Assembly (NCBI GenBank): GCA_965232515.1
Contig: CBDDPY010000002.1
Span: 992,001 to 1,056,000 of the forward strand
DNA length: 64,000 nt
DNA from: Alphaproteobacteria bacterium
GTDB taxonomy: Bacteria; Pseudomonadota; Alphaproteobacteria; GCA-2731375
Direction: 5' to 3'
A model generated the notes under the pieces. It saw nothing but the letters and a program-made list of their open reading frames with translations. It had not been told where the DNA came from and made no database searches. Position 1 is the stretch's first letter. The number at the start of each line of letters is the position of its first letter. Both the position numbers and the translations under genes were made by a program. Below are positions 1 to 64,000 of the stretch, one piece after another.

Positions 1-256
1 CCATACTTAAATCCCCGTATTTGACATACTTCAATACGGCAATGTTGCCGATAAACGCCATCAGCGCGTAGAGCAAGGCGATGTCGAGAAAGTCCGGCCG
101 GCCGATCAGAAAGTCGTAGACCGCGATCAGCAGCACCGTCTTGGTGGCGAAGGCATTGACGGCGGCGATCCGGTCGAACACGGTTGGCCCGAGAAATGCC
201 CGCGCCAGCGCCATGGCCATGGTCATCAGAATGGCGATCGTGGCGACGGCGAACAT
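1..256 (-). CDS. mrpF: Mrp/Mnh Na+/H+ antiporter subunit F (runs off the window edge)
   Basis: Manual translation from ATG at 256: MFAVATIAILMTMAMALARAFLGPTVFDRIAAVNAFATK...DIALLYALMAFIGNIAVLKY. GPTxxDR is typical of MrpF. TGATG overlap with the mrpE stop. Not in the ORF track. Confidence 0.9.
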   Translation of the reverse strand, partial: MFAVATIAILMTMAMALARAFLGPTVFDRIAAVNAFATKTVLLIAVYDFLIGRPDFLDIALLYALMAFIGNIAVLKYVKYGDLSM

Positions 257-741
257 CAGGACCGCTTCTCGGCGTCGCTGACCCGACGGTCCATCTCGCC
301 GGTCTGGACGCCGGCCGCGTCGTCGGACGACAAGGCGTGCACGCGGATCGTGCCGAGGTCGAGATCGACCGACACCGTCCCCGGCGTCAATGTAATCCAG
401 TTGGCATAGGTCGCCTGGCCGATATCGCTTTTCTGGCTGGCGGAGGTTTCGAACAATTGCGGTGTGATCGGCAGCGCCGGATCGACGATGCGGCGGGCGA
501 CGGCGATGTTGGCCTTGCCGATCTCGGCAATCAGCCAGGGCAGTTGACGCAACGCGCTCAGGCTCAGGCCCGCCGGAACACCTTCATGGTCGATCACCTG
601 CATGCGCCGGGCGATGTACAGGCAGAACGCCACCGAGGCGACACCGAGGATCAGAAGCAACGGTTCGTAGTGACCGGACAACGCCAGCCAGCAGGCGGCC
701 AGTGCCAGACTCAAGACGATCAGCTTCGAACCGGCGCGCAT
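256..741 (-). CDS. mrpE: Mrp/Mnh Na+/H+ antiporter subunit E
   Basis: Hydrophobic N-terminus (WLALSG) and ANWITLTPGT...VHAL motif of MnhE. Confidence 0.92.
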   Translation of the reverse strand: MRAGSKLIVLSLALAACWLALSGHYEPLLLILGVASVAFCLYIARRMQVIDHEGVPAGLSLSALRQLPWLIAEIGKANIAVARRIVDPALPITPQLFETSASQKSDIGQATYANWITLTPGTVSVDLDLGTIRVHALSSDDAAGVQTGEMDRRVSDAEKRS

Positions 742-941
742 CTCAGTCGCTCCGGCATCGCGCGCCGAACGCCAGCCGACGACGCCGGACGCACGGGGGA
801 TCTGTCATGACGACGTCAAACATTTTGGAGGTGCGGCAGTCTGTTGGCGGCCATGACACAGGAAAAGAAAAAGGTTGCCATTGCTAGTCTCCGGGTGACT
901 TTCGGCAAGATAAAGTGATGCCGAGACACCACAAAGACGTG

Positions 942-997
942 AACCGGTTTAAACCGGTTACCGGTTTGTGACAACATTGAAACCGTGATAACGTTTC
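942..997. promoter_or_regulatory. Palindromic operator cluster in the mrpE/csp divergent region
   Basis: Perfect palindrome AACCGGTTTAAACCGGTT at 942-959, a third ACCGGTT at 960-966, and GATAACGTTTC near 986-997. These resemble LacI-type AAnCGnTT sites. Confidence 0.45.
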
Positions 998-1031
998 TGG
1001 ATAAAACTTGGGGGTACAGCATCTCAAAGTT

Positions 1032-1580
1032 ATGTCAGATCGGGACGATGGTGACATTGTTGACCCGGCGCCACCAACGTTATCAAGCGGAACAGTCAAG
1101 TGGTTTGACGCCGTAAAGGGATACGGCTTTGTTGTCGCCGCCGACGGCAGCGGGGACATCCTACTCCATAAGACGGTTTTGCAGGCCGCCGGTCACGAAG
1201 TAATACACGAGGGCACGACCGTCGTTTGCGAAGTGGTGCGCCGTGAGCGCGGCATGCAGGCGTTGAGTATCGTCGAAATCGACACCTCGAACGCGGTGCC
1301 GCCACCGCCGCGTCGGCCGGCGCGCAGCCCGACGGCGCCGCGACCGGACTACCCGCCGGTCGAGGGCGACGGCGATTTTCTCGATGTGTCGGTCAAGTGG
1401 TTCAACCGGGTCAAGGGCTATGGATTCGTGACGCGCGGCGAGGGCACCCGCGACGTGTTCATCCACGCCGAAGTGCTGCGCCGGCAGGGGATCGAAGATC
1501 TGCAGCCGGGACAGCAGATCCGCGTGCGGATCGGCGAGGGGCCGCGCGGCCCTCTGGTGACGGACGTCGCCCTGGAATAG
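1032..1580 (+). CDS. Cold-shock protein with two tandem CSDs
   Basis: Two VKWF..KGYGF (RNP1) motifs plus D(I/V)(L/F)xH motifs, joined by a Pro-rich linker. ATG 1032 preferred over TTG 1008. Confidence 0.93.
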   Translation: MSDRDDGDIVDPAPPTLSSGTVKWFDAVKGYGFVVAADGSGDILLHKTVLQAAGHEVIHEGTTVVCEVVRRERGMQALSIVEIDTSNAVPPPPRRPARSPTAPRPDYPPVEGDGDFLDVSVKWFNRVKGYGFVTRGEGTRDVFIHAEVLRRQGIEDLQPGQQIRVRIGEGPRGPLVTDVALE

Positions 1581-1608
1581 CCGGCCTTGGCCGTAGGCGG
1601 CGACCGGC

Positions 1609-2541
1609 CTAATCGATCGCGACGGCGTAGTCGGCAACGGGCGGCGCTTTGCCGATCAGTTCCTGCGCCATCAGAAAATCAGCGAAGCGGGCATAACGCC
1701 CACGATCGAGCGCGGCCGGCCGCAACGCGAAGCGTGGCAGCGTATCGCGCCAGGCGCGGCGGTTGAGTTCGTCGTCCAGATCCGGATTTAGCTCCAGAAA
1801 CAGCTCCCAGCTTTCCTGCGGCCGGTTGACGAGATACTGCACGCCGCGCTCCAGCGCCGTCAGGAAGCGGCGGTAGCGCGGATCGTCCAGCCGGTCCTTG
1901 TGCGCCACGACAATCAACTCGTCATAGGGCGGCACGCCTTCCTCCTCGACATAGAAGGCGCGGCCCGGCTTGCCGACGATGTCCATCTGGTTCAGCTCGA
2001 AATTCCGGTAGGCGCCGATCACCGCGTCGACCTGGCCCGAGACCAGCGACGGCGACAACGAGAAATTCACGTTGATCAGTTCGACGTCATCGAGGGCGAG
2101 GCCGGCCCTTTCCAGCATCGCTTTCAGGATCGCGTCCTCGAAGCCGCCAACCGAGAAGCCGATCTTGCGCCCCTTCAGATCCGCGATCGATTGAATGGGA
2201 CCGTCGGCCAGCACCACCAGCGAATTCAGCGGCGTCGCCACCAGCGTGCCGACGCGCACCAGTGGCAGGCCCTGATCGACCTGGATATGCAGCTGCGGCT
2301 GATAGGAAATCGCCAGGTCGGCCTTGCCGGCGGCGACCAGCTTGGGCGGGTCGTTCGGGTCGGCCGGCGCGATCATCTCGACCTCCAGCCCGGCATCGCG
2401 GAAGTAGCCCCGCGCCTCGGCCACATAGAGGGGCGCATGGTCCGGATTGATGAACCAGTCCAGCAGCAGGGTCAGCTTGTCCGCCGCCTGCGCCGGCAGG
2501 ACCAGCAAGGTAAGCGCAAAGGTCAATACGATACGAAACAT
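1609..2541 (-). CDS. thiY: Thiamine-precursor (HMP/FAMP) ABC transporter substrate-binding protein, NMT1/THI5-like
   Basis: Signal peptide MFRIVLTFALTLLVLPAQA and LDWFINPDH motif. Likely start 2541; the ORF-track 5' extension overlaps the permease. Downstream of the TPP riboswitch. Confidence 0.9.
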   Translation of the reverse strand: MFRIVLTFALTLLVLPAQAADKLTLLLDWFINPDHAPLYVAEARGYFRDAGLEVEMIAPADPNDPPKLVAAGKADLAISYQPQLHIQVDQGLPLVRVGTLVATPLNSLVVLADGPIQSIADLKGRKIGFSVGGFEDAILKAMLERAGLALDDVELINVNFSLSPSLVSGQVDAVIGAYRNFELNQMDIVGKPGRAFYVEEEGVPPYDELIVVAHKDRLDDPRYRRFLTALERGVQYLVNRPQESWELFLELNPDLDDELNRRAWRDTLPRFALRPAALDRGRYARFADFLMAQELIGKAPPVADYAVAID

Positions 2542-2567
2542 GGCAAGGCTCCCAAATTTACTCGTTG

Positions 2568-3365
2568 TCAGTTTGTCGAGGTGTTCGACGCCAGCCGGCC
2601 TTCCGCCGGCAAACTGTCCGGCTGCCAGGGCAGGGCCCGGCGCAGGATGGCGTCGACCGCGAAATAGAGACCGACGGCGATGACGGCCAGCGTCAGCAGC
2701 GCCGCGAACAACAGATCGATCTGCATGCGGCCGTTGGCGTGCAGCATCAGATAGCCGAGGCCGGCGCTGGAGCCGACCCACTCGCCGACGACGGCGCCGA
2801 TCGGCGCCACGGCGGCCGCGACCCGCAGGCCGGACGCCAGCGCCGGCAGGGCGGCCGGAATGCGGACGTGCCGCAGCTCGGCCCAGCGGCCGCCGCCATG
2901 GCCGGCAGTCATTGTGCGCGCGAGGTCGAGCCAGCCCGGCTCGGTGCGGCGCAGCCCGTCCAGCAGGCTCGCGGTGACGGGGAAGAAGATGATGATCGCC
3001 GCCATCGTCACCTTGGAGGCGATGCCGTAGCCCAGCCACAACACCAAGAGCGGCGCCAGCGCAAAGAACGGGATCGAGGGCGCGATCACCAGCACCGGAA
3101 ACAGCCAACGGCGCACACTGTTGTGATAGCCGATCAGCACCGCGCTCACGGCGCCGAGGCCGCTGCCCAGCGCGAAGCCGAGCAGGATCTCGATCAGCGT
3201 GATGCCGGCATGCCGGGCGATGAGATCGGCGCGCGTGATCCAGGTTTCCAGCACGACCAGCGGCCCCGGCAGGATGTAGTGCGGCAGTTCATTCAGGCTG
3301 ACGACGACCTGCCAGACCAGCAGCAATCCGGCGACCGTGACGGCGATGCGGATCAACCCGCTCAC
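2568..3365 (-). CDS. thiX: ABC transporter permease
   Basis: Multi-TM BPD_transp_1 pattern, GAVVGEWVGSSAGLGY; in the operon. Confidence 0.88.
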   Translation of the reverse strand: MSGLIRIAVTVAGLLLVWQVVVSLNELPHYILPGPLVVLETWITRADLIARHAGITLIEILLGFALGSGLGAVSAVLIGYHNSVRRWLFPVLVIAPSIPFFALAPLLVLWLGYGIASKVTMAAIIIFFPVTASLLDGLRRTEPGWLDLARTMTAGHGGGRWAELRHVRIPAALPALASGLRVAAAVAPIGAVVGEWVGSSAGLGYLMLHANGRMQIDLLFAALLTLAVIAVGLYFAVDAILRRALPWQPDSLPAEGRLASNTSTN

Positions 3366-4132
3366 GGCGCCGTCGCCCCGCCGCCGAGCCGGTGCAGCAA
3401 TTCGGCATAGCGTTCGTGCAGGGTCATGTCGGTGGCGTCGCGCGGCGGCGGTCCGGCCGGCCTTAGCGGCGTGTGCAGCACGGCCGGCGCGCCGCTCAGC
3501 ACGTGAATGCCGTGTCCGACGCGCAGCGCCTCCAGCGGATCGTGCGTCACCAGCAACACCGTGCGGTCGGCCAGCAGCTCGGCCGCCAGATCCTGCAACT
3601 TCAGCCGGGTCAGCGCGTCGAGCGACGAGAACGGCTCGTCCATCAGCACGACGGGCCGGTCTTCCATCAACGTACGGGCCAGCGCCGCCCGCTGACGCAT
3701 GCCGCCCGACAGCACCTGCGGCCGGTCGGCGGCACGGTCGGCGAGGCCGACATGTTCCAGCAAGGCAAGCGCCCGATCGCGATCCGGCGCCTCGCCGCGC
3801 AAACGGCTGCCCAGCAGCACGTTGTCGACGACGGTGAGCCAGGGATACAGCAGATCGCGCTGATCCATGTAGGCAATGCGGCCGTCCAGCGGCGCGCCAT
3901 CGCTCGCCGCCAGCGCGGTTGCCGTCGCGGTCGGCGCCAGGCCGGCGATCAGCCGCAGCAGGCTGCTCTTGCCGACCCCGGACGGACCCAGCAGGCAGGT
4001 GATTTCGCCGGCCGGCAGATCGAGATCGAGATCGCGAAAGACGTTGCGCCCGTCATAGTCGAGCGACGCGCCGCGCAGCGTCAGCCCAACACCGGACGCC
4101 CAACCATAATCTTCTTGTGTGATGGCAACCAT
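3362..4132 (-). CDS. thiZ: ABC transporter ATP-binding protein
   Basis: Walker A GPSGVGKS, signature LSGGMRQR, Walker B LMDEPF. Confidence 0.9.
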   Translation of the reverse strand: MVAITQEDYGWASGVGLTLRGASLDYDGRNVFRDLDLDLPAGEITCLLGPSGVGKSSLLRLIAGLAPTATATALAASDGAPLDGRIAYMDQRDLLYPWLTVVDNVLLGSRLRGEAPDRDRALALLEHVGLADRAADRPQVLSGGMRQRAALARTLMEDRPVVLMDEPFSSLDALTRLKLQDLAAELLADRTVLLVTHDPLEALRVGHGIHVLSGAPAVLHTPLRPAGPPPRDATDMTLHERYAELLHRLGGGATAP

Positions 4133-4140
4133 GACGCACT

Positions 4141-4230
4141 CGTCCCTACGCCGGCATGAACCGGATCAGGTTCGAGGGGTCGTTCCGCCTACCGGAACCT
4201 CTCAGCCCAACGGGGCTCCCCCCAGTGACG
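4141..4230 (-). ncRNA. TPP (THI-box) riboswitch
   Basis: Minus strand reads GGGG...GCTGAGAGG...ACCC..GAACCTGATCCGGTTCATGCCGGCGTAGGGA, immediately upstream of the thiZ start. Confidence 0.95.
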
Positions 4231-4421
4231 CTATGAATATATGCGCTGGGAAAACCGTTGCCTAGGGCGCGTTCGCATTAATTGTCACGGCCGTCCGCGC
4301 ACCACCAGATCCGCTTTCGGCGTTTTTCTTGATGTCGCGGGTGCCGCTCGGACGGTCGGCGAATAGTCACAAACGGCCATTCGTGGTGACGGAAGTCGGT
4401 CGATGAACGATAATCGGGCAC

Positions 4422-5051
4422 ATGAACGATGGCTGCTGCCAAGGACATGTTGACATAGCGGCCTTGGAGACGCGACAGCGTCGCGTTTTGACTTATGTGC
4501 TGGTGATCAATGTCGGCGCCTTCTCAATGATGGTGGCCGGCGCGGCGCACAGTGGTTCTTCAGCGTTGCTTTCGGGCGCCTTGGACAATCTCGGCGACGC
4601 GCTGACCTATGCACTGAGCCTGGCCGTCGTCGGCGCCGGTTCCGCGGCCAAGGCACGGGTCGCCTTATTCAAGGGTTTATTGATCCTCGGCGCCGCCGTC
4701 GCCGTGGCTGTTCAGATCGGTTGGCACTTACTCCACCTTGAAACGCCGATCTTTGAAACGATGAGTATCGTTGCGCTCCTCAATCTGGCAGCCAACTTGC
4801 TGTGTCTGCGATTGTTGTATCCCTACCGCAATGGCGACGTGAATATGACGTCGGTCTGGGAGTGCTCGCGCAACGATGTCATCGAAGGGCTTGCCGTGAT
4901 CGCGGCGGCGCTTGCGGTGTGGCTGTTTGATTCCGGATGGCCCGATGTTTTGATCGCAATCGCTTTGCTGATCCTGTTCTTACGCTCTGCTGCCCGTGTT
5001 CTGGGAAGCGCATGGCGAGAGCTCGATACAGCGCCTTCATCGAGCGCATGA
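4422..5051 (+). CDS. Cation diffusion facilitator-like transporter (TM domain only)
   Basis: About 6 TM segments, ALDNLGDA and WECSRNDV metal-site motifs, N-terminal CC..H. Confidence 0.85.
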   Translation: MNDGCCQGHVDIAALETRQRRVLTYVLVINVGAFSMMVAGAAHSGSSALLSGALDNLGDALTYALSLAVVGAGSAAKARVALFKGLLILGAAVAVAVQIGWHLLHLETPIFETMSIVALLNLAANLLCLRLLYPYRNGDVNMTSVWECSRNDVIEGLAVIAAALAVWLFDSGWPDVLIAIALLILFLRSAARVLGSAWRELDTAPSSSA

Positions 5052-5077
5052 TGCGCGCTGGCGTCGATCAGGCCGGT

Positions 5078-5152
5078 GACGCTGACGCCGGCCGGCGTCA
5101 GCGTCTCTGCGAAGGGGGCGGAGCCGGGCTCTTTAACGCCGGGGCTCCGCCC
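5078..5152. terminator. Two hairpins between convergent genes (probable bidirectional terminator region)
   Basis: Perfect 28-bp palindrome GACGCTGACGCCGGCCGGCGTCAGCGTC (5078-5105) and a GGGCGGAGCC...GGCTCCGCCC stem (5116-5152). Confidence 0.55.
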
Positions 5153-5164
5153 GTCACATCTGCC

Positions 5165-5332
5165 CTAACCGTGGCAGGCGCAGCCGGCATGTTCGCAGCC
5201 AGCGCCCTTCGGGTGCCCGTCGGCGCAGGCTTCGCTGCAATAGTTGCGCTCGCTCTTCTTCACGGCGTTGTTCACGTCGACGATACAAACACAATCTGCG
5301 CAGGCACATTTTTGCTGGGTCACGTTCACCAT
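5165..5332 (-). CDS. smtA: Bacterial metallothionein (SmtA/BmtA family), 55 aa
   Basis: Manual translation: MVNVTQQKCACADCVCIVDVNNAVKKSERNYCSEACADGHPKGAGCEHAGCACHG. 9 Cys and 3 His; KCAC..C.C, YCSEACADGH and GC.H.GC.CHG match SmtA. TAATG coupling to the ArsR gene. Confidence 0.95.
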   Translation of the reverse strand: MVNVTQQKCACADCVCIVDVNNAVKKSERNYCSEACADGHPKGAGCEHAGCACHG

Positions 5333-5670
5333 TAGTCGTCTCCTTGGTGTGGCTCATCGGAACCGCCATGTTCGTGGATGAACAGGTGGTCGATCATGAT
5401 CTTGAGAACGTCGCGCACGCAGGCATCGGCCATCGAATAGAACACCTGCTTGCCCCGTCGTTCCCCCCGCAGCATGCGCGCGGCACGCAACAGCCGAAGG
5501 TGGTGACTGACCAGGGAAGCAGAGAGTCCCAGTTCGTCGGCTATTTCGCCGGCGGGGATCTCGCGCTCCATGCAGACCACCACAATCGACAGGCGGGTCG
5601 GATCCGCCAGCAACCCGAACGTTTCGGCGAGTTGGGCTGTCTGGTCTGGCTGCAATCCGTGATTCTGCAT
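5332..5670 (-). CDS. ArsR/SmtB family metal-sensing repressor
   Basis: LADPTRL, SLVSHHLRLLR wHTH, R.GKQVFY, His-rich C-terminus. Confidence 0.92.
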   Translation of the reverse strand: MQNHGLQPDQTAQLAETFGLLADPTRLSIVVVCMEREIPAGEIADELGLSASLVSHHLRLLRAARMLRGERRGKQVFYSMADACVRDVLKIMIDHLFIHEHGGSDEPHQGDD

Positions 5671-5676
5671 AAATAT

Positions 5677-5706
5677 ACAATTAAACCATTATTCAAGTGT
5701 TGACAA
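5677..5706 (-). promoter_or_regulatory. SmtB/CzrA-like operator inside a putative sigma70 promoter
   Basis: Minus strand ACACTTGAA-TAATGG-TTTAATTGT is an imperfect inverted repeat (TGAA-N6-TTCA type). TTGTCA-N17-TAATTG ends 7 nt before the ATG. Confidence 0.6.
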
Positions 5707-5915
5707 GCAAAATTTCGGCATGAGCCGCCTTTCTGGGTCCCGGCTGAACGTTGAGAAGGGGTCAGACACAGCTGTCAGGGCAGGGCATGCCCGTGTCGGT
5801 TCCAGGATTACCCCGCCTGATCGAACGGCTGGTTGGTCATCCGCGCCATTCCCCCAAAAAAGGCATCGAGCAGGCGATCCATCATCGGCGGAAAATGAAG
5901 TGAATTGGGCGCCGA

Positions 5916-8900
5916 CTACTTGCAGGCGACCGGGCGTTCGCCTTCGCCGAGATACTGGCGGTGGCGCACCGTGTCGAACGAGGCGCCGCCGATGGCGCAG
6001 GCGCGGGCGATATCGAGGCCGTCCCAGATCTTGACCCAGCCGTCGTCGCCGGCGGTGGCGAAGCGTTCGCCGTCGGGATGCACGGCGATGCGCCAGCTGG
6101 GCCCCGCGTGCCCCCACTGCGATTTGGTCAGACGGCGGCCGGAGCGCACGTCCCAGATATGCAAGCTGCCGCCACGGTCGACCGCGACCAGCGTCACGCC
6201 GTCGGCGAGGTACGCCAGGTCGGTGGCGCCGCCGGTTTGCCCGGTGAAGGCCGCGAGGCGGGCGCCCGTCTCGACATCGAAGAGCGCGACCACTTCGTCG
6301 CTCGAACCCGTCGCCAGATACCGCGCATCGGGACTGAAGGTCGCGCTCCAGACGACATCGTCGGCGGCCGCAATTTCACTTCGGCGCTGCATCGTGGCGA
6401 CGTCCCACAGCGCGACCCGACCGTCCGTGCGGGCAACGGCGGCGAGCGTCGTGTCCGGCGACAGAACCGCGCGGGTGATCCGGCCATCGGTCGGCGTCAG
6501 CTCGCCGGACTGCTCACCCGTATCCGTGTCCCAAAATCTGATCTGGCCATCGCTCGCGCTCATCAGCCGTTGGCCATCGGCGGTAAACGCCAACGACCAG
6601 ATGGCGCCGTCGTGACCGGCGATGCGGCGCACGGCGGCACCGGTAACCGGATTCCATAAGCGGATCTCGCCGGCCCGGTCGGCGGTCGCCAGCATCCCGC
6701 CATCCGGCGCGAACGCGACAGCCCAGACCTGGTGCTTATGACCCCGAAGCACCGTCGGCGATCCGCTTTCGTCGTTCAATCGCCAGACCTGCACCGCGCC
6801 GGTATCGTCGCCGGCGGCCAACCATGCGCCGTCACCGCTGAACGCCACCCCCTTCGCCGATTTGCCCGATACGTTCAAGGCCGTCGCCAGATCGTGCCGA
6901 CTGTTGAGATGCCAGATCCTGATCAACTGATCCCGACCCAACGTCGCCAGCAGCTTGCCGTCGCGGCTCGCGCCGAGATCCGCGATGGCCCGGCTGTGCG
7001 CGCTGGCCGTCGCGGCCACTGACTTGGCCGCTTCGATATCCCAAAGCCGCAGCGATCCGTCGTCGTTGCCGCCGATCAACACGCCGCCGTCGGGCGAGAA
7101 CGCCACGGCGGCGATCCTGTCGTCCGGGTCGAACGCCTTGCCGGCGACCCGGCCGCTCGGATACGCGATCACGGTCGACGTGCCGTCGCTGCTCGCCGTG
7201 GCGACATATGTGCCGGCCGGGTTGAAGGCGAGCTGCAACAGCTTGCTCGAATGGGCATCGCGGACCGGCTCGAAGAGCGGCTTGCCTGACGGCAGCTGCC
7301 AGCCATGAATGCTGCCGTCTTTGCCACCGGCGACCAGGCCGCGGCCGTCCGGGCTGAAGGCCACGCTCTGAAAGCCGTTCGGTCCCAGGACCAGCGGTTC
7401 GCCATTCTGCTCGACCTGTCCCGGTCGCCACAGCCGCACCGAGCCATCACTATTGGCGGACGCAATGGCCGCGCCGTCCGGACCGAAGCTGACGCCGGAA
7501 ATCATGTCGTCGACCTCGCCGATCTTGCGGCCCTGGCCGCCAAGACCGTCCTCGACCGGCCAGAGCCAGACCGTGCCGTCGACGCCGACCGAGGCCAGCG
7601 CCCGTCCGTCGGACCTGAAGTCGAGATCCCGCACGCCGCCGTCATGGCCGCGCAGGCTTGGACCCGTCGGTTGCCGGGTGCTGCGGTCGATAATCACGAT
7701 GCTGCCGTCCCGCTGGCCGACCGCCAGCAGGCCGCCGTCGGGACTGACGGCGAGCGTCTGAGCGTCGCCGGCCGCGATCGGACTGCCGACCGGCACGGGA
7801 CCGCCATCGGCCAGCGCCTCGCGGGCCGCCAGCATGGCCGCGCGGGCGTCGAATCCCGGCGGCTCCGCCTCGGCCCGCGCAACCGCCTCGGCGCCCAGCA
7901 CCAGCGCCAGCAGCGGGTCCGACGCCACCAGGCCATGCGCCGCCGCGCCCAGCGCGCCGGCGAAACGCTCGTGCGCCTCGACCGTCGCCTGTTCCGCCAG
8001 TTCTTCGTTCAGGCGCGCCTCCCTGAGCGCCAGGAACGCGACCAGCGAGGCCGCGGTCGCGCCGGCCGCCAGGATCGACAGGACCGAGACAGCGGCGCGG
8101 CGCACGCGCCGGCTGCGGCGCTCACGCTCCACGGCCACGGCTTCCGCCCGCGCCTTGGTCTCCGCCGATGCGTTCAGGAACGCGCGCGCCGTTTCGCCCA
8201 GCTGGTCGGGATTGGAAGACGCCCAATCCAGCGCCGACAGCAGCGGGGTGCCGCGATAAAGCAGATCCGCATCCCGGTCCTCGGCGTCCCATTCGGTTGC
8301 CGCCCGGCTGATGCGCTGGCGCATGCGCAGATCGTCGCGCGATTCCTCGATCCAGGAACGCAGCCGCGGCCAGGTTCTGAGCAAGGCTTCATGGGCGATC
8401 TGTACCGAGGCGTCGTCCACCGTCAGCAATCGGGCCTCGGTCAGGCTCTCGACCACCCGGTTCATGACATCAGCCTGGGAGTCGTTGTCGATCTCGGTCC
8501 GCGCCAGCACGCGGCGCGTGTCCGGGGTGCCTTCGCCCGGCGTCACCAGGCGCAGGAACAGACGCTTGGTCACGGCCCGCTCGGTGGCATCGAAGCGGTC
8601 CTCGAACATGGCGTCCGCGGTCTGGCTGATGGCGCCCGCGACGCCGCCCGCGGCCCGGAAGCCCGCCAGCGTCAGATTGTTGCCCTCCCGCCGCGACCAG
8701 GTCTCGACCAGCGCGTGCGCCACCAGGGGCAGGGAACCTGCCTCGCTGCCGGCCTCGTCGATGATGGCGTCGACCAGGCCGCGTTCCAGATAGAGGCCCG
8801 CGGGCCGCGCCGGCTCGCTGACGGCGCGCCTCAGCTCCGGACCGGTCATCGGGCCGACCAGAACCTGGTTGTCGGTGATACGCTCGGCCAGCCACGGTAT

Positions 8901-10352
8901 CTGCGCGCAGGCCGCGTAGAAGTCGGCGCGCACGGTCAAGACCACCCGCACCGTGCTGTCGGCCGGATCGGTCATGGCCGACAGCGCGTCGGCAAACTTT
9001 CGCCGCTGTACGGCGGGCGCCAGCGTGAACAGCTCCTCGAACTGGTCGATGCACAGCACCAGCGGCCGATCGGCGGCGCGGCCGCCGTCCAGGTGGCGCG
9101 CCATGGTCGGCCGCGCGATCAGGTCGTCGAGCGACAGCGTCCGGCCTTCGCCGGCGGGCATGTCCTGGGTTGCCTGAAAATAGAGCTCGGCCATGGGATC
9201 GCGGCCCGGCGTGAACAGCGCGATCCGCCAGTTCTCGCTGCCGGGCAGGGCGCCCGCGCGCAATGCCGGTATCAACCCGGCGCGCACCAGCGAGGACTTG
9301 CCGCTGCCTGACGGCCCGCCGACCACCAGCACCTTGTGCAGCCGCATGCGCCGCACCAGCTCGTCGATCAGCGCCTCGCGTCCGAAGAAGAAATGCGCGT
9401 CCTCCGGCTGGTAGGCCGCCAACCCCTTGTAGGGACAGCGCGCCGCCGCCTGGACCGCCACCGTCGGCAGGCAGCCGAGCGTTTCCGCCGATTCCCGCGC
9501 CAGCGTTTCGTGAATGGCCGCGCGCCAGTCCTCCATGTCGCGGAAGCGCTCGTCGGGATCGAGCGCCATGCCCCGACCGATCAGATCGCGCCAAGCCGCC
9601 GGCAGGCTGTCCAGACGGCCCATCACGTCGCGCGGTCCCGGCGGCCGGTCGCCGGTCAGCACGTGCCACAGCATCGCCGTCGCGGCATAGACGTCGGCGG
9701 CCGGCGTGATCTCCGCCGTGGCGTCGTCCTGCTCCGGCGCCTGATAGAGCGGCGTGCCGGCCATGATCGTGATGTCGCCGGCGCGTTTCACCAGATCCTT
9801 GGCGATCCCGAGATCGCCGACCAGGATCCGTTCATCGGCGGCGACCAACGGCGATGACGGCTCGCTCACCCGCGCGCCGTTCGTCGCCACGCGCGTCGGC
9901 GCCCGGCGGGCGCGCTGGAACAGGATGTTCGCCGGCTTGATGTCGCGATGCACGACGCCGGCCTCGTGGATCGCCGACAGGCCATCGGCGACCGCATCGA
10001 CCAGCGCCATCACGCTCTGCTCGTCCGGCGGCTGGAAGTCGGGCCCAGGCTTCAGGCGGGCGGCGAGCGTGCCGCGATCGGCATAGTCCATCACGAAGTA
10101 CGGACGGCCATCGTTCAGCCGCCCGACATCGTGCACGGTGACGACATTGGGGGAATGCATGCGGCGAAGCAGCCGCGCCTCCTCCAGGAAGCGCAGCTGC
10201 AACGCGGCATCATCCGCCAGCTCTTGGCGCAGGATCTTCAGTGCGACGAAGGATTCCAGATCCTCGTCCCAAGCCCGCACGACCACGGCGAAGCCGCCGC
10301 TCGCGATCTCGTCGCGAACGGCAAAACGACCGACATAGGCCGGCAGATGCAT
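5916..10352 (-). CDS. Ser/Thr protein kinase - nSTAND1 NTPase - hydrophobic helix - WD40 repeat protein (1478 aa)
   Basis: Kinase motifs VALK, HRDIKPAN, DLG, GTPLYQAPE. STAND motifs [36 protein letters not shown]. More than 12 GH..W/SPDG WD40 repeats. Confidence 0.93.
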   Translation of the reverse strand: MHLPAYVGRFAVRDEIASGGFAVVVRAWDEDLESFVALKILRQELADDAALQLRFLEEARLLRRMHSPNVVTVHDVGRLNDGRPYFVMDYADRGTLAARLKPGPDFQPPDEQSVMALVDAVADGLSAIHEAGVVHRDIKPANILFQRARRAPTRVATNGARVSEPSSPLVAADERILVGDLGIAKDLVKRAGDITIMAGTPLYQAPEQDDATAEITPAADVYAATAMLWHVLTGDRPPGPRDVMGRLDSLPAAWRDLIGRGMALDPDERFRDMEDWRAAIHETLARESAETLGCLPTVAVQAAARCPYKGLAAYQPEDAHFFFGREALIDELVRRMRLHKVLVVGGPSGSGKSSLVRAGLIPALRAGALPGSENWRIALFTPGRDPMAELYFQATQDMPAGEGRTLSLDDLIARPTMARHLDGGRAADRPLVLCIDQFEELFTLAPAVQRRKFADALSAMTDPADSTVRVVLTVRADFYAACAQIPWLAERITDNQVLVGPMTGPELRRAVSEPARPAGLYLERGLVDAIIDEAGSEAGSLPLVAHALVETWSRREGNNLTLAGFRAAGGVAGAISQTADAMFEDRFDATERAVTKRLFLRLVTPGEGTPDTRRVLARTEIDNDSQADVMNRVVESLTEARLLTVDDASVQIAHEALLRTWPRLRSWIEESRDDLRMRQRISRAATEWDAEDRDADLLYRGTPLLSALDWASSNPDQLGETARAFLNASAETKARAEAVAVERERRSRRVRRAAVSVLSILAAGATAASLVAFLALREARLNEELAEQATVEAHERFAGALGAAAHGLVASDPLLALVLGAEAVARAEAEPPGFDARAAMLAAREALADGGPVPVGSPIAAGDAQTLAVSPDGGLLAVGQRDGSIVIIDRSTRQPTGPSLRGHDGGVRDLDFRSDGRALASVGVDGTVWLWPVEDGLGGQGRKIGEVDDMISGVSFGPDGAAIASANSDGSVRLWRPGQVEQNGEPLVLGPNGFQSVAFSPDGRGLVAGGKDGSIHGWQLPSGKPLFEPVRDAHSSKLLQLAFNPAGTYVATASSDGTSTVIAYPSGRVAGKAFDPDDRIAAVAFSPDGGVLIGGNDDGSLRLWDIEAAKSVAATASAHSRAIADLGASRDGKLLATLGRDQLIRIWHLNSRHDLATALNVSGKSAKGVAFSGDGAWLAAGDDTGAVQVWRLNDESGSPTVLRGHKHQVWAVAFAPDGGMLATADRAGEIRLWNPVTGAAVRRIAGHDGAIWSLAFTADGQRLMSASDGQIRFWDTDTGEQSGELTPTDGRITRAVLSPDTTLAAVARTDGRVALWDVATMQRRSEIAAADDVVWSATFSPDARYLATGSSDEVVALFDVETGARLAAFTGQTGGATDLAYLADGVTLVAVDRGGSLHIWDVRSGRRLTKSQWGHAGPSWRIAVHPDGERFATAGDDGWVKIWDGLDIARACAIGGASFDTVRHRQYLGEGERPVACK

Positions 10353-10367
10353 GATCCCGGCAGTGCG

Positions 10368-10847
10368 TTAGAGCTTGTCGCTAACGTCGACGCAGTGAAA
10401 GGCGTTCACGTCGATGATGTTATGGTTGCGGTCCGACGTACTGACGCATAACGACTTCGCGCCGTTGCGGGCGCCGGTCGATGCCGGTCCCTGCGTCGTG
10501 TAGGTCGGATAGTCGTCGGTCAGGTGCCAGGCGCCCTGCTTGACGTTGTGCACCGGCTCGGCGTTGCGGCTGACCTGCTTCACCGTGAACGACTCGCCCC
10601 ACCAGATATGGATGTGGTTTTTCGACAAATCGGGCGCGAAGTTCGCCTTGAAGGTCAGCTTCAGCTCGTTGCCGGCGCGTTCCACCTCGACGATCTGCAC
10701 CTCGCAGCCGTCGACGGGGCAAGCGTTCGGCATCGTCGCCTGGGCATGCGACAGCGCGATACCGGCGCAAAAAGCAAACAAACCGACGACGACCGCACCG
10801 ATGCGGCGGACGGTTCGGGACTCAACAATGGTGTTGGTTGGTTTCAT
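10368..10847 (-). CDS. Secreted hypothetical protein with paired cysteines
   Basis: Signal peptide ending SHA-QA, CPVDGC plus two C-terminal Cys; 15 bp upstream of the kinase gene. Start could be 10847 or 10880. Confidence 0.75.
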   Translation of the reverse strand: MKPTNTIVESRTVRRIGAVVVGLFAFCAGIALSHAQATMPNACPVDGCEVQIVEVERAGNELKLTFKANFAPDLSKNHIHIWWGESFTVKQVSRNAEPVHNVKQGAWHLTDDYPTYTTQGPASTGARNGAKSLCVSTSDRNHNIIDVNAFHCVDVSDKL

Positions 10848-11221
10848 CGGACATATCCCTCTCTGAAACGCGATAGACACTTTCAGCCTCTGTCGCTCGC
10901 AGGTTTTCGGCGGTTACCTGCCAAATCCTTGGCGTACACAAAGACGAACGTCTGTCATTCAGGAGGGCTGAGCGATCGAACGTACCGCTCAACGCGCCCA
11001 CGTCTTTGCTAATTCTCGCGGACTTCTCCGGTCATTGCAAGTGACCAGAATAGAACAGCGCAGATGTGTGACAAGAGAACCAGCACACACCCAGTTCGTT
11101 TGTTTTGTAGTATCATTGACGTTCGGCGGTCCGATATGGGCATCCGGATCGGCCGATTTCTGTGAGGGACAATTTGACTGGCCGAACACGTGCGCCGGAA
11201 CCCGCTCGCCGGATCTGAGAA

Positions 11222-12139
11222 ATGACGTCCCGCGCGCTCGAAGCCGCGCTGCTGATGGCGGACATCACGGGCAGCACGCCGCTTTACGAGGATATCGGCG
11301 ACGCGGCGGCCGTCGCCCGCGTGTTCGAATGCCTGGACCAGCTTCGGCAAGTCGCGGTGCGCGCCGGCGGTGTGGTTATCCACACCAAGGGCGACGATAT
11401 CCTGTGCTCGTTCGCCGAGCCGGCGGCCGCGCTCGCCGCGGTACGCGAAATGCTGAGCGGCGAGCCGGGCCACGGCCTGGCGATACACGCGGGCATCCAC
11501 TACGGCCACATGATCCCCATGCGCGGCGATGTCTATGGCGACGCCGTCAATCTGACGGCGCGGCTGGCGACGCTGGCCGAACCGGGCGAGGTGCTGATGA
11601 GCCAGAGCTTCGTCGACCGGCTGCCGGCGACCGAGGCCGGCACGCTGCAGATGCTCGATCACATGACACTCAAGGGCAAGAGCATGCCGGTCGAGGTCTA
11701 TTCGCTGCGCCGCGACGACGCCGCGCCGAACACCGAGATCGCCTTCGGCCACGGGTCCGGGCATACCCGGACCCGGCACCGGCAGGCCGTCGCCGAGGTT
11801 CACGTCACCCTGGAATACCGTGAACGGATCCTGCGCTGCCCCGACGGCGCCAGCCTCCTGATCGGCCGCGCGGCCGATTGCGACGTGCTGATCCAGCAGC
11901 CCTGGGTCTCGCGCCGGCACGGGACGGTGTCGGTGCGACACGGCAGAATCGAGTTCAGCGACCGCAGCTCGTCCGGCACCTATGTGTCCATGCCCGATGG
12001 CCACGAAATCTTTCTCCGGCGCGAGAGCGTGGCGCTGACCGGCGCGGGCTCGATCTCGCCGGCCGTGCGGCCGACCGAGGCCGAGGCCGAGGTGATCCGC
12101 TACCGCGTCGTCCAGGACCGGGACGGCGGCGATGGCTGA
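11222..12139 (+). CDS. Class III adenylate/guanylate cyclase with C-terminal FHA domain
   Basis: ADITGST, GDD, GIHYG, DVYGDAVNLTARL, LKGK; FHA motifs IGR...VSRRH...SGTYV. Confidence 0.92.
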   Translation: MTSRALEAALLMADITGSTPLYEDIGDAAAVARVFECLDQLRQVAVRAGGVVIHTKGDDILCSFAEPAAALAAVREMLSGEPGHGLAIHAGIHYGHMIPMRGDVYGDAVNLTARLATLAEPGEVLMSQSFVDRLPATEAGTLQMLDHMTLKGKSMPVEVYSLRRDDAAPNTEIAFGHGSGHTRTRHRQAVAEVHVTLEYRERILRCPDGASLLIGRAADCDVLIQQPWVSRRHGTVSVRHGRIEFSDRSSSGTYVSMPDGHEIFLRRESVALTGAGSISPAVRPTEAEAEVIRYRVVQDRDGGDG

Positions 12140-12223
12140 CGCCGCCTCGTTTGGCGGCGCGGCGCGGCCGGCATAGACTGGGCATTGAGTGGGGTCGGGT
12201 AACTTCGGAAGGGGCGTAGGACG

Positions 12224-12589
12224 ATGAGCGACACGACAAACCAGGCAGGCGCCGAGGCCGATCCGGAAGCCTTGATGGCGGACTACGGCACGCCGGACTA
12301 TACCCGCCGGCTCGCCGACAAGATCGTCTTCGCTTTCAACCACGCCGCGGCGCTGAACCGAGACGACGTGGCCGAGCTGCTTGAGCAGGCGCTGGCGAAG
12401 TGCATCCAGGGCGAGAAGGACGACCGCAACGCGGTAGCGCTGGGCAAGACCGCGCGCTGGCGCGAGTTCATTGCCCGCCGCGATGCCTATAAGGCGGCCC
12501 GCGACAAGCACGACTATGGCTCGGCCGAGCTGACGGCGGCCCTCGAGCACATGAAATCGGCCTATGCCGAGTGGAGCGAGCATCCCTGA
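12224..12589 (+). CDS. Hypothetical helical protein
   Basis: Typical codon usage, AGGA RBS, TGATG coupling to the next gene. Confidence 0.7.
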   Translation: MSDTTNQAGAEADPEALMADYGTPDYTRRLADKIVFAFNHAAALNRDDVAELLEQALAKCIQGEKDDRNAVALGKTARWREFIARRDAYKAARDKHDYGSAELTAALEHMKSAYAEWSEHP

Positions 12590-13050
12590 TGACGGCCCGC
12601 CTTCGCATTCTGGCGGCCATCGTGATGCTGGTCGCCCTGACGCCTTTCGCGGCGGCGACGGCCGATACCGACGGCAAGCTGCACATCGTCACCCAGAATG
12701 GACGGTTCACGTTTTCCGTCGAGATCGCGGACACCCCGGACAAGCGCTCGCAAGGCCTGATGTTCCGCAAATCCATGGCCGAAGACGCCGGCATGCTGTT
12801 CACCTTCGAGCGCGACCAGGTGGCCTCGTTCTGGATGAAGAACACCGAGATCCCGCTCGATATGCTGTTCATCGCCCGCGACGGGCGCATCGCCGACATG
12901 CACCGCAACGCGCAACCGCACTCGCTGCGCTCGATCCGCTCGAAAATGCCCGTCTTCGCGGTTCTGGAGATCAATGCCGGCCTGACCTCCCGACTCGGCA
13001 TTCGGGTCGGCGACCGGGTCGAGCACCCGGCCTTCGCGGCCGGCGACTGA
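12589..13050 (+). CDS. DUF192 family exported protein
   Basis: Signal peptide; VEIADT..R.QGLMFR, GMLF, FWMKNT.IPLD, VLE..AG motifs. Confidence 0.92.
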   Translation: MTARLRILAAIVMLVALTPFAAATADTDGKLHIVTQNGRFTFSVEIADTPDKRSQGLMFRKSMAEDAGMLFTFERDQVASFWMKNTEIPLDMLFIARDGRIADMHRNAQPHSLRSIRSKMPVFAVLEINAGLTSRLGIRVGDRVEHPAFAAGD

Positions 13051-13053
13051 CAG

Positions 13054-13476
13054 GTGGCGCCCCGGTCCCGCGATATTCCGGCGGGCTTCGTGCTGGTCGA
13101 GCCGCGCAATCCCTTCGCCGAACTCTTGGGCCCGATCTACGAGAAGGCCGATGACGACGGCTTCCGGCGTGGCTTCCGTGTGTCGGACAAGCACCTCAAC
13201 ACCGCCGGCATCGCCCATGGCGGCATGCTGATGACCTTCGCCGACATCCTGATGGGCCAGGCCATCCGCCGGGCCGACGCCTTTCCGGCCGTCACCATCC
13301 GGATGACCACCGATTTCACGGCGCCGGCGCGCCTCGGTGACTGGGTCGACGGCACCGGCCGGACCAGCCGCGTCACCCGTTCGATGGTCTTCGTCGAGGC
13401 CGAAATCGCCGTCAACGGCCGGCTGTCGCTGACGGCAAACGGACTGTTCCAAAGACTGGGGCGACAACACGGCTGA
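13054..13476 (+). CDS. PaaI family (hotdog) thioesterase
   Basis: N.AG.AHGG motif. Confidence 0.88.
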   Translation: MAPRSRDIPAGFVLVEPRNPFAELLGPIYEKADDDGFRRGFRVSDKHLNTAGIAHGGMLMTFADILMGQAIRRADAFPAVTIRMTTDFTAPARLGDWVDGTGRTSRVTRSMVFVEAEIAVNGRLSLTANGLFQRLGRQHG

Positions 13477-13580
13477 CGCGGCACCCGTCATACGCGCCCA
13501 GGCGGCGGTCTGTTTAACCAGATTTTTGTAATAATCCGGGAAAATCGACCAGTTCGACCTGCCATACGGGAGCGTCATAC

Positions 13581-13835
13581 ATGTCGTCGGTCTGGTCCGT
13601 CAGGGGCGTGCCGCCCGAATTGCGACGCAGCATCGTCGAGGCTGCCGGCCGTGAAGGCATTCCGGTCGCGGAATGGCTCAGCCGCGCGATCTCGCCATCG
13701 CTCGCCAATGGCGCGGAACCACGACCGTCGGCGCCGCATGCCGCCTGCGCCTCGGACACCACCGTTGACGAGCTGCTGGCCCGGATCGACGGCTGTCTCG
13801 CCGAACTCCAGAATCTCAGCCGAAACGGCCAATAG
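13581..13835 (+). CDS. Small protein resembling the N-terminal segment of PodJ-like proteins
   Basis: WSVRGV..E.R....AA.REG..VAEWL.RAI followed by a short coiled coil; GGAG RBS. Confidence 0.6.
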   Translation: MSSVWSVRGVPPELRRSIVEAAGREGIPVAEWLSRAISPSLANGAEPRPSAPHAACASDTTVDELLARIDGCLAELQNLSRNGQ

Positions 13836-13903
13836 CCGGGCGTATGACGATGCCGTGCCGTCCGTCATACGGGCCATCGGCGGACAGCCGGAACTGACAA
13901 CCG

Positions 13904-14392
13904 ATGCCGCAGCCCCAATCCGGTCACGAATCCCCGCTCGACTTGGCCGAAGCGTCGCGCCGACTCGGCATCAGCGTCGAGGCGGTGCAGACCGCCCTCG
14001 ACCGCGGCCTGCTGCGCGGCATCCGCGGCTCGGACGGCCGCTGGCGGGTCTTCCTCAGCAGCGCGGGCGAGAACATCGGCTTTCCCGACCCGGCGGCCTC
14101 GACATCCGCCGAAACCGCGCCGACGGAGGTCCTGCTGCGCGAGCAGATCGACTATCTGCGCGGCCGCATCGAGCGGCAGGACGCCGTGATCGCCGAAAAG
14201 GACCGGACGATCGCGGAAATCGCCGGCCGCATCCTGCAGCTGGGCGAGACCGCCATCCTGCGCGAGGCGCCGGCGCGGCCGGCGGCGGACGCCATGGCCG
14301 GCTTCGAGGCCCGCTACGAGCAGGCCATGCGCAACATGGCCGAGACCCTGGTCATGGTCCGCGACTACCTGGTCCGGCAGAAGCGCACGTGA
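13904..14392 (+). CDS. Putative DNA-binding (HTH) coiled-coil protein
   Basis: LAEASRRLGIS...G.LRG.R..DGRWRV resembles a MerR/excisionase HTH, followed by a heptad coiled coil. Confidence 0.65.
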   Translation: MPQPQSGHESPLDLAEASRRLGISVEAVQTALDRGLLRGIRGSDGRWRVFLSSAGENIGFPDPAASTSAETAPTEVLLREQIDYLRGRIERQDAVIAEKDRTIAEIAGRILQLGETAILREAPARPAADAMAGFEARYEQAMRNMAETLVMVRDYLVRQKRT

Positions 14393-14412
14393 GACCGGAC
14401 CGGGGGCTGGGG

Positions 14413-15000
14413 TCAGGCGGCGGCCAGCCGCTCTTCCAGGAGGTACAGGCGATCGGCGCCCCAGAACAATTCGCCGTCCAGCACGAATGTCGGTACGCCG
14501 AAGACGCCAAGCGCCTGCGCCTGGGCGTAGATCCGGTCGTGCTCCCGACGGCCTTCGCGGGCGAGGAAAGCGGGAAAGTCGGCCGTGTCGGCGCCGGCCT
14601 CGGCCAGCACGCCGGTGATGGCGTCGACGTCCTCGATGGTCAGCTCGCGCTTCCAGAAGCGCTCGAAGACCCGGTCGTTGTAGGCCCGGAACACGCCCTG
14701 ACGCTGGGCGAACAGCATGCCGATGCTGGCGATGGAGGAATCGTAGATCTTTTTCGGCCCGCGCACCGTCAGACCGCGTTTGTTGGCCAGTCGCCGGGCG
14801 TCCATGTAGGCGTAGCGAACCTTCCGCCACTGGTTCTCGTCCCGGCCCTCAACCGATCCAAGAAACAGAGGAATATCAAGCGTATAAGGCAGCCATCTCA
14901 ACGAAACATCGAAGCTCTCCTCGAGCCGGTAGGCCGGTTCGACGGCGAGATAGGCGTAAGGGCTCTTGTAGTCGGTGTAGACCGTAATCTCGGTTGTCAT
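14413..15000 (-). CDS. DsbA-like 2-hydroxychromene-2-carboxylate isomerase family protein
   Basis: DYKSPYAYLA and GVFGVPTF...ELFWG.DRL; likely start at ATG 15000. Confidence 0.88.
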   Translation of the reverse strand: MTTEITVYTDYKSPYAYLAVEPAYRLEESFDVSLRWLPYTLDIPLFLGSVEGRDENQWRKVRYAYMDARRLANKRGLTVRGPKKIYDSSIASIGMLFAQRQGVFRAYNDRVFERFWKRELTIEDVDAITGVLAEAGADTADFPAFLAREGRREHDRIYAQAQALGVFGVPTFVLDGELFWGADRLYLLEERLAAA

Positions 15001-15096
15001 ACCGCTTCCCGGGTCGTCTGTCGGACATCGTCTGGCGGTCGCGCCGCCGACGTGCCAGCATAACGCAACGACGACGGGAGAAGGGAGGCTCCGCGA

Positions 15097-15417
15097 ATGA
15101 CTGTCCGACAGCTGCCACCCGGCATCGACGCCACGCGTCTCGATCTTGCGCGCGAATTCAAGGCCCGGCCGTTCGGCGCCCATAGCGGTGACCTGCAGCA
15201 TCTGTTGAACGTGATGCGCGGCCTGCCGATCCAGAGCAAGCACGTGCTGGTGATGACCGAGCCGCACCGACAGTGGACGCTGGCCGAGATGACCGGCGAG
15301 CCGCCGCGCCCCCGGCTGCTGTCGAACCACGTTTTCCATTCGCTGGAAGAGGCGGAATGGCACGTCTTCAAGCTGCGCTGGCGCGAGCTCATCGGCGAAC
15401 CGCTGGAGCTCGAGTGA
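15097..15417 (+). CDS. N,N-dimethylformamidase small subunit-like protein
   Basis: EF...PFG.HS..LQ.LL..MR and EAEW.VF..RW motifs; directly upstream of the large subunit. Confidence 0.8.
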   Translation: MTVRQLPPGIDATRLDLAREFKARPFGAHSGDLQHLLNVMRGLPIQSKHVLVMTEPHRQWTLAEMTGEPPRPRLLSNHVFHSLEEAEWHVFKLRWRELIGEPLELE

Positions 15418-15418
15418 G

Positions 15419-17653
15419 ATGGCCGATCTGCTCGCCTATTGCGATCCCCAGAGCGCCGCGCCCGGTGAGACCATCCGCTTCATGGTGAGTTGCGTCGACG
15501 CCGACCGCTACCGAACCGACATCGTGCGCCTGCTGAGCCCGGAAGGCCCGCCGACATCGCCGCCGTTCCGCGAGGAAGCGATCGACACCGCCGCCAACGG
15601 AACCTATCCCGGCCGTCGGCAGGACATTCAGATCGGCTCCTTTGCCCGCGTGCCGGCCGCGCCGCTGTTCAATGCCCGCGACAGCTTCACGCTCTCGGTC
15701 ATGGTCTGGCCGACGACGCCCGGGCGCGGCCGTCAAGCCATCCTGGGCACCTGGTCCGAGAACAACGGCGGCAGCGGCTACGGCCTCATGCTGGCCGAGG
15801 ACGGCAGCCTGGAAGTCCGCATCGGCGACGGCGCGGGCGGCACCGCCGTTCTGACCAGCGGCCGGCCGCTGCAGACCCGGCGCTGGTACCAGGCCGCGGC
15901 CAGATTCGATGCGGACAGCGGCAAACTTAGGCTGTTTCAGCGGCCGCTCGCCGACGGCACCTTCCATGCCCACGACACGGTGGCGATCGAGACGGAAACC
16001 ACGGTCCGGCCGGTCGCGTCCGACGACCCGTTCCTGTTCGCCGCCTGGCGAAACAGCGACCCGTTCGGCATCGGCGGCTTCTATAACGGCAAGCTCGATC
16101 GCCCGCGCCTCGCCAATCGGGCCCTGACCGAAGCCGAAATCACGGCGCTCGCGGGCGAGGGGATACCGGCCGGCCTGACAGATGCAGTCGTCGCCGCCTG
16201 GGACTTCGCGCAGGACATCGGTGGCGAGACCATCCGCGACCTGTCGGCGAACCGGCTCGACGGCGAGACTGTGAACACGCCGACCCGGGCCATGACCGGC
16301 TGCAACTGGGACGGCAGCGAGCACAACTGGACCCGGGCGCCCGAGCAATACGGCGCCATCCATTTCCATGACGACGACCTGGACGATGCCCGCTGGGAAA
16401 CGGACTTCAGCTTCACCGTGCCCGCGGACTGCCGCAGCGGCTGCTACGCGGCCCGGCTCAGCGCCGGCGACGCCGAGTTCTACGTGCCGTTCTTCATCCG
16501 CGCGCCCCGCGGTAAAGCCACTGCCGACGTCGCCTATCTCGCCGCCACCGCCACCTATACCGTCTACACCAACAATCTCGCCCGCTTCGTCGGCGACTAT
16601 GTCGAGCTCTACCAGGGCCGCCTGACGGTGATGGACGAAACCGACATGCTGTTGCTGCGCTATCCCGAGATCGGGGTCTCGACCTATGACCGGCACAGCG
16701 ACGGCAGCGGCGTCTGCTATTCGTCGCGGCTGCGGCCGGCGACCAACATCCGGCCCAAAGGCCGCATGTGGAACTACTGCACCGACCTGTTCATCGTCGA
16801 TTGGCTGGAACAGAGTGGCGTCGGCTACGACGTCATCACCGACGAGGACCTGCACCGGGAAGGGCGGGACCTGCTCGACCGCTACCGTGTGGTCGTAACC
16901 GGCAGCCATCCGGAATACGATTCCAAGCAGATGCTGGACGCGCTCGACGGCTGGCTGCGGGATGGCGGCCGGTTCATGTATCTCGGCGGCAACGGCTTCT
17001 ACTGGCGCATCGCCTACCACCCGACGAAACCCGGCCTGATCGAGGTACGCCGCTCCGAAGGCGGCCTGCGGGCCTGGATCGCCGAGGTCGGCGAGTACTA
17101 TCACAGTTTCACCGGCGAGTATGGCGGCCTCTGGCGGCGCCAGAACCGCGCGCCGAACGCGCTCTGCGGCGTCGGCTTCATCAGCCAGGGTTTCGACGCA
17201 TCGTCCTACTACCGCCGCACCGCGGCCAGCCACGACCCGCGCGTCGCCTTCATCTTCGAAGGCGTCGAGGACGAAATCCTGGGCGACTTCGGCGCGCTGC
17301 AGGGCGGCGCCTCCGGGCTGGAGCTCGACTGCTACGACGAAAAGCTGGGCTCGCCGCCGCACGCGCTGATCGTCGCCGCCTCGGAAGCGCATTCCAACAC
17401 CTACATGCTGGTGCCCGAGGAGGTCGCCATCCCGCACGGCGCCAGCGACGGCGTCCAGAACCCGGGCATCCGGGCGGACATGGTGTTTTTCGAGACGCCG
17501 GGCGGCGGCGCCGTCTTCTCGACCGGCTCGATCGCCTATGCCGGCAGCCTCGGCCAAAACGATTTCGACAACAACATCGCCCGGCTGACCACCAACGTGC
17601 TGAAGCGCTTCGTCGACGCGCGGCCGTTCGACCTGCCCGGCGCCGCGAGCTGA
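15419..17653 (+). CDS. N,N-dimethylformamidase large subunit-like protein
   Basis: LamG-like N-terminal region, AIHFHDDD, TY.VY.N, STYDRHSDG, HPEY, YLGGNGFYW, GAVFSTGSI. Confidence 0.9.
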   Translation: MADLLAYCDPQSAAPGETIRFMVSCVDADRYRTDIVRLLSPEGPPTSPPFREEAIDTAANGTYPGRRQDIQIGSFARVPAAPLFNARDSFTLSVMVWPTTPGRGRQAILGTWSENNGGSGYGLMLAEDGSLEVRIGDGAGGTAVLTSGRPLQTRRWYQAAARFDADSGKLRLFQRPLADGTFHAHDTVAIETETTVRPVASDDPFLFAAWRNSDPFGIGGFYNGKLDRPRLANRALTEAEITALAGEGIPAGLTDAVVAAWDFAQDIGGETIRDLSANRLDGETVNTPTRAMTGCNWDGSEHNWTRAPEQYGAIHFHDDDLDDARWETDFSFTVPADCRSGCYAARLSAGDAEFYVPFFIRAPRGKATADVAYLAATATYTVYTNNLARFVGDYVELYQGRLTVMDETDMLLLRYPEIGVSTYDRHSDGSGVCYSSRLRPATNIRPKGRMWNYCTDLFIVDWLEQSGVGYDVITDEDLHREGRDLLDRYRVVVTGSHPEYDSKQMLDALDGWLRDGGRFMYLGGNGFYWRIAYHPTKPGLIEVRRSEGGLRAWIAEVGEYYHSFTGEYGGLWRRQNRAPNALCGVGFISQGFDASSYYRRTAASHDPRVAFIFEGVEDEILGDFGALQGGASGLELDCYDEKLGSPPHALIVAASEAHSNTYMLVPEEVAIPHGASDGVQNPGIRADMVFFETPGGGAVFSTGSIAYAGSLGQNDFDNNIARLTTNVLKRFVDARPFDLPGAAS

Positions 17654-17664
17654 ACCGAACCGCC

Positions 17665-19005
17665 ATGCCCGACACCGCGTCCCGAGAGATCAGACTGCGC
17701 CGCGTGCTGCGCTACTTCGCCTTTCTCGAGGCGGAGCGGCGGCGCCTGCGCAACGAGCTGTTCCCGGGTCGCAGCATCGAGGACATCGCCGTGCCGACCG
17801 ACGATGCGGTCGACGACCTGGTATTCGGCTCGCCGCCCAGCAGTCGGGCCGAGAAGATCCTGGCGGCGCTGTCGCTCGACAGCTTCGATGCGCCGCCGCC
17901 GGTCCCCGCAACCAAGCCGGCGGCGCAACCAACGAAGCCCGCCGCCACGGCGGCCCGCCAGCCGGCGGGCGCCGCCGAACCCGACAAGCCACAGATCCCG
18001 GCACCGCCGCCGGAGAATGCGACGGCGGCCACGTCGGGCGAGCCGAAGGAACTGCGCAAAATCTCGCGTCAGAAGCTGGCGGCGGTATTGGAGTCCCACA
18101 AACTCTGGCTGGAGCGCGGCAGCCAGCACGGCGTCAAGGCCGAGCTGCGCTTCACGATCCTGAACAGCGTCTCGTTCCGCGGCGCGCCGTTGCGTTATGC
18201 CGATTTCCGCCGCGCCCGCCTATCGCATGCCAGCTTCCGCGAAGCCGATCTGCGCAACGCCGACTTGCGCTACACCGATCTCGGCGAAGCCGTTCTGTCG
18301 GGCGCGAACGCGGCCGGCGCCAGCTTCACCCGCGCCAGCCTGCGCCGCGCCGACTTGCGGGTCGCCGACCTGCGCCAGGCCGATCTGCGCCGGGCGGTGC
18401 TGCGCGAGACCAATCTGCGCTCCGCCGATCTGCGCGACGCCCGGCTCGACGAGGCGTCGATGCAGGGCGCCGATCTGCGCTACGCCAAGCTCAAGGGTGC
18501 CGTGCTGGCCAAGGCCAACCTGCACGGCGCGCTGCTGCGCGAGGCCGACCTCGTCGAGGTCGGCATGACCGGCGCCGTCCTCGAGGATCTCGATCTGCAC
18601 GGGGTCGATCTGAGCAAGGCCAATCTCGTCGGCGCCAACCTGACCGGCGCCGATCTCGAAGCCGCCAAGCTGATCGACGCCGACCTGCGCGGCGCGATCC
18701 TGAACGGCGCCAACCTGGTCGGCGCCGACCTCAGCGGCGCCCGGCTGGACGACGCCAACCTCTACGCGGCCGACCTGGCGCACGCCCGGCTCGACGGCGC
18801 CGACCTTTCGGGCGCGCGGCTCAGCAAGGCGATCATGGACAATTGCACGCTGGCCGACGCCCGCCTGCAGGGCGCCGACCTGCGCGACGCGGAGGGCCTG
18901 CGGCAGCGCCAGGTCGAGGCCTGCTACGGCGACAGCAACACCCGCCTGCCGGGCGAGCTGTTCCTGACGCCCAAGCGCATTCAGCGCACCGACGACGCCA
19001 ACTAG
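17665..19005 (+). CDS. Pentapeptide-repeat protein with unrecognised N-terminal domain and Pro/Ala linker
   Basis: Long A(D/N)L.. pentapeptide array after L..H.LWL. Start at 17665; the longer ORF-track frame overlaps the DMFase gene. Confidence 0.88.
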
Positions 19006-19031
19006 TTCGGTCCGAACATCAATGCTACCTG

Positions 19032-20189
19032 TTAGCGGGCCGGCAGATCGATCGTGTTGATCAGCCGGATCAGCTCGACCTGCCGATGCGTGCCGGTCTT
19101 GCGCATGGCGCGGGCCAGATGGCTGCGCGCGGTATTGATGCTGATATCGTGATCGGCCGCGTAGCGCTTTAGCGTCGTGCCGCGATAAAGCGCCACGGCC
19201 AGGCGGATTTCGGCCGGCGTCAGCTTGAACACGTCGGCCAGGATGCGCGCCACCGTCGGCGCCGCGCCTGCCGGATCTTGAATGAAAACCGCTACCGCCG
19301 GCCGGCTTGCCCCGGCATACAACAGATCCGCCGTGGCCCCGGTCCGGGGGAGGGGCCGAACCGCCAGGATCAGGGCCGGATGCCCGTCGGCGCGTGGCGC
19401 CAGCAGATCGCCGCCGGCTTCGACGCCGTCGCCTGACCACGTCCGCAGCGCCCGCTCGATGGCGCGGCCCAGCTCGCGCGCCGCCCAGCCGGCATTCGGT
19501 CTTAGTTCGCCGTGATCCACCGTTAATCCATCGCCCTTGGCCAAGAGGTTCGCGGCGGACCGATTGCAGAACAACACGCGACCGCGCTCGTCCAGCAGCA
19601 CGACGCCGGCGGCAAGCTGGTCGAGGGTCGTTTCAAGCGCCCCGGCCCGCGACGTTTGCGCTCTCAGACGCATACGCAGGTCCAGAGCCTGGCCGAAATG
19701 CGGCAGCAAGTGGCGCATGGCGGCAATGTCTTCGGCCTCGACATGCCCCTGCCGCGGCGTGCGCTGGGCCGTGATCAGGCCGATGCAGTTCGCGTCGTTG
19801 CGCAACGTACCGGCGATGAAGTAGCGCAGGTCGTCCCGTGGCAGGAACTCGGCATAGAACGGATTGCGATCCATCTCGGCTTCGGAGATGAACAGGCCGT
19901 CATAGCTGACATGGCCGGCGGCGTTTCGGTCGACATGGGGCAGGCGGGGGCAGATCGCGGCGTAGTGCGCCACGTAATCGGCCATGCCGTCGTCGGCCAG
20001 ACCGGCGCCATGGAAAAAAACCGGCTTCGCCGACGTCTTGTCGATGATTTCGACGGTGGCGCCGACCGCGCCCAGGCAATCGGCCGCCGCCAGCAAGGTC
20101 GGCGCCCACAGCGTATCGTCCAACGCGGCCGCATAGACCTGCTGGATTACGCCCTCCGGCTTCGTTCGGCCACTCAGGCGACGAGCCAT
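19032..20189 (-). CDS. LuxR-type HTH regulator with PAS-like central domain (paralog 1)
   Basis: YAAALD..LW N-terminus; C-terminal LTPAE.RLA..L..G...IS.NT.R.HL...KTG..RQ. Confidence 0.88.
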   Translation of the reverse strand: MARRLSGRTKPEGVIQQVYAAALDDTLWAPTLLAAADCLGAVGATVEIIDKTSAKPVFFHGAGLADDGMADYVAHYAAICPRLPHVDRNAAGHVSYDGLFISEAEMDRNPFYAEFLPRDDLRYFIAGTLRNDANCIGLITAQRTPRQGHVEAEDIAAMRHLLPHFGQALDLRMRLRAQTSRAGALETTLDQLAAGVVLLDERGRVLFCNRSAANLLAKGDGLTVDHGELRPNAGWAARELGRAIERALRTWSGDGVEAGGDLLAPRADGHPALILAVRPLPRTGATADLLYAGASRPAVAVFIQDPAGAAPTVARILADVFKLTPAEIRLAVALYRGTTLKRYAADHDISINTARSHLARAMRKTGTHRQVELIRLINTIDLPAR

Positions 20190-20303
20190 CCACCTCTGCC
20201 GTCGGCGTAGCCGACCGCTCCCGTCTGGCGCCCTCCGAAAAAGTCTAAGCCATGTTCGGCGCCGCGCGCCAGGCGGGCGGGATTCGTTGATGGAAGATGC
20301 GGG

Positions 20304-20948
20304 CTAGACCCTCAAGCCCCGGCGTCGTCGCGCAAGGACAAGACCGCCGAGACCGAGGCCGAGCAGGGCGAGCGTGCCGGGCTCGGGCACTTGCGATACC
20401 TGTTCGCGCGTCGATTCAAAGCCGACCGTCAACCGCAGCCGGAAGGAATCCGGCTGGCCGACCGTATCGCCCAGAAACGTCGTCGTATTGGGCGTATCGC
20501 CGAGCGCATTGTCGACCGTGTTCGGGAACCCAAAGGTGCCATTCGTCACGAAACTCGAGACGAAGCTGGCGAATTCGTTGCCGGACGGAAGGCTGAGCGC
20601 CACCCGGCTGATATTCAATCCGCCGTCGGCCGCATTGTCGAAGATGGCGGTAATCGACAGGAAGGCGCCGTCGGGATTGAACGTGCCGTCGGCGTCCGAA
20701 TAGAAGAAGTCGTAGAATTCGTTCGAGTTCGACTGAAAATCGCTGTTCGCGGCGGACAGCCGGTCGTTGAGACGCGTCGTGATGACCGACCCGTTCGGCA
20801 GCATGTTGAACGGGGTCTCGACGCCGCTCCTCTCGAACACGACGACACCTGCCAGGCCGGGCAAATCCCTGATGGGGACCGCTTGCGCCGCCGATCCCGC
20901 CATCAAAAGAACACCTATCGCCGGTACCAGGTAACGCAGCAGGCTCAT
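20304..20948 (-). CDS. PEP-CTERM sorting domain protein
   Basis: Signal peptide ending AQA-VPI; C-terminal VPEPGTLALLGLGLGGLVLARRRR; GGAG RBS before ATG 20948. Confidence 0.93.
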   Translation of the reverse strand: MSLLRYLVPAIGVLLMAGSAAQAVPIRDLPGLAGVVVFERSGVETPFNMLPNGSVITTRLNDRLSAANSDFQSNSNEFYDFFYSDADGTFNPDGAFLSITAIFDNAADGGLNISRVALSLPSGNEFASFVSSFVTNGTFGFPNTVDNALGDTPNTTTFLGDTVGQPDSFRLRLTVGFESTREQVSQVPEPGTLALLGLGLGGLVLARRRRGLRV

Positions 20949-21036
20949 GGTTGCACTCCTTTCCCTTGCATCAGCCGGTTCCGGGCCTCGATTGCCGGGT
21001 GACGGCAGATGTCCGCGGTTGCCCCGAAGGATCTGA

Positions 21037-21214
21037 AGCAGGGAACATGCCAAAGGAAAAGTTCTTTTATTTTCAGCTAGTTATCGAAACGAGCTTACGA
21101 GGGCTGTAAGGCTATCCGACTCGTCTGTTTGCATGAGGCGATCACGGATTTTCGCGGTTTTCCGCCGGTTTCAGCCCGACAGACGCCGTCACGGGACTGT
21201 CAATTTCACCGACA
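21037..21214 (-). promoter_or_regulatory. Sigma54 promoter with IHF-like site and two enhancer boxes for the PEP-CTERM gene
   Basis: Minus strand TTGGCATGTTCCCTGCT (-24/-12) at 21037-21053; AT-rich TTATTTTCAGCTAGTTA near 21067-21083; TGTAAGGCTATCCGACT (21105-21121) and TGTCAATTTCACCGACA (21198-21214, TGT-N11-ACA). Confidence 0.8.
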
Positions 21215-21228
21215 CGGCGGAGCGCCGG

Positions 21229-22386
21229 TCAGCGGGCCGGCAGATCGATGGTGTTGATCAGGCGGATCAGGTCGGCCTGACGGCCGGTATTGGTCTTTCG
21301 CATGGCGCGGGCCAGGTGGCTGCGCGCCGTGTTGACACTGATGTCGTGCTCGGTTGCGTAGGTTCTCAAAGTATCGCCGCGGTAAAGTGCGATCGCGAGG
21401 CGCGTCTCGGCCCGCGTCAGCTTGAAGACGTTACGCAATATCCGGGCGGCCGACGCCGCGCCGCGAGCCGGATCCTGAACGAACACCGCGACCGCCGGAC
21501 GCTGCGCGTCGGCATAGAGATCGGCGGACAGGCGATCGGCATGGGGGAGAGGGCGCACGGCCAGAATCAGCGCCGGTCGGCCGTCGGCGCGCGGCGCCAG
21601 GACTTCGTCGCCCGCGCTGGTGGGCTCGCCGGCGCGGGTCTGCAGCGCACGGGCGACGGCCCGGCCAAGATCGCGGGCCGCCCATGATGCCCGCGGCAGC
21701 AATTCGCCGGCCACGATCTCCAGGGCGTCTCGCTGGGCCACCAGCCTGGCTGCCGCATGGTTGCAGAACAGGACGCGCGCGTCCGCGTCCAGCAGCACGA
21801 CGCCATCGGCCAGCTGGTCCAGCGTCGCCTGCAGCGAGTCCTCCTGCCGGCGCCAGGCCCGCAGCCGCATTTGCAGGTCCAGCGCTTGACCGACATGGGG
21901 CAGCAACCGGGTCAGGGTCGCGATATCCGCCGTATCGACATGTCCTTGGCCGACCGTCCGCTGGGCCGTGATCAGGCTGAAGTACCGATCGTCGTTGCGC
22001 AACGTGCCGGCGATGAAATAGCGGAAATCGTCCCGGCGCAGGAAATCGGCGTAGAACGGATCGCGGTCCATTTCCGCTTCCGTGATCAGCAGGCGGTCAT
22101 GGGCGATGTGGCCGCTGGGATGGCGGTTGATGTGCTGCAGGCGGGGACAGATCGCCGCATAGTGGTCGAGATAGTCCTGAATGCCGTGATCCGGCAGCCG
22201 GGCGCCGCGAAAGAAGGCGGGCGTGGCCGCCTTCTTGTCGATGATTTCCAAGGTGGCGCCGGTCGCGCCCAGGCACTCGGCCACGTTCGTCAGGGCGTCC
22301 GCCCAAAGCTGCTCGTCGAGCGCGGCCGCGTAGACCTGCTCGATCACGACCCCCGGCTCCGCATCGCCGTGCCGGCGAGGTGTCAT
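21229..22386 (-). CDS. LuxR-type HTH regulator with PAS-like central domain (paralog 2)
   Basis: Same length (385 aa) and collinear with 19032-20189; identical C-terminus LIRLINTIDLPAR. Confidence 0.88.
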   Translation of the reverse strand: MTPRRHGDAEPGVVIEQVYAAALDEQLWADALTNVAECLGATGATLEIIDKKAATPAFFRGARLPDHGIQDYLDHYAAICPRLQHINRHPSGHIAHDRLLITEAEMDRDPFYADFLRRDDFRYFIAGTLRNDDRYFSLITAQRTVGQGHVDTADIATLTRLLPHVGQALDLQMRLRAWRRQEDSLQATLDQLADGVVLLDADARVLFCNHAAARLVAQRDALEIVAGELLPRASWAARDLGRAVARALQTRAGEPTSAGDEVLAPRADGRPALILAVRPLPHADRLSADLYADAQRPAVAVFVQDPARGAASAARILRNVFKLTRAETRLAIALYRGDTLRTYATEHDISVNTARSHLARAMRKTNTGRQADLIRLINTIDLPAR

Positions 22387-22521
22387 CTTCCTTCAGCCGT
22401 CGGCCGGGCCGACCGCTCCCGCAATGGCGCCCTCTGTGGAAAGCTTACGCCACATCGGCGAACCGGCGCCAGGGGCGGGATGGGTCCAGTTCAGGCCTTT
22501 GTGGCCGATGGATTCCGGTGG

Positions 22522-22562
22522 AAAAAGCAAAGGCCCGACACGCCTGAGACGCGCCGGGCCCT
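22522..22562 (-). terminator. Probable intrinsic terminator of the carbonic anhydrase gene
   Basis: GGCCCG-containing stem followed by TTTGCTTTTT on the minus strand. Confidence 0.55.
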
Positions 22563-22603
22563 TCACCCCGTACAGATGGGGCGTACTATTCAGTGGACGT
22601 TTG

Positions 22604-23500
22604 TCAGTTCACGTTGGCAGGCGCCAGCAGCAGCCGGTTGTTGACCGCCTGCAGCGGCCGCGCGTTGTTGCCGCGGACGGCCTTGGCGAAACGCTCGGCC
22701 TGTTGGGCGCTGACCGTAATCGGCTCCTGCAGGACCAGCCAGTTGACGCCCTCGCTGCAGGGCGGCGTGGTCAGCGAGCCGATATAACGATAATAGGTCT
22801 GATCGCGCGGCAGCAGGTCCCGCGCATTGATCGTTATGTTGGCGGATTCCTTCTCGGCCGACCGGCGCTGCGGCATGCCGTGCCAGATCTCGCGCAGCGC
22901 CAAATTCTCCTCGCCGGCCTTCATCATGGCGGCAACCACGGCCAGCTGGCCGTCGGCGCTTTTGTGTACGAACTGCACCTCCATCAGGGTGCGCTCGCCG
23001 CCGATCGCATGCTCGCTGGGCGTATGGAAGTGGAAGTGCAGCAGTTCATAGCGCTTGCCCTTGACGGTGATGCTGCTGCCGGGCGCGTAGTTGACCTGCA
23101 CGGTGTTGCCGTTGTGATGCACCTTCATCGGCGTCAGGTGGTAGTCGAATTCGATCTGGCCGGTGGCGTTGCCGTCGGCGGCGTCGATATCGATCGGCGA
23201 CTGCGCCTGGCCGTCCTTGCACATGTGATAGTCGCTGGACAGCTCGCCCCAGTGCTCGGGCCCGCCCTTGCCGTCATAGCTCCAGTCATTCTTGGCCTTG
23301 GCGCGCGACTTTCCAACGATGCTGAGCGTATCCCGCGGCGCGCCGCCGTCGGCTTCAGCGCTCTTGGCGGCCAGCGTCGGCTTCGCGGGGCTCTCACCGA
23401 CATCGGTGCCGGCGCCGAGGCCGGTCGAGGCGGCATATCCGACGGTCATCAGACCAAAGCTTGCCGCGACGAACGCGATTGAAGAGATCGAGACTTTCAT
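22604..23500 (-). CDS. Periplasmic alpha-class carbonic anhydrase
   Basis: WSY.G..GPEHW, QSPIDI, FHFHTPSEH, GSLTTPPCSEGV.W, NNARPLQ; signal peptide; GGAGG RBS. The third Zn-ligand region reads MEVQFVH (usually ExHxVH). Confidence 0.9.
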   Translation of the reverse strand: MKVSISSIAFVAASFGLMTVGYAASTGLGAGTDVGESPAKPTLAAKSAEADGGAPRDTLSIVGKSRAKAKNDWSYDGKGGPEHWGELSSDYHMCKDGQAQSPIDIDAADGNATGQIEFDYHLTPMKVHHNGNTVQVNYAPGSSITVKGKRYELLHFHFHTPSEHAIGGERTLMEVQFVHKSADGQLAVVAAMMKAGEENLALREIWHGMPQRRSAEKESANITINARDLLPRDQTYYRYIGSLTTPPCSEGVNWLVLQEPITVSAQQAERFAKAVRGNNARPLQAVNNRLLLAPANVN

Positions 23501-23670
23501 GCTTCCTCCAAAACTCGCCCCCAAGACGCCGCCGCGACGGTGTCGGGCTGCGGCCAATTGGTTGTCTCGAAATGTGCGAGAATTTGCTTAACAGCCGGTT
23601 TACCGTGACCAAGAAGATCCGACGGCGGCGGACGCGAAGTCAGACTGCCGGGTCGCGGCGGGGAAATGGA

Positions 23671-23700
23671 AACCCGGCCGCACGTACGCGCGGCCGGGTT
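23671..23700 (-). terminator. Hairpin downstream of MCP1
   Basis: AACCCGGCCGC-N8-GCGGCCGGGTT perfect stem. Confidence 0.6.
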
Positions 23701-23729
23701 CTGGTTACGCGGTACAGGACGACGTCGGC

Positions 23730-26700
23730 CTAGAACTCTTCCCACTCCTCGTCAGCCTGCTCGGCGACCGCCGCGGCGGCCGCACCGCCACCGCCGACCG
23801 CGGCCACCTTGGTCTCCAGCTTCTTTTGCTGCTGGTGGACCGGATTGCCGCCGGACGGCGCCGAGGCCGGGGCAGGGGCCGAATCCAGGCCCAGCTCGTC
23901 CTCTTCCTCGCCGGTCTTGAAGAAGCTCACCAGCTTCTTCAGATCGTCGACCTGCGCCGTCGTCGAGTGCAGCGCCGCCGTGGTCTCTTCCACCAGGGCC
24001 GCGTTCTGCTGCGTCATCTCGTCCATGTTCGACACCGCCGTGCCGACCTCGTCGATACCCGAGGCCTGTTCCTTGCTGGCCGCGGCGATGTCCGAGATGA
24101 TGTCGGCCACCTTCTTCACCGAGTTGACGATCTCTTCCAGAGAGGTGCCGGCCTTCTGCACTAGGCCGACGCCGTCGCGAACCTGGCTGTCCGAGTTGCT
24201 GATCAGGTCCTTGATCTCCTTGGAGGCCCGACCCGACCGCTGGGCCAGCGCCCGGACCTCGGTGGCGACCACGGCGAAACCCTTGCCGGCCTCGCCGGCG
24301 CGCGCCGCCTCGACCGCCGCGTTCAGCGCCAGCAGGTTGGTCTGGAAGGCGATCTCGTCGATCATGCCGACGATCTCGGTGATCTGCTTCGACGAGTCCT
24401 CGATCTTGCTCATGGCATCGACCGCCGAAGCGACGACGTCGCCGCCGGTGCTGGCCGCATCGCGGGCCGCGACCGCCAGCTGATTGGCCTGCTGGGCGTT
24501 GTCGGCATTCTGGCGCACCGTCGCCGACAGCTCCTCCATCGAGGCCGCGGTCTCCTCCAGCGACGAGGCCTGCTGCTCGGTGCGTGACGACAGGTCGCCG
24601 GCGCCGGCCGCGATTTCCGACGTGGCGTCGCTGACCGTGCCGGTGGCGCCGACGATCCGCTTGGCGATGCCGCCGATCTTCTCGGCCATCTTGTTCGAGT
24701 CGTCCTTCAGCTTCAGGAACGTGCCCTTATAGTCGCCAGCGATGCGCTGGGTCAGGTCGCCCTGGGCCATCGCCGCCATCACCGAGACCGTCTCGTTCAG
24801 GCCGCGGTCGACGGTGCCGACCAGCTCGTTCATACCCTTCGCCAGCTCCAGCATGAAGCCCTGCTTGCCGGATTCCTCCAGCCGCTGGCTGAAGTCGCCG
24901 GCGCCCGCCGAGGCCACCAGTCCGGCAATCTCGTGCTCGACAGCCAGTTGCGCCGTCACGTCGGACCATTCCACCGAGGTGCCGACGCGCTCTCCACCGG
25001 CGCCGAACACCGGCGTCACCACCAGATCGAAGGTCAGACCGGCGACTTCCACACGGCCGTTATGCGTCGAACGCAGGCCGTCCAGCAGGTTGCGCTGATG
25101 CGACGGGTTCTTGTGGAACACGTCGATGTTGGTGCCGATCAGGGTGTTCAGATCGAAGGCCGGCAACTCCTTGCGGATGTCGCCCTCGCGGCTGCGGAAC
25201 AGCTCGATCAGCGCCTTGTTGACATAGACGATGTTGTAGTCGGCATCCGAGATCATGAAGTTGGTCTGGGTGCCGTCCATCGTCGCCTTGGCCCGCGCCA
25301 TCTCCTCGTCGCTGATCAGCTTCTCGGTAATATCCATCCACTGGACAGACGTGGCGATGCGCTCGCCCTTGTCATTGAAGGCCGGCGTCACCACCAGATC
25401 GAAGGTCACGCCGCCGACAGTCAGCCGGCTTTCATGCGGTTGCCGCAGCCCGTTCAGGATGCCGCGCTGGTGCGCGGGGTTCTTGTGGAACACGTCGATG
25501 TTGGTGCCGATCAGGTTCTTGGCGTCGAGGTTCGGCAGATCCTGCCGCATCTCCGCCTCGCGGCTTTCGAACAGCTCGTGCGCCGACTTGTTCATGTAGA
25601 CGATGTTGTAGTCGGTATCGGCAATCATGAAGCTCGCAGACGCGTTGTCCAACGCCGAGCGCGCCTGCGCGGCTTCACGGCCGATTTCGCGGATCTTGTC
25701 CACCGAGCGGGCCATATCGCCCAGCTCGTCCTTCTGGTTCATGCACGGCAGCTCGATGTTCGCATCGCCGCCCGCCAGCAGCTCGACGGCGCCGCTCATG
25801 GCGGAGATGGGACGCGAGATGGCGCGGCCGATCACGAAGGCCAGCAGCGTGCCGACCACCAGCGCGACCAATGCGACGATCAAGCCGACATATTCCGCCG
25901 TCTGAATCGCCGTCGTGGCGCGGGGACCGAGCTCGTCCTGAAGCTGCTTGTTGTGCAGCTTCATGTCTTCCATCTCGCCGGCGACCTTCGGCCCGATCGT
26001 GTCGAGCGTGTCCGAGATGATGGCGTTGCGCTTGGTGATCAGGCCGATGACCTCGTTGAAGGCGGCATGATAGGCGGCGGCGCCGTCGCTGACGTCACTC
26101 GCCAGCCGCTGGCGGGTCGGGTTCTGCAACTCGCTGCGCATCTGGTTCGCGACCTTACCGAATTCGTCCAGTTCCTGGTTCGCCCGGTTGGCGCTCGCCT
26201 CGGAGTTGTCGACCAGGAAGCGGTAGGCATAAAGCCGCGCCAGCAGCAGATGCCGCAGCGCCGCGCCGGCGAGGAAGCTGGCGTCTGGATCGCCGTCTTC
26301 ATAGGCGCTCTGCATGATCTTGGTCAGGTTGCGCTCGGCCTGCGGACCGAGCTCGTTCATCCGCCCGACGACCTCGTTGCGCTTGTGGAACAGTTCGACG
26401 ACCTCGTTGAAGCCGCTCTGATAGGCCTCGATTTCGTTAACCGCCGTCTCGACCGCCTGAATTTCCTCCGGCGCATTGAACAGCTCCGTCGCACCGTTGG
26501 CGACATCGAGCGTGGCCTGCACGCGTTGGCGCACCGCCTCTGCCGACTCGTCCGTCTGCTGCAGGATGAAGTTCTTCACATTCAGTCGCGCCGTCAGCAG
26601 ATTGGCCTGGATCCGTCCCAGCTCGTTGGTCTGGCGGGCCAGTCCGCGGTAGTCGGTGAAATGCTCGTTGGCGCCGACCAGCCCGAAAAACCCGGTGCCG

Positions 26701-26822
26701 GCGGCGATCAACAACAGCACCAGGATCACAGCGGAGCCGACGCCGATTTTCTGACCGACCTTCAGATTAGAGAAAAGGTTGCCGCGTGACTTTTTTCCCG
26801 CGGTTTCGTTCTTCACTGACAT
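23730..26822 (-). CDS. Chemoreceptor MCP1: HBM-like periplasmic sensor, HAMP, 2x Aer2-type PAS, HAMP, MCP signal domain, EWEEF tail
   Basis: Two TM helices around a ~270-aa helical domain with a duplicated LL.ARL motif; [12 protein letters not shown] twice; [20 protein letters not shown]. Confidence 0.93.
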
Positions 26823-27096
26823 GAACTGTTCCTTGGCGACTGATTCGTTTGAAGCAATGCCTGTTACGGCATGTTGACCAGGTTTTGGCCGTGACCCTGG
26901 TCGCCCCCGCCACCGTCGCCACGCACCGAGAATCTCGCTGTCTCACGCCCCCTAAGGCGTACTACAGACAGCCGTATTCAGATCGAAAACAGTAAAAATG
27001 ACATTAAAATATGATATAAATCCATGTTAATAACTTGGTAAATCATGTTGATTTAGTTCAATGTTTTCGTAATTACGGTTAAATATTTAGTATTTT

Positions 27097-28077
27097 CTAA
27101 TAAACTGATTTTTCTGACAATCCGGACCTAAATGCCTGTTTCCGCTTTGCCGCGTACATCGACGCATCGGCGCTGCGGACCAGGACATCGGCATCACGCC
27201 CATGCAGCGGATGGACAGCGACGCCGATGCTGACGCCGAGACGGACAATGTTCCCATAGCGAAGAATCGGCTCGTCGAACGCAGAACGAAGACGTTCGCG
27301 CGCCTGTGCCGCCGCCGCGACGGTGACATCCGTGTCCATCAACAGAACGAATTCGTCGCCGCCCAGCCGGGCGAGGGTGTCGGACTCCCGGGTCCGCGCC
27401 TGCATGCGGGTTGCCGCGGCCCGCAGGGCCGCGTCGCCGGCTTCATGGCCAAGCCTGTCGTTGATCGCCTTGAAGCCGTCGAGGTCCATCAACATCACCG
27501 CCAGCATCTCGCCAGTACGCCGGCAGCGCGCCAAGCCATTCTCCAGGCGGTCGTAAAACAAGGTGCGGCTGGCAAGGCCGGTCAGCGCGTCGTAATAGGC
27601 GAGCTGATGCAGCTCCGCGTGGGCCGCGTGCAAGGCGCGGTTGGTTGCATTCAAGGCCTCGATTTTCTCCGCCAGCTCCCGTCGCGCCTCGACCTCGGCC
27701 GAGACGTCCTTTTGGATACCGACGAAGTTGATCAGGCGGCCGGTCTGGTCGATGACGGGATTGATTGTCAGCTCGTTCCAGAACACCGCGCCGCTCTTGC
27801 GATAATTCAGCAGGCGCAGGGTCACCCCGCGCCGATCGTGCAACGCCGATCGGATGGCGTCGATCGCGTCCGCGTCGGTGTCAGGCCCTTGCAGAAGCCG
27901 GCAGCTGCGCCCGACGACCTCGTTCTCGGCATACCCCGTCAGCGCCAGAAAGGCGGGGTTGGCATAGACGATCGGGTTGTCGGGCAGGTGCGGATCGCTC
28001 AGCACGACGCCCGTCGACGTCGCCGCAACGGCTGCGGCAAAACCCGTATCGACGTCCGGTTTGCCGAGCATACCCAT
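27097..28077 (-). CDS. LOV-type PAS + GGDEF diguanylate cyclase
   Basis: PDNPIVYAN.AF..LTGY...EVVGRSCRLLQG, LLNYRK.G..FWN, GIQ.D; DALTGL, DLDGFK..ND..GH..GD, RESD I-site, GGDEF. Start 28077 or 28071; the longer frame overlaps the tRNA. Confidence 0.88.
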   Translation of the reverse strand: MGMLGKPDVDTGFAAAVAATSTGVVLSDPHLPDNPIVYANPAFLALTGYAENEVVGRSCRLLQGPDTDADAIDAIRSALHDRRGVTLRLLNYRKSGAVFWNELTINPVIDQTGRLINFVGIQKDVSAEVEARRELAEKIEALNATNRALHAAHAELHQLAYYDALTGLASRTLFYDRLENGLARCRRTGEMLAVMLMDLDGFKAINDRLGHEAGDAALRAAATRMQARTRESDTLARLGGDEFVLLMDTDVTVAAAAQARERLRSAFDEPILRYGNIVRLGVSIGVAVHPLHGRDADVLVRSADASMYAAKRKQAFRSGLSEKSVY

Positions 28078-28172
28078 GGCGCCGATCACACACGAAATTC
28101 CCGAATATGGGATTAATCGCACCCATACGCATGCTTGCCCATGGGCCTGAAAAACCATACCTTCCGCTGCGT

Positions 28173-28249
<77 letters not shown>

Positions 28250-28283
28250 ACATGGGTAAATCGGCAATCGGCGGCGATACGGT

Positions 28284-28607
28284 ATGAAGGCGATCATTTA
28301 TCAACCGGCACGAACGGCGATGCAGTCGGGACGCGCCAAGACGAAGGACTGGCTGATCCAATTCGATCAGGAGGCGGCCCGCAAGATCGACCCTCTGATG
28401 GGCTGGACGTCGTCGGCCGATACCAAGCAGCAACTGCAGCTGCGTTTCGACAGCCGCGATGCCGCCATAGCTTTCTGTGACAAGCATGGCCTGCCGTACG
28501 ATGTCCGGGAGCCGCACAAACGCAAGGTACGGCCAAAGTCCTACGCGGAGAATTTCAGCTATTATTCGGTCCGTGGTCCCGGCACCACGCCGCTTCCGCG
28601 CCCTTAG
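28284..28607 (+). CDS. ETC complex I accessory subunit (NDUFS4-like)
   Basis: IYQPAR.AMQSG, DPLMGWTSS.D..QQ..L.F, SYA.NF. Confidence 0.92.
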   Translation: MKAIIYQPARTAMQSGRAKTKDWLIQFDQEAARKIDPLMGWTSSADTKQQLQLRFDSRDAAIAFCDKHGLPYDVREPHKRKVRPKSYAENFSYYSVRGPGTTPLPRP

Positions 28608-28674
28608 CTCAGCTGGATAGAGCAGCTGCCTTCTAAGCAGCAGGTCGCAGGTTCGAGTCCTGCAGGGCGCGCCA
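28598..28674 (+). tRNA. tRNA-Arg (TCT)
   Basis: GCGCCCTTAGCTCAGCTGGATAGAGC, anticodon loop CTTCTAA, GGTTCGAGTCC, GGGCGCGCCA; 77 nt. Confidence 0.97.
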
Positions 28675-28729
28675 CTCCTCGCACATCTGACGGCGGACAA
28701 GCGTCGACGGGTTGCGCCGTCCCTCTACA

Positions 28730-28975
28730 TCAGAGCAATGCGGCGTCGAACCACACCTTCGGTTCCTCGGCGCCAACGCTGAAGCGCCAGTCCCAGGTAG
28801 GGCGCGACCACCGGACACAGCGCGGCGAAGTCTCTGACCCGCACGACATTGACGAAGCCGATGTCGTCGGGATCGGCATCGCCGGTCCAGATATGCCAAC
28901 CCGTTTCCTTGTCCGTCGCCGCGTGCCGCAACCCATGAACGACATCGCTCTGTCCGGACGGCCGAGCCCTCTCTG
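28730..28975 (-). pseudogene. Frameshifted, 5'-truncated immunity-protein (Imm33-like) remnant
   Basis: Frame A: VHGLRH....TGWHIWTG...LCP.V.PYLGL. Frame B continues WRFSVG.EE.KVWFDAALL*. Shift near 28790. Confidence 0.6.
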
Positions 28976-28997
28976 AGTGCGTGATTGCCGACGACGT

Positions 28998-31799
28998 TTA
29001 GAACTCTTCCCACTCGTCGTCCGCTTCGGCGACCGCCGCGGCGGCCGCGCCGCCGCCACCGCCGACCGCGGCCACCTTGGTCGCGATCGTCTGCTGCTGC
29101 TGATGCACGGGGTTCGGCGCGGCGGCCGGCGCGGGGGCAGGGGCCGCGTCCAGGCCCAGCTCGTCCTCCGCCTCGCCGGTCCTGAAGAAGCTCACCAGCT
29201 TCTTCAGATCGTCGACCTGCGCCGTCGTCGAGTGCAGCGCCGCCGTGGTCTCTTCCACCAGGGCCGCGTTCTGCTGCGTCATCTCGTCCATGTTCGAGAC
29301 CGCCGTGCCGACCTCGTCCAGGCCGGAGGCCTGTTCCTTGCTGGCCGCGGCGATGTCCGAGATGATGTCCGCCACCTTCTTCACCGAAGTGACGATCTCC
29401 TCCAGCGAGGTGCCGGCCTTCTGTACCAGGCCGACGCCGTCGCGAACCTGGCTGTCCGAGTTGCTGATCAGGTCCTTGATCTCCTTCGAGGCCTTGCCCG
29501 AGCGCTGGGCCAGGGCCCGGACTTCCGTCGCCACCACGGCGAAGCCCTTGCCGGCTTCGCCGGCGCGCGCCGCCTCGACCGCCGCGTTCAGCGCCAGCAG
29601 GTTGGTCTGGAAGGCGATCTCGTCGATCATGCTCATGATCTCGGTGATCTGCTTCGACGAGTCCTCGATCTTGCTCATGGCATCTACCGCCGAAGCGACC
29701 ACCTCACCGCCATTCGACGCCGCGTCGCGGGCCGCGACCGCCAGCTGATTGGCCTGCTGGGCATTGTCGGCGTTCTGACGCACCGTCGCCGACAGCTCCT
29801 CCATCGAGGCCGCGGTCTCCTCCAGCGACGAGGCCTGCTGCTCGGTGCGCGACGAGAGATCCCCGGCGCCCGACGCGATCTCGGACGTCGCGTCGCTGAC
29901 CGTGCCGGTCGCCGCCACAATGCGCTTGGCGATGCCGCCGATCTTCTCGGCCATCTGGTTCGAGTCGCCCTTCAGCTTGGCGAAGGTGCCCTGGTAGTCG
30001 CCTTCGATACGCTGGGTCAGGTCGCCCTGCGCCATCGCCGACATCACCGAGACCGTCTCGTTCAGGCCCCGGTCGACGGTGCCGACCAGCTGGTTCATGC
30101 CCTTGGCCAGCTCCAGCATGAAGCCCTGCTTGCCGGTCTCCTCCAGCCGCCGGCTGAAGTCGCCCGCGCCCGCCGCCGTCACCAGATCCGCGACCTCGTC
30201 CTCGACCGCCAGCTGCGCCGTCACGTCGGTCCACTCGACCGAGGTCCCGGCCCGCTCGCCGCCCGGTCCGAACACCGGCGTCACGATCAGATCGAAGGTC
30301 AGGCCGGCGACCGAGACCCGGCCGTTGTACGGCGCCTTCAGGCCGTCCAGCAGATTGCGCTGGTGCGACGGGTTCTTGTGGAACACGTCGATGTTGGTGC
30401 CGACCAGATTGTTCAGGTCGAACGCCGGCAGCTCCTGGCGGATGTCCGACTCCCGCGTCCGCATCAGATCGACCAGCGCCTTGTTGGCGTAGACGATGTT
30501 GTAGTCGGCGTCCGCGATCATGAAGTTGGTCGACGCCGCGTCGAGCGTCGACTTCGCCCGCGCCATCTCTTCCTCTGTGACCAGCTTCTCGGTCACGTCC
30601 ATCCACTGCACAGAGGTGGCGATCCGCTCGCCCTGCTCGTTGAAGGCCGGCGTCACCACCAGATCGAAGGTCACCCCGCCGATCGTCAGGCGGCCCTCGT
30701 GCGGCTGCCGCAGCCCGGCCAGGATGCCGCGCTGGTGCGCCGGGTTCTTGTGGAAGACGTCGATGTTGGTGCCGACCAGGTTCTTGGCGTCGAGGTTCGG
30801 CAGGTCCTGCCGCATCTCCGCCTCGCGGCTTTCGAACAGCTCGTGCGCCGACTTGTTCATGTAGACGATGTTGTAGTCGGCGTCCGCGATCATGAAGCTC
30901 GCCGACGCGTTGTCCAGCGCCGAGCGCGCCTGCGCCGCCTGCGAGCCGATCATCCGGATCTTGTCCAGAGAACGGGCGATATCGCCGATCTCATCTTTGT
31001 TGTCCAAGCCGGGCAACTCGGCATTGATGTCGCCGCCCGCCATTTGACCGATGCTGCCGACCATGACCTGCAGCGGACGGCTGACCGAGCGCGTCATGAA
31101 GAACGCCACAATCACGCCGAACAGCAGGCCGCCACCGGCGATGCTCATGATCAGTGTGAGCGCGAACCGCTCGTGCGCCAGGGCGGTCCTGGCCGCGTGT
31201 TCGGTAAAGCTGGCAACCTCGTCGACCAGGGCTTCCAGCTCGTGATCCAGCTTGTCGGCTTCCGCCTCGACCTTTCCGGCCAGCTTGATGGCCTTCTCGA
31301 CCTGCCCGGTCTCCAGCAGGCCGAACACCTCCACGGCGTGCTCGTCGAAGCTCTTATGCGCGATCTCGATCGCCTTCAGGGCACTGGCGACTTTCGCGAA
31401 CTCCGCCCGCACCTCGTCCGTATGCGCATGCTCGACACCGGCTTCCGCCATATGCTCCAGTTCAAGCAACTCGCCGTCCACCTTGTGGCCAAGTTCGCTG
31501 AAGTGTTTGCGCGACTCGTTGAAGTGCGCGACGGCCTCGCTGTGCGACTGCATCTCCTCGCCGTAACGCAAGGCGCGTTCCATGGCGATCGTCTGCTCCA
31601 GCTGGTGCAACGTGACGTTTGTCAGACCGCGTGTCAGCGGGATGTCCTCTTCCGCGATGGTGGTCAGCTCATCGCCGATCTGTCCCATCTGAACGATGCC
31701 CACGGCCGCAATGGCGATGCCGACCGCCAGCAAAATGCCGGCAAGTCCGGCGATACGGGTGGAAATCTTCAGATTGGAGAGACTCAATAGCGCCTTCAT
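28998..31799 (-). CDS. Chemoreceptor MCP2: four-helix-bundle sensor plus shared PAS-PAS-MCP core, EWEEF tail
   Basis: ~150-aa helical periplasmic domain (EDIPLT..L...LHQLEQ); AGGAG RBS before ATG 31799. Confidence 0.93.
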
Positions 31800-32017
31800 T
31801 GCCAGACTCCTGACGTCAGCAACCCCCATTTGGTGAACATCGCGCCCGACGGCGCCCGCATGGCGGCGAGACCCAGGCGCCAGACGCCCGATCCCTTCAT
31901 GCGAAAATCCAATTCAATTTAATTAGATTTCTCTGAAATTTAGGTTAAGCACCTGTGTTAACTTCGCTTCCGATCCGACAATCGATCGTTGACCAATGTC
32001 GGGTCGACGGCCCTGGG

Positions 32018-35000
32018 CTAGAACTCTTCCCACTCGTCGTCCGCCTCGGCGACCGACGCGGCAGCCGCGCCGCCGCCACCGCCACCGCCGACAGCAGCCA
32101 CCTTGGTCGCAATCGTCTGCTGCTGCTGATGCACGGGGTTCGGCGCGGCGGCCGGCGCGGGGGCAGGGGCCGCGTCCAGGCCCAGCTCGTCCTCTTCGTC
32201 ACCGGTCTTGAAGAAGCTCACCAGCTTCTTCAGATCGTCGACCTGCGCCGTCGTCGAGTGCAGCGCCGCCGTGGTCTCTTCCACCAGGGCCGCGTTCTGC
32301 TGCGTCATCTCGTCCATGTTCGACACCGCCGTGCCGACCTCGTCCAGGCCGGACGCCTGTTCCTTGCTGGCCGCGGCGATGTCCGAGATGATGTCCGCCA
32401 CCTTCTTCACCGAAGTGACGATCTCCTCCAGGGACGTGCCGGCCTTCTGCACCAGCCCGACGCCGTCGCGCACCTGGCTGTCCGAATTGCTGATCAGGTC
32501 CTTGATCTCCTTCGAGGCCTTGCCCGAGCGTTGCGCCAGCGCACGGACCTCGGTGGCGACCACGGCGAAGCCTTTGCCGGCCTCGCCGGCGCGCGCCGCC
32601 TCGACCGCCGCGTTCAGCGCCAAGAGGTTGGTCTGGAAGGCGATCTCGTCGATCATGCTCATGATCTCGGTGATCTGCTTCGACGAGTCCTCGATCTTGC
32701 TCATGGCGTCCACCGCCGACGCCACGACCTCGCCGCCGTTCGACGCGGCATCCCGCGCCGCCACCGCCAGCTGATTGGCCTGCTGGGCGTTGTCGGCGTT
32801 CTGGCGCACCGTCGCCGACAGCTCCTCCATCGAGGCCGCGGTCTCCTCCAGCGACGAGGCCTGCTGCTCGGTGCGCGACGACAGGTCGCCGGCGCCCGAT
32901 GCGATCTCCGATGTGGCGTCGCTCACCGTGCCGGTGGCCGCGACGATCCGCTTGGCGATGCCGCCGATCTTCTCGGCCATCTGGTTCGAGTCACCCTTCA
33001 GCTTGGCGAAGGTGCCCTGGTAGTCGCCTTCGATACGCTGGGTCAGATCGCCCTGGGCCATCGCCGACATCACCGAGACCGTCTCGTTCAGGCCCCGGTC
33101 CACCGTGCCGACCAGCTGGTTCATGCCCTTGGCCAGCTCCAGCATGAAGCCCTGCTTGCCGGTCTCCTCCAGCCGCCGGCTGAAGTCGCCGGCGCCCGCC
33201 GCCGTCACCAGGTCCGCGACCTCGTCCTCGACCGCCAGCTGCGCCGTCACGTCGGTCCACTCGACCGAGGTCCCGGCCCGCTCGCCGCCCGGCCCGAACA
33301 CCGGCGTCACGATCAGGTCGAAGGTCAGGCCCGCGACCGAGACCCGGCCGTTATACGGTCCCTTCAGGCCGTCCAGCAGATTGCGCTGGTGCGACGGGTT
33401 CTTGTGGAACACGTCGATGTTGGTGCCGACCAGATTGTTCAGATCGAAGGCCGGCAGTTCCTGGCGGATGTCTGACTCGCGGCTGCGCATCAACTCGACC
33501 AGCGCCTTGTTGACGTAGACGATGTTGTAGTCGGCATCCGCGATCATGAAGTTCGTCGAGGCCGCGTCGAGCGTCGACTTGGCCCGCGCCATCTCTTCCT
33601 CGGTGACCAGCTTCTCGGTCACGTCCATCCACTGCACCGAGGTGGCGATGCGCTCGCCCTGGTCGTTGAAGGCCGGCGTCACCACCAGATCGAAGGTCAC
33701 GCCGCCGATCGTCAGACGGCCCTGATGCGGCTGCCGGAGGCCCGCCAGGATGCCGCGCTGATGCGCCGGGTTCTTGTGGAACACGTCGATGTTGGTGCCG
33801 ATCAGGTTCCTGGCATCGAGGTTCGGCAGGTCCTGCCGCATCTCCGCTTCGCGGCTCTCGAACAGCTCGTGCGCCGACCTGTTCATGTAGACGATGTTGT
33901 AATCGGCGTCCGCGATCATGAAGCTCGCAGACGCGTTGTCCAGCGCCGAGCGCGCCTGCGCCGCTTCTCTGCCGATTTCCCGGATCTTGTCGAGCGAACG
34001 GGCCAATTCGCCCAGCTCGTCCTTGTTGTCCATACCGGGCAGGACGACGTTCATGTCGCCGCCGGCCAACAGGCCGACGCCATCGGCGATGCTGGCGATC
34101 GGCCGGCTGATGCTTCGGGCGATCGTCCGCATCATCAGCATCAAGACCAACAAAACCAGACCGTAGCCGACCGCCATCGCCAGCAGCAGGTTTGTCGCGG
34201 CGCTCTGGTGGGAATCGGCCACATGCAGCAGGTCGGCGGCGACGCGGTCCTCCAACGCCTTCAGGACGTTGATTTTCTGCGTGATGGCATCGAACCAGAA
34301 ACCGCCTTGGATACCTTGCGTATCGCCGCTGTCGACGCTTGCGATCGCGATGTCGCGCAGCCGTTGAACTTCCTTCGCTTCCGGGCCGTTCAGCGCCGCG
34401 GTCAGCTGCTCGCCTTCGGCCGGTGTCGCAAACCGCACAAAGCTGTCGAAATAGGCCTGTTGTTGCGCGATCAGGCTGACAAAGCGCTGATAGACCGCCG
34501 GCTTGAATTGTCCGCCGCTGAAGCCGGCGGCGCCCATGGCGCGCTCGATGCCGGCGCGCTCCTTGCCTTGCAGCAGGCTGACATAGGCGTTGATCGTCGC
34601 CGTCACCTCCGGATCGGTGCTGAGCGCCGCCATCTCCTCGACGATGTCGAGCAGGCCTGCGATCGTTCCGGTGTAGTAGCCGGCCATCTGGGGCACCGAA
34701 ATCTGGAGACCGTCGATCTTGCCGCGCACGCCGGACAACTCGGCCAGGCGCGCGCTGGCTTTCCGGACCAAATCGGCGAAGTCCGGGCCAAATACAGCCG
34801 CGTCGAAGCCTTGCAGCGAAGCTTCGTATACCTCGCGCTTGCCGTTGGTTGCCTGCCGCTGGCCGCCGATGCGATCGGCGAACTTCTTGCCTTGGCTCGA
34901 CAGGAAACCCGCCGACATGCCGCGCTCTTTCTGCAGCTCATGCACGACCGCGCTGATCTCGGTGCCGAGATGCGCCAACGTCCCGATGCGGGTGGCTTCG

Positions 35001-35122
35001 TTCGACCGGTCCCAATTCTCGAAAACGGACTGGCCAACCAGGAACACCATCACGATGATCGGCAGCACCGCGGCCAGGGTCAGTCGCGTGGCGATCTTCA
35101 TATTGCTTATCAATGTCGTCAC
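32018..35122 (-). CDS. Chemoreceptor MCP3: NIT (nitrate/nitrite-sensing) domain plus shared core, EWEEF tail
   Basis: [12 protein letters not shown] and [12 protein letters not shown] motifs; WFD..T.KI..L. Confidence 0.93.
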
Positions 35123-35450
35123 AACGGCACCTTGAAATGCTTTTGTTTGCCCTGCCGCGCCGCGTCCTTGTCAATCAGACCGGGTGACGGCGAGCGTTTC
35201 GTATCGCTCGAATTCGAGCCCAAGGTGCCAATGCGATCTAAAAAATCTCTAAAAATCTCAAAATACCGGATTGTCTAATATTTATGGCCTGCAGGAGCAG
35301 TTTTGCGCCTGTAACAGGATCAGAAGTTTTCGTCGAAGTGTTCCGGCCGCGGACGAGCGCCGATCCAACAAAAAGGCTGCTTCACCAATAGCGGATGAAA
35401 ACATACGGCCACCGTCTGGCCCCTCCACAAGCGCCCCTCGGAAGATGGCG

Positions 35451-35483
35451 AAAACCCGGCCACAGAGACCTGTAGCCGGGCTT
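35451..35483 (-). terminator. Hairpin downstream of MCP4
   Basis: AAACCCGGCCACAG-AGAC-CTGTAGCCGGGCTTT imperfect stem, similar to the hairpin after MCP1. Confidence 0.5.
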
Positions 35484-35509
35484 TGCTCAATCAAAGACGC
35501 CCGGCGGGA

Positions 35510-38302
35510 TCAGAACTCTTCCCAGTCGTCGTCGGCTGGTTCGGCGGCGGCCGCAGCCGCGCCGCCACCGCCGCCGACCGTGGCCACCTTGGTCTCCAGC
35601 TTTTTTTGCTGCCGGTGAACCGGATTGCCGCCGGCCGTCGCCAGGGCCGGGGCGGGGGCAGCATCGAGGTCCAACTCGCCCTCTTCCTCGCCGGTCTTGA
35701 AGAAGCGCACGAGCTTCTTCAGATCATCGGTCTGGCCGGTCATCGAATGCAGCGCCGCCGTGGTCTCCTCCACCAGGGCCGCGTTCTGCTGCGTCATCTC
35801 ATCCATGTTTGTCACCGCCGTACCGACCTCGTCGATCCCCGAGGCCTGCTCCTTGCTGGCCGCGGCAATATCCGAGATGATGTCCGCGACCTTCCTTACC
35901 GAGGTGACGATCTCTTCCAGGGACGTGCCGGCCTTCTGCACCAGCCCGACGCCGTCGCGGACCTGGCTGTCCGAGTTGCTGATCAGGTCCTTGATCTCTT
36001 TCGAGGCCCGGCCCGAGCGCTGCGCCAGGGCACGGACTTCCGTGGCGACAACGGCGAAGCCCTTGCCGGCCTCGCCGGCGCGCGCCGCCTCGACCGCCGC
36101 GTTCAAGGCCAAGAGGTTGGTCTGGAAGGCGATCTCGTCGATCATGCCCATGATCTCGGTGATCTGCTTGGACGAGTCCTCGATCTTGCCCATGGCGTCC
36201 ACCGCCGAGGCCACGACCTCGCCGCCGTTCGACGCCGCGTCGCGGGCGGCGACGGCAAGCTGATTGGCCTGCTGGGCGTTGTCGGCGTTCTGGCGCACCG
36301 TCGCCGACAGCTGCTCCATCGAAGCCGCGGTCTCTTCCAGCGACGAGGCCTGCTGCTCGGTGCGCGACGACAGGTCGCCGGCGCCGGCCGCGATCTCGGC
36401 GTTGGCATCGCTGACCGTACCCGTTGCCGCGACGATCCGCTTGGCGATGCCGCTGATCTTCTCGGCCATTTGGTTCGAGTCGTCCTTGAGCTTCAGGAAG
36501 GTGCCCCGATAGTCGCCTTCGATGCGCCGGGTCAGGTCGCCCTGGGCCATCGCCGACATCACCGACACCGTCTCGTTCAGACCGCGGTCGACGGTGGCGA
36601 CCAACTCGTTCATGCCCTTTGCCAGCTCCAGCATGAAGCCCTGCTTGCCGTCTTCGGCCAGCCGCCGGCTGAAGTCGCCGGCGCCCGCCGAGGCAACAAG
36701 GCCAGCCACTTCTTCCTCGACCGCCAGCTGCGCCGTTATGTCGGTCCACTCGACGGAGGTGCCGACACGCTCGCCATCCGCACCGAAAACCGGCGTCAGG
36801 ACAAGATCGAAGGTCAGGCCGGCGACGGCGATACGGCTACGGTGCGTCAAGCGCAACCCCTCCAGGATGCCGCGCTGGTGCGACGGGTTCTTGTGGAACA
36901 CATCGATGTTGGTGCCGATCAGGGTGTTCAGATCGAAGGCCGGCAACTCCTTGCGGATGTCGCTCTCCCGACTGCGGAACAGCTCGATCAGGGCCTTGTT
37001 CACATAGACGATGTTGTAGTCGGCATCCGAGATCATGAAGTTGGTCGAGGAGCTGTCCATCGTCGCCTTGGCGCGCGCCGCCTCGGTCTCGATCGCCAGC
37101 TTTTCGGTAATGTCCGTCCATTGCACCGCGGTACCGATGCGCGCGCCGGTCGGACTGAAGGCCGGCGTCATCACCAGATCGAAAGTCAGACCGGCAATCG
37201 CCAGCCGGCTCTCATGCGGCTGTCTGAGACCGTCCAGAATGCCGCGCTGATGTGACGGGTTCTTGTGGAATACGTCGATGCTGGTGCCGATCAGGTTCTT
37301 CGCGTCCAGATTCGGCAACTGTTGCCGCAGCTCGGCCTCGCGGCGCTCGAACAGCCGGCGGGCGGCGTCGTTCGTATAGACAATATTGTAGTCGGCGTCC
37401 GCCATCATGAAGCAGGCCGACGCGCCCTCGAGCGCCGACTGCGAGCGGGCGGCGACAACCGCGCTATCTCGGAAAGCCGACAGAGCGCCGGCCATCTGAC
37501 CGATTTCGTCACCCCGGCCCAGACCGGCAATGTCGAAGTCGAAGTTGCCCCGGTCCATCTCGGCGAAATTCTCGGTCACGGCACCGATCGGCCGGACCGT
37601 CGAGCGAACCATGACCAGACCGGCAATCGCGCCGACGCTGACCGCCACGACCGACACCACCAACAGCATGATCAGGCCAGCCTTTTCGTCTCGCTCGGCC
37701 TTCAACGCCGACGCCGCGGTGAATTCGGCCAGTTCCAGCAGCTGCTCCTCGAGCCGGTGGTTCAAGGCGTCTTCCTCGGCCTCGACCTCAAGGGCGGCCT
37801 CGATCGCCCGGGCGACCTCACCGGCCTCGAGCATGGCGATAACGGCAAGCGCGTGTTCGTCGAAGCGGTCGTGCGCGACCGCGATTTCCCGCAAAGTCGT
37901 CGTCACACGAGCGAATTCGGCCTTTGCCGCCGCGCTGTGCGCCAGCGATTGAACCTCGCTCGCCAACACAGAAGCCTCACGCAGTTCCTTGTCGACCTGG
38001 GCGGCCAGTTCCTCGAAACGGTGCTTTGATTCCTTGAAGTGGCCGATGGCGTTCTCGTTGACCTGCATCTCCTCGCCGAACCGCAACGACCGCTCGAGCG
38101 CGATCGACTGCTCGAGCTGGTGAAGAGAGATTTTCATCAAGGCATTGGTAAGTGGAATGTCGACCTCGGCGACTTCCTCCAGCTCCAATCCGATCTTCTG
38201 CATCTTTGCGGCGCCAATCGTGGCAATGATCACGCTGATCGCCAGCAGACCGCCGATCAAGCCATAGAACTTCGTTGAAATCCTCACGTTCGAGAGGCGC
38301 AT
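35510..38302 (-). CDS. Chemoreceptor MCP4: four-helix-bundle sensor (paralogous to the MCP2 sensor) plus shared core, DWEEF tail
   Basis: VDIPLT..L..ISLHQLEQ...ER.LRFGEEMQ; two PAS domains; MCP signal domain. Confidence 0.93.
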   Translation of the reverse strand: MRLSNVRISTKFYGLIGGLLAISVIIATIGAAKMQKIGLELEEVAEVDIPLTNALMKISLHQLEQSIALERSLRFGEEMQVNENAIGHFKESKHRFEELAAQVDKELREASVLASEVQSLAHSAAAKAEFARVTTTLREIAVAHDRFDEHALAVIAMLEAGEVARAIEAALEVEAEEDALNHRLEEQLLELAEFTAASALKAERDEKAGLIMLLVVSVVAVSVGAIAGLVMVRSTVRPIGAVTENFAEMDRGNFDFDIAGLGRGDEIGQMAGALSAFRDSAVVAARSQSALEGASACFMMADADYNIVYTNDAARRLFERREAELRQQLPNLDAKNLIGTSIDVFHKNPSHQRGILDGLRQPHESRLAIAGLTFDLVMTPAFSPTGARIGTAVQWTDITEKLAIETEAARAKATMDSSSTNFMISDADYNIVYVNKALIELFRSRESDIRKELPAFDLNTLIGTNIDVFHKNPSHQRGILEGLRLTHRSRIAVAGLTFDLVLTPVFGADGERVGTSVEWTDITAQLAVEEEVAGLVASAGAGDFSRRLAEDGKQGFMLELAKGMNELVATVDRGLNETVSVMSAMAQGDLTRRIEGDYRGTFLKLKDDSNQMAEKISGIAKRIVAATGTVSDANAEIAAGAGDLSSRTEQQASSLEETAASMEQLSATVRQNADNAQQANQLAVAARDAASNGGEVVASAVDAMGKIEDSSKQITEIMGMIDEIAFQTNLLALNAAVEAARAGEAGKGFAVVATEVRALAQRSGRASKEIKDLISNSDSQVRDGVGLVQKAGTSLEEIVTSVRKVADIISDIAAASKEQASGIDEVGTAVTNMDEMTQQNAALVEETTAALHSMTGQTDDLKKLVRFFKTGEEEGELDLDAAPAPALATAGGNPVHRQQKKLETKVATVGGGGGAAAAAAEPADDDWEEF

Positions 38303-39067
38303 GGCATAACCCCCATCAATTCGAATTGAATGTCAGAAATCTCGTTTCGACGCGACGCCGGAACCGGCTCGGCTTTCGTCCGGGCGCCGGTTCGGCGGCT
38401 GTTCGTTTCTGCGACGAGAGGGGCCGACAGACGGCCTGGCGCTTGCAATTGCCGCAGTCGGCAACGCGCTCTGAACTGTCTTCCAGTTCGACATACGGCT
38501 ATGGACCCCCAGCATCGCCGGCCGGAACTGTTATGGCGGAAAGTCCGCCCATTCCGGATTGCGAGAACAACGCTGGGATAGTCCGAAAGCGGTGAACATA
38601 CGCTTAATGTTGTTCTGTTGTGTGAAATATAGATGCAACTTGCGGGTGGATTTTGACTCAAATCAAACGAGAAATACTTTATCAAGATACAATTTTACTT
38701 TGCTAGCAATCCCGCGACGCAATACTCGGATGACTCTTATCGAAGCCGAAACCGGCATGGCTCGCTCGGTCGGCTCTGCCATGAGAAAGCGGGGCGATCC
38801 CTTGACGACATGCCAACCCGGACGACGATCTTGCATCGATCGACAATCTGTTTTTGACGAACGATCAGTTTGTCAGCGTCGCATTGGACAAAGGTACGAT
38901 CGAACCATGCCATCGCCTTCAATTGGCCGATGCTGAAACACCAATCGGGTGCCAGCCCGAGATTGGGCGGTCTGCCGGAACGTGTCGTGAAGCCCCTACG
39001 GTCTCCTTTGGTTCGGCCGTCCGGTTAACTGGCCGCGCCCTTCGTTCTGAACGGCGCCTGAATAAGC

Positions 39068-41860
39068 CTAATACTCCTGCCAGTCGCCGTCGGCCGGTTC
39101 GATGACAGTTGCCGCGGGGGCAGCGCTGCCGCCGACGGCGGCCACCTTGGTTTCCAGCGTCTTTTGCTGTTGATGAACCGGATTGCCGTCGGGCGTCGGC
39201 AGGGTCGGGGCAGAGGCCGCGTCGAGATCCAGCTCGTCCTCTTCCTTGCCGGTCTTGAAGAAGCGCACCAGCGTCTTCAGATCGTCGATCTGGCCAGTCA
39301 TCGAGTGCAGCGCCGCCGTGGTCTCCTCCACCAGGGCCGCGTTCTGCTGCGTCATCTCGTCCATGTTCGACACCGCCGTGCCGACCTCGTCGATGCCCGA
39401 GGCCTGTTCCTTGCTGGCCGCGGCGATGTCCGAGATGATGTCCGCCACCTTCTTCACCGAGGTGACGATCTCTTCCAGGGACGTGCCGGCCTTCTGCACC
39501 AGACCGACGCCGTCGCGGACTTGGCTGTCCGAGTTGCCGATCAGCTCCTTGATCTCCTTCGAGGCCTTGCCCGAGCGCTGCGCCAGCGCCCGGACCTCGG
39601 TGGCGACAACGGCGAAGCCCTTGCCGGCTTCGCCGGCCCGCGCCGCCTCGACCGCCGCGTTCAAGGCCAAGAGGTTGGTCTGGAAGGCGATCTCGTCGAT
39701 CATGCCCATGATCTCGGTGATCTGCTTCGACGAGCTCTCGATCTTGCTCATGGCGTCCACCGCCGAGGCCACGACCTCGCCGCCGTTCGACGCCGCGTCG
39801 CGGGCCGCGACGGCAAGCTGGTTCGCCTGCTGAGCGTTGTCGGCGTTCTGGCGCACCGTGGCCGACAGCTCCTCCATCGAAGCCGCGGTCTCTTCCAGCG
39901 ACGAGGCCTGCTGCTCGGTGCGCGACGAGAGATCCCCGGCGCCCGACGCGATCTCCGACGTCGCGTCGCTGACCGTGCCGGTCGCGCCGACGATCCGCTT
40001 GGCGATGCCGCCGATCTTCTCGGCCATCTGGTTCGAGTCGTCCTTGAGCTTCAGGAAGGTGCCCCGATAGTCGCCTTCGATGCGCCGGGTCAGATCGCCC
40101 TGGGCCATGGCCGACATCACCGAGACCGTCTCGTTCAGGCCGCGGTCGACGGTGCCGACCAGCTCGTTCATGCCTTTCGCCAGCTCCAGCATGAAGCCCT
40201 GCTTGCCGGCTTCTTCCAGCCTAGTGCTGAAGTCGCCGGCGCCGGCCGCCTGCACCAGTTCAGCGATCTCGTGCTCAACCGCGAGCTGCGCCGTCACATC
40301 GGACCATTCCACCGAGGTGCCGACACGCTCGCCGCCCGGCCCGAACACCGGCGTCACTGTCAGGTCGAAAGTCAGGTCCGCGACCGTGATCCGGCCGTAA
40401 TGCGGCGCCGTCAGACCGTCCAACAGGTTGCGCTGATGTGACGGGTTCTTGTGGAACACGTCGATATCGGTGCCGACCAGGTTGTTCAGGTCGAACGCCG
40501 GCAACTCCTGACGAATCTCGCCCTCGCGGCCGCGGAACAACTCGACCAGCGCCTTGTTGATATAGACGATGTTGTAGTCGGCGTCCGCGATCATGAAATT
40601 GGTCGACGTGCCGTCTATGGTCGCCTTGGCCCGCGCCATCTCCTCTTCCGTCGCCAGCTTCTCGGTGATGTCGGTCCATTGAACCGAGGTGGCGATACGC
40701 TCGCCCTTGTCGTTGAAGGCCGGCGTCACGATCAGATCGAAGACCACGCCGCCGATCGTGAGGCGGCTTTCGTGCGGTTGCCGCAGCCCGTCCAGGATGC
40801 CGCGCTGATGCGCCGGGTTCTCGTGGAACATGTCGATGTTGGCGCCGATCAGGTTCCTGGCATCGAGGTTCGGCAGATCCTGCCGCATCTCCGCCTCGCG
40901 CGCCTCGAACAGTTCCTGGGCCGATTGGTTCACGTAGACGATGTTGAAATCGGCATCGGCAATCATGAAGTTCGCCGATGCATTGTCCAACGCCGACTGC
41001 GCCCGCGCGGCTACAGCGCCCGTCTCTTGTATCTCGACCAAAGCTCGCGCCAGGCCGCCAATTTCATCCGCACGGTCTGCCGCAGGTAGGTGCAGAGAAC
41101 TGACACCCGCTTTCACGTCTTGCACATAGGAAGCCATGCGCGACAGTGGCTGCGTGACAAGACGAGTCGCCGCACTCGACACGGCGACAAGAACGATGCC
41201 GGCAAACAGAATTGCAATCATGATGACGTTGGTCAGTTCCTGACCGGCCGCCAACTGACCATCAATGGCCGTTGAAACCTCAAGAATGCCGCGAACATCG
41301 CCAAGCCGCCAATCGGCCTTTGGTGTATCGGGGTGGGAATTGTGACAGTCAACGCAGCCCTGCAACTGCATACGGTCGGCAATCGCGACGCGGACCGTTT
41401 CCTTCCCATCGACCGTTTCACGGCGGACGAAAGTCGTGTCTGGATTGCTATTGAGGTATTCCCACGCCTGTTGCTGGAAATCGTCCAACCGGCGATCGGT
41501 ACGGTTAGGAAATGGATAGGCGCTGTAGAGATTTATTGTCGTGTCCCGCTCTCGCAACAATCGACTCAGATCATGAATGAACGTCGCCGGCAGGGGGATG
41601 GCGTTCGGATCCGCGGCGTGATTGATGCTGGGCTTCAGGGCACCGCTTTTCTTCGCTTTGACAATCACGTTTTTGGTGTAGTAGCCGCGAATGGTCTTGA
41701 ACTGATTGACAGTTTCCGTCGCTGACAACGCGGCGGCGTCGGTGGCATTCGACGCGATAATCCGCGGAATGAGCAACCCGGCCGAAATCACCAGAATCAA
41801 TAAGGCGATTGGAGTTGGAAGTATAAGTTTCCAAGCTAGACGTCGAGAAAGAAATTTCAT
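39068..41860 (-). CDS. Chemoreceptor MCP5: periplasmic c-type heme (DUF3365/Tll0287-like) sensor plus shared core, DWQEY tail
   Basis: RGYYT, IPLPATFIHDL, LYS.YPFPNR, CVDCHNSHP, W.LGDVRG.LE; GGGG RBS before ATG 41860. Confidence 0.92.
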   Translation of the reverse strand: MKFLSRRLAWKLILPTPIALLILVISAGLLIPRIIASNATDAAALSATETVNQFKTIRGYYTKNVIVKAKKSGALKPSINHAADPNAIPLPATFIHDLSRLLRERDTTINLYSAYPFPNRTDRRLDDFQQQAWEYLNSNPDTTFVRRETVDGKETVRVAIADRMQLQGCVDCHNSHPDTPKADWRLGDVRGILEVSTAIDGQLAAGQELTNVIMIAILFAGIVLVAVSSAATRLVTQPLSRMASYVQDVKAGVSSLHLPAADRADEIGGLARALVEIQETGAVAARAQSALDNASANFMIADADFNIVYVNQSAQELFEAREAEMRQDLPNLDARNLIGANIDMFHENPAHQRGILDGLRQPHESRLTIGGVVFDLIVTPAFNDKGERIATSVQWTDITEKLATEEEMARAKATIDGTSTNFMIADADYNIVYINKALVELFRGREGEIRQELPAFDLNNLVGTDIDVFHKNPSHQRNLLDGLTAPHYGRITVADLTFDLTVTPVFGPGGERVGTSVEWSDVTAQLAVEHEIAELVQAAGAGDFSTRLEEAGKQGFMLELAKGMNELVGTVDRGLNETVSVMSAMAQGDLTRRIEGDYRGTFLKLKDDSNQMAEKIGGIAKRIVGATGTVSDATSEIASGAGDLSSRTEQQASSLEETAASMEELSATVRQNADNAQQANQLAVAARDAASNGGEVVASAVDAMSKIESSSKQITEIMGMIDEIAFQTNLLALNAAVEAARAGEAGKGFAVVATEVRALAQRSGKASKEIKELIGNSDSQVRDGVGLVQKAGTSLEEIVTSVKKVADIISDIAAASKEQASGIDEVGTAVSNMDEMTQQNAALVEETTAALHSMTGQIDDLKTLVRFFKTGKEEDELDLDAASAPTLPTPDGNPVHQQQKTLETKVAAVGGSAAPAATVIEPADGDWQEY

Positions 41861-42033
41861 AATGAAGACCCCCATGATTTCAAAAAACATTAGATATTTT
41901 TAATAAATAAAATACTAAATTAGATGACTACTTTGCTTGCATTTGTACTCATCTGCACCATAGAACTATTTATGAGTGCAATTTCTCTGGATTAAACAAT
42001 TTTTGATAACACCTCCTCGAAAGTAGAGTTGTC

Positions 42034-42070
42034 AGACAAAAGGGCCCGGCCGCATTGGCTGCAGCCGGGC
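42034..42070 (-). terminator. Intrinsic terminator after MCP6
   Basis: Minus strand GCCCGGCTGCA-GCCAA-TGCGGCCGGGC followed by CCTTTTG. Confidence 0.6.
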
Positions 42071-42102
42071 ATATGGGCTCCCAAGGGATTGGAAGAGGGG
42101 GG

Positions 42103-45100
42103 CTAGAACTCTTCCCACTCGTCGTCGGCCTGCTCGGCGACCGCCGCCGCAGCCGCGCCGCCGCCACCGCCGACCGCGGCCACATTCTTCGCCAGCGTCT
42201 GCTGCTGCTGATGCACCGGATTGCCATCTGATCCAGGGTCAGGGGCAGTATCCGGCTCCAGCTCTTCCTCTTTCTCGCCGGTCTTGAAGAAGCGCACCAG
42301 CGTCTTCAGATCGTCGATCTGGCCGGTCATCGAGTGCAGCGCCGCCGTGGTCTCCTCCACCAGGGCCGCGTTCTGCTGCGTCATCTCGTCCATGTTCGAC
42401 ACCGCCGTGCCGACCTCGTCGATGCCCGAAGCCTGCTCCTTGCTGGCCGCGGCGATGTCCGAGATGATGTCCGCCACCTTCTTCACCGAGGTGACGATCT
42501 CCTCCAGTGACGCGCCGGCCTTCTGCACCAGCCCGACGCCGTCGCGCACCTGGCTGTCCGAGTTGCTGATCAGCTCCTTGATCTCCTTCGAGGCCTTGCC
42601 CGAACGCTGCGCCAGCGCCCGGACCTCGGTGGCGACAACGGCGAAGCCCTTGCCGGCTTCGCCGGCCCGCGCCGCCTCGACCGCCGCGTTCAGCGCCAGC
42701 AGGTTGGTCTGGAAGGCGATCTCGTCGATCATGCCCATGATCTCGGTGATCTGCTTCGACGAGCTCTCGATCTTGCTCATGGCGTCCACCGCCGAGGCCA
42801 CGACCTGACCGCCGTTCGACGCCGCGTCGCGGGCGGCGACAGCCAGCTGATTGGCCTGCTGGGCGTTGTCGGCGTTCTGACGCACCGTCGCCGACAGCTC
42901 CTCCATCGAGGCCGCGGTCTCCTCCAGCGACGAGGCCTGCTGCTCGGTGCGCGACGAGAGATCCCCGGCGCCCGACGCGATCTCCGACGTCGCGTCGCTG
43001 ACCGTGCCGGTCGCGCCGACGATCCGCTTGGCGATGCCGCCGATCTTCTCGGCCATCTGGTTCGAGTCGTCCTTGAGCTTCAGGAAGGTGCCCCGATAGT
43101 CGCCTTCGATGCGCCGGGTCAGATCGCCCTGGGCCATGGCCGACATCACCGAGACCGTCTCGTTCAGGCCGCGGTCGACGGTGCCGACCAGCTCGTTCAT
43201 GCCTTTCGCCAGCTCCAGCATGAAGCCCTGCTTGCCGTCTTCCGCCAGCCGCCGGCTGAAGTCGCCCGCGCCGGCCGCCTGTACCAGATCCGCGACCTCG
43301 TCCTCGACGGCCAGTTGCGCCGTTACGTCGGTCCACTGTACCGAGGTGCCGACCCGCTCGCCGTTCGGCCCGAACACCGGCGTCACGATCAAGTCGAAGG
43401 TCAGACCCGCGACTTCGACCCGGCCATTGTGCGGTGCTCGCAACCCATTCAGCAGGTTGCGCTGGTGCGACGGGTTCTTGTGGAACACGTCGATGTTGGT
43501 GCCGATCAGGTTGTTCAGATCGAAGGCCGGCAGCTCCCTGCGGATGTCGCCCTCGCGGCCGCGGAACAGCTCGACCAGCGCCTTGTTGACATAGACGATG
43601 TTGTAGTCGGCGTCCGCGATCATGAAGTTGGCCGACGCCGCATCCAAGGTCGACTTGGCCCGCGCCATCTCCTCCTCGGCCGCCAGCTTGTCGGTGATGT
43701 CGGTCCATTGAACCGAGGTGGCGATACGCTCGCCCTTGTCGTTGAAGGCCGGCGTTACCACCAGATCGAAGGTCACGCCGCCGATCTTCAAACGGCTCAC
43801 ATGCGGGTTGCTCAGGCCGGCCAGGATGCCACGCTGATGCGTCGGGTTCTTGTGGAAGTCGTCGATATTGCTGCCGATCAGGTTCCTGGCGTCGAGATTC
43901 GGCAGATCCTGCCGTAACTCCGCCTCACGGCTTTCGAACAGCTCTTGTGCCGCCTTGTTCATGTAGACGATATTGTAGTCGGCGTCGGCGATCATGAAGT
44001 TGGCCGAGGCCGCGCCCAAAGCCGATTGGGACCGAACCGCTCGAACGCTGGTCTCCTGCAGCGAGATCAACGCGGTCGTCATGGCGCCGATTTCGTCGGC
44101 GCGCTCGGCCGGCGGCACGTCGAACTGCGTATCGCCCTCGGCCAGCCGCGTCATCGCATCGGTCACGGCGTTGATCGGCCGGGTCATGCTTCGCGCAAAC
44201 CACGCGCCGATACAGCCGATCACGACGACGATAGCGGTCGCGACCGCGACCAGGTAAATCAGCAGGTGATTCACCGGCGCCAGCACTTCGGCCTCATCGA
44301 TCTCGGCCATGATGGCCCAGGTCGTGCCGAGGAACTCCAGAGCGCCGTAGGCCGACAGGACGGGAATACCGCGGTAGTCCGGCGTCACCATCACGCCACT
44401 CTCGCCGTCCAAAGCCCGGCGCACCGTCTCGGTGTCGACCTCCACCTTAAGGATGGTCGATTCCTGGGCGAACCGGGAATCGCTTCGCATCAGCCGATCG
44501 CCGCCGACGATATAGGTCTCGCCGCTCTCGCCCATGCCGGCGGCGGTCTGCATCACCTTGTTCAGTCGGTCGATCGGCATCTGGAACACCAGCACGCCCC
44601 GCAGCCGGCCGTCCGCATCCAGGATCGACGACGAAATGAAGCTGGCGGCCGCGCCATGGCTCGGCGCATAGGGTTTGAAGTCAAAGAACTGGTGGCTGTC
44701 GCGTTTCGCCGCATCCCGGGCCGCGCGAAACGCGTTGCCCAGATCGGTTTCCCGCCATTTGCCGGTGTTCACATTGGTCGCGTAGTCCAGCTCCTTGAAG
44801 ACCGTGTAGACCAGGTTGCCGTCGGTATCGAACAGAAAGATGTCGTAGTAGCCCCGTTCGCGCAGAAACGTGCGCAGCCAGGGATGGTATTCGGCGTGCA
44901 CGGCGCTGTAGCGCGAGCCGTCCTCGGCATCGTCGAGGTTTTCCTTCTGGCCCGTCGGATGCGGATTATCGTCGATATAGGCCTTTTGCAGATACGCCGT
45001 CGGCGCCGGCAGCTGGCGCCAAGCCTCTGAAAACGCCTCGAGCGCGGTCAACGCCGTCGGGTTGCTCGACATCGTCCGAAGGTCCTGTCGGATCGATTCG

Positions 45101-45291
45101 AGATAACGCTCCAGATCGTCCTTTTTGGTCGCTTCGAGAGCCGCCAGTTTCTCCGACGCCGCCGCCAACAGGCTTTCCGACGACGTGGTGAAACTGACCA
45201 GTGAGGCAATTGCCGTCGACGCGAACGCCAGCAGCACCATGGTTGTCGTCAGCTTGGCCGCGATCTTGATGTCACGTATCGCGCTGAACAT
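42103..45291 (-). CDS. Chemoreceptor MCP6: large dCache-type sensor plus shared core, EWEEF tail
   Basis: YI..NP.P.GQK..L, GYYDIFL.D.DG..VYTV.KE.D.ATN, DF.PY.PS, GESGETYIVG.D.LMRSDSRF, DYRG..VLSAY; GGAGG RBS. Confidence 0.93.
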   Translation of the reverse strand: MFSAIRDIKIAAKLTTTMVLLAFASTAIASLVSFTTSSESLLAAASEKLAALEATKKDDLERYLESIRQDLRTMSSNPTALTALEAFSEAWRQLPAPTAYLQKAYIDDNPHPTGQKENLDDAEDGSRYSAVHAEYHPWLRTFLRERGYYDIFLFDTDGNLVYTVFKELDYATNVNTGKWRETDLGNAFRAARDAAKRDSHQFFDFKPYAPSHGAAASFISSSILDADGRLRGVLVFQMPIDRLNKVMQTAAGMGESGETYIVGGDRLMRSDSRFAQESTILKVEVDTETVRRALDGESGVMVTPDYRGIPVLSAYGALEFLGTTWAIMAEIDEAEVLAPVNHLLIYLVAVATAIVVVIGCIGAWFARSMTRPINAVTDAMTRLAEGDTQFDVPPAERADEIGAMTTALISLQETSVRAVRSQSALGAASANFMIADADYNIVYMNKAAQELFESREAELRQDLPNLDARNLIGSNIDDFHKNPTHQRGILAGLSNPHVSRLKIGGVTFDLVVTPAFNDKGERIATSVQWTDITDKLAAEEEMARAKSTLDAASANFMIADADYNIVYVNKALVELFRGREGDIRRELPAFDLNNLIGTNIDVFHKNPSHQRNLLNGLRAPHNGRVEVAGLTFDLIVTPVFGPNGERVGTSVQWTDVTAQLAVEDEVADLVQAAGAGDFSRRLAEDGKQGFMLELAKGMNELVGTVDRGLNETVSVMSAMAQGDLTRRIEGDYRGTFLKLKDDSNQMAEKIGGIAKRIVGATGTVSDATSEIASGAGDLSSRTEQQASSLEETAASMEELSATVRQNADNAQQANQLAVAARDAASNGGQVVASAVDAMSKIESSSKQITEIMGMIDEIAFQTNLLALNAAVEAARAGEAGKGFAVVATEVRALAQRSGKASKEIKELISNSDSQVRDGVGLVQKAGASLEEIVTSVKKVADIISDIAAASKEQASGIDEVGTAVSNMDEMTQQNAALVEETTAALHSMTGQIDDLKTLVRFFKTGEKEEELEPDTAPDPGSDGNPVHQQQQTLAKNVAAVGGGGGAAAAAVAEQADDEWEEF

Positions 45292-45619
45292 CCGTTGTTC
45301 CTCCAATCCTTCGCCTTGCCGCTCATGGTCGAGCCGGCAACCCCATCGGCGTCGTACCGGTGGTGATTTCAGTTATTGAGAATGTTGCGCGCCATCAGGC
45401 CGCATATGAGTGAAATTAATATTAAATTCTTCTAATTTAGAATCTTCTGCGGTAATCGCGCGAACCGGGCCCGCAAACGCCGGCAAAACGGTGACGGAAA
45501 CGCGGATATTTCGACAGAAATCGAAATATCCGAAAATGGCCATTTTCTGCGGAATCTTAAGCCTTGACGCCCCTGTGCATGGGGTTGTTCCCGCGTTTCC
45601 CGGGCGCGATACCCCCCCT

Positions 45620-47242
45620 TCAACCGCCCTTGATAAGGTCGGCGGCCTTCTCGGCGATCATGATCACGGCGGCATTGGTGTTGGCCGAAACCAGCGTCGG
45701 CATAACAGACGCGTCGACCACCCGCAGGCCGTCGAGGCCGTGCACGCGCAGCCGGTCGTCGACCACGGCCAGGGGGTCGCGGCCCATCTTGCAGGTGCCG
45801 ACGGCGTGGTAGACGGTCGAACCGTTGCGGCGGGCATAGTCCAGCCAGTCGGCGTCGCTCTGCACCTCGTCGCCCGGCAGGATCTCGGCCACCCGGTAGC
45901 CGTCGAATGCGGGCGCCTGGCAGAACCGGCGGGCGAGCTTCAGGCCAGCGACCATGGTCTCGCGATCGGACGGGACGCTCAGATAGCCCGGCCGGATCGC
46001 CGGCGGTGTCGCCGGGTCGGCCGACACGATCGTGACGCTGCCGCGGCTGTCCGGCCGGTGCAGCCAGCAGCCGCAGGACATGCCGGGGAAGGGGTCGAGG
46101 CCGCCGGCGATCCCGCCCTCGAAGCTCGCCGGCATGAAGACGTATTGCAGGTCCGGGCTCTCGAGCTCGGGCCGCGAGCGTACCGAGGCGCCGACATGGG
46201 CGACGCTGAGCGCCAGCAGGCCGCGTCGGAAAACCGCGTATTTCGCCAGCTCGCCGAGGAACCGCAGGCCGCGGCTGCGCTCGTTCAGCGTCACCACGTT
46301 CCGCAGCCGGTAGGAGACCCGGGCGACGTAGTGATCCTGGAAGTTGCTGCCGACGCCCGCCAATGCGTGCCGGACCGGGATGCCCAGGTCGGCCAGCAGA
46401 TCCGGCGAACCGATGCCCGAGAGCTGCAGGAGCTGCGGCGAGTTCACCGCGCCGCCCGCGACGATGACTTCGCGGCCGGCCCGGGCGCGCAGGCTGCGGC
46501 CAGCCGCCTGGTAGACGACGCCGGTCGCCCGCCGCCCGTCGAGCGTGATCCGGGTCGTCAGCGCCCGGGTGACGACGCGCAGGTTGGCGCGCCGGCGCGC
46601 GGGCTTCAGGAATGCGGTCGCCGTGCTGCTGCGCCGGCCGTTCGCCATGCATTGCTGGAAGTAACCGACGCCGGCCTGATCGGCGCCGTTATAGTCAGGG
46701 TTCCGCGGCACGCCATGATGCTCAGCCGCGGCGATGAAAGCGTCGCTGATCGCATGCCGCTCGCGGATGTCGGCGACCTGCAGCGGCCCGCCCGCGCCAT
46801 GGAAGGCGTCGCCGCCGCCCTCGCGGTTCTCCGATTTCTTGAAGTAGGGCAGGACCTCGTCATACGACCAGCCGCGGTTGCCGAGCTGTGCCCAGTGGTC
46901 GAAGTCCTGCCGCTGGCCACGCACGTAAAGGTGGCCGTTGATCGAGCTGGAGCCGCCCAGCACCTTGCCGCGCGGAAAGTGGATGGCGCGGTTGCCCGAT
47001 TCGGGTTCCGGTTCGGTGGCGTAGCACCAGTTCACGCGGGCGTCGTCCAGTGTCTTGGTGAAGCCGGCCGGGATGTGAATGAACGGATTGCGGTCCGGAC
47101 CGCCGGCTTCCAACAGCAGCACCGTCGTCTCCGGATCTTCGCTCAACCGGTTGGCCAGCACGCATCCGGCGGAGCCGGCGCCGACGATAATGTAGTCGTA
47201 GGTCTCGGCGGCCGGAACGCCGCCGTTGGTATCCGCTGCCAT
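45620..47242 (-). CDS. GMC family oxidoreductase (choline dehydrogenase-like)
   Basis: [45 protein letters not shown]. Confidence 0.92.
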
Positions 47243-47304
47243 GTGCCTATCCTAGCGCCTCCCACACTCGCGACGCGCGCGCGCAATTGCTATTCTCCGG
47301 CGCC

Positions 47305-47727
47305 ATGGCAAGACAACCGAATTCGACGATCAGGCACCGCCAACGGCCGGTGCTGCTGGTCCGCGACAGCGCCGGCGCCCGCCTGTCCGCGGCCCGCGGG
47401 CTCGCCCGCCGACAAGGCCGGCCGCTGCATCGCGTCGATCTGTCCGCCGCCGGCGACAGCGGCGAGACCGAGAGGATGCTCGATCGCGCCTTCAAGGCGG
47501 CGGCCAATCGGTCGGCGGTGCTGTTCTTCGACGAAGCCGACGCGCTGTTCGGCAAGCGCACCGAGGTGCGCGACTCCCACGACCGCTACGCCAACCTTGA
47601 AGTCGGCTATCTGCTGCAACGGCTCGAGGCCCATCGTGGCATCGTCATCATCGGCGCCAACCGCCGCCAGCACATCGACGACGCGCTGCTGAAACGCTGC
47701 CGCGCAAGCCTGAGGCACGCGGGATGA
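47305..47727 (+). CDS. Truncated AAA+ domain lacking Walker A (resembles eCIS Afp15-type ATPase); possibly a pseudogene
   Basis: VLFFDEADALFGKRTEVRDSHDRYAN.EV.YLLQRLE; no GxxGxGKT. Confidence 0.65.
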   Translation: MARQPNSTIRHRQRPVLLVRDSAGARLSAARGLARRQGRPLHRVDLSAAGDSGETERMLDRAFKAAANRSAVLFFDEADALFGKRTEVRDSHDRYANLEVGYLLQRLEAHRGIVIIGANRRQHIDDALLKRCRASLRHAG

Positions 47728-47972
47728 GCGATTTCGTGCTGGTCTGGGTGCTGTCCTCGATCGCCATTCTGGTCGCGATCTACCTCATCCGGTCGATACG
47801 CTTCCGCCGCCCGGCGCGGGCATCAGAGATGCATCTGCGCGGCACGCTGGTGTTCTGCGCCGTGTTCGGCGCCATTCCGGCCTTCCTTTACGACACCCAG
47901 TCGCCGCCGCCTGTGGACCTGCCCGAAACGCTGCAGAGCCGGCCGGCGCTGCCGGAAACGACCGGCAACTGA
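47724..47972 (+). CDS. Small two-TM membrane protein
   Basis: Two hydrophobic segments; ATGA overlap with the AAA fragment. Confidence 0.6.
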   Translation: MSDFVLVWVLSSIAILVAIYLIRSIRFRRPARASEMHLRGTLVFCAVFGAIPAFLYDTQSPPPVDLPETLQSRPALPETTGN

Positions 47973-48000
47973 CGGTCGCCGATCTCCGCCAGCCGGCGTC

Positions 48001-49176
48001 TCATCCGGCTGCGTGAAAGCGCTTGAAGCCGGCCTCCAGGTCGGCGATCAGATCCTCGACATCTTCCAGGCCGGCATGGAACCGCAGGGTCGGCCCCTCA
48101 TAGGGCCAGGGCTTGGCGCTGCGGAAATTATTCGGCTGCGTGACCAGGACCAGGCTCTCATAGCCGCCCCAAGAGGCCCCCATTCCGTACAGCTCAAGAT
48201 CGTCGACGAGCGCCGCGACCTGGGCATCGGCGCAGGGTTTCAGCGTCACGCCAAACAGACCCGAGGCGCCCAGGAAGTCACGCTTCCACAACGCGTGGCC
48301 CGGGTCGTCGGGCAGGGCGGGGTGCATGACGCACTCGACCTCCGGCCGGCCGCGGAACCACTCGGCCAGCGCCAGCCCCTGCTTCATGTGCTGCCGCAGG
48401 CGCACGCCGATGGTGCGCAGCCCGCGCTGGGCCAGATAGATGTCGTCGGGACCGGCGGTCTGTCCCAGCTCGCGGGTGGTCGGCTCGAGCTGCGGCCAGA
48501 CCTCCTTGGTGGCCGTCACGGTGCCCAGCATCACATCCGAATGTCCGACGATGTATTTCGTCGCGGCCTGGATCGAGACATCGACGCCATGCTCGAACGG
48601 CTTGTAGAACAGCGGCGAGGCCCAGGTATTGTCCATCATAACTATGGCGCCGGCGGCGTGCGCGACCTCGGCAATGGCCGGGATGTCCTGCACCTCGAAC
48701 GTGAGCGACCCCGGACTCTCGACATAGACCAGCCGCGTATTGTCGCGGATCAGATCCTTGATCCCGGCATTGATGAGCGGATCGTAGTAGGTGGTCTCGA
48801 CACCGAACCGGGCCAGGATGCCGTTGCAGAACTTGTGCGTCGGCCCGTAAGCGTTGTCCGTGACCAGCACGTGATCGCCGGCCTTGAGGAAGGCCATCAT
48901 GGCGCAGGCAATGGCGGCCAGGCCCGAGGGATAGACAAGACATCGGTGGCCACCCTCAAGCGCCGCGACCGCATCCTCCAGCGCGTACGACGTGGGCGTA
49001 CCCCAACGCCCATAGACGACGGTGCGCTCTCCGTCGCTACGGGCCTGCTGGGCCGCGCGCAGGTCCGCGAGAGACCGGTGCAGCACCGTCGAGGCGTGAT
49101 AGACGGGAGGGTTAACGATGCCGAAGTTATCGTCTGGATGACGGCCGGCGACCACGATCTTGGTATCGTCTTTCAT
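48001..49176 (-). CDS. metC: Cystathionine beta-lyase
   Basis: VNPPVYHASTV, ESPGSLTFEVQD, DNTWASP, ATKYI.GHSD PLP motif; divergent from aapJ. Confidence 0.93.
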   Translation of the reverse strand: MKDDTKIVVAGRHPDDNFGIVNPPVYHASTVLHRSLADLRAAQQARSDGERTVVYGRWGTPTSYALEDAVAALEGGHRCLVYPSGLAAIACAMMAFLKAGDHVLVTDNAYGPTHKFCNGILARFGVETTYYDPLINAGIKDLIRDNTRLVYVESPGSLTFEVQDIPAIAEVAHAAGAIVMMDNTWASPLFYKPFEHGVDVSIQAATKYIVGHSDVMLGTVTATKEVWPQLEPTTRELGQTAGPDDIYLAQRGLRTIGVRLRQHMKQGLALAEWFRGRPEVECVMHPALPDDPGHALWKRDFLGASGLFGVTLKPCADAQVAALVDDLELYGMGASWGGYESLVLVTQPNNFRSAKPWPYEGPTLRFHAGLEDVEDLIADLEAGFKRFHAAG

Positions 49177-49442
49177 ACGGTTCTCAACGCTTGCGGGTTT
49201 TCAAGAAAGATACGGCGGGTGAGCCGCATAATGGCATCGGCCCGCGGTCGACACCAGGGCCGCCGCCGTTGCATCGGCGGGCGGATTTTGTTGCAATGCA
49301 GCAAGCATCCGGTTTCTTGTGAGCCCTTGACGAGGTGTGATAGTTTCGTGAACACATGGCTTGCATTAGACGCTTCTGGTGCAACGATAAGAAATCTGCG
49401 CAAATGTGCAGGAACAGGAACTAGAACAGGGAAGGTTCTTAG

Positions 49443-50459
49443 ATGCGATACACGAGCCTAGTCGCCGCTGGCTTTGCGGCAATGTTTGTAGCCGGAACGG
49501 CCAGTGCCGGGACGCTCGACGATATCAAAGCCCGCGGTGAGCTGATTTGCGGCGTCACCACAGGCCTCGCCGGATTTGCGGCCCCGGACGATAAGGGCGA
49601 GTGGGCCGGCTTCGACGTCGATGTCTGCCGCGCCGTGGCCACCGCCATCTTCGGCGATCCGAAAAAGGTCAAGTTCGTGCCGACCACCGGCAAGAGCCGG
49701 TTCCCGGCCCTGCAGTCGGGCGAGGTCGACATGCTGGCCCGGAACACGACCTGGACCTTCGACCGGGACGTCAAGCTCGGCTTCGAGTTCACCGGCATCA
49801 ACTTTTATGACGGTCAGGGCTTCATGGTTCGCAAGGACCTTGGCGTGAAATCGGGTTATGAGCTCGACGGCGCCAGCGTCTGCGTGGCCACCGGCTCGAC
49901 CACCGAGCTCAACCTCGGCGACTTTTTCCGCGCCAACAACATGAGCTATACGCCGGTGGTCTACGAGAAGGCCGACGAAATCCGCACGGCCTATGACGCC
50001 AACCGTTGCGACGTCTACACGACGGACCGGTCCGGTTTGGCGGCACAGCGTTCGGAACTCAGCAATCCCGACGATCACATCGTCCTGCCGGAAGTGATCT
50101 CGAAAGAGCCGCTGGGTCCGTTGGTCCAGCACGGCGATCATCAGTGGGGCGATGTCGTCCGCTGGTCGCTGAACGTCATGATCATCGCCGAAGAACTGGG
50201 CATTACGTCCGCGAACGTCGATGACATGCGCGCCAGTTCGAAGAACCCTGAAATCCGGCGGTTGCTCGGTGTCGAGGGCGAATATGGCCCGCGGCTGGGT
50301 CTGGCGAACGACTGGGCCTACAACGTCATCAAGATGGTCGGCAACTATGCCGAGTCTTATGACCGCAACATCGGTCCGAACACCCCGATCGGACTTGAGC
50401 GCGGCGTGAACGCGCTGTGGACGGACGGCGGCATCCTGTACGCACCGCCGTTCCGCTGA
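49443..50459 (+). CDS. aapJ: General L-amino acid ABC transporter substrate-binding protein
   Basis: RF.ALQSGEVD.LARNTTWT, ISKEPLGP, YAPPFR end. Confidence 0.95.
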   Translation: MRYTSLVAAGFAAMFVAGTASAGTLDDIKARGELICGVTTGLAGFAAPDDKGEWAGFDVDVCRAVATAIFGDPKKVKFVPTTGKSRFPALQSGEVDMLARNTTWTFDRDVKLGFEFTGINFYDGQGFMVRKDLGVKSGYELDGASVCVATGSTTELNLGDFFRANNMSYTPVVYEKADEIRTAYDANRCDVYTTDRSGLAAQRSELSNPDDHIVLPEVISKEPLGPLVQHGDHQWGDVVRWSLNVMIIAEELGITSANVDDMRASSKNPEIRRLLGVEGEYGPRLGLANDWAYNVIKMVGNYAESYDRNIGPNTPIGLERGVNALWTDGGILYAPPFR

Positions 50460-50473
50460 TCGTAATTTGACGG

Positions 50474-50507
50474 CGAGGCACGCCCGGGACTTGCCGGGCG
50501 TGCCTCG
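50474..50507 (+). other. Intercistronic stem-loop after aapJ (mRNA stabiliser or attenuator)
   Basis: CGAGGCACGCCCGG-GACTTG-CCGGGCGTGCCTCG, perfect 14-bp stem with no U tract. Confidence 0.65.
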
Positions 50508-50545
50508 ATCACCGGCAAGCGATTTTAGCCACATGGGGTGCCGGG

Positions 50546-51733
50546 ATGGCCGTAGCTGACGTCAGCCAATCCTCAGCCAAGGTAAATTGGCTCTACGACG
50601 CGCGCGTGCGCGCGATCTTCTATCAGATCCTCACAATCACGGTCTTCGTCGGATTCATCATCTGGCTGGGCAACAATACCGCCCAGAACCTGGAAGACCG
50701 CGGCATCGCCACCGGTTTCGGCTTCCTCTCGCAGCCCGCCGGATTTGGCGTTCCCTTTTCATTGATCGAATATAGCGAGACGTCGCCTTACTGGGATGCC
50801 TTCGTTCTGAGCGTTCTCAACACGCTCTACATCTCCTTTATCGGCATTGTCCTGGCGACCGTCATCGGCTTCATCTTCGGCGTGATGCGCCTGTCGTCGA
50901 ACTGGATCATCTCCAAGTTCGCCGCCATCTACCTTGAGACGGCGCGGAATATTCCGCTGCTTCTGCAGATCCTGTTCTGGTACTTCGGCGTCCTGACGGC
51001 ACTGCCGCAACTTCGGCAGAGCATCAATATCGGCGACTCGATATTCCTTAACAATCGCGGTCTCTACACGCCATCGCCGATCTTCGGACCGGGTTTCGAA
51101 TTCGTCGTCATCGCCTTTCTGGTCGCCATCATTGGCGTCATCCTGGTCAAGCGTTGGGCGACAAAGCGCCAGGAAGCGACCGGCGAGCAGTTCCCGGTTT
51201 TCTTGACCGCGCTCGGGCTCATCATCGGCCTGCCGCTGCTGGCCTTTGCCGTCACGGGCTTCCCGCTGACCTGGGATTACCCCGAGCTGAAGGGTTTCAA
51301 CTTCCGCGGCGGCGCCGTCATGATCCCGGAGTTCATGGCGTTGCTGGCAGCGCTCACGCTGTATACGGCCGCCTTCATCGGCGAGATCGTGCGCGCCGGT
51401 ATCCAAGCGGTCAGCCACGGCCAGACCGAAGCGGCCTATGCCCTTGGCGTTCGCCCGAGCATCACCATGCGCCTGGTGATCATTCCACAGGCGCTGCGGG
51501 TGATCGTGCCGCCGCTGACCAGCCAGTACCTGAACCTGACCAAGAACTCGTCGCTGGCGGCCGCCATCGGCTATCCGGAGCTGGTCGCAGTCTGGTCCGG
51601 TACTGTGTTGAACCAGACCGGTCAGGCCATCGAATGCATCCTGATGACCATGCTGGTGTACCTGACGATCAGCCTGTCCATCTCGGTGTTCATGAACTGG
51701 TACAACAAGCGCATCGCGCTGGTGGAGAGGTGA
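50546..51733 (+). CDS. aapQ: Amino acid ABC transporter permease
   Basis: RNIPLLLQ, GQTEAA, QYLNLTKNSSLA. Confidence 0.94.
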   Translation: MAVADVSQSSAKVNWLYDARVRAIFYQILTITVFVGFIIWLGNNTAQNLEDRGIATGFGFLSQPAGFGVPFSLIEYSETSPYWDAFVLSVLNTLYISFIGIVLATVIGFIFGVMRLSSNWIISKFAAIYLETARNIPLLLQILFWYFGVLTALPQLRQSINIGDSIFLNNRGLYTPSPIFGPGFEFVVIAFLVAIIGVILVKRWATKRQEATGEQFPVFLTALGLIIGLPLLAFAVTGFPLTWDYPELKGFNFRGGAVMIPEFMALLAALTLYTAAFIGEIVRAGIQAVSHGQTEAAYALGVRPSITMRLVIIPQALRVIVPPLTSQYLNLTKNSSLAAAIGYPELVAVWSGTVLNQTGQAIECILMTMLVYLTISLSISVFMNWYNKRIALVER

Positions 51734-51737
51734 CGAC

Positions 51738-52871
51738 ATGGCGACCATGGACACCTCGCAATCCGGTCACGACACACCGGCCGTCCACGTGCCGGCCCCG
51801 GATCTGCCGCCACCGGCAACCGAAGTCGGCATTCTCGGTTGGGCGAAGGCGAACCTGTTTTCGAACTGGTGGAACTCAATCCTGACCCTTGTCGGTCTCT
51901 ATCTTTTCTATCTGGTTCTGCCGCCAATCCTGGACTGGGCCATCTTCTCGGCCGATTTCATCGGCGAGAGCCGCGACGACTGCACCAGCGGCGGGGCTTG
52001 CTGGGTCTTCATCAGCATCCGCTTCGACCAGTTCATCTACGGCTTCTATCCGGAGGCGGAACGCTGGCGCCCGACGCTGGCCGTCGGCGTGGGGCTGCTC
52101 TGTCTGGTTTATTGCCTGACGGACGGCGTGCCGTTCCGCAAATACGTGGCGATGTTCCTGTGCGTTCCGTTCCCGATCATCGCCTTCTTTCTGCTGAGCG
52201 GCGGATTCGGCTTGCCGCACGTCGAAACGCCGAAATGGGGCGGCTTCCTGCTGACCATCGTCATCGCCTCGGTCGGCATCGCGTCGTCGCTGCCGATCGG
52301 CATCGCGCTGGCGCTCGGCCGGCGCTCGCAGATGCCGGTCATCCGCATGATCTGTATCGGCTTCATCGAGTTCGTGCGCGCCGTGCCACTGATCACCGTG
52401 CTGTTCATGTCGCTGGTGATCCTGCCGCTGTTCCTGCCGCCGGGCAGCAACTTCGACCAGCTCCTGCGGGCGCTGATCGGCGTGTCGCTGTTCTCGGCCG
52501 CTTACATGGCCGAGGTGGTGCGCGGCGGTCTGCAGGCCATGCCCAAGGGGCAATACGAGGCGGCCCAGGCGCTCGGCATGAACTACTGGACGATGATGCG
52601 GCTGATCATCCTGCCGCAGGCGCTAAAGATCGTTATTCCTGCGATCGTCAGCAGCTTCATCGGCCTGTTCAAGGACACGACACTGGTGCTGATCATCGGC
52701 CTGGTCGACCTGCTGGCCATGATCCAGCTCGCCGTCACCGACTCCAAGTGGATCGGCCTCGCGACCGAGGGCTACGTCTTCTGCGCCGTCCTGTTCTTCA
52801 TCTTCTGCTTCGGTATGTCGCAGTACTCGATGTACCTGGAGCGGAAGCTGCACACCGGACACAAACGCTGA
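51738..52871 (+). CDS. aapM: Amino acid ABC transporter permease
   Basis: WGG.LLT, R.VPLITVLF, AY.AEVVRGGLQA, FKDTTLV. Confidence 0.94.
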   Translation: MATMDTSQSGHDTPAVHVPAPDLPPPATEVGILGWAKANLFSNWWNSILTLVGLYLFYLVLPPILDWAIFSADFIGESRDDCTSGGACWVFISIRFDQFIYGFYPEAERWRPTLAVGVGLLCLVYCLTDGVPFRKYVAMFLCVPFPIIAFFLLSGGFGLPHVETPKWGGFLLTIVIASVGIASSLPIGIALALGRRSQMPVIRMICIGFIEFVRAVPLITVLFMSLVILPLFLPPGSNFDQLLRALIGVSLFSAAYMAEVVRGGLQAMPKGQYEAAQALGMNYWTMMRLIILPQALKIVIPAIVSSFIGLFKDTTLVLIIGLVDLLAMIQLAVTDSKWIGLATEGYVFCAVLFFIFCFGMSQYSMYLERKLHTGHKR

Positions 52872-52916
52872 TCGCACAACGACAACAATCAGCACATCTC
52901 CGAACAGGGAGCTGAC

Positions 52917-53717
52917 ATGAGCCAAATCGACGAACATATGCCGGCGGATCACATCCCCGACCGGTCGAAGATGACCGTTTCCGACGAGGTCGCGATCCAG
53001 ATCGTCGGCATGCACAAGTGGTACGGCTCGTTCCACGTGCTGAAGGACATCAACCTGACGGTCTATCGCGGCGAGCGCATCGTCATCTGCGGTCCCTCGG
53101 GCTCGGGTAAGTCCACCTTGATCCGTTGCCTGAACCGGCTGGAGGAGCACCAGCAGGGGCAGATCGTCGTCGACGACATCGAGTTGACCAACGACCTGAA
53201 GAACATCGACTCGATCCGCCGCGAAGTCGGCATGGTGTTCCAGCACTTCAACCTGTTCCCGCACCTGACGGTGCTGGAGAACTGCACGCTGGCGCCGATC
53301 TGGGTGCGCAAGCAGCCGAAGGCGGAGGCCGAAGAGATCGCCATGCACTATCTGGAGCGTGTGCGCATCCCCGAGCAGGCGATGAAGTATCCGGGCCAGC
53401 TCTCGGGCGGTCAGCAGCAGCGCGTGGCCATCGCGCGGTCGCTGTGCATGAACCCGCGCATCATGCTGTTCGACGAGCCAACCTCGGCGCTCGACCCCGA
53501 GATGATCAAGGAAGTGCTCGATGTGATGATCACGCTGGCGGAGGAGGGCATGACCATGCTCTGCGTCACCCACGAGATGGGTTTCGCCCGCACTGTCGCC
53601 AACCGCGTGATCTTCATGGACGGCGGCGAGATCGTCGAGCAGAACGAGCCGCAGGAGTTCTTCGACAACCCGCGCAGCGACCGCACCAAGTTGTTCCTAA
53701 GTCAGATCCTGCACTGA
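52917..53717 (+). CDS. aapP: Amino acid ABC transporter ATPase
   Basis: [33 protein letters not shown]. Confidence 0.95.
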
Positions 53718-53756
53718 CGCGAATACAGATCCTCGGTCAGCCCGAGGCCGGCAACG

Positions 53757-54551
53757 TCAACTGCCGGCCTTGTGGGCATCCCAGTATTTGGTCGTCAGGC
53801 CCTGCATGACAATGTCGTGGTAGCGCTGCAGGCAACCGCGCAACCCGCTGCCACCAGCGTTCTCGACAATGTTCCAGCAGGCCTCGTACGCCCATAGCGC
53901 CTGCTCATGCCCGGACGAGGCTTCCTCGCCTGCAGCTATCCCGGCCACTTCTTGCCAGAGGCTCTGTCGCTCACTCGGGTCCGGCATGCCATCGGCCGGC
54001 ATGGCATTGACCAGCGCATTCGTAATCCGCGCCGTATCGGCCGACTTGCCACCACGGTCGACGATGACCTGGCCAGCCGTCCGCAAGGGACCGCTCGCCA
54101 TCGCCACTTCCTCTTCCGTGATGGGGTAGGGATCGCCCCGCGACACTTGCGGCGCCAGAGCGACGCGTTCGCCGACGCTGACGGCGATGGCTGTGGCGCC
54201 GTTGTCGGTCAGGACCTCTTGCGGCACCGACAGGCGCAACGCGGAATAACCGCGAACGCTGACGATCTCCAGATCAGCCGCCGGCCGTTCCTGCACTTCC
54301 CCATCGGGTAAGGTCAGAACCAGACGAATATCGGCGTCGCCAATAGCGGTATAGATCGTACCCGCCGCCGGCGACGGACGGTTCTCCTGCAGGCAGAATG
54401 CGCTGAACTCAGCGGCGCAAACGCCGTCGGTACAGGCAAGCACCGTCGGTTTGTCTGTCTCGACCAAAGCGAGAATCTGCGGCGCCGCTTGTGCAGCGGC
54501 CGGCAGCAAGGCACATGAGAACACGAACGCTGCACAGATCGATCGGGACAT
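53757..54551 (-). CDS. Secreted Cys-containing hypothetical protein
   Basis: Signal peptide ending AQA; C-x4-C-x7-C near the N-terminus and C..CLQRYH near the C-terminus; GGAGG RBS. Confidence 0.75.
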   Translation of the reverse strand: MSRSICAAFVFSCALLPAAAQAAPQILALVETDKPTVLACTDGVCAAEFSAFCLQENRPSPAAGTIYTAIGDADIRLVLTLPDGEVQERPAADLEIVSVRGYSALRLSVPQEVLTDNGATAIAVSVGERVALAPQVSRGDPYPITEEEVAMASGPLRTAGQVIVDRGGKSADTARITNALVNAMPADGMPDPSERQSLWQEVAGIAAGEEASSGHEQALWAYEACWNIVENAGGSGLRGCLQRYHDIVMQGLTTKYWDAHKAGS

Positions 54552-54670
54552 GGCATGCCTCCTGAACGAATGCGCCGCCCCCTAGCCCTCAGCCGGCGCC
54601 GGTGGGTACAGGTGTCTATGCAAGTGTCGGCCAGATTGGGCACGACCGTCAACGGGGCCGCGAGGCGCGC

Positions 54671-55648
54671 TCAAGATTCCTCAAGAACCGGATCAAAACG
54701 CTGCCAGGGCGACGGCACTTCCTTGCGCCCGATCGGCTGAAATCCGAATCGCTGATACATCGGCAACGCCTTCGGATGATCCAACGTGCAAGTATTGACC
54801 GTCAGGCGCGCCGGCTCGCGAGACCAGGCAATGTCGATGGCCTTGGTCAGCAGGTAAGGGCCGAGGCGCATGCCGATGAAGTCCGGCATGATGCCGAAAT
54901 AGGCGAGATCGATGTCCGGCATCTCGCGCCGATCGAGCTCGAAGAAACCGGCTGGCACGCCGTCGACGTAGAGCACGAAGATATCGACCCGGTCGTTCCG
55001 GATGATTTGCGCCAGCGCATCATCACTGAGCTTCTTGCGATCGGTCCAAATCCAGTCCCGTCCGACGGCATGGTAGAGGAAGCGATAGAAGCCGACCGTC
55101 GGATTGATGGCCTGCAGCAGCGCGAGCTTCTTCGGCGTCGGCGCGACCAACTGCAGGGGCGGGCGCCGGTTCATCTCCAGATATGTGATGACAACGGGCT
55201 CGTCGGTCTTCTGACCGCCGGCCTTCACCGCATTACCATCAAGCCGTTTCGACATCACCTCGCGGGGCTCAACGATGTAGCCCAGCCGTTGATAGAAACC
55301 GATCACCCGCGTGTTGGTGTCGCGGACCATCAGCTCGATCTTCTGCACCCCGGCCTTGTCCAGCCATTTCTCGCAGGCATGCACCATACGTCGACCGAGC
55401 CCCTGTTCCCGTTCGTCGGGATGGGTGGCGACGTACCACATCCAACCGCGGTGGCCGTCATGGCCGACCATGGCGGCGGCGATCAGCCGGTTGTCGCGTT
55501 CGCCGACCAGAATCTCGCCATGCCCACTGTCCCGGCAGAACTGGAAATCCCGCACGGGATCGTTGAGCGGATTGACCAGCAGGTCGGCGGCGTCCCAGAG
55601 CGCGATGACGGCGGCTTCATCGTCCGCCTCGGCGGCGCGGATCTTCAT
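54671..55648 (-). CDS. Tandem GNAT acetyltransferase (two fused GNAT domains)
   Basis: Domain 1 MVGHDGHRGW...QGLGRR..FYQRLGY; domain 2 TYLEM...YFG....G..LG...TCTLDHP.AL..YQRFGF. Start ATG 55648. Confidence 0.85.
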   Translation of the reverse strand: MKIRAAEADDEAAVIALWDAADLLVNPLNDPVRDFQFCRDSGHGEILVGERDNRLIAAAMVGHDGHRGWMWYVATHPDEREQGLGRRMVHACEKWLDKAGVQKIELMVRDTNTRVIGFYQRLGYIVEPREVMSKRLDGNAVKAGGQKTDEPVVITYLEMNRRPPLQLVAPTPKKLALLQAINPTVGFYRFLYHAVGRDWIWTDRKKLSDDALAQIIRNDRVDIFVLYVDGVPAGFFELDRREMPDIDLAYFGIMPDFIGMRLGPYLLTKAIDIAWSREPARLTVNTCTLDHPKALPMYQRFGFQPIGRKEVPSPWQRFDPVLEES

Positions 55649-55655
55649 CGCGCGA

Positions 55656-56504
55656 TCAAGTGACAACGGGCGTGTCGGCGCGGCTGCCCCATTCGCTCCA
55701 CGAGCCGTCGTAAAGCGAAATGTCGTCACGGCCGATGACGTGCAGGCCCAGCAGCAGCAGCGCCGCCGATATGCCCGACCCACAGGACGTGACGACCGGT
55801 GCGCTGTCGTTGATGCCGGCGGCGCGGAACAGCTTGCTCAGGTCGGCTGGCGGCTTCAGCGTGCCGTCGCCATTCAGCAGATCCGTATAAGGCAGATTGA
55901 AGGCGCCCGGCATGTGTCCACTGCGCATGCCTGCCCGCGGTTCGGGCTCGCGTCCGGTAAAGCGGCCGGCCGAACGCGCGTCGAGGATCTGTTCGTCGGC
56001 GCTCTTGGTCAAGGTCAGGACCTCGTCCACGGAACGCACCATGCCCGGACTGAATTGGGCCGCGAAGGTCGTCGGCAACGTTGCCGGCGGCGCGTCCGTG
56101 ACGGCGTGGCCATCGGCGCGCCACTTGCTCATGCCGCCATCGAGCACGGCGACGTTGTCGTGACCGAAGGCGCGGAACATCCACCAGACCCGGCAGGCGC
56201 CGGTCATCTTGCCACCGTCGTAGCAGACGATCCTGTGGCCGTTGCCGATGCCAAGCATGCCGACCTCGTCGCCGAACTTGGCATTGGTCGGAAACATATG
56301 CGGCAATGGGCTGTTCGTATCGCAGATCCCATCGATGTCGAAGAACACCGCGCCAGGGATATGGGCGGCGTCGTATTCGCCACGCGGACTGCGGTTTTCG
56401 GTCGGCAGATAGAACGATCCATCGACCACGCGCAAATCCGGTGCGCCGAGGTTGTCGGCAAGCCAGTCGGTCGACACAAGCGGACCGAAATTGTTGTCGG
56501 ACAT
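55656..56504 (-). CDS. sseA: 3-mercaptopyruvate sulfurtransferase
   Basis: HIPGAVFFD, RVWWMFR, CGSGISA active loop, LYDGSWSEWG. Confidence 0.93.
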   Translation of the reverse strand: MSDNNFGPLVSTDWLADNLGAPDLRVVDGSFYLPTENRSPRGEYDAAHIPGAVFFDIDGICDTNSPLPHMFPTNAKFGDEVGMLGIGNGHRIVCYDGGKMTGACRVWWMFRAFGHDNVAVLDGGMSKWRADGHAVTDAPPATLPTTFAAQFSPGMVRSVDEVLTLTKSADEQILDARSAGRFTGREPEPRAGMRSGHMPGAFNLPYTDLLNGDGTLKPPADLSKLFRAAGINDSAPVVTSCGSGISAALLLLGLHVIGRDDISLYDGSWSEWGSRADTPVVT

Positions 56505-56529
56505 CTTTGGTTTCCTGTCGTCGAAATGC

Positions 56530-57243
56530 CTAGTCGGCGAATGCCAGCGAAACGCGTCGGTTTTGCCGGCCCTTCTTTTCGATCTTGCGCACCAACACGG
56601 CGCCGATCTCGGACGTGTTGCGCACGTGCGTACCGCCGCAGGGCTGCAGATCGCAATCGGCCACGTCGATCAGCCGCACCCGGCCCGCGCCCGTCGGAGG
56701 TTTCACCGACATCGTCTTCACGAGGTCGGGCTTGGCCGCCAGCTCCTCATCGGTGATCCAGGTCGGCGTCACGTCGTGTCCGGCCTGGACCAGAGCATTC
56801 AGCTTCTCGGTGATCTCTTCCTTCGACTGCTCCAGCTCGGGCATATCGAAATCAAGGCGTCCCTTGTCATCGCCAACCTGACCGCCGGTCACCGGAAACG
56901 GCAAGACAGCCGACAGCAGATGCATGCAGGTATGCATGCGCATCATCCGGTAGCGCCGATCCCAGTCGATCGTCGCCGTGACCTGCGCGCCGACATCGGG
57001 CAACGCCTCGCCCTCGGCAGGCACATGAACGATCTCGTCCGGCGTGTCGCCCTTGACCGTGGTCGCAATCCGGATGCTGGTCCCGTCGGCCAAGGTCATC
57101 ATGCCGGTATCACCCGGCTGACCGCCGCCGGTCGGATAGAAAACCGTACGGTCGAGCACGATCCCGCCACGATCGTTGACCGCCGCGACCTCGGCCTCGC
57201 AGGTCTTGAGATAAGCATCGTCGCGGAACAGCGGTTCGGTCAT
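56530..57243 (-). CDS. alaX: Alanyl-tRNA editing protein AlaX
   Basis: FYPTGGGQPGD, HT..H, CGGTHV; start MTEPLF at 57243. Confidence 0.9.
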   Translation of the reverse strand: MTEPLFRDDAYLKTCEAEVAAVNDRGGIVLDRTVFYPTGGGQPGDTGMMTLADGTSIRIATTVKGDTPDEIVHVPAEGEALPDVGAQVTATIDWDRRYRMMRMHTCMHLLSAVLPFPVTGGQVGDDKGRLDFDMPELEQSKEEITEKLNALVQAGHDVTPTWITDEELAAKPDLVKTMSVKPPTGAGRVRLIDVADCDLQPCGGTHVRNTSEIGAVLVRKIEKKGRQNRRVSLAFAD

Positions 57244-58259
57244 GACATACCTCCCGCCGGATCGAACCAGGGCGGCGTCGGCAAGCCCTTTTCCTTCAGG
57301 AACGCAACGTTGAACATCTTGCTCATGTAGCGCTGCGCACCATCGCAAAGGACGGTGACGATGGTATGGCCGGGGCCCATTTCCTTCGCCATGCGGATCG
57401 CGCCGGCGACGTTCACGCCGCTTGAGCTGCCGAGACAGAGGCCCTCGTGCTGCAGCAGGTCAAAAGCGACCGGCAGCGCCTCCTCGTCAGGGATCTGGAA
57501 CGGCAGATCCACCTCGAGCCCTTCCAGGTTGCCAGTGATGCGGCCCTGGCCGATGCCTTCGGTGATCGAGCTCCCTTCGGCCTTCAGCTCGCCGTGCACA
57601 TAGTAGTTGTAGAGCGCCGCGCCCATGGGATCGGCCATGCCGATCTTCACATCGGGCTTGCGCGCACGCAGCGCCGTCGCGACGCCGGCCAGCGTGCCGC
57701 CGGTGCCGACGGCACAGATGAAACCGTCGACCTTGCCATCGGTCTGTTCCCAGATCTCCGGCCCCGTCGTCTCGATATGACCCTGACGGTTCGCGACGTT
57801 GTCGAACTGATTGGCCCAGATCGCGCCGGCGTCGTGCTTCTCCGCCATTTCGGCGGCAAGGCGCCCGGAATACTTGATGTAGTTGTTGTCGTCGCGATAG
57901 GGCACGGCCGCCACCTCGCGCAGGTCGGCGCCGCAAAGCCGCAGCATGTCCTTCTTTTCTTGCGTCTGCGTCTCCGGGATGACGATGATCGTGCGGTAGC
58001 CGCGCGCGTTCGCGACCAGCGCCAGACCGATGCCGGTATTGCCGGCAGTGCCTTCGACGATAATGCCGCCAGGCCTCAGCAAGCCCTTGGCCTCGGCGTC
58101 CTTGACGATGGCGAGCGCCGCCCGGTCTTTTACCGAGCCGCCGGGGTTGAGGAATTCGGCCTTGCCGTAGATCTCACAACCGGTCAACTCAGAGGCCTGC
58201 TTCAAACGGATGAGCGGCGTGTTGCCGATCGTATCGGTAAAGCCATCACGGACGTTCAT
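57240..58259 (-). CDS. cysK: Cysteine synthase A
   Basis: IGNTPL, KAEFLNPGGSVKDR, TAGNTG, GTGGT. Confidence 0.92.
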   Translation of the reverse strand: MNVRDGFTDTIGNTPLIRLKQASELTGCEIYGKAEFLNPGGSVKDRAALAIVKDAEAKGLLRPGGIIVEGTAGNTGIGLALVANARGYRTIIVIPETQTQEKKDMLRLCGADLREVAAVPYRDDNNYIKYSGRLAAEMAEKHDAGAIWANQFDNVANRQGHIETTGPEIWEQTDGKVDGFICAVGTGGTLAGVATALRARKPDVKIGMADPMGAALYNYYVHGELKAEGSSITEGIGQGRITGNLEGLEVDLPFQIPDEEALPVAFDLLQHEGLCLGSSSGVNVAGAIRMAKEMGPGHTIVTVLCDGAQRYMSKMFNVAFLKEKGLPTPPWFDPAGGMS

Positions 58260-58332
58260 GTCGGGTCGATCCTGCGGCGAATGTAAGAAGATCGTGCAAG
58301 CGAAGGAGACTACCTGCCGGCACTGGGCACGA

Positions 58333-58965
58333 TCAAGCGGGTGGACGCATCTCTCGCTGATCGTTTCGCAGCCGGTCGCGGTTCAGCGCCAACCATTGCA
58401 AGGCGATCACGGCGGGACTCGCCACGATCTGACCGTCGTTCATTGCCGCCATGGCGTCGGCGAACGGCACCACGACGACCCGGATGTCCTCGTTCTCATC
58501 GTCCAGTCCGTGAACGCCGCCCGCTTCACTGGCGTCGACCGGCGCGCAATACACGATGATCCGCTCGCTGAGCGTGCCGGGACTGGAGTAGTAGCGCAGA
58601 ACCGGCCATAGCCGAGACAGATGCAGGCCCGCTTCTTCCATTGCTTCGCGCCGAACGGCCGCTTCAGCATCCTCTCCATCGTCGACGGCACCGGCAGGAA
58701 CCTCCAGCATCCAAGGGGCTTCGCCGTTGGCGTATCCCCCGATCCGGAACTGCTCGATCATCACGACCTCGTCGCGGACGGGATCGTAGGGCAGGACGGC
58801 GACGGCATCGCCGCGTTCCAGAACCTCCCGATCGATGGGCGCGCCGATGCCGCCGGCAAACAGCCGGTGCCGCAGTTCGTAGCGGTCGACCCGGTAATAG
58901 CCCTGATAGACCGTTTCCCGCTTGAGGACCTCGACATCGTCGCGGCCGAAACTCGATTTCGTCAT
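58333..58965 (-). CDS. nudF: ADP-ribose pyrophosphatase (Nudix)
   Basis: VLPYDP..D.V..IEQFR, Nudix box G....GE....A..RE..EEAG, HGL..E.EDI. Confidence 0.88.
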   Translation of the reverse strand: MTKSSFGRDDVEVLKRETVYQGYYRVDRYELRHRLFAGGIGAPIDREVLERGDAVAVLPYDPVRDEVVMIEQFRIGGYANGEAPWMLEVPAGAVDDGEDAEAAVRREAMEEAGLHLSRLWPVLRYYSSPGTLSERIIVYCAPVDASEAGGVHGLDDENEDIRVVVVPFADAMAAMNDGQIVASPAVIALQWLALNRDRLRNDQREMRPPA

Positions 58966-58969
58966 CGGA

Positions 58970-60247
58970 TCAACTCAGGTCCTCTTGCGGCGGGACAACA
59001 CGGCGGACGAGGGGGCCGATGGTCAGCCCCTGGACGACAATGGAAAAAACCACCACGCCATAGCAGACGGCAAGGATCACATCCTTCTCGGGCGAAGGTG
59101 GCAAGGATAGGGCCAGCGCCACCGAGATTCCGCCGCGCAGGCCGCCCCAGGTCAGCGCCGGTATGGCGCCTTGCGTGAACTCCCGAAACGCGCCGAGCGC
59201 ACGGATCGGCAGGCCGACCGAAACGAACCGCGCGGCCAGTACAATGGGGATCGCCAGGATCGCGGCCCAGATCACGCCGGCCTCGCCCTTGATCAGCACG
59301 ACTTCCAGGCCGATCAACAGGAACAGGACGGCGTTCAGGATCTCGTCGACGAGAGTCCAGAAATTGTTCAAGTGTTCTCGGGTCGTCTCGCTCATCGCCA
59401 ACCGTGAGCCGTGGTTGCCGATCAGCAGGCCGGCCGCGACCATGGCAATCGGCCCCGACAGATGCAGCATGTGCGCGATCTGGTAAGTTCCGGTCACCAG
59501 CGCCAGCGTGATGATGACCTCGAGGTTGTATTCGTCGATCGAGCGCATGGCGAGAAAGGCGATCAGCCCCGTGCAGAGGCCGAGCGCGGCGCCGCCGACC
59601 GCGTCGCGCAGGAAAAACCCAGCTATGTCGACGGCCTCGAGAGCAACGCCGCCCTGGCCGGCCGCGCCGACGGCGATACCGGCGACGATGGTGAAGACGA
59701 CAACGCCAACGCCGTCATTGAACAGACTCTCGCCGGCGATCTTCGCTTCCAGGCTGTGCGGCACCTTGGCGGTCTTCAGAATGCCGAGCACCGCGACCGG
59801 GTCAGTGGGAGAGATCAGCGCGCCGAACAGCAGGCAATAGATGAACGGCATGTCGATGCCGAGAAGGGCGAAGACCAGCGACATGGCGTAGCCGACCAGA
59901 AACGTCGACAGGACGACGCCGAAGGTGGCCATGAGCGCGATCGCCCATTTGCGGCGCGCCAACTGCGAGATATCGACATGCAGCGCGCCGGCGAAGAGCA
60001 GAAAGCTCAACATGCCGTCCATCAGCGTGCCGGAAAAATCGATCTCCACCAGCAGGGCGCGCAGACCGGCACCCAAGCCCCAGGCCGGCGCGACCGAATC
60101 GATGGCAAGCACCGCGAGCGAGGCGCTGAGCGCGATCAGCACCAGGCCAATGGTGCGCGGCAGCCTCAGAAAACGGTGGTTCAGGTAGCCAAAAACCGCC
60201 GCCAACGTCAGCAGGATGGCGACGTCATTGAGGACGGTCTCGATCAT
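58970..60247 (-). CDS. nhaP: CPA1 Na+/H+ antiporter
   Basis: [23 protein letters not shown]. Confidence 0.88.
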
Positions 60248-60296
60248 GGCGGGTCTTGAACAGCGCTCGGCGTGGCGGATCGTCCGACCGGCGGCA

Positions 60297-60617
60297 TCAA
60301 TTCATGCCCGTGCGTCGGCGGATGTACCGGTCGCCGTCTCGGCCCTCGAATAGCTGCTCCAGCAGCGGATGGCGGATCGGATCGCCACTGTCGTCGGGGT
60401 CGAGGTTGCGCTCGGCCACGTAGGTGGTGTGCGAGGCGTCGTGGACCAGGACGTGGTACCAGGGCCGGTCTTTCGGCGGCCGCGACCGGGCCATCTGCTC
60501 GTACCATTCCTCCGTACCGCGGAAATCGGGATCGACGTCATAGACGACGCCGCGATAGCCGAACAGCTTGTGCCGAACGGCCTCGCCGATGCCAAACCGG
60601 GCCTCCAACGTCGCCAT
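60297..60617 (-). CDS. hspQ: Heat shock protein HspQ (YccV-like)
   Basis: [30 protein letters not shown]. Confidence 0.92.
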
Positions 60618-60712
60618 CTGCCTGACCGTGTGCTCTTTTTTCTTGCCAATCCGCCGTCGAGATCGATCTCATATCACAGCTTTATGCGCCCAGCGAAGGG
60701 AAGGTCCGACCC

Positions 60713-61153
60713 ATGCCGCGGATGCTGTCGTCTTTGATCGTCTGTCTTGCTCTGCTTTTCGGAGCCTCGCACGTGGTGCGTGCCGATCCGGCCGGCGTCA
60801 CCGCGGCCGACCGCGCCGCTATGCAGAACGTGATCCAGCAACAGATGGATGCCTTCCGACGTGACGATGGCCAGACGGCGTTTTCGTTCGCATCGCCGGA
60901 TATCCGCCGCATGTTTCAGACGCCCGAGACCTTCATGTCGATGGTGCGGCAGGGCTACGCCCCGGTCTATCGTCCACGCGAGGTCGAGTTCCGCGAGGTT
61001 ATCGAACGCGACGGAAAGGTCGTTCAGCGGGTCTACGTGGTCGGGCCGGACGGCGTACCGGTTATTGCGCTCTACATAATGGAACGACAGTCGAACGGCA
61101 TCTGGAAAATCGGTGGTTGCACACTGTTGAAGTCGGATGACGTGACGGCATAG
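60713..61153 (+). CDS. DUF4864-like exported protein
   Basis: Signal peptide; VI.QQ.DAF..DD...AFSFASP.I...F..P..FM.MV..GY..V.RP. Confidence 0.82.
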   Translation: MPRMLSSLIVCLALLFGASHVVRADPAGVTAADRAAMQNVIQQQMDAFRRDDGQTAFSFASPDIRRMFQTPETFMSMVRQGYAPVYRPREVEFREVIERDGKVVQRVYVVGPDGVPVIALYIMERQSNGIWKIGGCTLLKSDDVTA

Positions 61154-61215
61154 CATTCGCTAATATTCGGCCTTTCCGCTGCGTTAACTATGTTTGAAAA
61201 AATTGTCCTCTGACG

Positions 61216-61244
61216 TGATCCGGATTGGCTGGCCTGTCGTAAGA
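61216..61244 (+). promoter_or_regulatory. ECF11/RpoE-type promoter
   Basis: TGATCC (61216-61221), 16 nt spacer, CGTAAGA (61238-61244), about 55 nt before the chrR ATG. Confidence 0.75.
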
Positions 61245-61299
61245 GGATTACCTGCGAAATTGCCTCGGGCTACGGCCCGACCCATGGCGTGTTGAGTAG

Positions 61300-61959
61300 A
61301 TGCCGACACATCATTTGAGCGACGAACTGCTGCTGGACTATGCCGCCGGCAACCTGGATGCGATGACCGGCATGCTGGTCGCGACACATCTTGCATTGTG
61401 CCCGAGTTGCCGGGCGGCCGTGGCTGATTTCGACCGGTTCGGCGGTTCGCTGCTGGAGACGTTACCGGCGGCAGATCTGACCGATGGCGCGCTCGATCGC
61501 GCGATGACGGCTATCGACGGCGTGCCTGTCGAGCCACCGCGTGCGACCGGAACCGCAAGCGGTCATCCCACCGCCGATTTGCTGCCGCGGCCGTTGCGCG
61601 ACGTAGTCGGCGACGACGTTGCGGCGCTCGACTGGCGCCGCCGGTTTCCGGGCGTTCAGGAAGTCTTTATCGCCACATCGCCGGATGGGCCGACAGCATC
61701 CCTGCTGCGCATTCAGGCCGGGCGCGCGGTACCACGACACACCCACCAGGGCGAAGAATACACGATGGTGCTGAGCGGCGGGTTCACCGACCATCTTGGC
61801 AGCTTTCGGCGTGGAGATGTGGCGATCACCGACGATACGGTTCAGCATCGTCCGGTCGCGGACCTGGACGGCGATTGCCTATGTCTCGCCGTCACCGACG
61901 CGCCGCTGCATTTCTCCGGACCGCTGGGATGGCTGATCAATCCGTTCCTGCGCGCCTGA
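61300..61959 (+). CDS. chrR: ChrR-family anti-sigma factor
   Basis: HH....L.DYAAG.L....HLALCPSC (ZAS motif) plus cupin domain H.H.G.E...H.P. Confidence 0.92.
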   Translation: MPTHHLSDELLLDYAAGNLDAMTGMLVATHLALCPSCRAAVADFDRFGGSLLETLPAADLTDGALDRAMTAIDGVPVEPPRATGTASGHPTADLLPRPLRDVVGDDVAALDWRRRFPGVQEVFIATSPDGPTASLLRIQAGRAVPRHTHQGEEYTMVLSGGFTDHLGSFRRGDVAITDDTVQHRPVADLDGDCLCLAVTDAPLHFSGPLGWLINPFLRA

Positions 61960-62046
61960 CCGACCGTCGGGGCCGGATTGACGTCTGCGGCCTCGCATGC
62001 AAATCAATGCCCATGATCGGACCCGCCCTACCGGGAGGAGACCAAG

Positions 62047-62730
62047 GTGCGCGCACGTAGCTCACATCTCTTTTCCGCCGTCGGCGTTTTCCTGGCCATT
62101 GCCATCGCCATAACGGCAACGGCCGTCTCGGCGCAGAGCAATGCGCCGACGACGGACAAACTCGCCTTCGAGGTGCTGCGCAAGGGTAAGCCAATCGGCA
62201 CGCACACGATCGCGTTCAAGCCGAACGGCGATGCGTTGCAGGTCGACATCGATATCAGGCTCGACGTCAAGTTCCTGATGTTCAACGCCTACAGCTATCG
62301 GCATAGAAACCAGGAGCTCTGGCGCGACGGCCGCCTGGTTCAGATCGAGACAAAGACCGACGACGACGGCGAGAGCTTCTTCGTCGAAGGCCGCGCCAAC
62401 GGCAAGGGCTTCGAGGTGAACGGCAGCGGCGGCGACGCAGTCGCCCCGGCGGACATCATCCCCACCAGTTACTGGGATCCGGCGATCGTGAAGCAGGACA
62501 AGCTGCTGAACACGCAGACCGGCGAGCTGATGGAGGTGTCGGTCGAACCCGGCGACGAGACCGAAATCGTTGTTGGGGATAAGACGGTCGACGCCCGGCA
62601 CTACGTGATGTCCGGGGACCTCGATCTGGAGCTCTGGTACGATCCGGCCGGCACGCTGAAACGAATCCGCTTCGAAGCCAGCGACGGATCGACCATCGAC
62701 TACCGGGCGATGGTGCCGGGGCAAGGGTGA
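62047..62730 (+). CDS. DUF6134-like exported protein
   Basis: Signal peptide; F.V.R.GK.IG.H, Y.Y.H...E.W..G.L, PTSYW, LNTQTG. Confidence 0.78.
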   Translation: MRARSSHLFSAVGVFLAIAIAITATAVSAQSNAPTTDKLAFEVLRKGKPIGTHTIAFKPNGDALQVDIDIRLDVKFLMFNAYSYRHRNQELWRDGRLVQIETKTDDDGESFFVEGRANGKGFEVNGSGGDAVAPADIIPTSYWDPAIVKQDKLLNTQTGELMEVSVEPGDETEIVVGDKTVDARHYVMSGDLDLELWYDPAGTLKRIRFEASDGSTIDYRAMVPGQG

Positions 62731-62754
62731 TCGAAGCGGTGCACCGGACGCGTA

Positions 62755-63507
62755 ATGCGGGGTAGCGGTTGCGTCTGGATTACCGGCGCCAGCACCGGCC
62801 TCGGCCGTGCTATCGCATTACGTTTCGCTGCCGCCGGTCATCGCGTCGCGGCATCCGCCCGCGGTCTTGAGCAACTGCAATCGCTTGCTGACGACGCTGA
62901 AGGCGAGGTGACTCCCAAGCCGCTCGACGTCACCGACCGCGCAGCGACCGCCGCGACGATCGCCGAGATCGAGGAAACCTGCGGTCCAATCGACATCGCC
63001 ATCCTCAACGCCGGCACCCATCTGCCGATGGCGGCCGACAAATACAACGCCGATACCGTGGCGAAGCTGCTCGAGGTCAACGTCATGGGGGTCGCGCACG
63101 GGCTGGAGGCCCTGTTGCCGCGCATGATCGAGCGCCGCGCCGGTACCGTCGCCGTGGTCTCGTCCGTCGCCGGCTATCGCGGCCTGCCAACAGCCGCTGC
63201 CTATGGCGCCAGCAAGGCCGCGCTGATCAACATGTGCGAGAGTCTGAAGCTGGAGCTGGACCAGCACGGCGTACGGCTGGTGCTGATCAACCCGGGCTTC
63301 ATCGACACGCCGCTGACGGCCAAGAATCCATTCCCGATGCCATTCCTGATGCCGGCGGACAAAGCGGCCGAGCGGGTCTATCGCGGCCTGATCCACGGCA
63401 GCGGCTTCGAGATCACCTTTCCGCGCCGGTTCACCTGGATGCTGAAGTTTTTGCGCATGCTGCCGTATCGGCTGTATTTCGCGGCAACGCGGAAGACGGT
63501 GCCGTGA
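62755..63507 (+). CDS. Short-chain dehydrogenase/reductase
   Basis: WITGASTGLG, SSVAGYRGLP, YGASK, PGFIDTPLT.KN.FPMP. Confidence 0.92.
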   Translation: MRGSGCVWITGASTGLGRAIALRFAAAGHRVAASARGLEQLQSLADDAEGEVTPKPLDVTDRAATAATIAEIEETCGPIDIAILNAGTHLPMAADKYNADTVAKLLEVNVMGVAHGLEALLPRMIERRAGTVAVVSSVAGYRGLPTAAAYGASKAALINMCESLKLELDQHGVRLVLINPGFIDTPLTAKNPFPMPFLMPADKAAERVYRGLIHGSGFEITFPRRFTWMLKFLRMLPYRLYFAATRKTVP

Positions 63508-63950
63508 CGGCTGCCAGTCTCGACGCGGCGGTGGCCGCCTACGAGGTCTACTTCGCCGGTCTGACGCCCGAGACGGTGGCCGATCTGCGCGATCTCGCCG
63601 CGGCCGACATGCGGTTCCGCGATCCCTTCAACGACGTACAAGGCGTCGAAAAGGTCATCCGCCTGCTGCTGATGTCGTTCGAGGACACCGAGGGCATGCG
63701 GTTCGAATTCATCGACCGGGCGGTCTCGGACCACGTCTGCTATTACCGCTGGCGTTGTCTGTTCACGCCGAAACGCATGCCGAAGTCCGGCATCTGGACC
63801 TTCGACGGCATGAGCGAGGTGGCGTTCGATCCGCAAGGGCGGGTGGTCTCCCACATCGACCACTGGGATGCGTCAACCCAGTTCTATGCCCGGCTGCCGG
63901 TCGTCGGCAGCCTGATCCGCCTGGTGCGCCGCCGCCTCGCTGTCGACTAA
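63504..63950 (+). CDS. SnoaL-like/NTF2 family protein
   Basis: FRDPFNDVQG and H.DHWDA..QFY..LP..G; GTG start overlaps the SDR stop. Confidence 0.88.
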   Translation: MTAASLDAAVAAYEVYFAGLTPETVADLRDLAAADMRFRDPFNDVQGVEKVIRLLLMSFEDTEGMRFEFIDRAVSDHVCYYRWRCLFTPKRMPKSGIWTFDGMSEVAFDPQGRVVSHIDHWDASTQFYARLPVVGSLIRLVRRRLAVD

Positions 63951-64000
63951 GCGGCCGCCGTCTGGGCCGCGGCGCGACGGTCGATCCGGGCGCGCAGCCG

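Follow-up and report, generated by a model that had tools for sequence, protein, structure and literature searches.

Six paralogous transmembrane chemoreceptors with differing periplasmic sensor cassettes on a shared Aer2-type twin-PAS core

Aer2 receptors have so far been studied almost solely as soluble O2 sensors, and their output is unclear. The Pseudomonas aeruginosa receptor PaAer2 (McpB) is soluble, has one PAS domain and three N-terminal HAMP domains, and is encoded in the che2 cluster. The Aer2 proteins of Vibrio cholerae (dual PAS-heme) and V. vulnificus (VvAer2, tri-PAS-heme) are likewise soluble and cluster-encoded; their PAS-heme domains stand in tandem directly before the di-HAMP, and an upstream PAS modulates the last one (PMC10107281). 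The E-eta His of these domains ligates heme and the I-beta Trp stabilises O2, and roles for the H-beta Leu and the DxT motif have also been given (PMC10107281). A membrane-embedded member, Leptospira interrogans Aer2 (LiAer2), is described in the same source as having a periplasmic ligand-binding domain before its PAS-heme domains and Aer2 core, three PAS domains, hexacoordinate heme, a single gene in a spirochete, and a response in E. coli inverted relative to that of PaAer2. It also states that signalling by VvAer2 and LiAer2 needs only the last PAS, and it already proposes the integration of small-molecule sensing with O2 for LiAer2 (PMC10107281, section 3.5). The MCP paralogs Tlp2, Tlp3 and Tlp4 of Campylobacter jejuni combine identical signalling domains with periplasmic sensors that have diverged (~30% identity), and the sensor and signalling parts were given separate trees (PMC9769880).

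Here we describe six MCP genes, M1 to M6 (Table 1), in the window, by which we mean the whole 64-kb stretch of DNA that was analysed. All six are on the minus strand with intact ORFs; a first-pass annotation made from the sequence had noted that they are co-oriented. Its description of them as a six-gene array is apt in that the genes are neighbours, but they are not contiguous: M1 is split from M2-M6 by two genes and two tRNAs (a LOV-GGDEF gene, tRNA-Pro, an NDUS4-like gene and tRNA-Arg). The tRNA-Pro/NDUS4-like/tRNA-Arg block (28173-28674) is conserved and syntenic with the related MAG locus L001, and the LOV-GGDEF gene is missing from the equivalent position there. A seventh paralog lies on the same contig, away from the six-gene locus. 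The probable start of M6 is the ATG at 45291, five codons inside the ORF, where the database version (P0007, 1062 aa) starts and where the first-pass annotation placed the end of the set. The database version of M2 starts 10 codons later than our ORF and has 933 aa.

Table 1. Positions of the chemoreceptor genes and neighbouring features within the window
Feature	Position	Strand	Description
M1	23730-26822	-	1030 aa; cassette TM-HBM-TM-HAMP 25659-26822, Aer2-type core
M1 core	PAS1 25299-25658; PAS2 24927-25286; diHAMP 24564-24908; kinase control 23910-24563	-	
M1 linker and tail	23733-23909	-	tail EEWEEF
M2	28998-31829	-	943 aa; cassette TM-4HB-TM-HAMP 30924-31829, core
M2 core	PAS1 30564-30923; PAS2 30192-30551; diHAMP 29829-30173; kinase control 29175-29828	-	tail DEWEEF
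M3	32018-35122	-	1034 aa; cassette TM-NIT-TM-HAMP 33950-35122, core
M3 core	PAS1 33590-33949; PAS2 33218-33577	-	tail DEWEEF
M4	35510-38302	-	930 aa; cassette TM-4HB-TM-HAMP 37439-38302, core; tail DDWEEF
M5	39068-41890	-	940 aa; cassette TM-c-heme Cache-TM-HAMP 40997-41890, core; tail GDWQEY
M6	42103-45306	-	1067 aa; cassette TM-dCache_1-TM-HAMP 44026-45306, core; tail DEWEEF
LOV-GGDEF gene	27097-28200	-	LOV motif GRSCRLLQG; between M2 and M1
tRNA-Pro	28173-28249	+	
NDUS4-like gene	28284-28607	+	
tRNA-Arg	28598-28674	+	
Terminator-like GC hairpin and T-run	42037-42070	-	33 nt past the M6 stop codon; consensus and folding matches only
Similar terminator-like hairpins	35449-35482; 23668-23700		after M4 and after M1, respectively; consensus and folding matches only

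The surroundings of the six genes hold little else of this kind. A scan of the 41 flanking ORFs in the window found no che, cheR or cheB gene. No further Aer2-type PAS domain was found in the window, the best remaining ORF reaching E 0.12 with the PAS profile; 21229-22386 encodes a LuxR-type regulator, and 27097-28200 is the LOV-GGDEF gene. The 765-nt gap between M5 and M4 and three other gaps contain no MCP or sensor remnants at E < 0.03. The intergenic regions are mutually dissimilar, with no conserved promoters or repeats, the matches of a sigma-70 scan are confined to repeated coding sequence, and the only Rfam matches in the window are the two tRNAs and an unrelated TPP riboswitch.

In all six genes the core, running from PAS1 to FF(K/R)TG, aligns without a gap over 583 codons, and the first-pass statement that the C-terminal parts are nearly identical is borne out by pairwise core protein identities of 84.4-98.3% (the highest value is that of M2 and M3, and M4 has the most diverged core). 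By segment the identities are 94-99.5% in the kinase-control module, 89-100% in the diHAMP and 72-97% in each PAS, which makes the PAS domains the most variable part, and core dN/dS is ~0.03-0.25. Pfam finds HAMP, PAS, HAMP_2 and MCPsignal in every protein, and each has two hydrophobic segments spaced 175-300 aa apart. The HAMP and kinase-control portion (residues 589-893) aligns ungapped to E. coli Tsr 222-526, and by this alignment the module is assigned to the 36-heptad (36H) type. EQ or EE pairs occur in all six proteins at the positions aligned to Tsr 297, 304, 311 and 493, which we take to be methylation sites. [quoted passage not shown] An xWxxF-type motif at the extreme C-terminus after a linker agrees with the earlier reading of these tails, xWxE(F/Y), as CheR/CheB-type pentapeptides and putative tethers.

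That all 12 PAS domains are of Aer2 type, as first annotated, and close homologues of the PaAer2 PAS-heme domain is supported by PDB E-values of 1e-35 to 1e-68 against the latter. In particular, PAS2 and the diHAMP are collinear with residues 19-229 of the PaAer2 structure 3VOL (211 residues ungapped, E 2.5e-68), for PAS1 the match is 4HI4 (E 9e-36), and PAS2 also hits 6CEQ from V. cholerae (E 2e-18). By residue count on the 4HI4 chain, His234 corresponds to the first His of FHKNP, Leu264 to the Leu of F-x-L-D and Trp283 to the Trp; H234 of PaAer2 has been confirmed (PMC13401364). Every one of the 12 domains has the motifs FH[KE]NP.HQ and V[QE]W.D, exactly as had been claimed, together with W-x-D-x-T (the DxT motif) and the H-beta Leu (the Leu of TFDL). 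[quoted passage not shown] Heme binding, an O2 response or gating, and signal integration are predicted for M1-M6.

The window proteins share with PaAer2 the ungapped PAS2 and diHAMP, the heme His, O2 Trp, H-beta Leu and DxT, an xWEEF-type tail and 36H-collinear kinase control; unlike PaAer2, they carry two TM segments and a periplasmic sensor, with a single N-terminal HAMP and a pair of PAS domains; no che cluster surrounds them, and the Aer2-core trait of being encoded in an F7 che cluster is not found within the window. They have tandem PAS domains directly before the di-HAMP like the two Vibrio proteins, which differ in being soluble and cluster-encoded. LiAer2, as presented in PMC10107281, resembles them in its membrane embedding and periplasmic domain and differs in PAS number, heme coordination, gene number and host; that a membrane-bound Aer2 exists in Leptospira had been stated correctly beforehand. 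Since LiAer2 is described there as having hexacoordinate hemes and an inverted response, the behaviour of PaAer2 is not simply transferable to M1-M6.

Five Pfam families are represented among the N-terminal cassettes (HBM, 4HB twice, NIT, a Tll0287-like c-heme Cache and dCache), and the first-pass sensor assignments are right by Pfam. Its view of five unrelated types is too strong, since HBM, like 4HB, is a helical bundle, and the Cache superfamily takes in the c-heme domain as well as dCache. The sensors of M1 (HBM, 38.4 bits, cut-off 29.8), M2 (4HB_MCP_1/TarH), M3 (NIT, PF08376, E 3.2e-66, profile positions 1-238 of 239) and M6 (dCache_1, 48.9 bits, cut-off 45) are found directly; M4 lies slightly under the Pfam cut-off for TarH, and its assignment is backed by the 49% identity of its cassette to that of M2. 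M5 matches the Tll0287-like family (PF11845, E 2e-14, 54.7 bits, cut-off 24.1) and has CVDCH at residues 179-183, between its two TM segments; this CxxCH is invariant in the sensor family (28 of 28 aligned sequences). An AF2 model of the M5 sensor (pLDDT 88.4) has Foldseek matches to GSU0935 (3B42) and Tll0287 (5B82, TM 0.64 on target), and sequence and model together indicate an sCache_heme/Tll0287-like c-heme domain of Cache-like fold, comparable to the sCache_heme (DUF3365/Tll0287) sensors and to Geobacter GSU0935 and GSU0582. Among the M5-sensor relatives found, most have a plain sCache_heme-HAMP-MCP layout with at most one PAS, whereas M5 adds two and would carry three hemes per chain, the c-heme and two cytoplasmic hemes in PAS domains of b-heme type. 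A preprint ascribes NO-sensor-like properties to signalling-linked sCache_heme members. Searched against the PDB by sequence, the M5, M1 and M6 cassettes gave no meaningful match, and the identities of the ligand-binding domains are Pfam-level assignments. In its combination of like signalling parts and unlike sensors the set recalls Tlp2, Tlp3 and Tlp4, which differ in having dCache_1 sensors throughout, no PAS-heme stalk and signalling domains of the 28H class.

We think it unlikely that the twin PAS-heme stalk is something other than an O2 input, either a sensor of NO, CO or heme iron oxidation or mainly a fixed transmission and spacing module with the periplasmic sensor as the real input. 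Such a role would fit the N-terminal PAS domains of multi-PAS Aer2 receptors, which are dispensable or merely modulating, the hexacoordinate heme reported for LiAer2, the variability of the PAS domains relative to the rest of the core, and the N-oxide theme in the sensor set (NIT, c-heme Cache). It sits poorly with the presence of the O2-specific I-beta Trp and H-beta Leu in all 12 domains at dN/dS < 0.25, and O2 binding of similar affinity has been found for each of the nine Aer2 PAS domains tested so far (PMC10107281, section 3.5).

At the DNA level the cores are 84-95% identical and the cassettes and flanks near random, with a break near nt 850 of M2. Repeats of 1.9 kb at such identity break short-read assemblies, the related contigs are short (3.9, 4.3 and 8.6 kb), and L001 starts and ends within MCP cores, all of which could suggest that faulty assembly produced the repeated core, or that the copies are decaying duplicates without separate functions. 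We regard this as having a negligible chance of being correct, and an assembly artefact is rejected: the source contig is 7.33 Mb long, the ORFs are intact, each copy has a unique sensor cassette and unique flanks, core pairs differ at 97-267 of 1749 nt, mostly synonymously (dS between copies 0.05-0.9), and an M1 ortholog with 86% nucleotide identity is conserved together with the tRNA/NDUS4 block in the independent MAG. The copy number given in the first-pass annotation is thus real.

The family would have arisen by gene duplication followed by input-cassette replacement at the HAMP1/PAS1 junction, and the likeness of the cores may be maintained by strong purifying selection and gene conversion. 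Replacement at this junction is suggested by the foreign codon composition of the c-heme cassette: GC3 is 0.61 in the M5 cassette, 0.80-0.86 in the other cassettes and 0.89 in the M5 core. The M5 cassette is closest to those of c-heme-Cache MCPs that lack a PAS (60% identity), and the sequence evidence points to a foreign cassette on a resident core. In the core tree the six group with the protein P0010 (SH-aLRT 98), and two proteins with orthologous cassettes, P0011 (NIT, 68%) and P0013 (HBM, 59%), fall outside this group. M5 and M6 share an identical tract of 315 nt across 55 polymorphic sites, a length reached in 0 of 2000 permutations, and their dS is 0.049 in the diHAMP vs 0.43-0.58 in the PAS domains. 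The permutation test, which ignores rate heterogeneity along the gene, gave 0/2000 in 4 of the 15 pairs, and from these sequence comparisons the core copies appear to be mosaic, with gene-conversion tracts.

The architecture of M1-M6 is not rare, but the array size is unusual. A periplasmic loop, Aer2-type PAS and MCP module occur together in 68 of the 144 nearest 50%-cluster representatives, in 15 of 85 PAS-bearing ORFs from species-representative genomes and in 27 of 114 non-window matches, and none of the 78 other loci examined has more than three such MCPs. The concern that such arrays are already common in relatives applies to the architecture and not to the number per locus. The earlier suggestion of an undescribed system does not stand, since the Aer2 core is already defined, the membrane-bound LiAer2 is described and the integration idea is found in PMC10107281; the distinctive points left are how many paralogs sit together and the evidence of swapped cassettes and gene conversion. 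The close relative found in genome contigs is a single 3.9-kb MAG contig. By these counts, the nearest relatives include roughly as many membrane-bound Aer2 relatives with a sensor as soluble ones, which the literature does not mirror.

Relatives with a periplasmic ligand-binding domain occupy the aer2 slot of F7-like clusters at two loci (L013 and L057) with the gene order cheY-cheA-cheW-MCP(s)-cheR-cheD-cheB-RR/SpoIIE phosphatase, which matches the F7 stage 1/2 layout (PMC7184735), and these clusters adjoin flagellar genes (fliF/G/H/I/J, fliK). By analogy with these relatives, which are in other classes, M1-M6 probably serve an F7 pathway. Aer2 systems in gammaproteobacteria have no direct flagellar control (PMC10107281, introduction), so the navigation role first proposed for the window receptors is not assured. 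It is a minority possibility, though a substantial one, that the receptors, like Aer2 of Pseudomonas and Vibrio, feed an F7-type alternative pathway and not swimming, outside cues and O2 acting on stress or lifestyle regulation, for example through the RR/SpoIIE phosphatase and an anti-sigma partner switch. The lack of direct flagellar modulation, the RR-SpoIIE phosphatase gene at the end of both F7-like clusters and the LOV-GGDEF gene within the array would agree with this; the flagellar genes beside the same clusters do not, the window MCP genes are orphans with no che cluster around, and 36H modules with Tsr-like methylation sites and pentapeptides are also used by motility-controlling F7 systems.

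Our main reading, to which we give a probability of roughly 60%, is that the six genes (seven in the genome) are paralogs of a transmembrane Aer2 branch in which a swappable input cassette on a constant stalk allows dual-input working. The cassette comprises TM1, periplasmic sensor, TM2 and HAMP1, and the stalk, in order, PAS-heme 1, PAS-heme 2, DxT, di-HAMP, 36H-type kinase control with four Tsr-like methylation sites, flexible linker and xWxE(F/Y). Periplasmic ligand occupancy would pass through TM2 and HAMP1 into the PAS-PAS-diHAMP relay, and since the ligand signal enters that same relay, kinase output would depend on both the outside cue and cytoplasmic O2. NIT would likely respond to nitrate/nitrite and the c-heme Cache to NO or redox, while HBM, 4HB and dCache would likely take organic ligands. 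Because only the last PAS is needed in VvAer2 and LiAer2, the N-terminal input may modulate weakly or not at all. As their stalks are equally long and the tips almost the same, the paralogs would be expected to join a single array, which would stand taller than ordinary arrays; they would signal to one CheA, probably of F7 type, and adaptation may proceed by CheR/CheB docked on the pentapeptide. That the seven paralogs form a dedicated extra-tall transmembrane array, with every periplasmic input passing through a shared twin-heme O2 gate, goes further and is doubtful.

The locus amounts to six natural chimeras with a common stalk that differ just in the input cassette, and it is thus a ready-made series for two questions: whether a periplasmic signal can be relayed through PAS-heme domains, and how one chemoreceptor combines two inputs. 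It illustrates growth of a sensor repertoire, in which the cassette is exchanged at a constant junction and the array-forming part is held uniform by gene conversion; the sensor swapping is real, within a receptor family that is partly described already. If the O2-gated array exists, how the cell responds to alternative electron acceptors and nutrients would depend on its own O2 status, with organic acids or amino acids entering via HBM, 4HB and dCache, nitrate/nitrite via NIT and NO via the c-heme Cache. It would then also be a living example of a Tar-like input grafted on an Aer2-like stalk, a graft that Ortega et al. merely postulated for the evolution of the F7 system.

The six MCP genes of the array, M1-M6 (listed in the table), are intact open reading frames whose products are 930-1067 aa long and each match HAMP, PAS, HAMP_2, and MCPsignal in Pfam. 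By hydropathy, each of the six has a pair of hydrophobic segments spaced by 175-300 residues, so their N-terminal domains are predicted to be periplasmic. Each protein can be divided into a cassette (TM1, periplasmic sensor, TM2, and a first HAMP, HAMP1) and a core (PAS1, PAS2, di-HAMP, and kinase-control module). From PAS1 start to kinase-control end the cores span 583 codons with zero gaps across M1-M6 and pairwise identities of 84.4-98.3%, and they are followed by an Ala/Gly/Pro/Gln-rich linker of 55-60 residues and a pentapeptide. The reading frames, Pfam matches, and gapless core alignment thus confirm the co-oriented gene set with a shared core proposed in the first-pass annotation, but some details of that description change. 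The six-gene array is laid out as 1+5, with M1 apart from M2-M6; the WEEF-type tail (EWEEF or DWEEF) is present in five proteins, but M5 ends in DWQEY; and the sensor families, described as five unrelated types, are partly akin in fold.

Features of the receptor array, its surroundings, and related loci
Sequence	Feature	Position	Strand	Remarks
Window	ABC transporter ATPase/permease pair	3362-4132, 2568-3365
Window	TPP riboswitch	4125-4232	-	69.8 bits; upstream of ABC transporter pair
Window	Ser/Thr kinase gene	5916-10352	-	1478 aa; Ser/Thr kinase domain, nSTAND1 NTPase (E 2.5e-128), long WD40 propeller region
Window	Small protein gene	11222-12139	+	Weak adenylate/guanylate cyclase and FHA matches; near STAND/WD40 kinase gene
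Window	Carbonic anhydrase gene	22604-23557	-	Eukaryotic-type (alpha); directly 3′ of M1, past terminator-like hairpin
Window	M1	23730-26822	-	HBM (Pfam)
Window	LOV-GGDEF gene	27097-28200	-	LOV motif GRSCRLLQG
Window	M2	28998-31829	-	4HB_MCP_1/TarH (Pfam)
Window	M3	32018-35122	-	NIT, E 3e-66 (Pfam)
Window	M4	35510-38302	-	TarH slightly below threshold (Pfam); cassette 49% identical to M2's
Window	M5-M4 spacer	38303-39067		765 nt
Window	M5	39068-41890	-	Tll0287-like (Pfam), CVDCH motif
Window	M5 cassette	40997-41890	-
Window	M6	42103-45306	-	dCache_1 (Pfam)
L013	F7-like che cluster	6044-19878		Adjoins flagellar genes; aer2 slot holds two tandem sensor-bearing receptors
L057	F7-like che cluster	3228-16843		Adjoins flagellar genes; slot holds a soluble and a sensor-bearing receptor
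L049	MCP gene, Undibacterium sp.	8765-11869	+

The M1/M2 interval holds the LOV-GGDEF gene, tRNA-Pro, an NDUS4-like gene on the opposite strand, and tRNA-Arg. The LOV-GGDEF gene thus lies inside the array; it has AT-rich flanks and adjoins tRNA-Pro, which its annotated start overlaps by 28 nt. The M5-M4 spacer far exceeds the remaining ones (188-387 nt) in length and contains no Pfam-matching ORF, MCP remnant, or Rfam match. A seventh paralog with a NIT sensor, P0011, is encoded on the same 7.33-Mb contig beyond the window.

The PAS motifs pointed out in the first-pass annotation were found in all 12 PAS domains. When a 351-residue PAS1-PAS2-diHAMP piece of M2 was compared with the PDB, it matched the Pseudomonas aeruginosa Aer2 (PaAer2) structures 3VOL (PAS and di-HAMP; E 2.5e-68, 211 ungapped residues) and 4HI4 (PAS; E 9e-36) and the Vibrio cholerae Aer2 PAS structure 6CEQ (E 2e-18). 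In 4HI4 numbering, obtained by counting along the chain from its tag, the first His of FHKNP is 234, the F-x-L-D Leu is 264, and the Trp is 283; H234 is the heme ligand in PaAer2 (excerpt of PMC13401364). Aer2 PAS features are given in an excerpt of PMC10107281 as an Eη His, a “universally conserved” Iβ Trp, an Hβ Leu, and a DxT motif. All four are present in 12 of 12 PAS domains, which by their sequences are of the Aer2 type. The same excerpt (PMC10107281) defines an “Aer2 core” as PAS-heme directly joined to di-HAMP and kinase control, and this arrangement is present in each of the six receptors. Their HAMP and kinase-control region aligns without gaps to E. coli Tsr 222-526, so the kinase-control module belongs to the same length class (36H). 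In all six, EQ or EE pairs occupy the positions aligned to the Tsr methylation sites 297, 304, 311, and 493. As far as sequence can tell, M1-M6 have every feature of the Aer2 core, and they depart from it only in their genomic location outside a che cluster.

DNA identity among the six genes is 84-95% in the core and near random in the cassettes and in the upstream and downstream regions, with the break near the HAMP1 end. Between cores dS is 0.05-0.9 and dN/dS is ~0.03-0.25; by these values the cores are old copies under selection, and recent duplicates or assembly ghosts are ruled out. In a tree of 41 Aer2 cores, hand-picked from 123 proteins (the sensor-bearing matches and some of the soluble ones), one clade unites the six window cores with the metagenome protein P0010 (SH-aLRT 98, quick search), with P0011 and a further database relative, P0013, just outside. 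The cassette relatives differ from these core relatives: the M3 cassette is related to that of P0011 (68%), the M1 cassette to that of P0013 (59%), and the M4 cassette to that of P0010 (74%), and the M5 cassette is closest to c-heme-Cache MCPs without any PAS (~60%). The M2 and M3 cores share 98.3% identity and bear unrelated sensors. The receptors are thus evolutionary mosaics.

GC3 is 0.61 in the M5 cassette, compared with 0.89 in the M5 core and 0.80-0.86 in the remaining cassettes, as would be expected of a recently imported cassette on a resident core; this low value and the GC content of the intergenic region upstream of M5 (0.41) suggest that the cassette was recently imported together with its own promoter region. 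A GENECONV-style permutation over the 439 polymorphic core sites, which ignores rate variation along the gene, gave 0/2000 for four of the 15 core pairs; the 315-nt tract identical in M5 and M6 was reached in 0/2000 permutations. In agreement with such a conversion tract, M5-M6 dS is 0.049 in the di-HAMP versus 0.43-0.58 in the PAS domains. Together, the identity break, the tree and cassette relatives, GC3, the permutation test, and dS support a history in which genes were duplicated, cassettes were replaced at the HAMP1/PAS1 junction, and the cores are still undergoing gene conversion.

One scan of species-representative genomes gave at least 550 relatives (584 matched stretches), and the best 80 matches (79 loci) were analyzed. 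Only one of these 79 is close: L001, on a contig of 3.9 kb from an alphaproteobacterial MAG, is 92% identical. The first 41 nt of this contig are the end of an MCP gene, the tRNA/NDUS4 block (86% identical to window 28951-28100) comes next, and an M1 ortholog (86% identical to window 27033-24652) is cut off by the contig end, so a second genome has at least two adjacent family members. Since this syntenic contig is without the LOV-GGDEF gene, that gene was either inserted in the window or lost in L001. The contigs of the nearest relatives are 3.9, 4.3, and 8.6 kb, and such shortness would be an expected effect of repeated cores. In the ~10 kb examined on either side at each locus, ORFs that combine an Aer2-type PAS with a kinase-control module number one in 70 of the best 79 loci, two in four, three in one, and none in four with truncated sequence. 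The first-pass annotation had proposed looking for more than three tandem receptors, and no locus among the best 79 exceeds three.

The architecture of membrane-bound sensor, Aer2-type PAS, and MCP module is, by topology predicted with a simple Kyte-Doolittle rule, common. Of 85 ORFs with PAS, 15 (in 13 loci) have a pair of TM segments, spaced by ≥100 aa, ahead of the first PAS, and the same loop is present in 27 of the 114 non-window matches of the first protein search, a set biased by its c-heme query. A search of 50%-cluster representatives (1.84 billion) gave 1,873 protein matches at E ≤1e-30. The best 150 of these, minus six already in the set, include 68 (of 144) with a TM-spaced loop, Aer2-type PAS, and MCP module (exactly two PAS domains in 50 of the 68), 34 without a TM segment, and 30 with short hairpins only. 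The MCP at the related locus L049 has an N-terminal globin, a 4HB periplasmic domain, HAMP, two Aer2-type PAS, and di-HAMP, so that a single receptor has three putative heme sites, which are of two kinds; cheW and an RR-PAS-GGDEF-EAL gene lie 3′ of it.

No che gene was found among the 41 flanking ORFs scanned within the 64-kb window. At two gammaproteobacterial loci, L013 and L057, forms with a periplasmic ligand-binding domain fill the aer2 slot of che clusters with the order cheY-cheA-cheW-MCP(s)-cheR-cheD-cheB-RR/SpoIIE phosphatase, which is the F7 stage 1/2 layout (excerpt of PMC7184735). In soluble Aer2 arrays the PAS-domain layers lie ~24.5 and 30 nm above the baseplate, according to the same excerpt (PMC7184735). 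A membrane-anchored HAMP-PAS-PAS-diHAMP-36H receptor would probably hold its baseplate at a greater distance from the membrane than Tar-like receptors do. Packing would then be possible only with partners of equal length, which would explain the lack of indels in the core.

Given this architecture, with its heme/O2 residues, methylation-site pairs, and pentapeptide, we propose that PAS1 and PAS2 would both bind b-heme and O2, and that a periplasmic signal would pass through TM2 and HAMP1 into a PAS-PAS-diHAMP relay, so that cytoplasmic O2 and an external cue may be combined in the output. All paralogs would sit in a common array and share a single CheA, with a single CheR/CheB pair docking on their tails. 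Respiratory substrates are hinted at by the set of sensors: the NIT sensor points to nitrate or nitrite as a cue, and the c-heme Cache sensor to NO or redox. A model of the M5 sensor (pLDDT 88.4) is similar to Tll0287 and to the c-heme MCP sensor of Geobacter, and c-heme Cache family members fused to signalling modules are reported to behave like NO sensors (excerpt of bioRxiv 10.64898/2026.02.01.703092). Against this mechanism, excerpts of the Aer2 literature describe the N-terminal PAS domains as dispensable in the Aer2 proteins of V. vulnificus and Leptospira interrogans (LiAer2), the LiAer2 heme as hexacoordinate with an inverted response, and Aer2 systems studied so far as not steering flagella.

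The first-pass annotation considered the array the best candidate for an undescribed system, and this does not hold, given its Aer2 core and its precedents. LiAer2, already described, is likewise membrane-bound and has a periplasmic sensor, and the C. jejuni paralogs Tlp2/3/4 combine identical signalling domains with sensors that have diverged (excerpt of PMC9769880). A full-text search of CC-licensed PMC and bioRxiv found no report of tandem families of sensor-bearing Aer2-type receptors. At this locus the exchange of sensors as modules on an Aer2 stalk is well supported, and the receptors are of interest as an experimental series.
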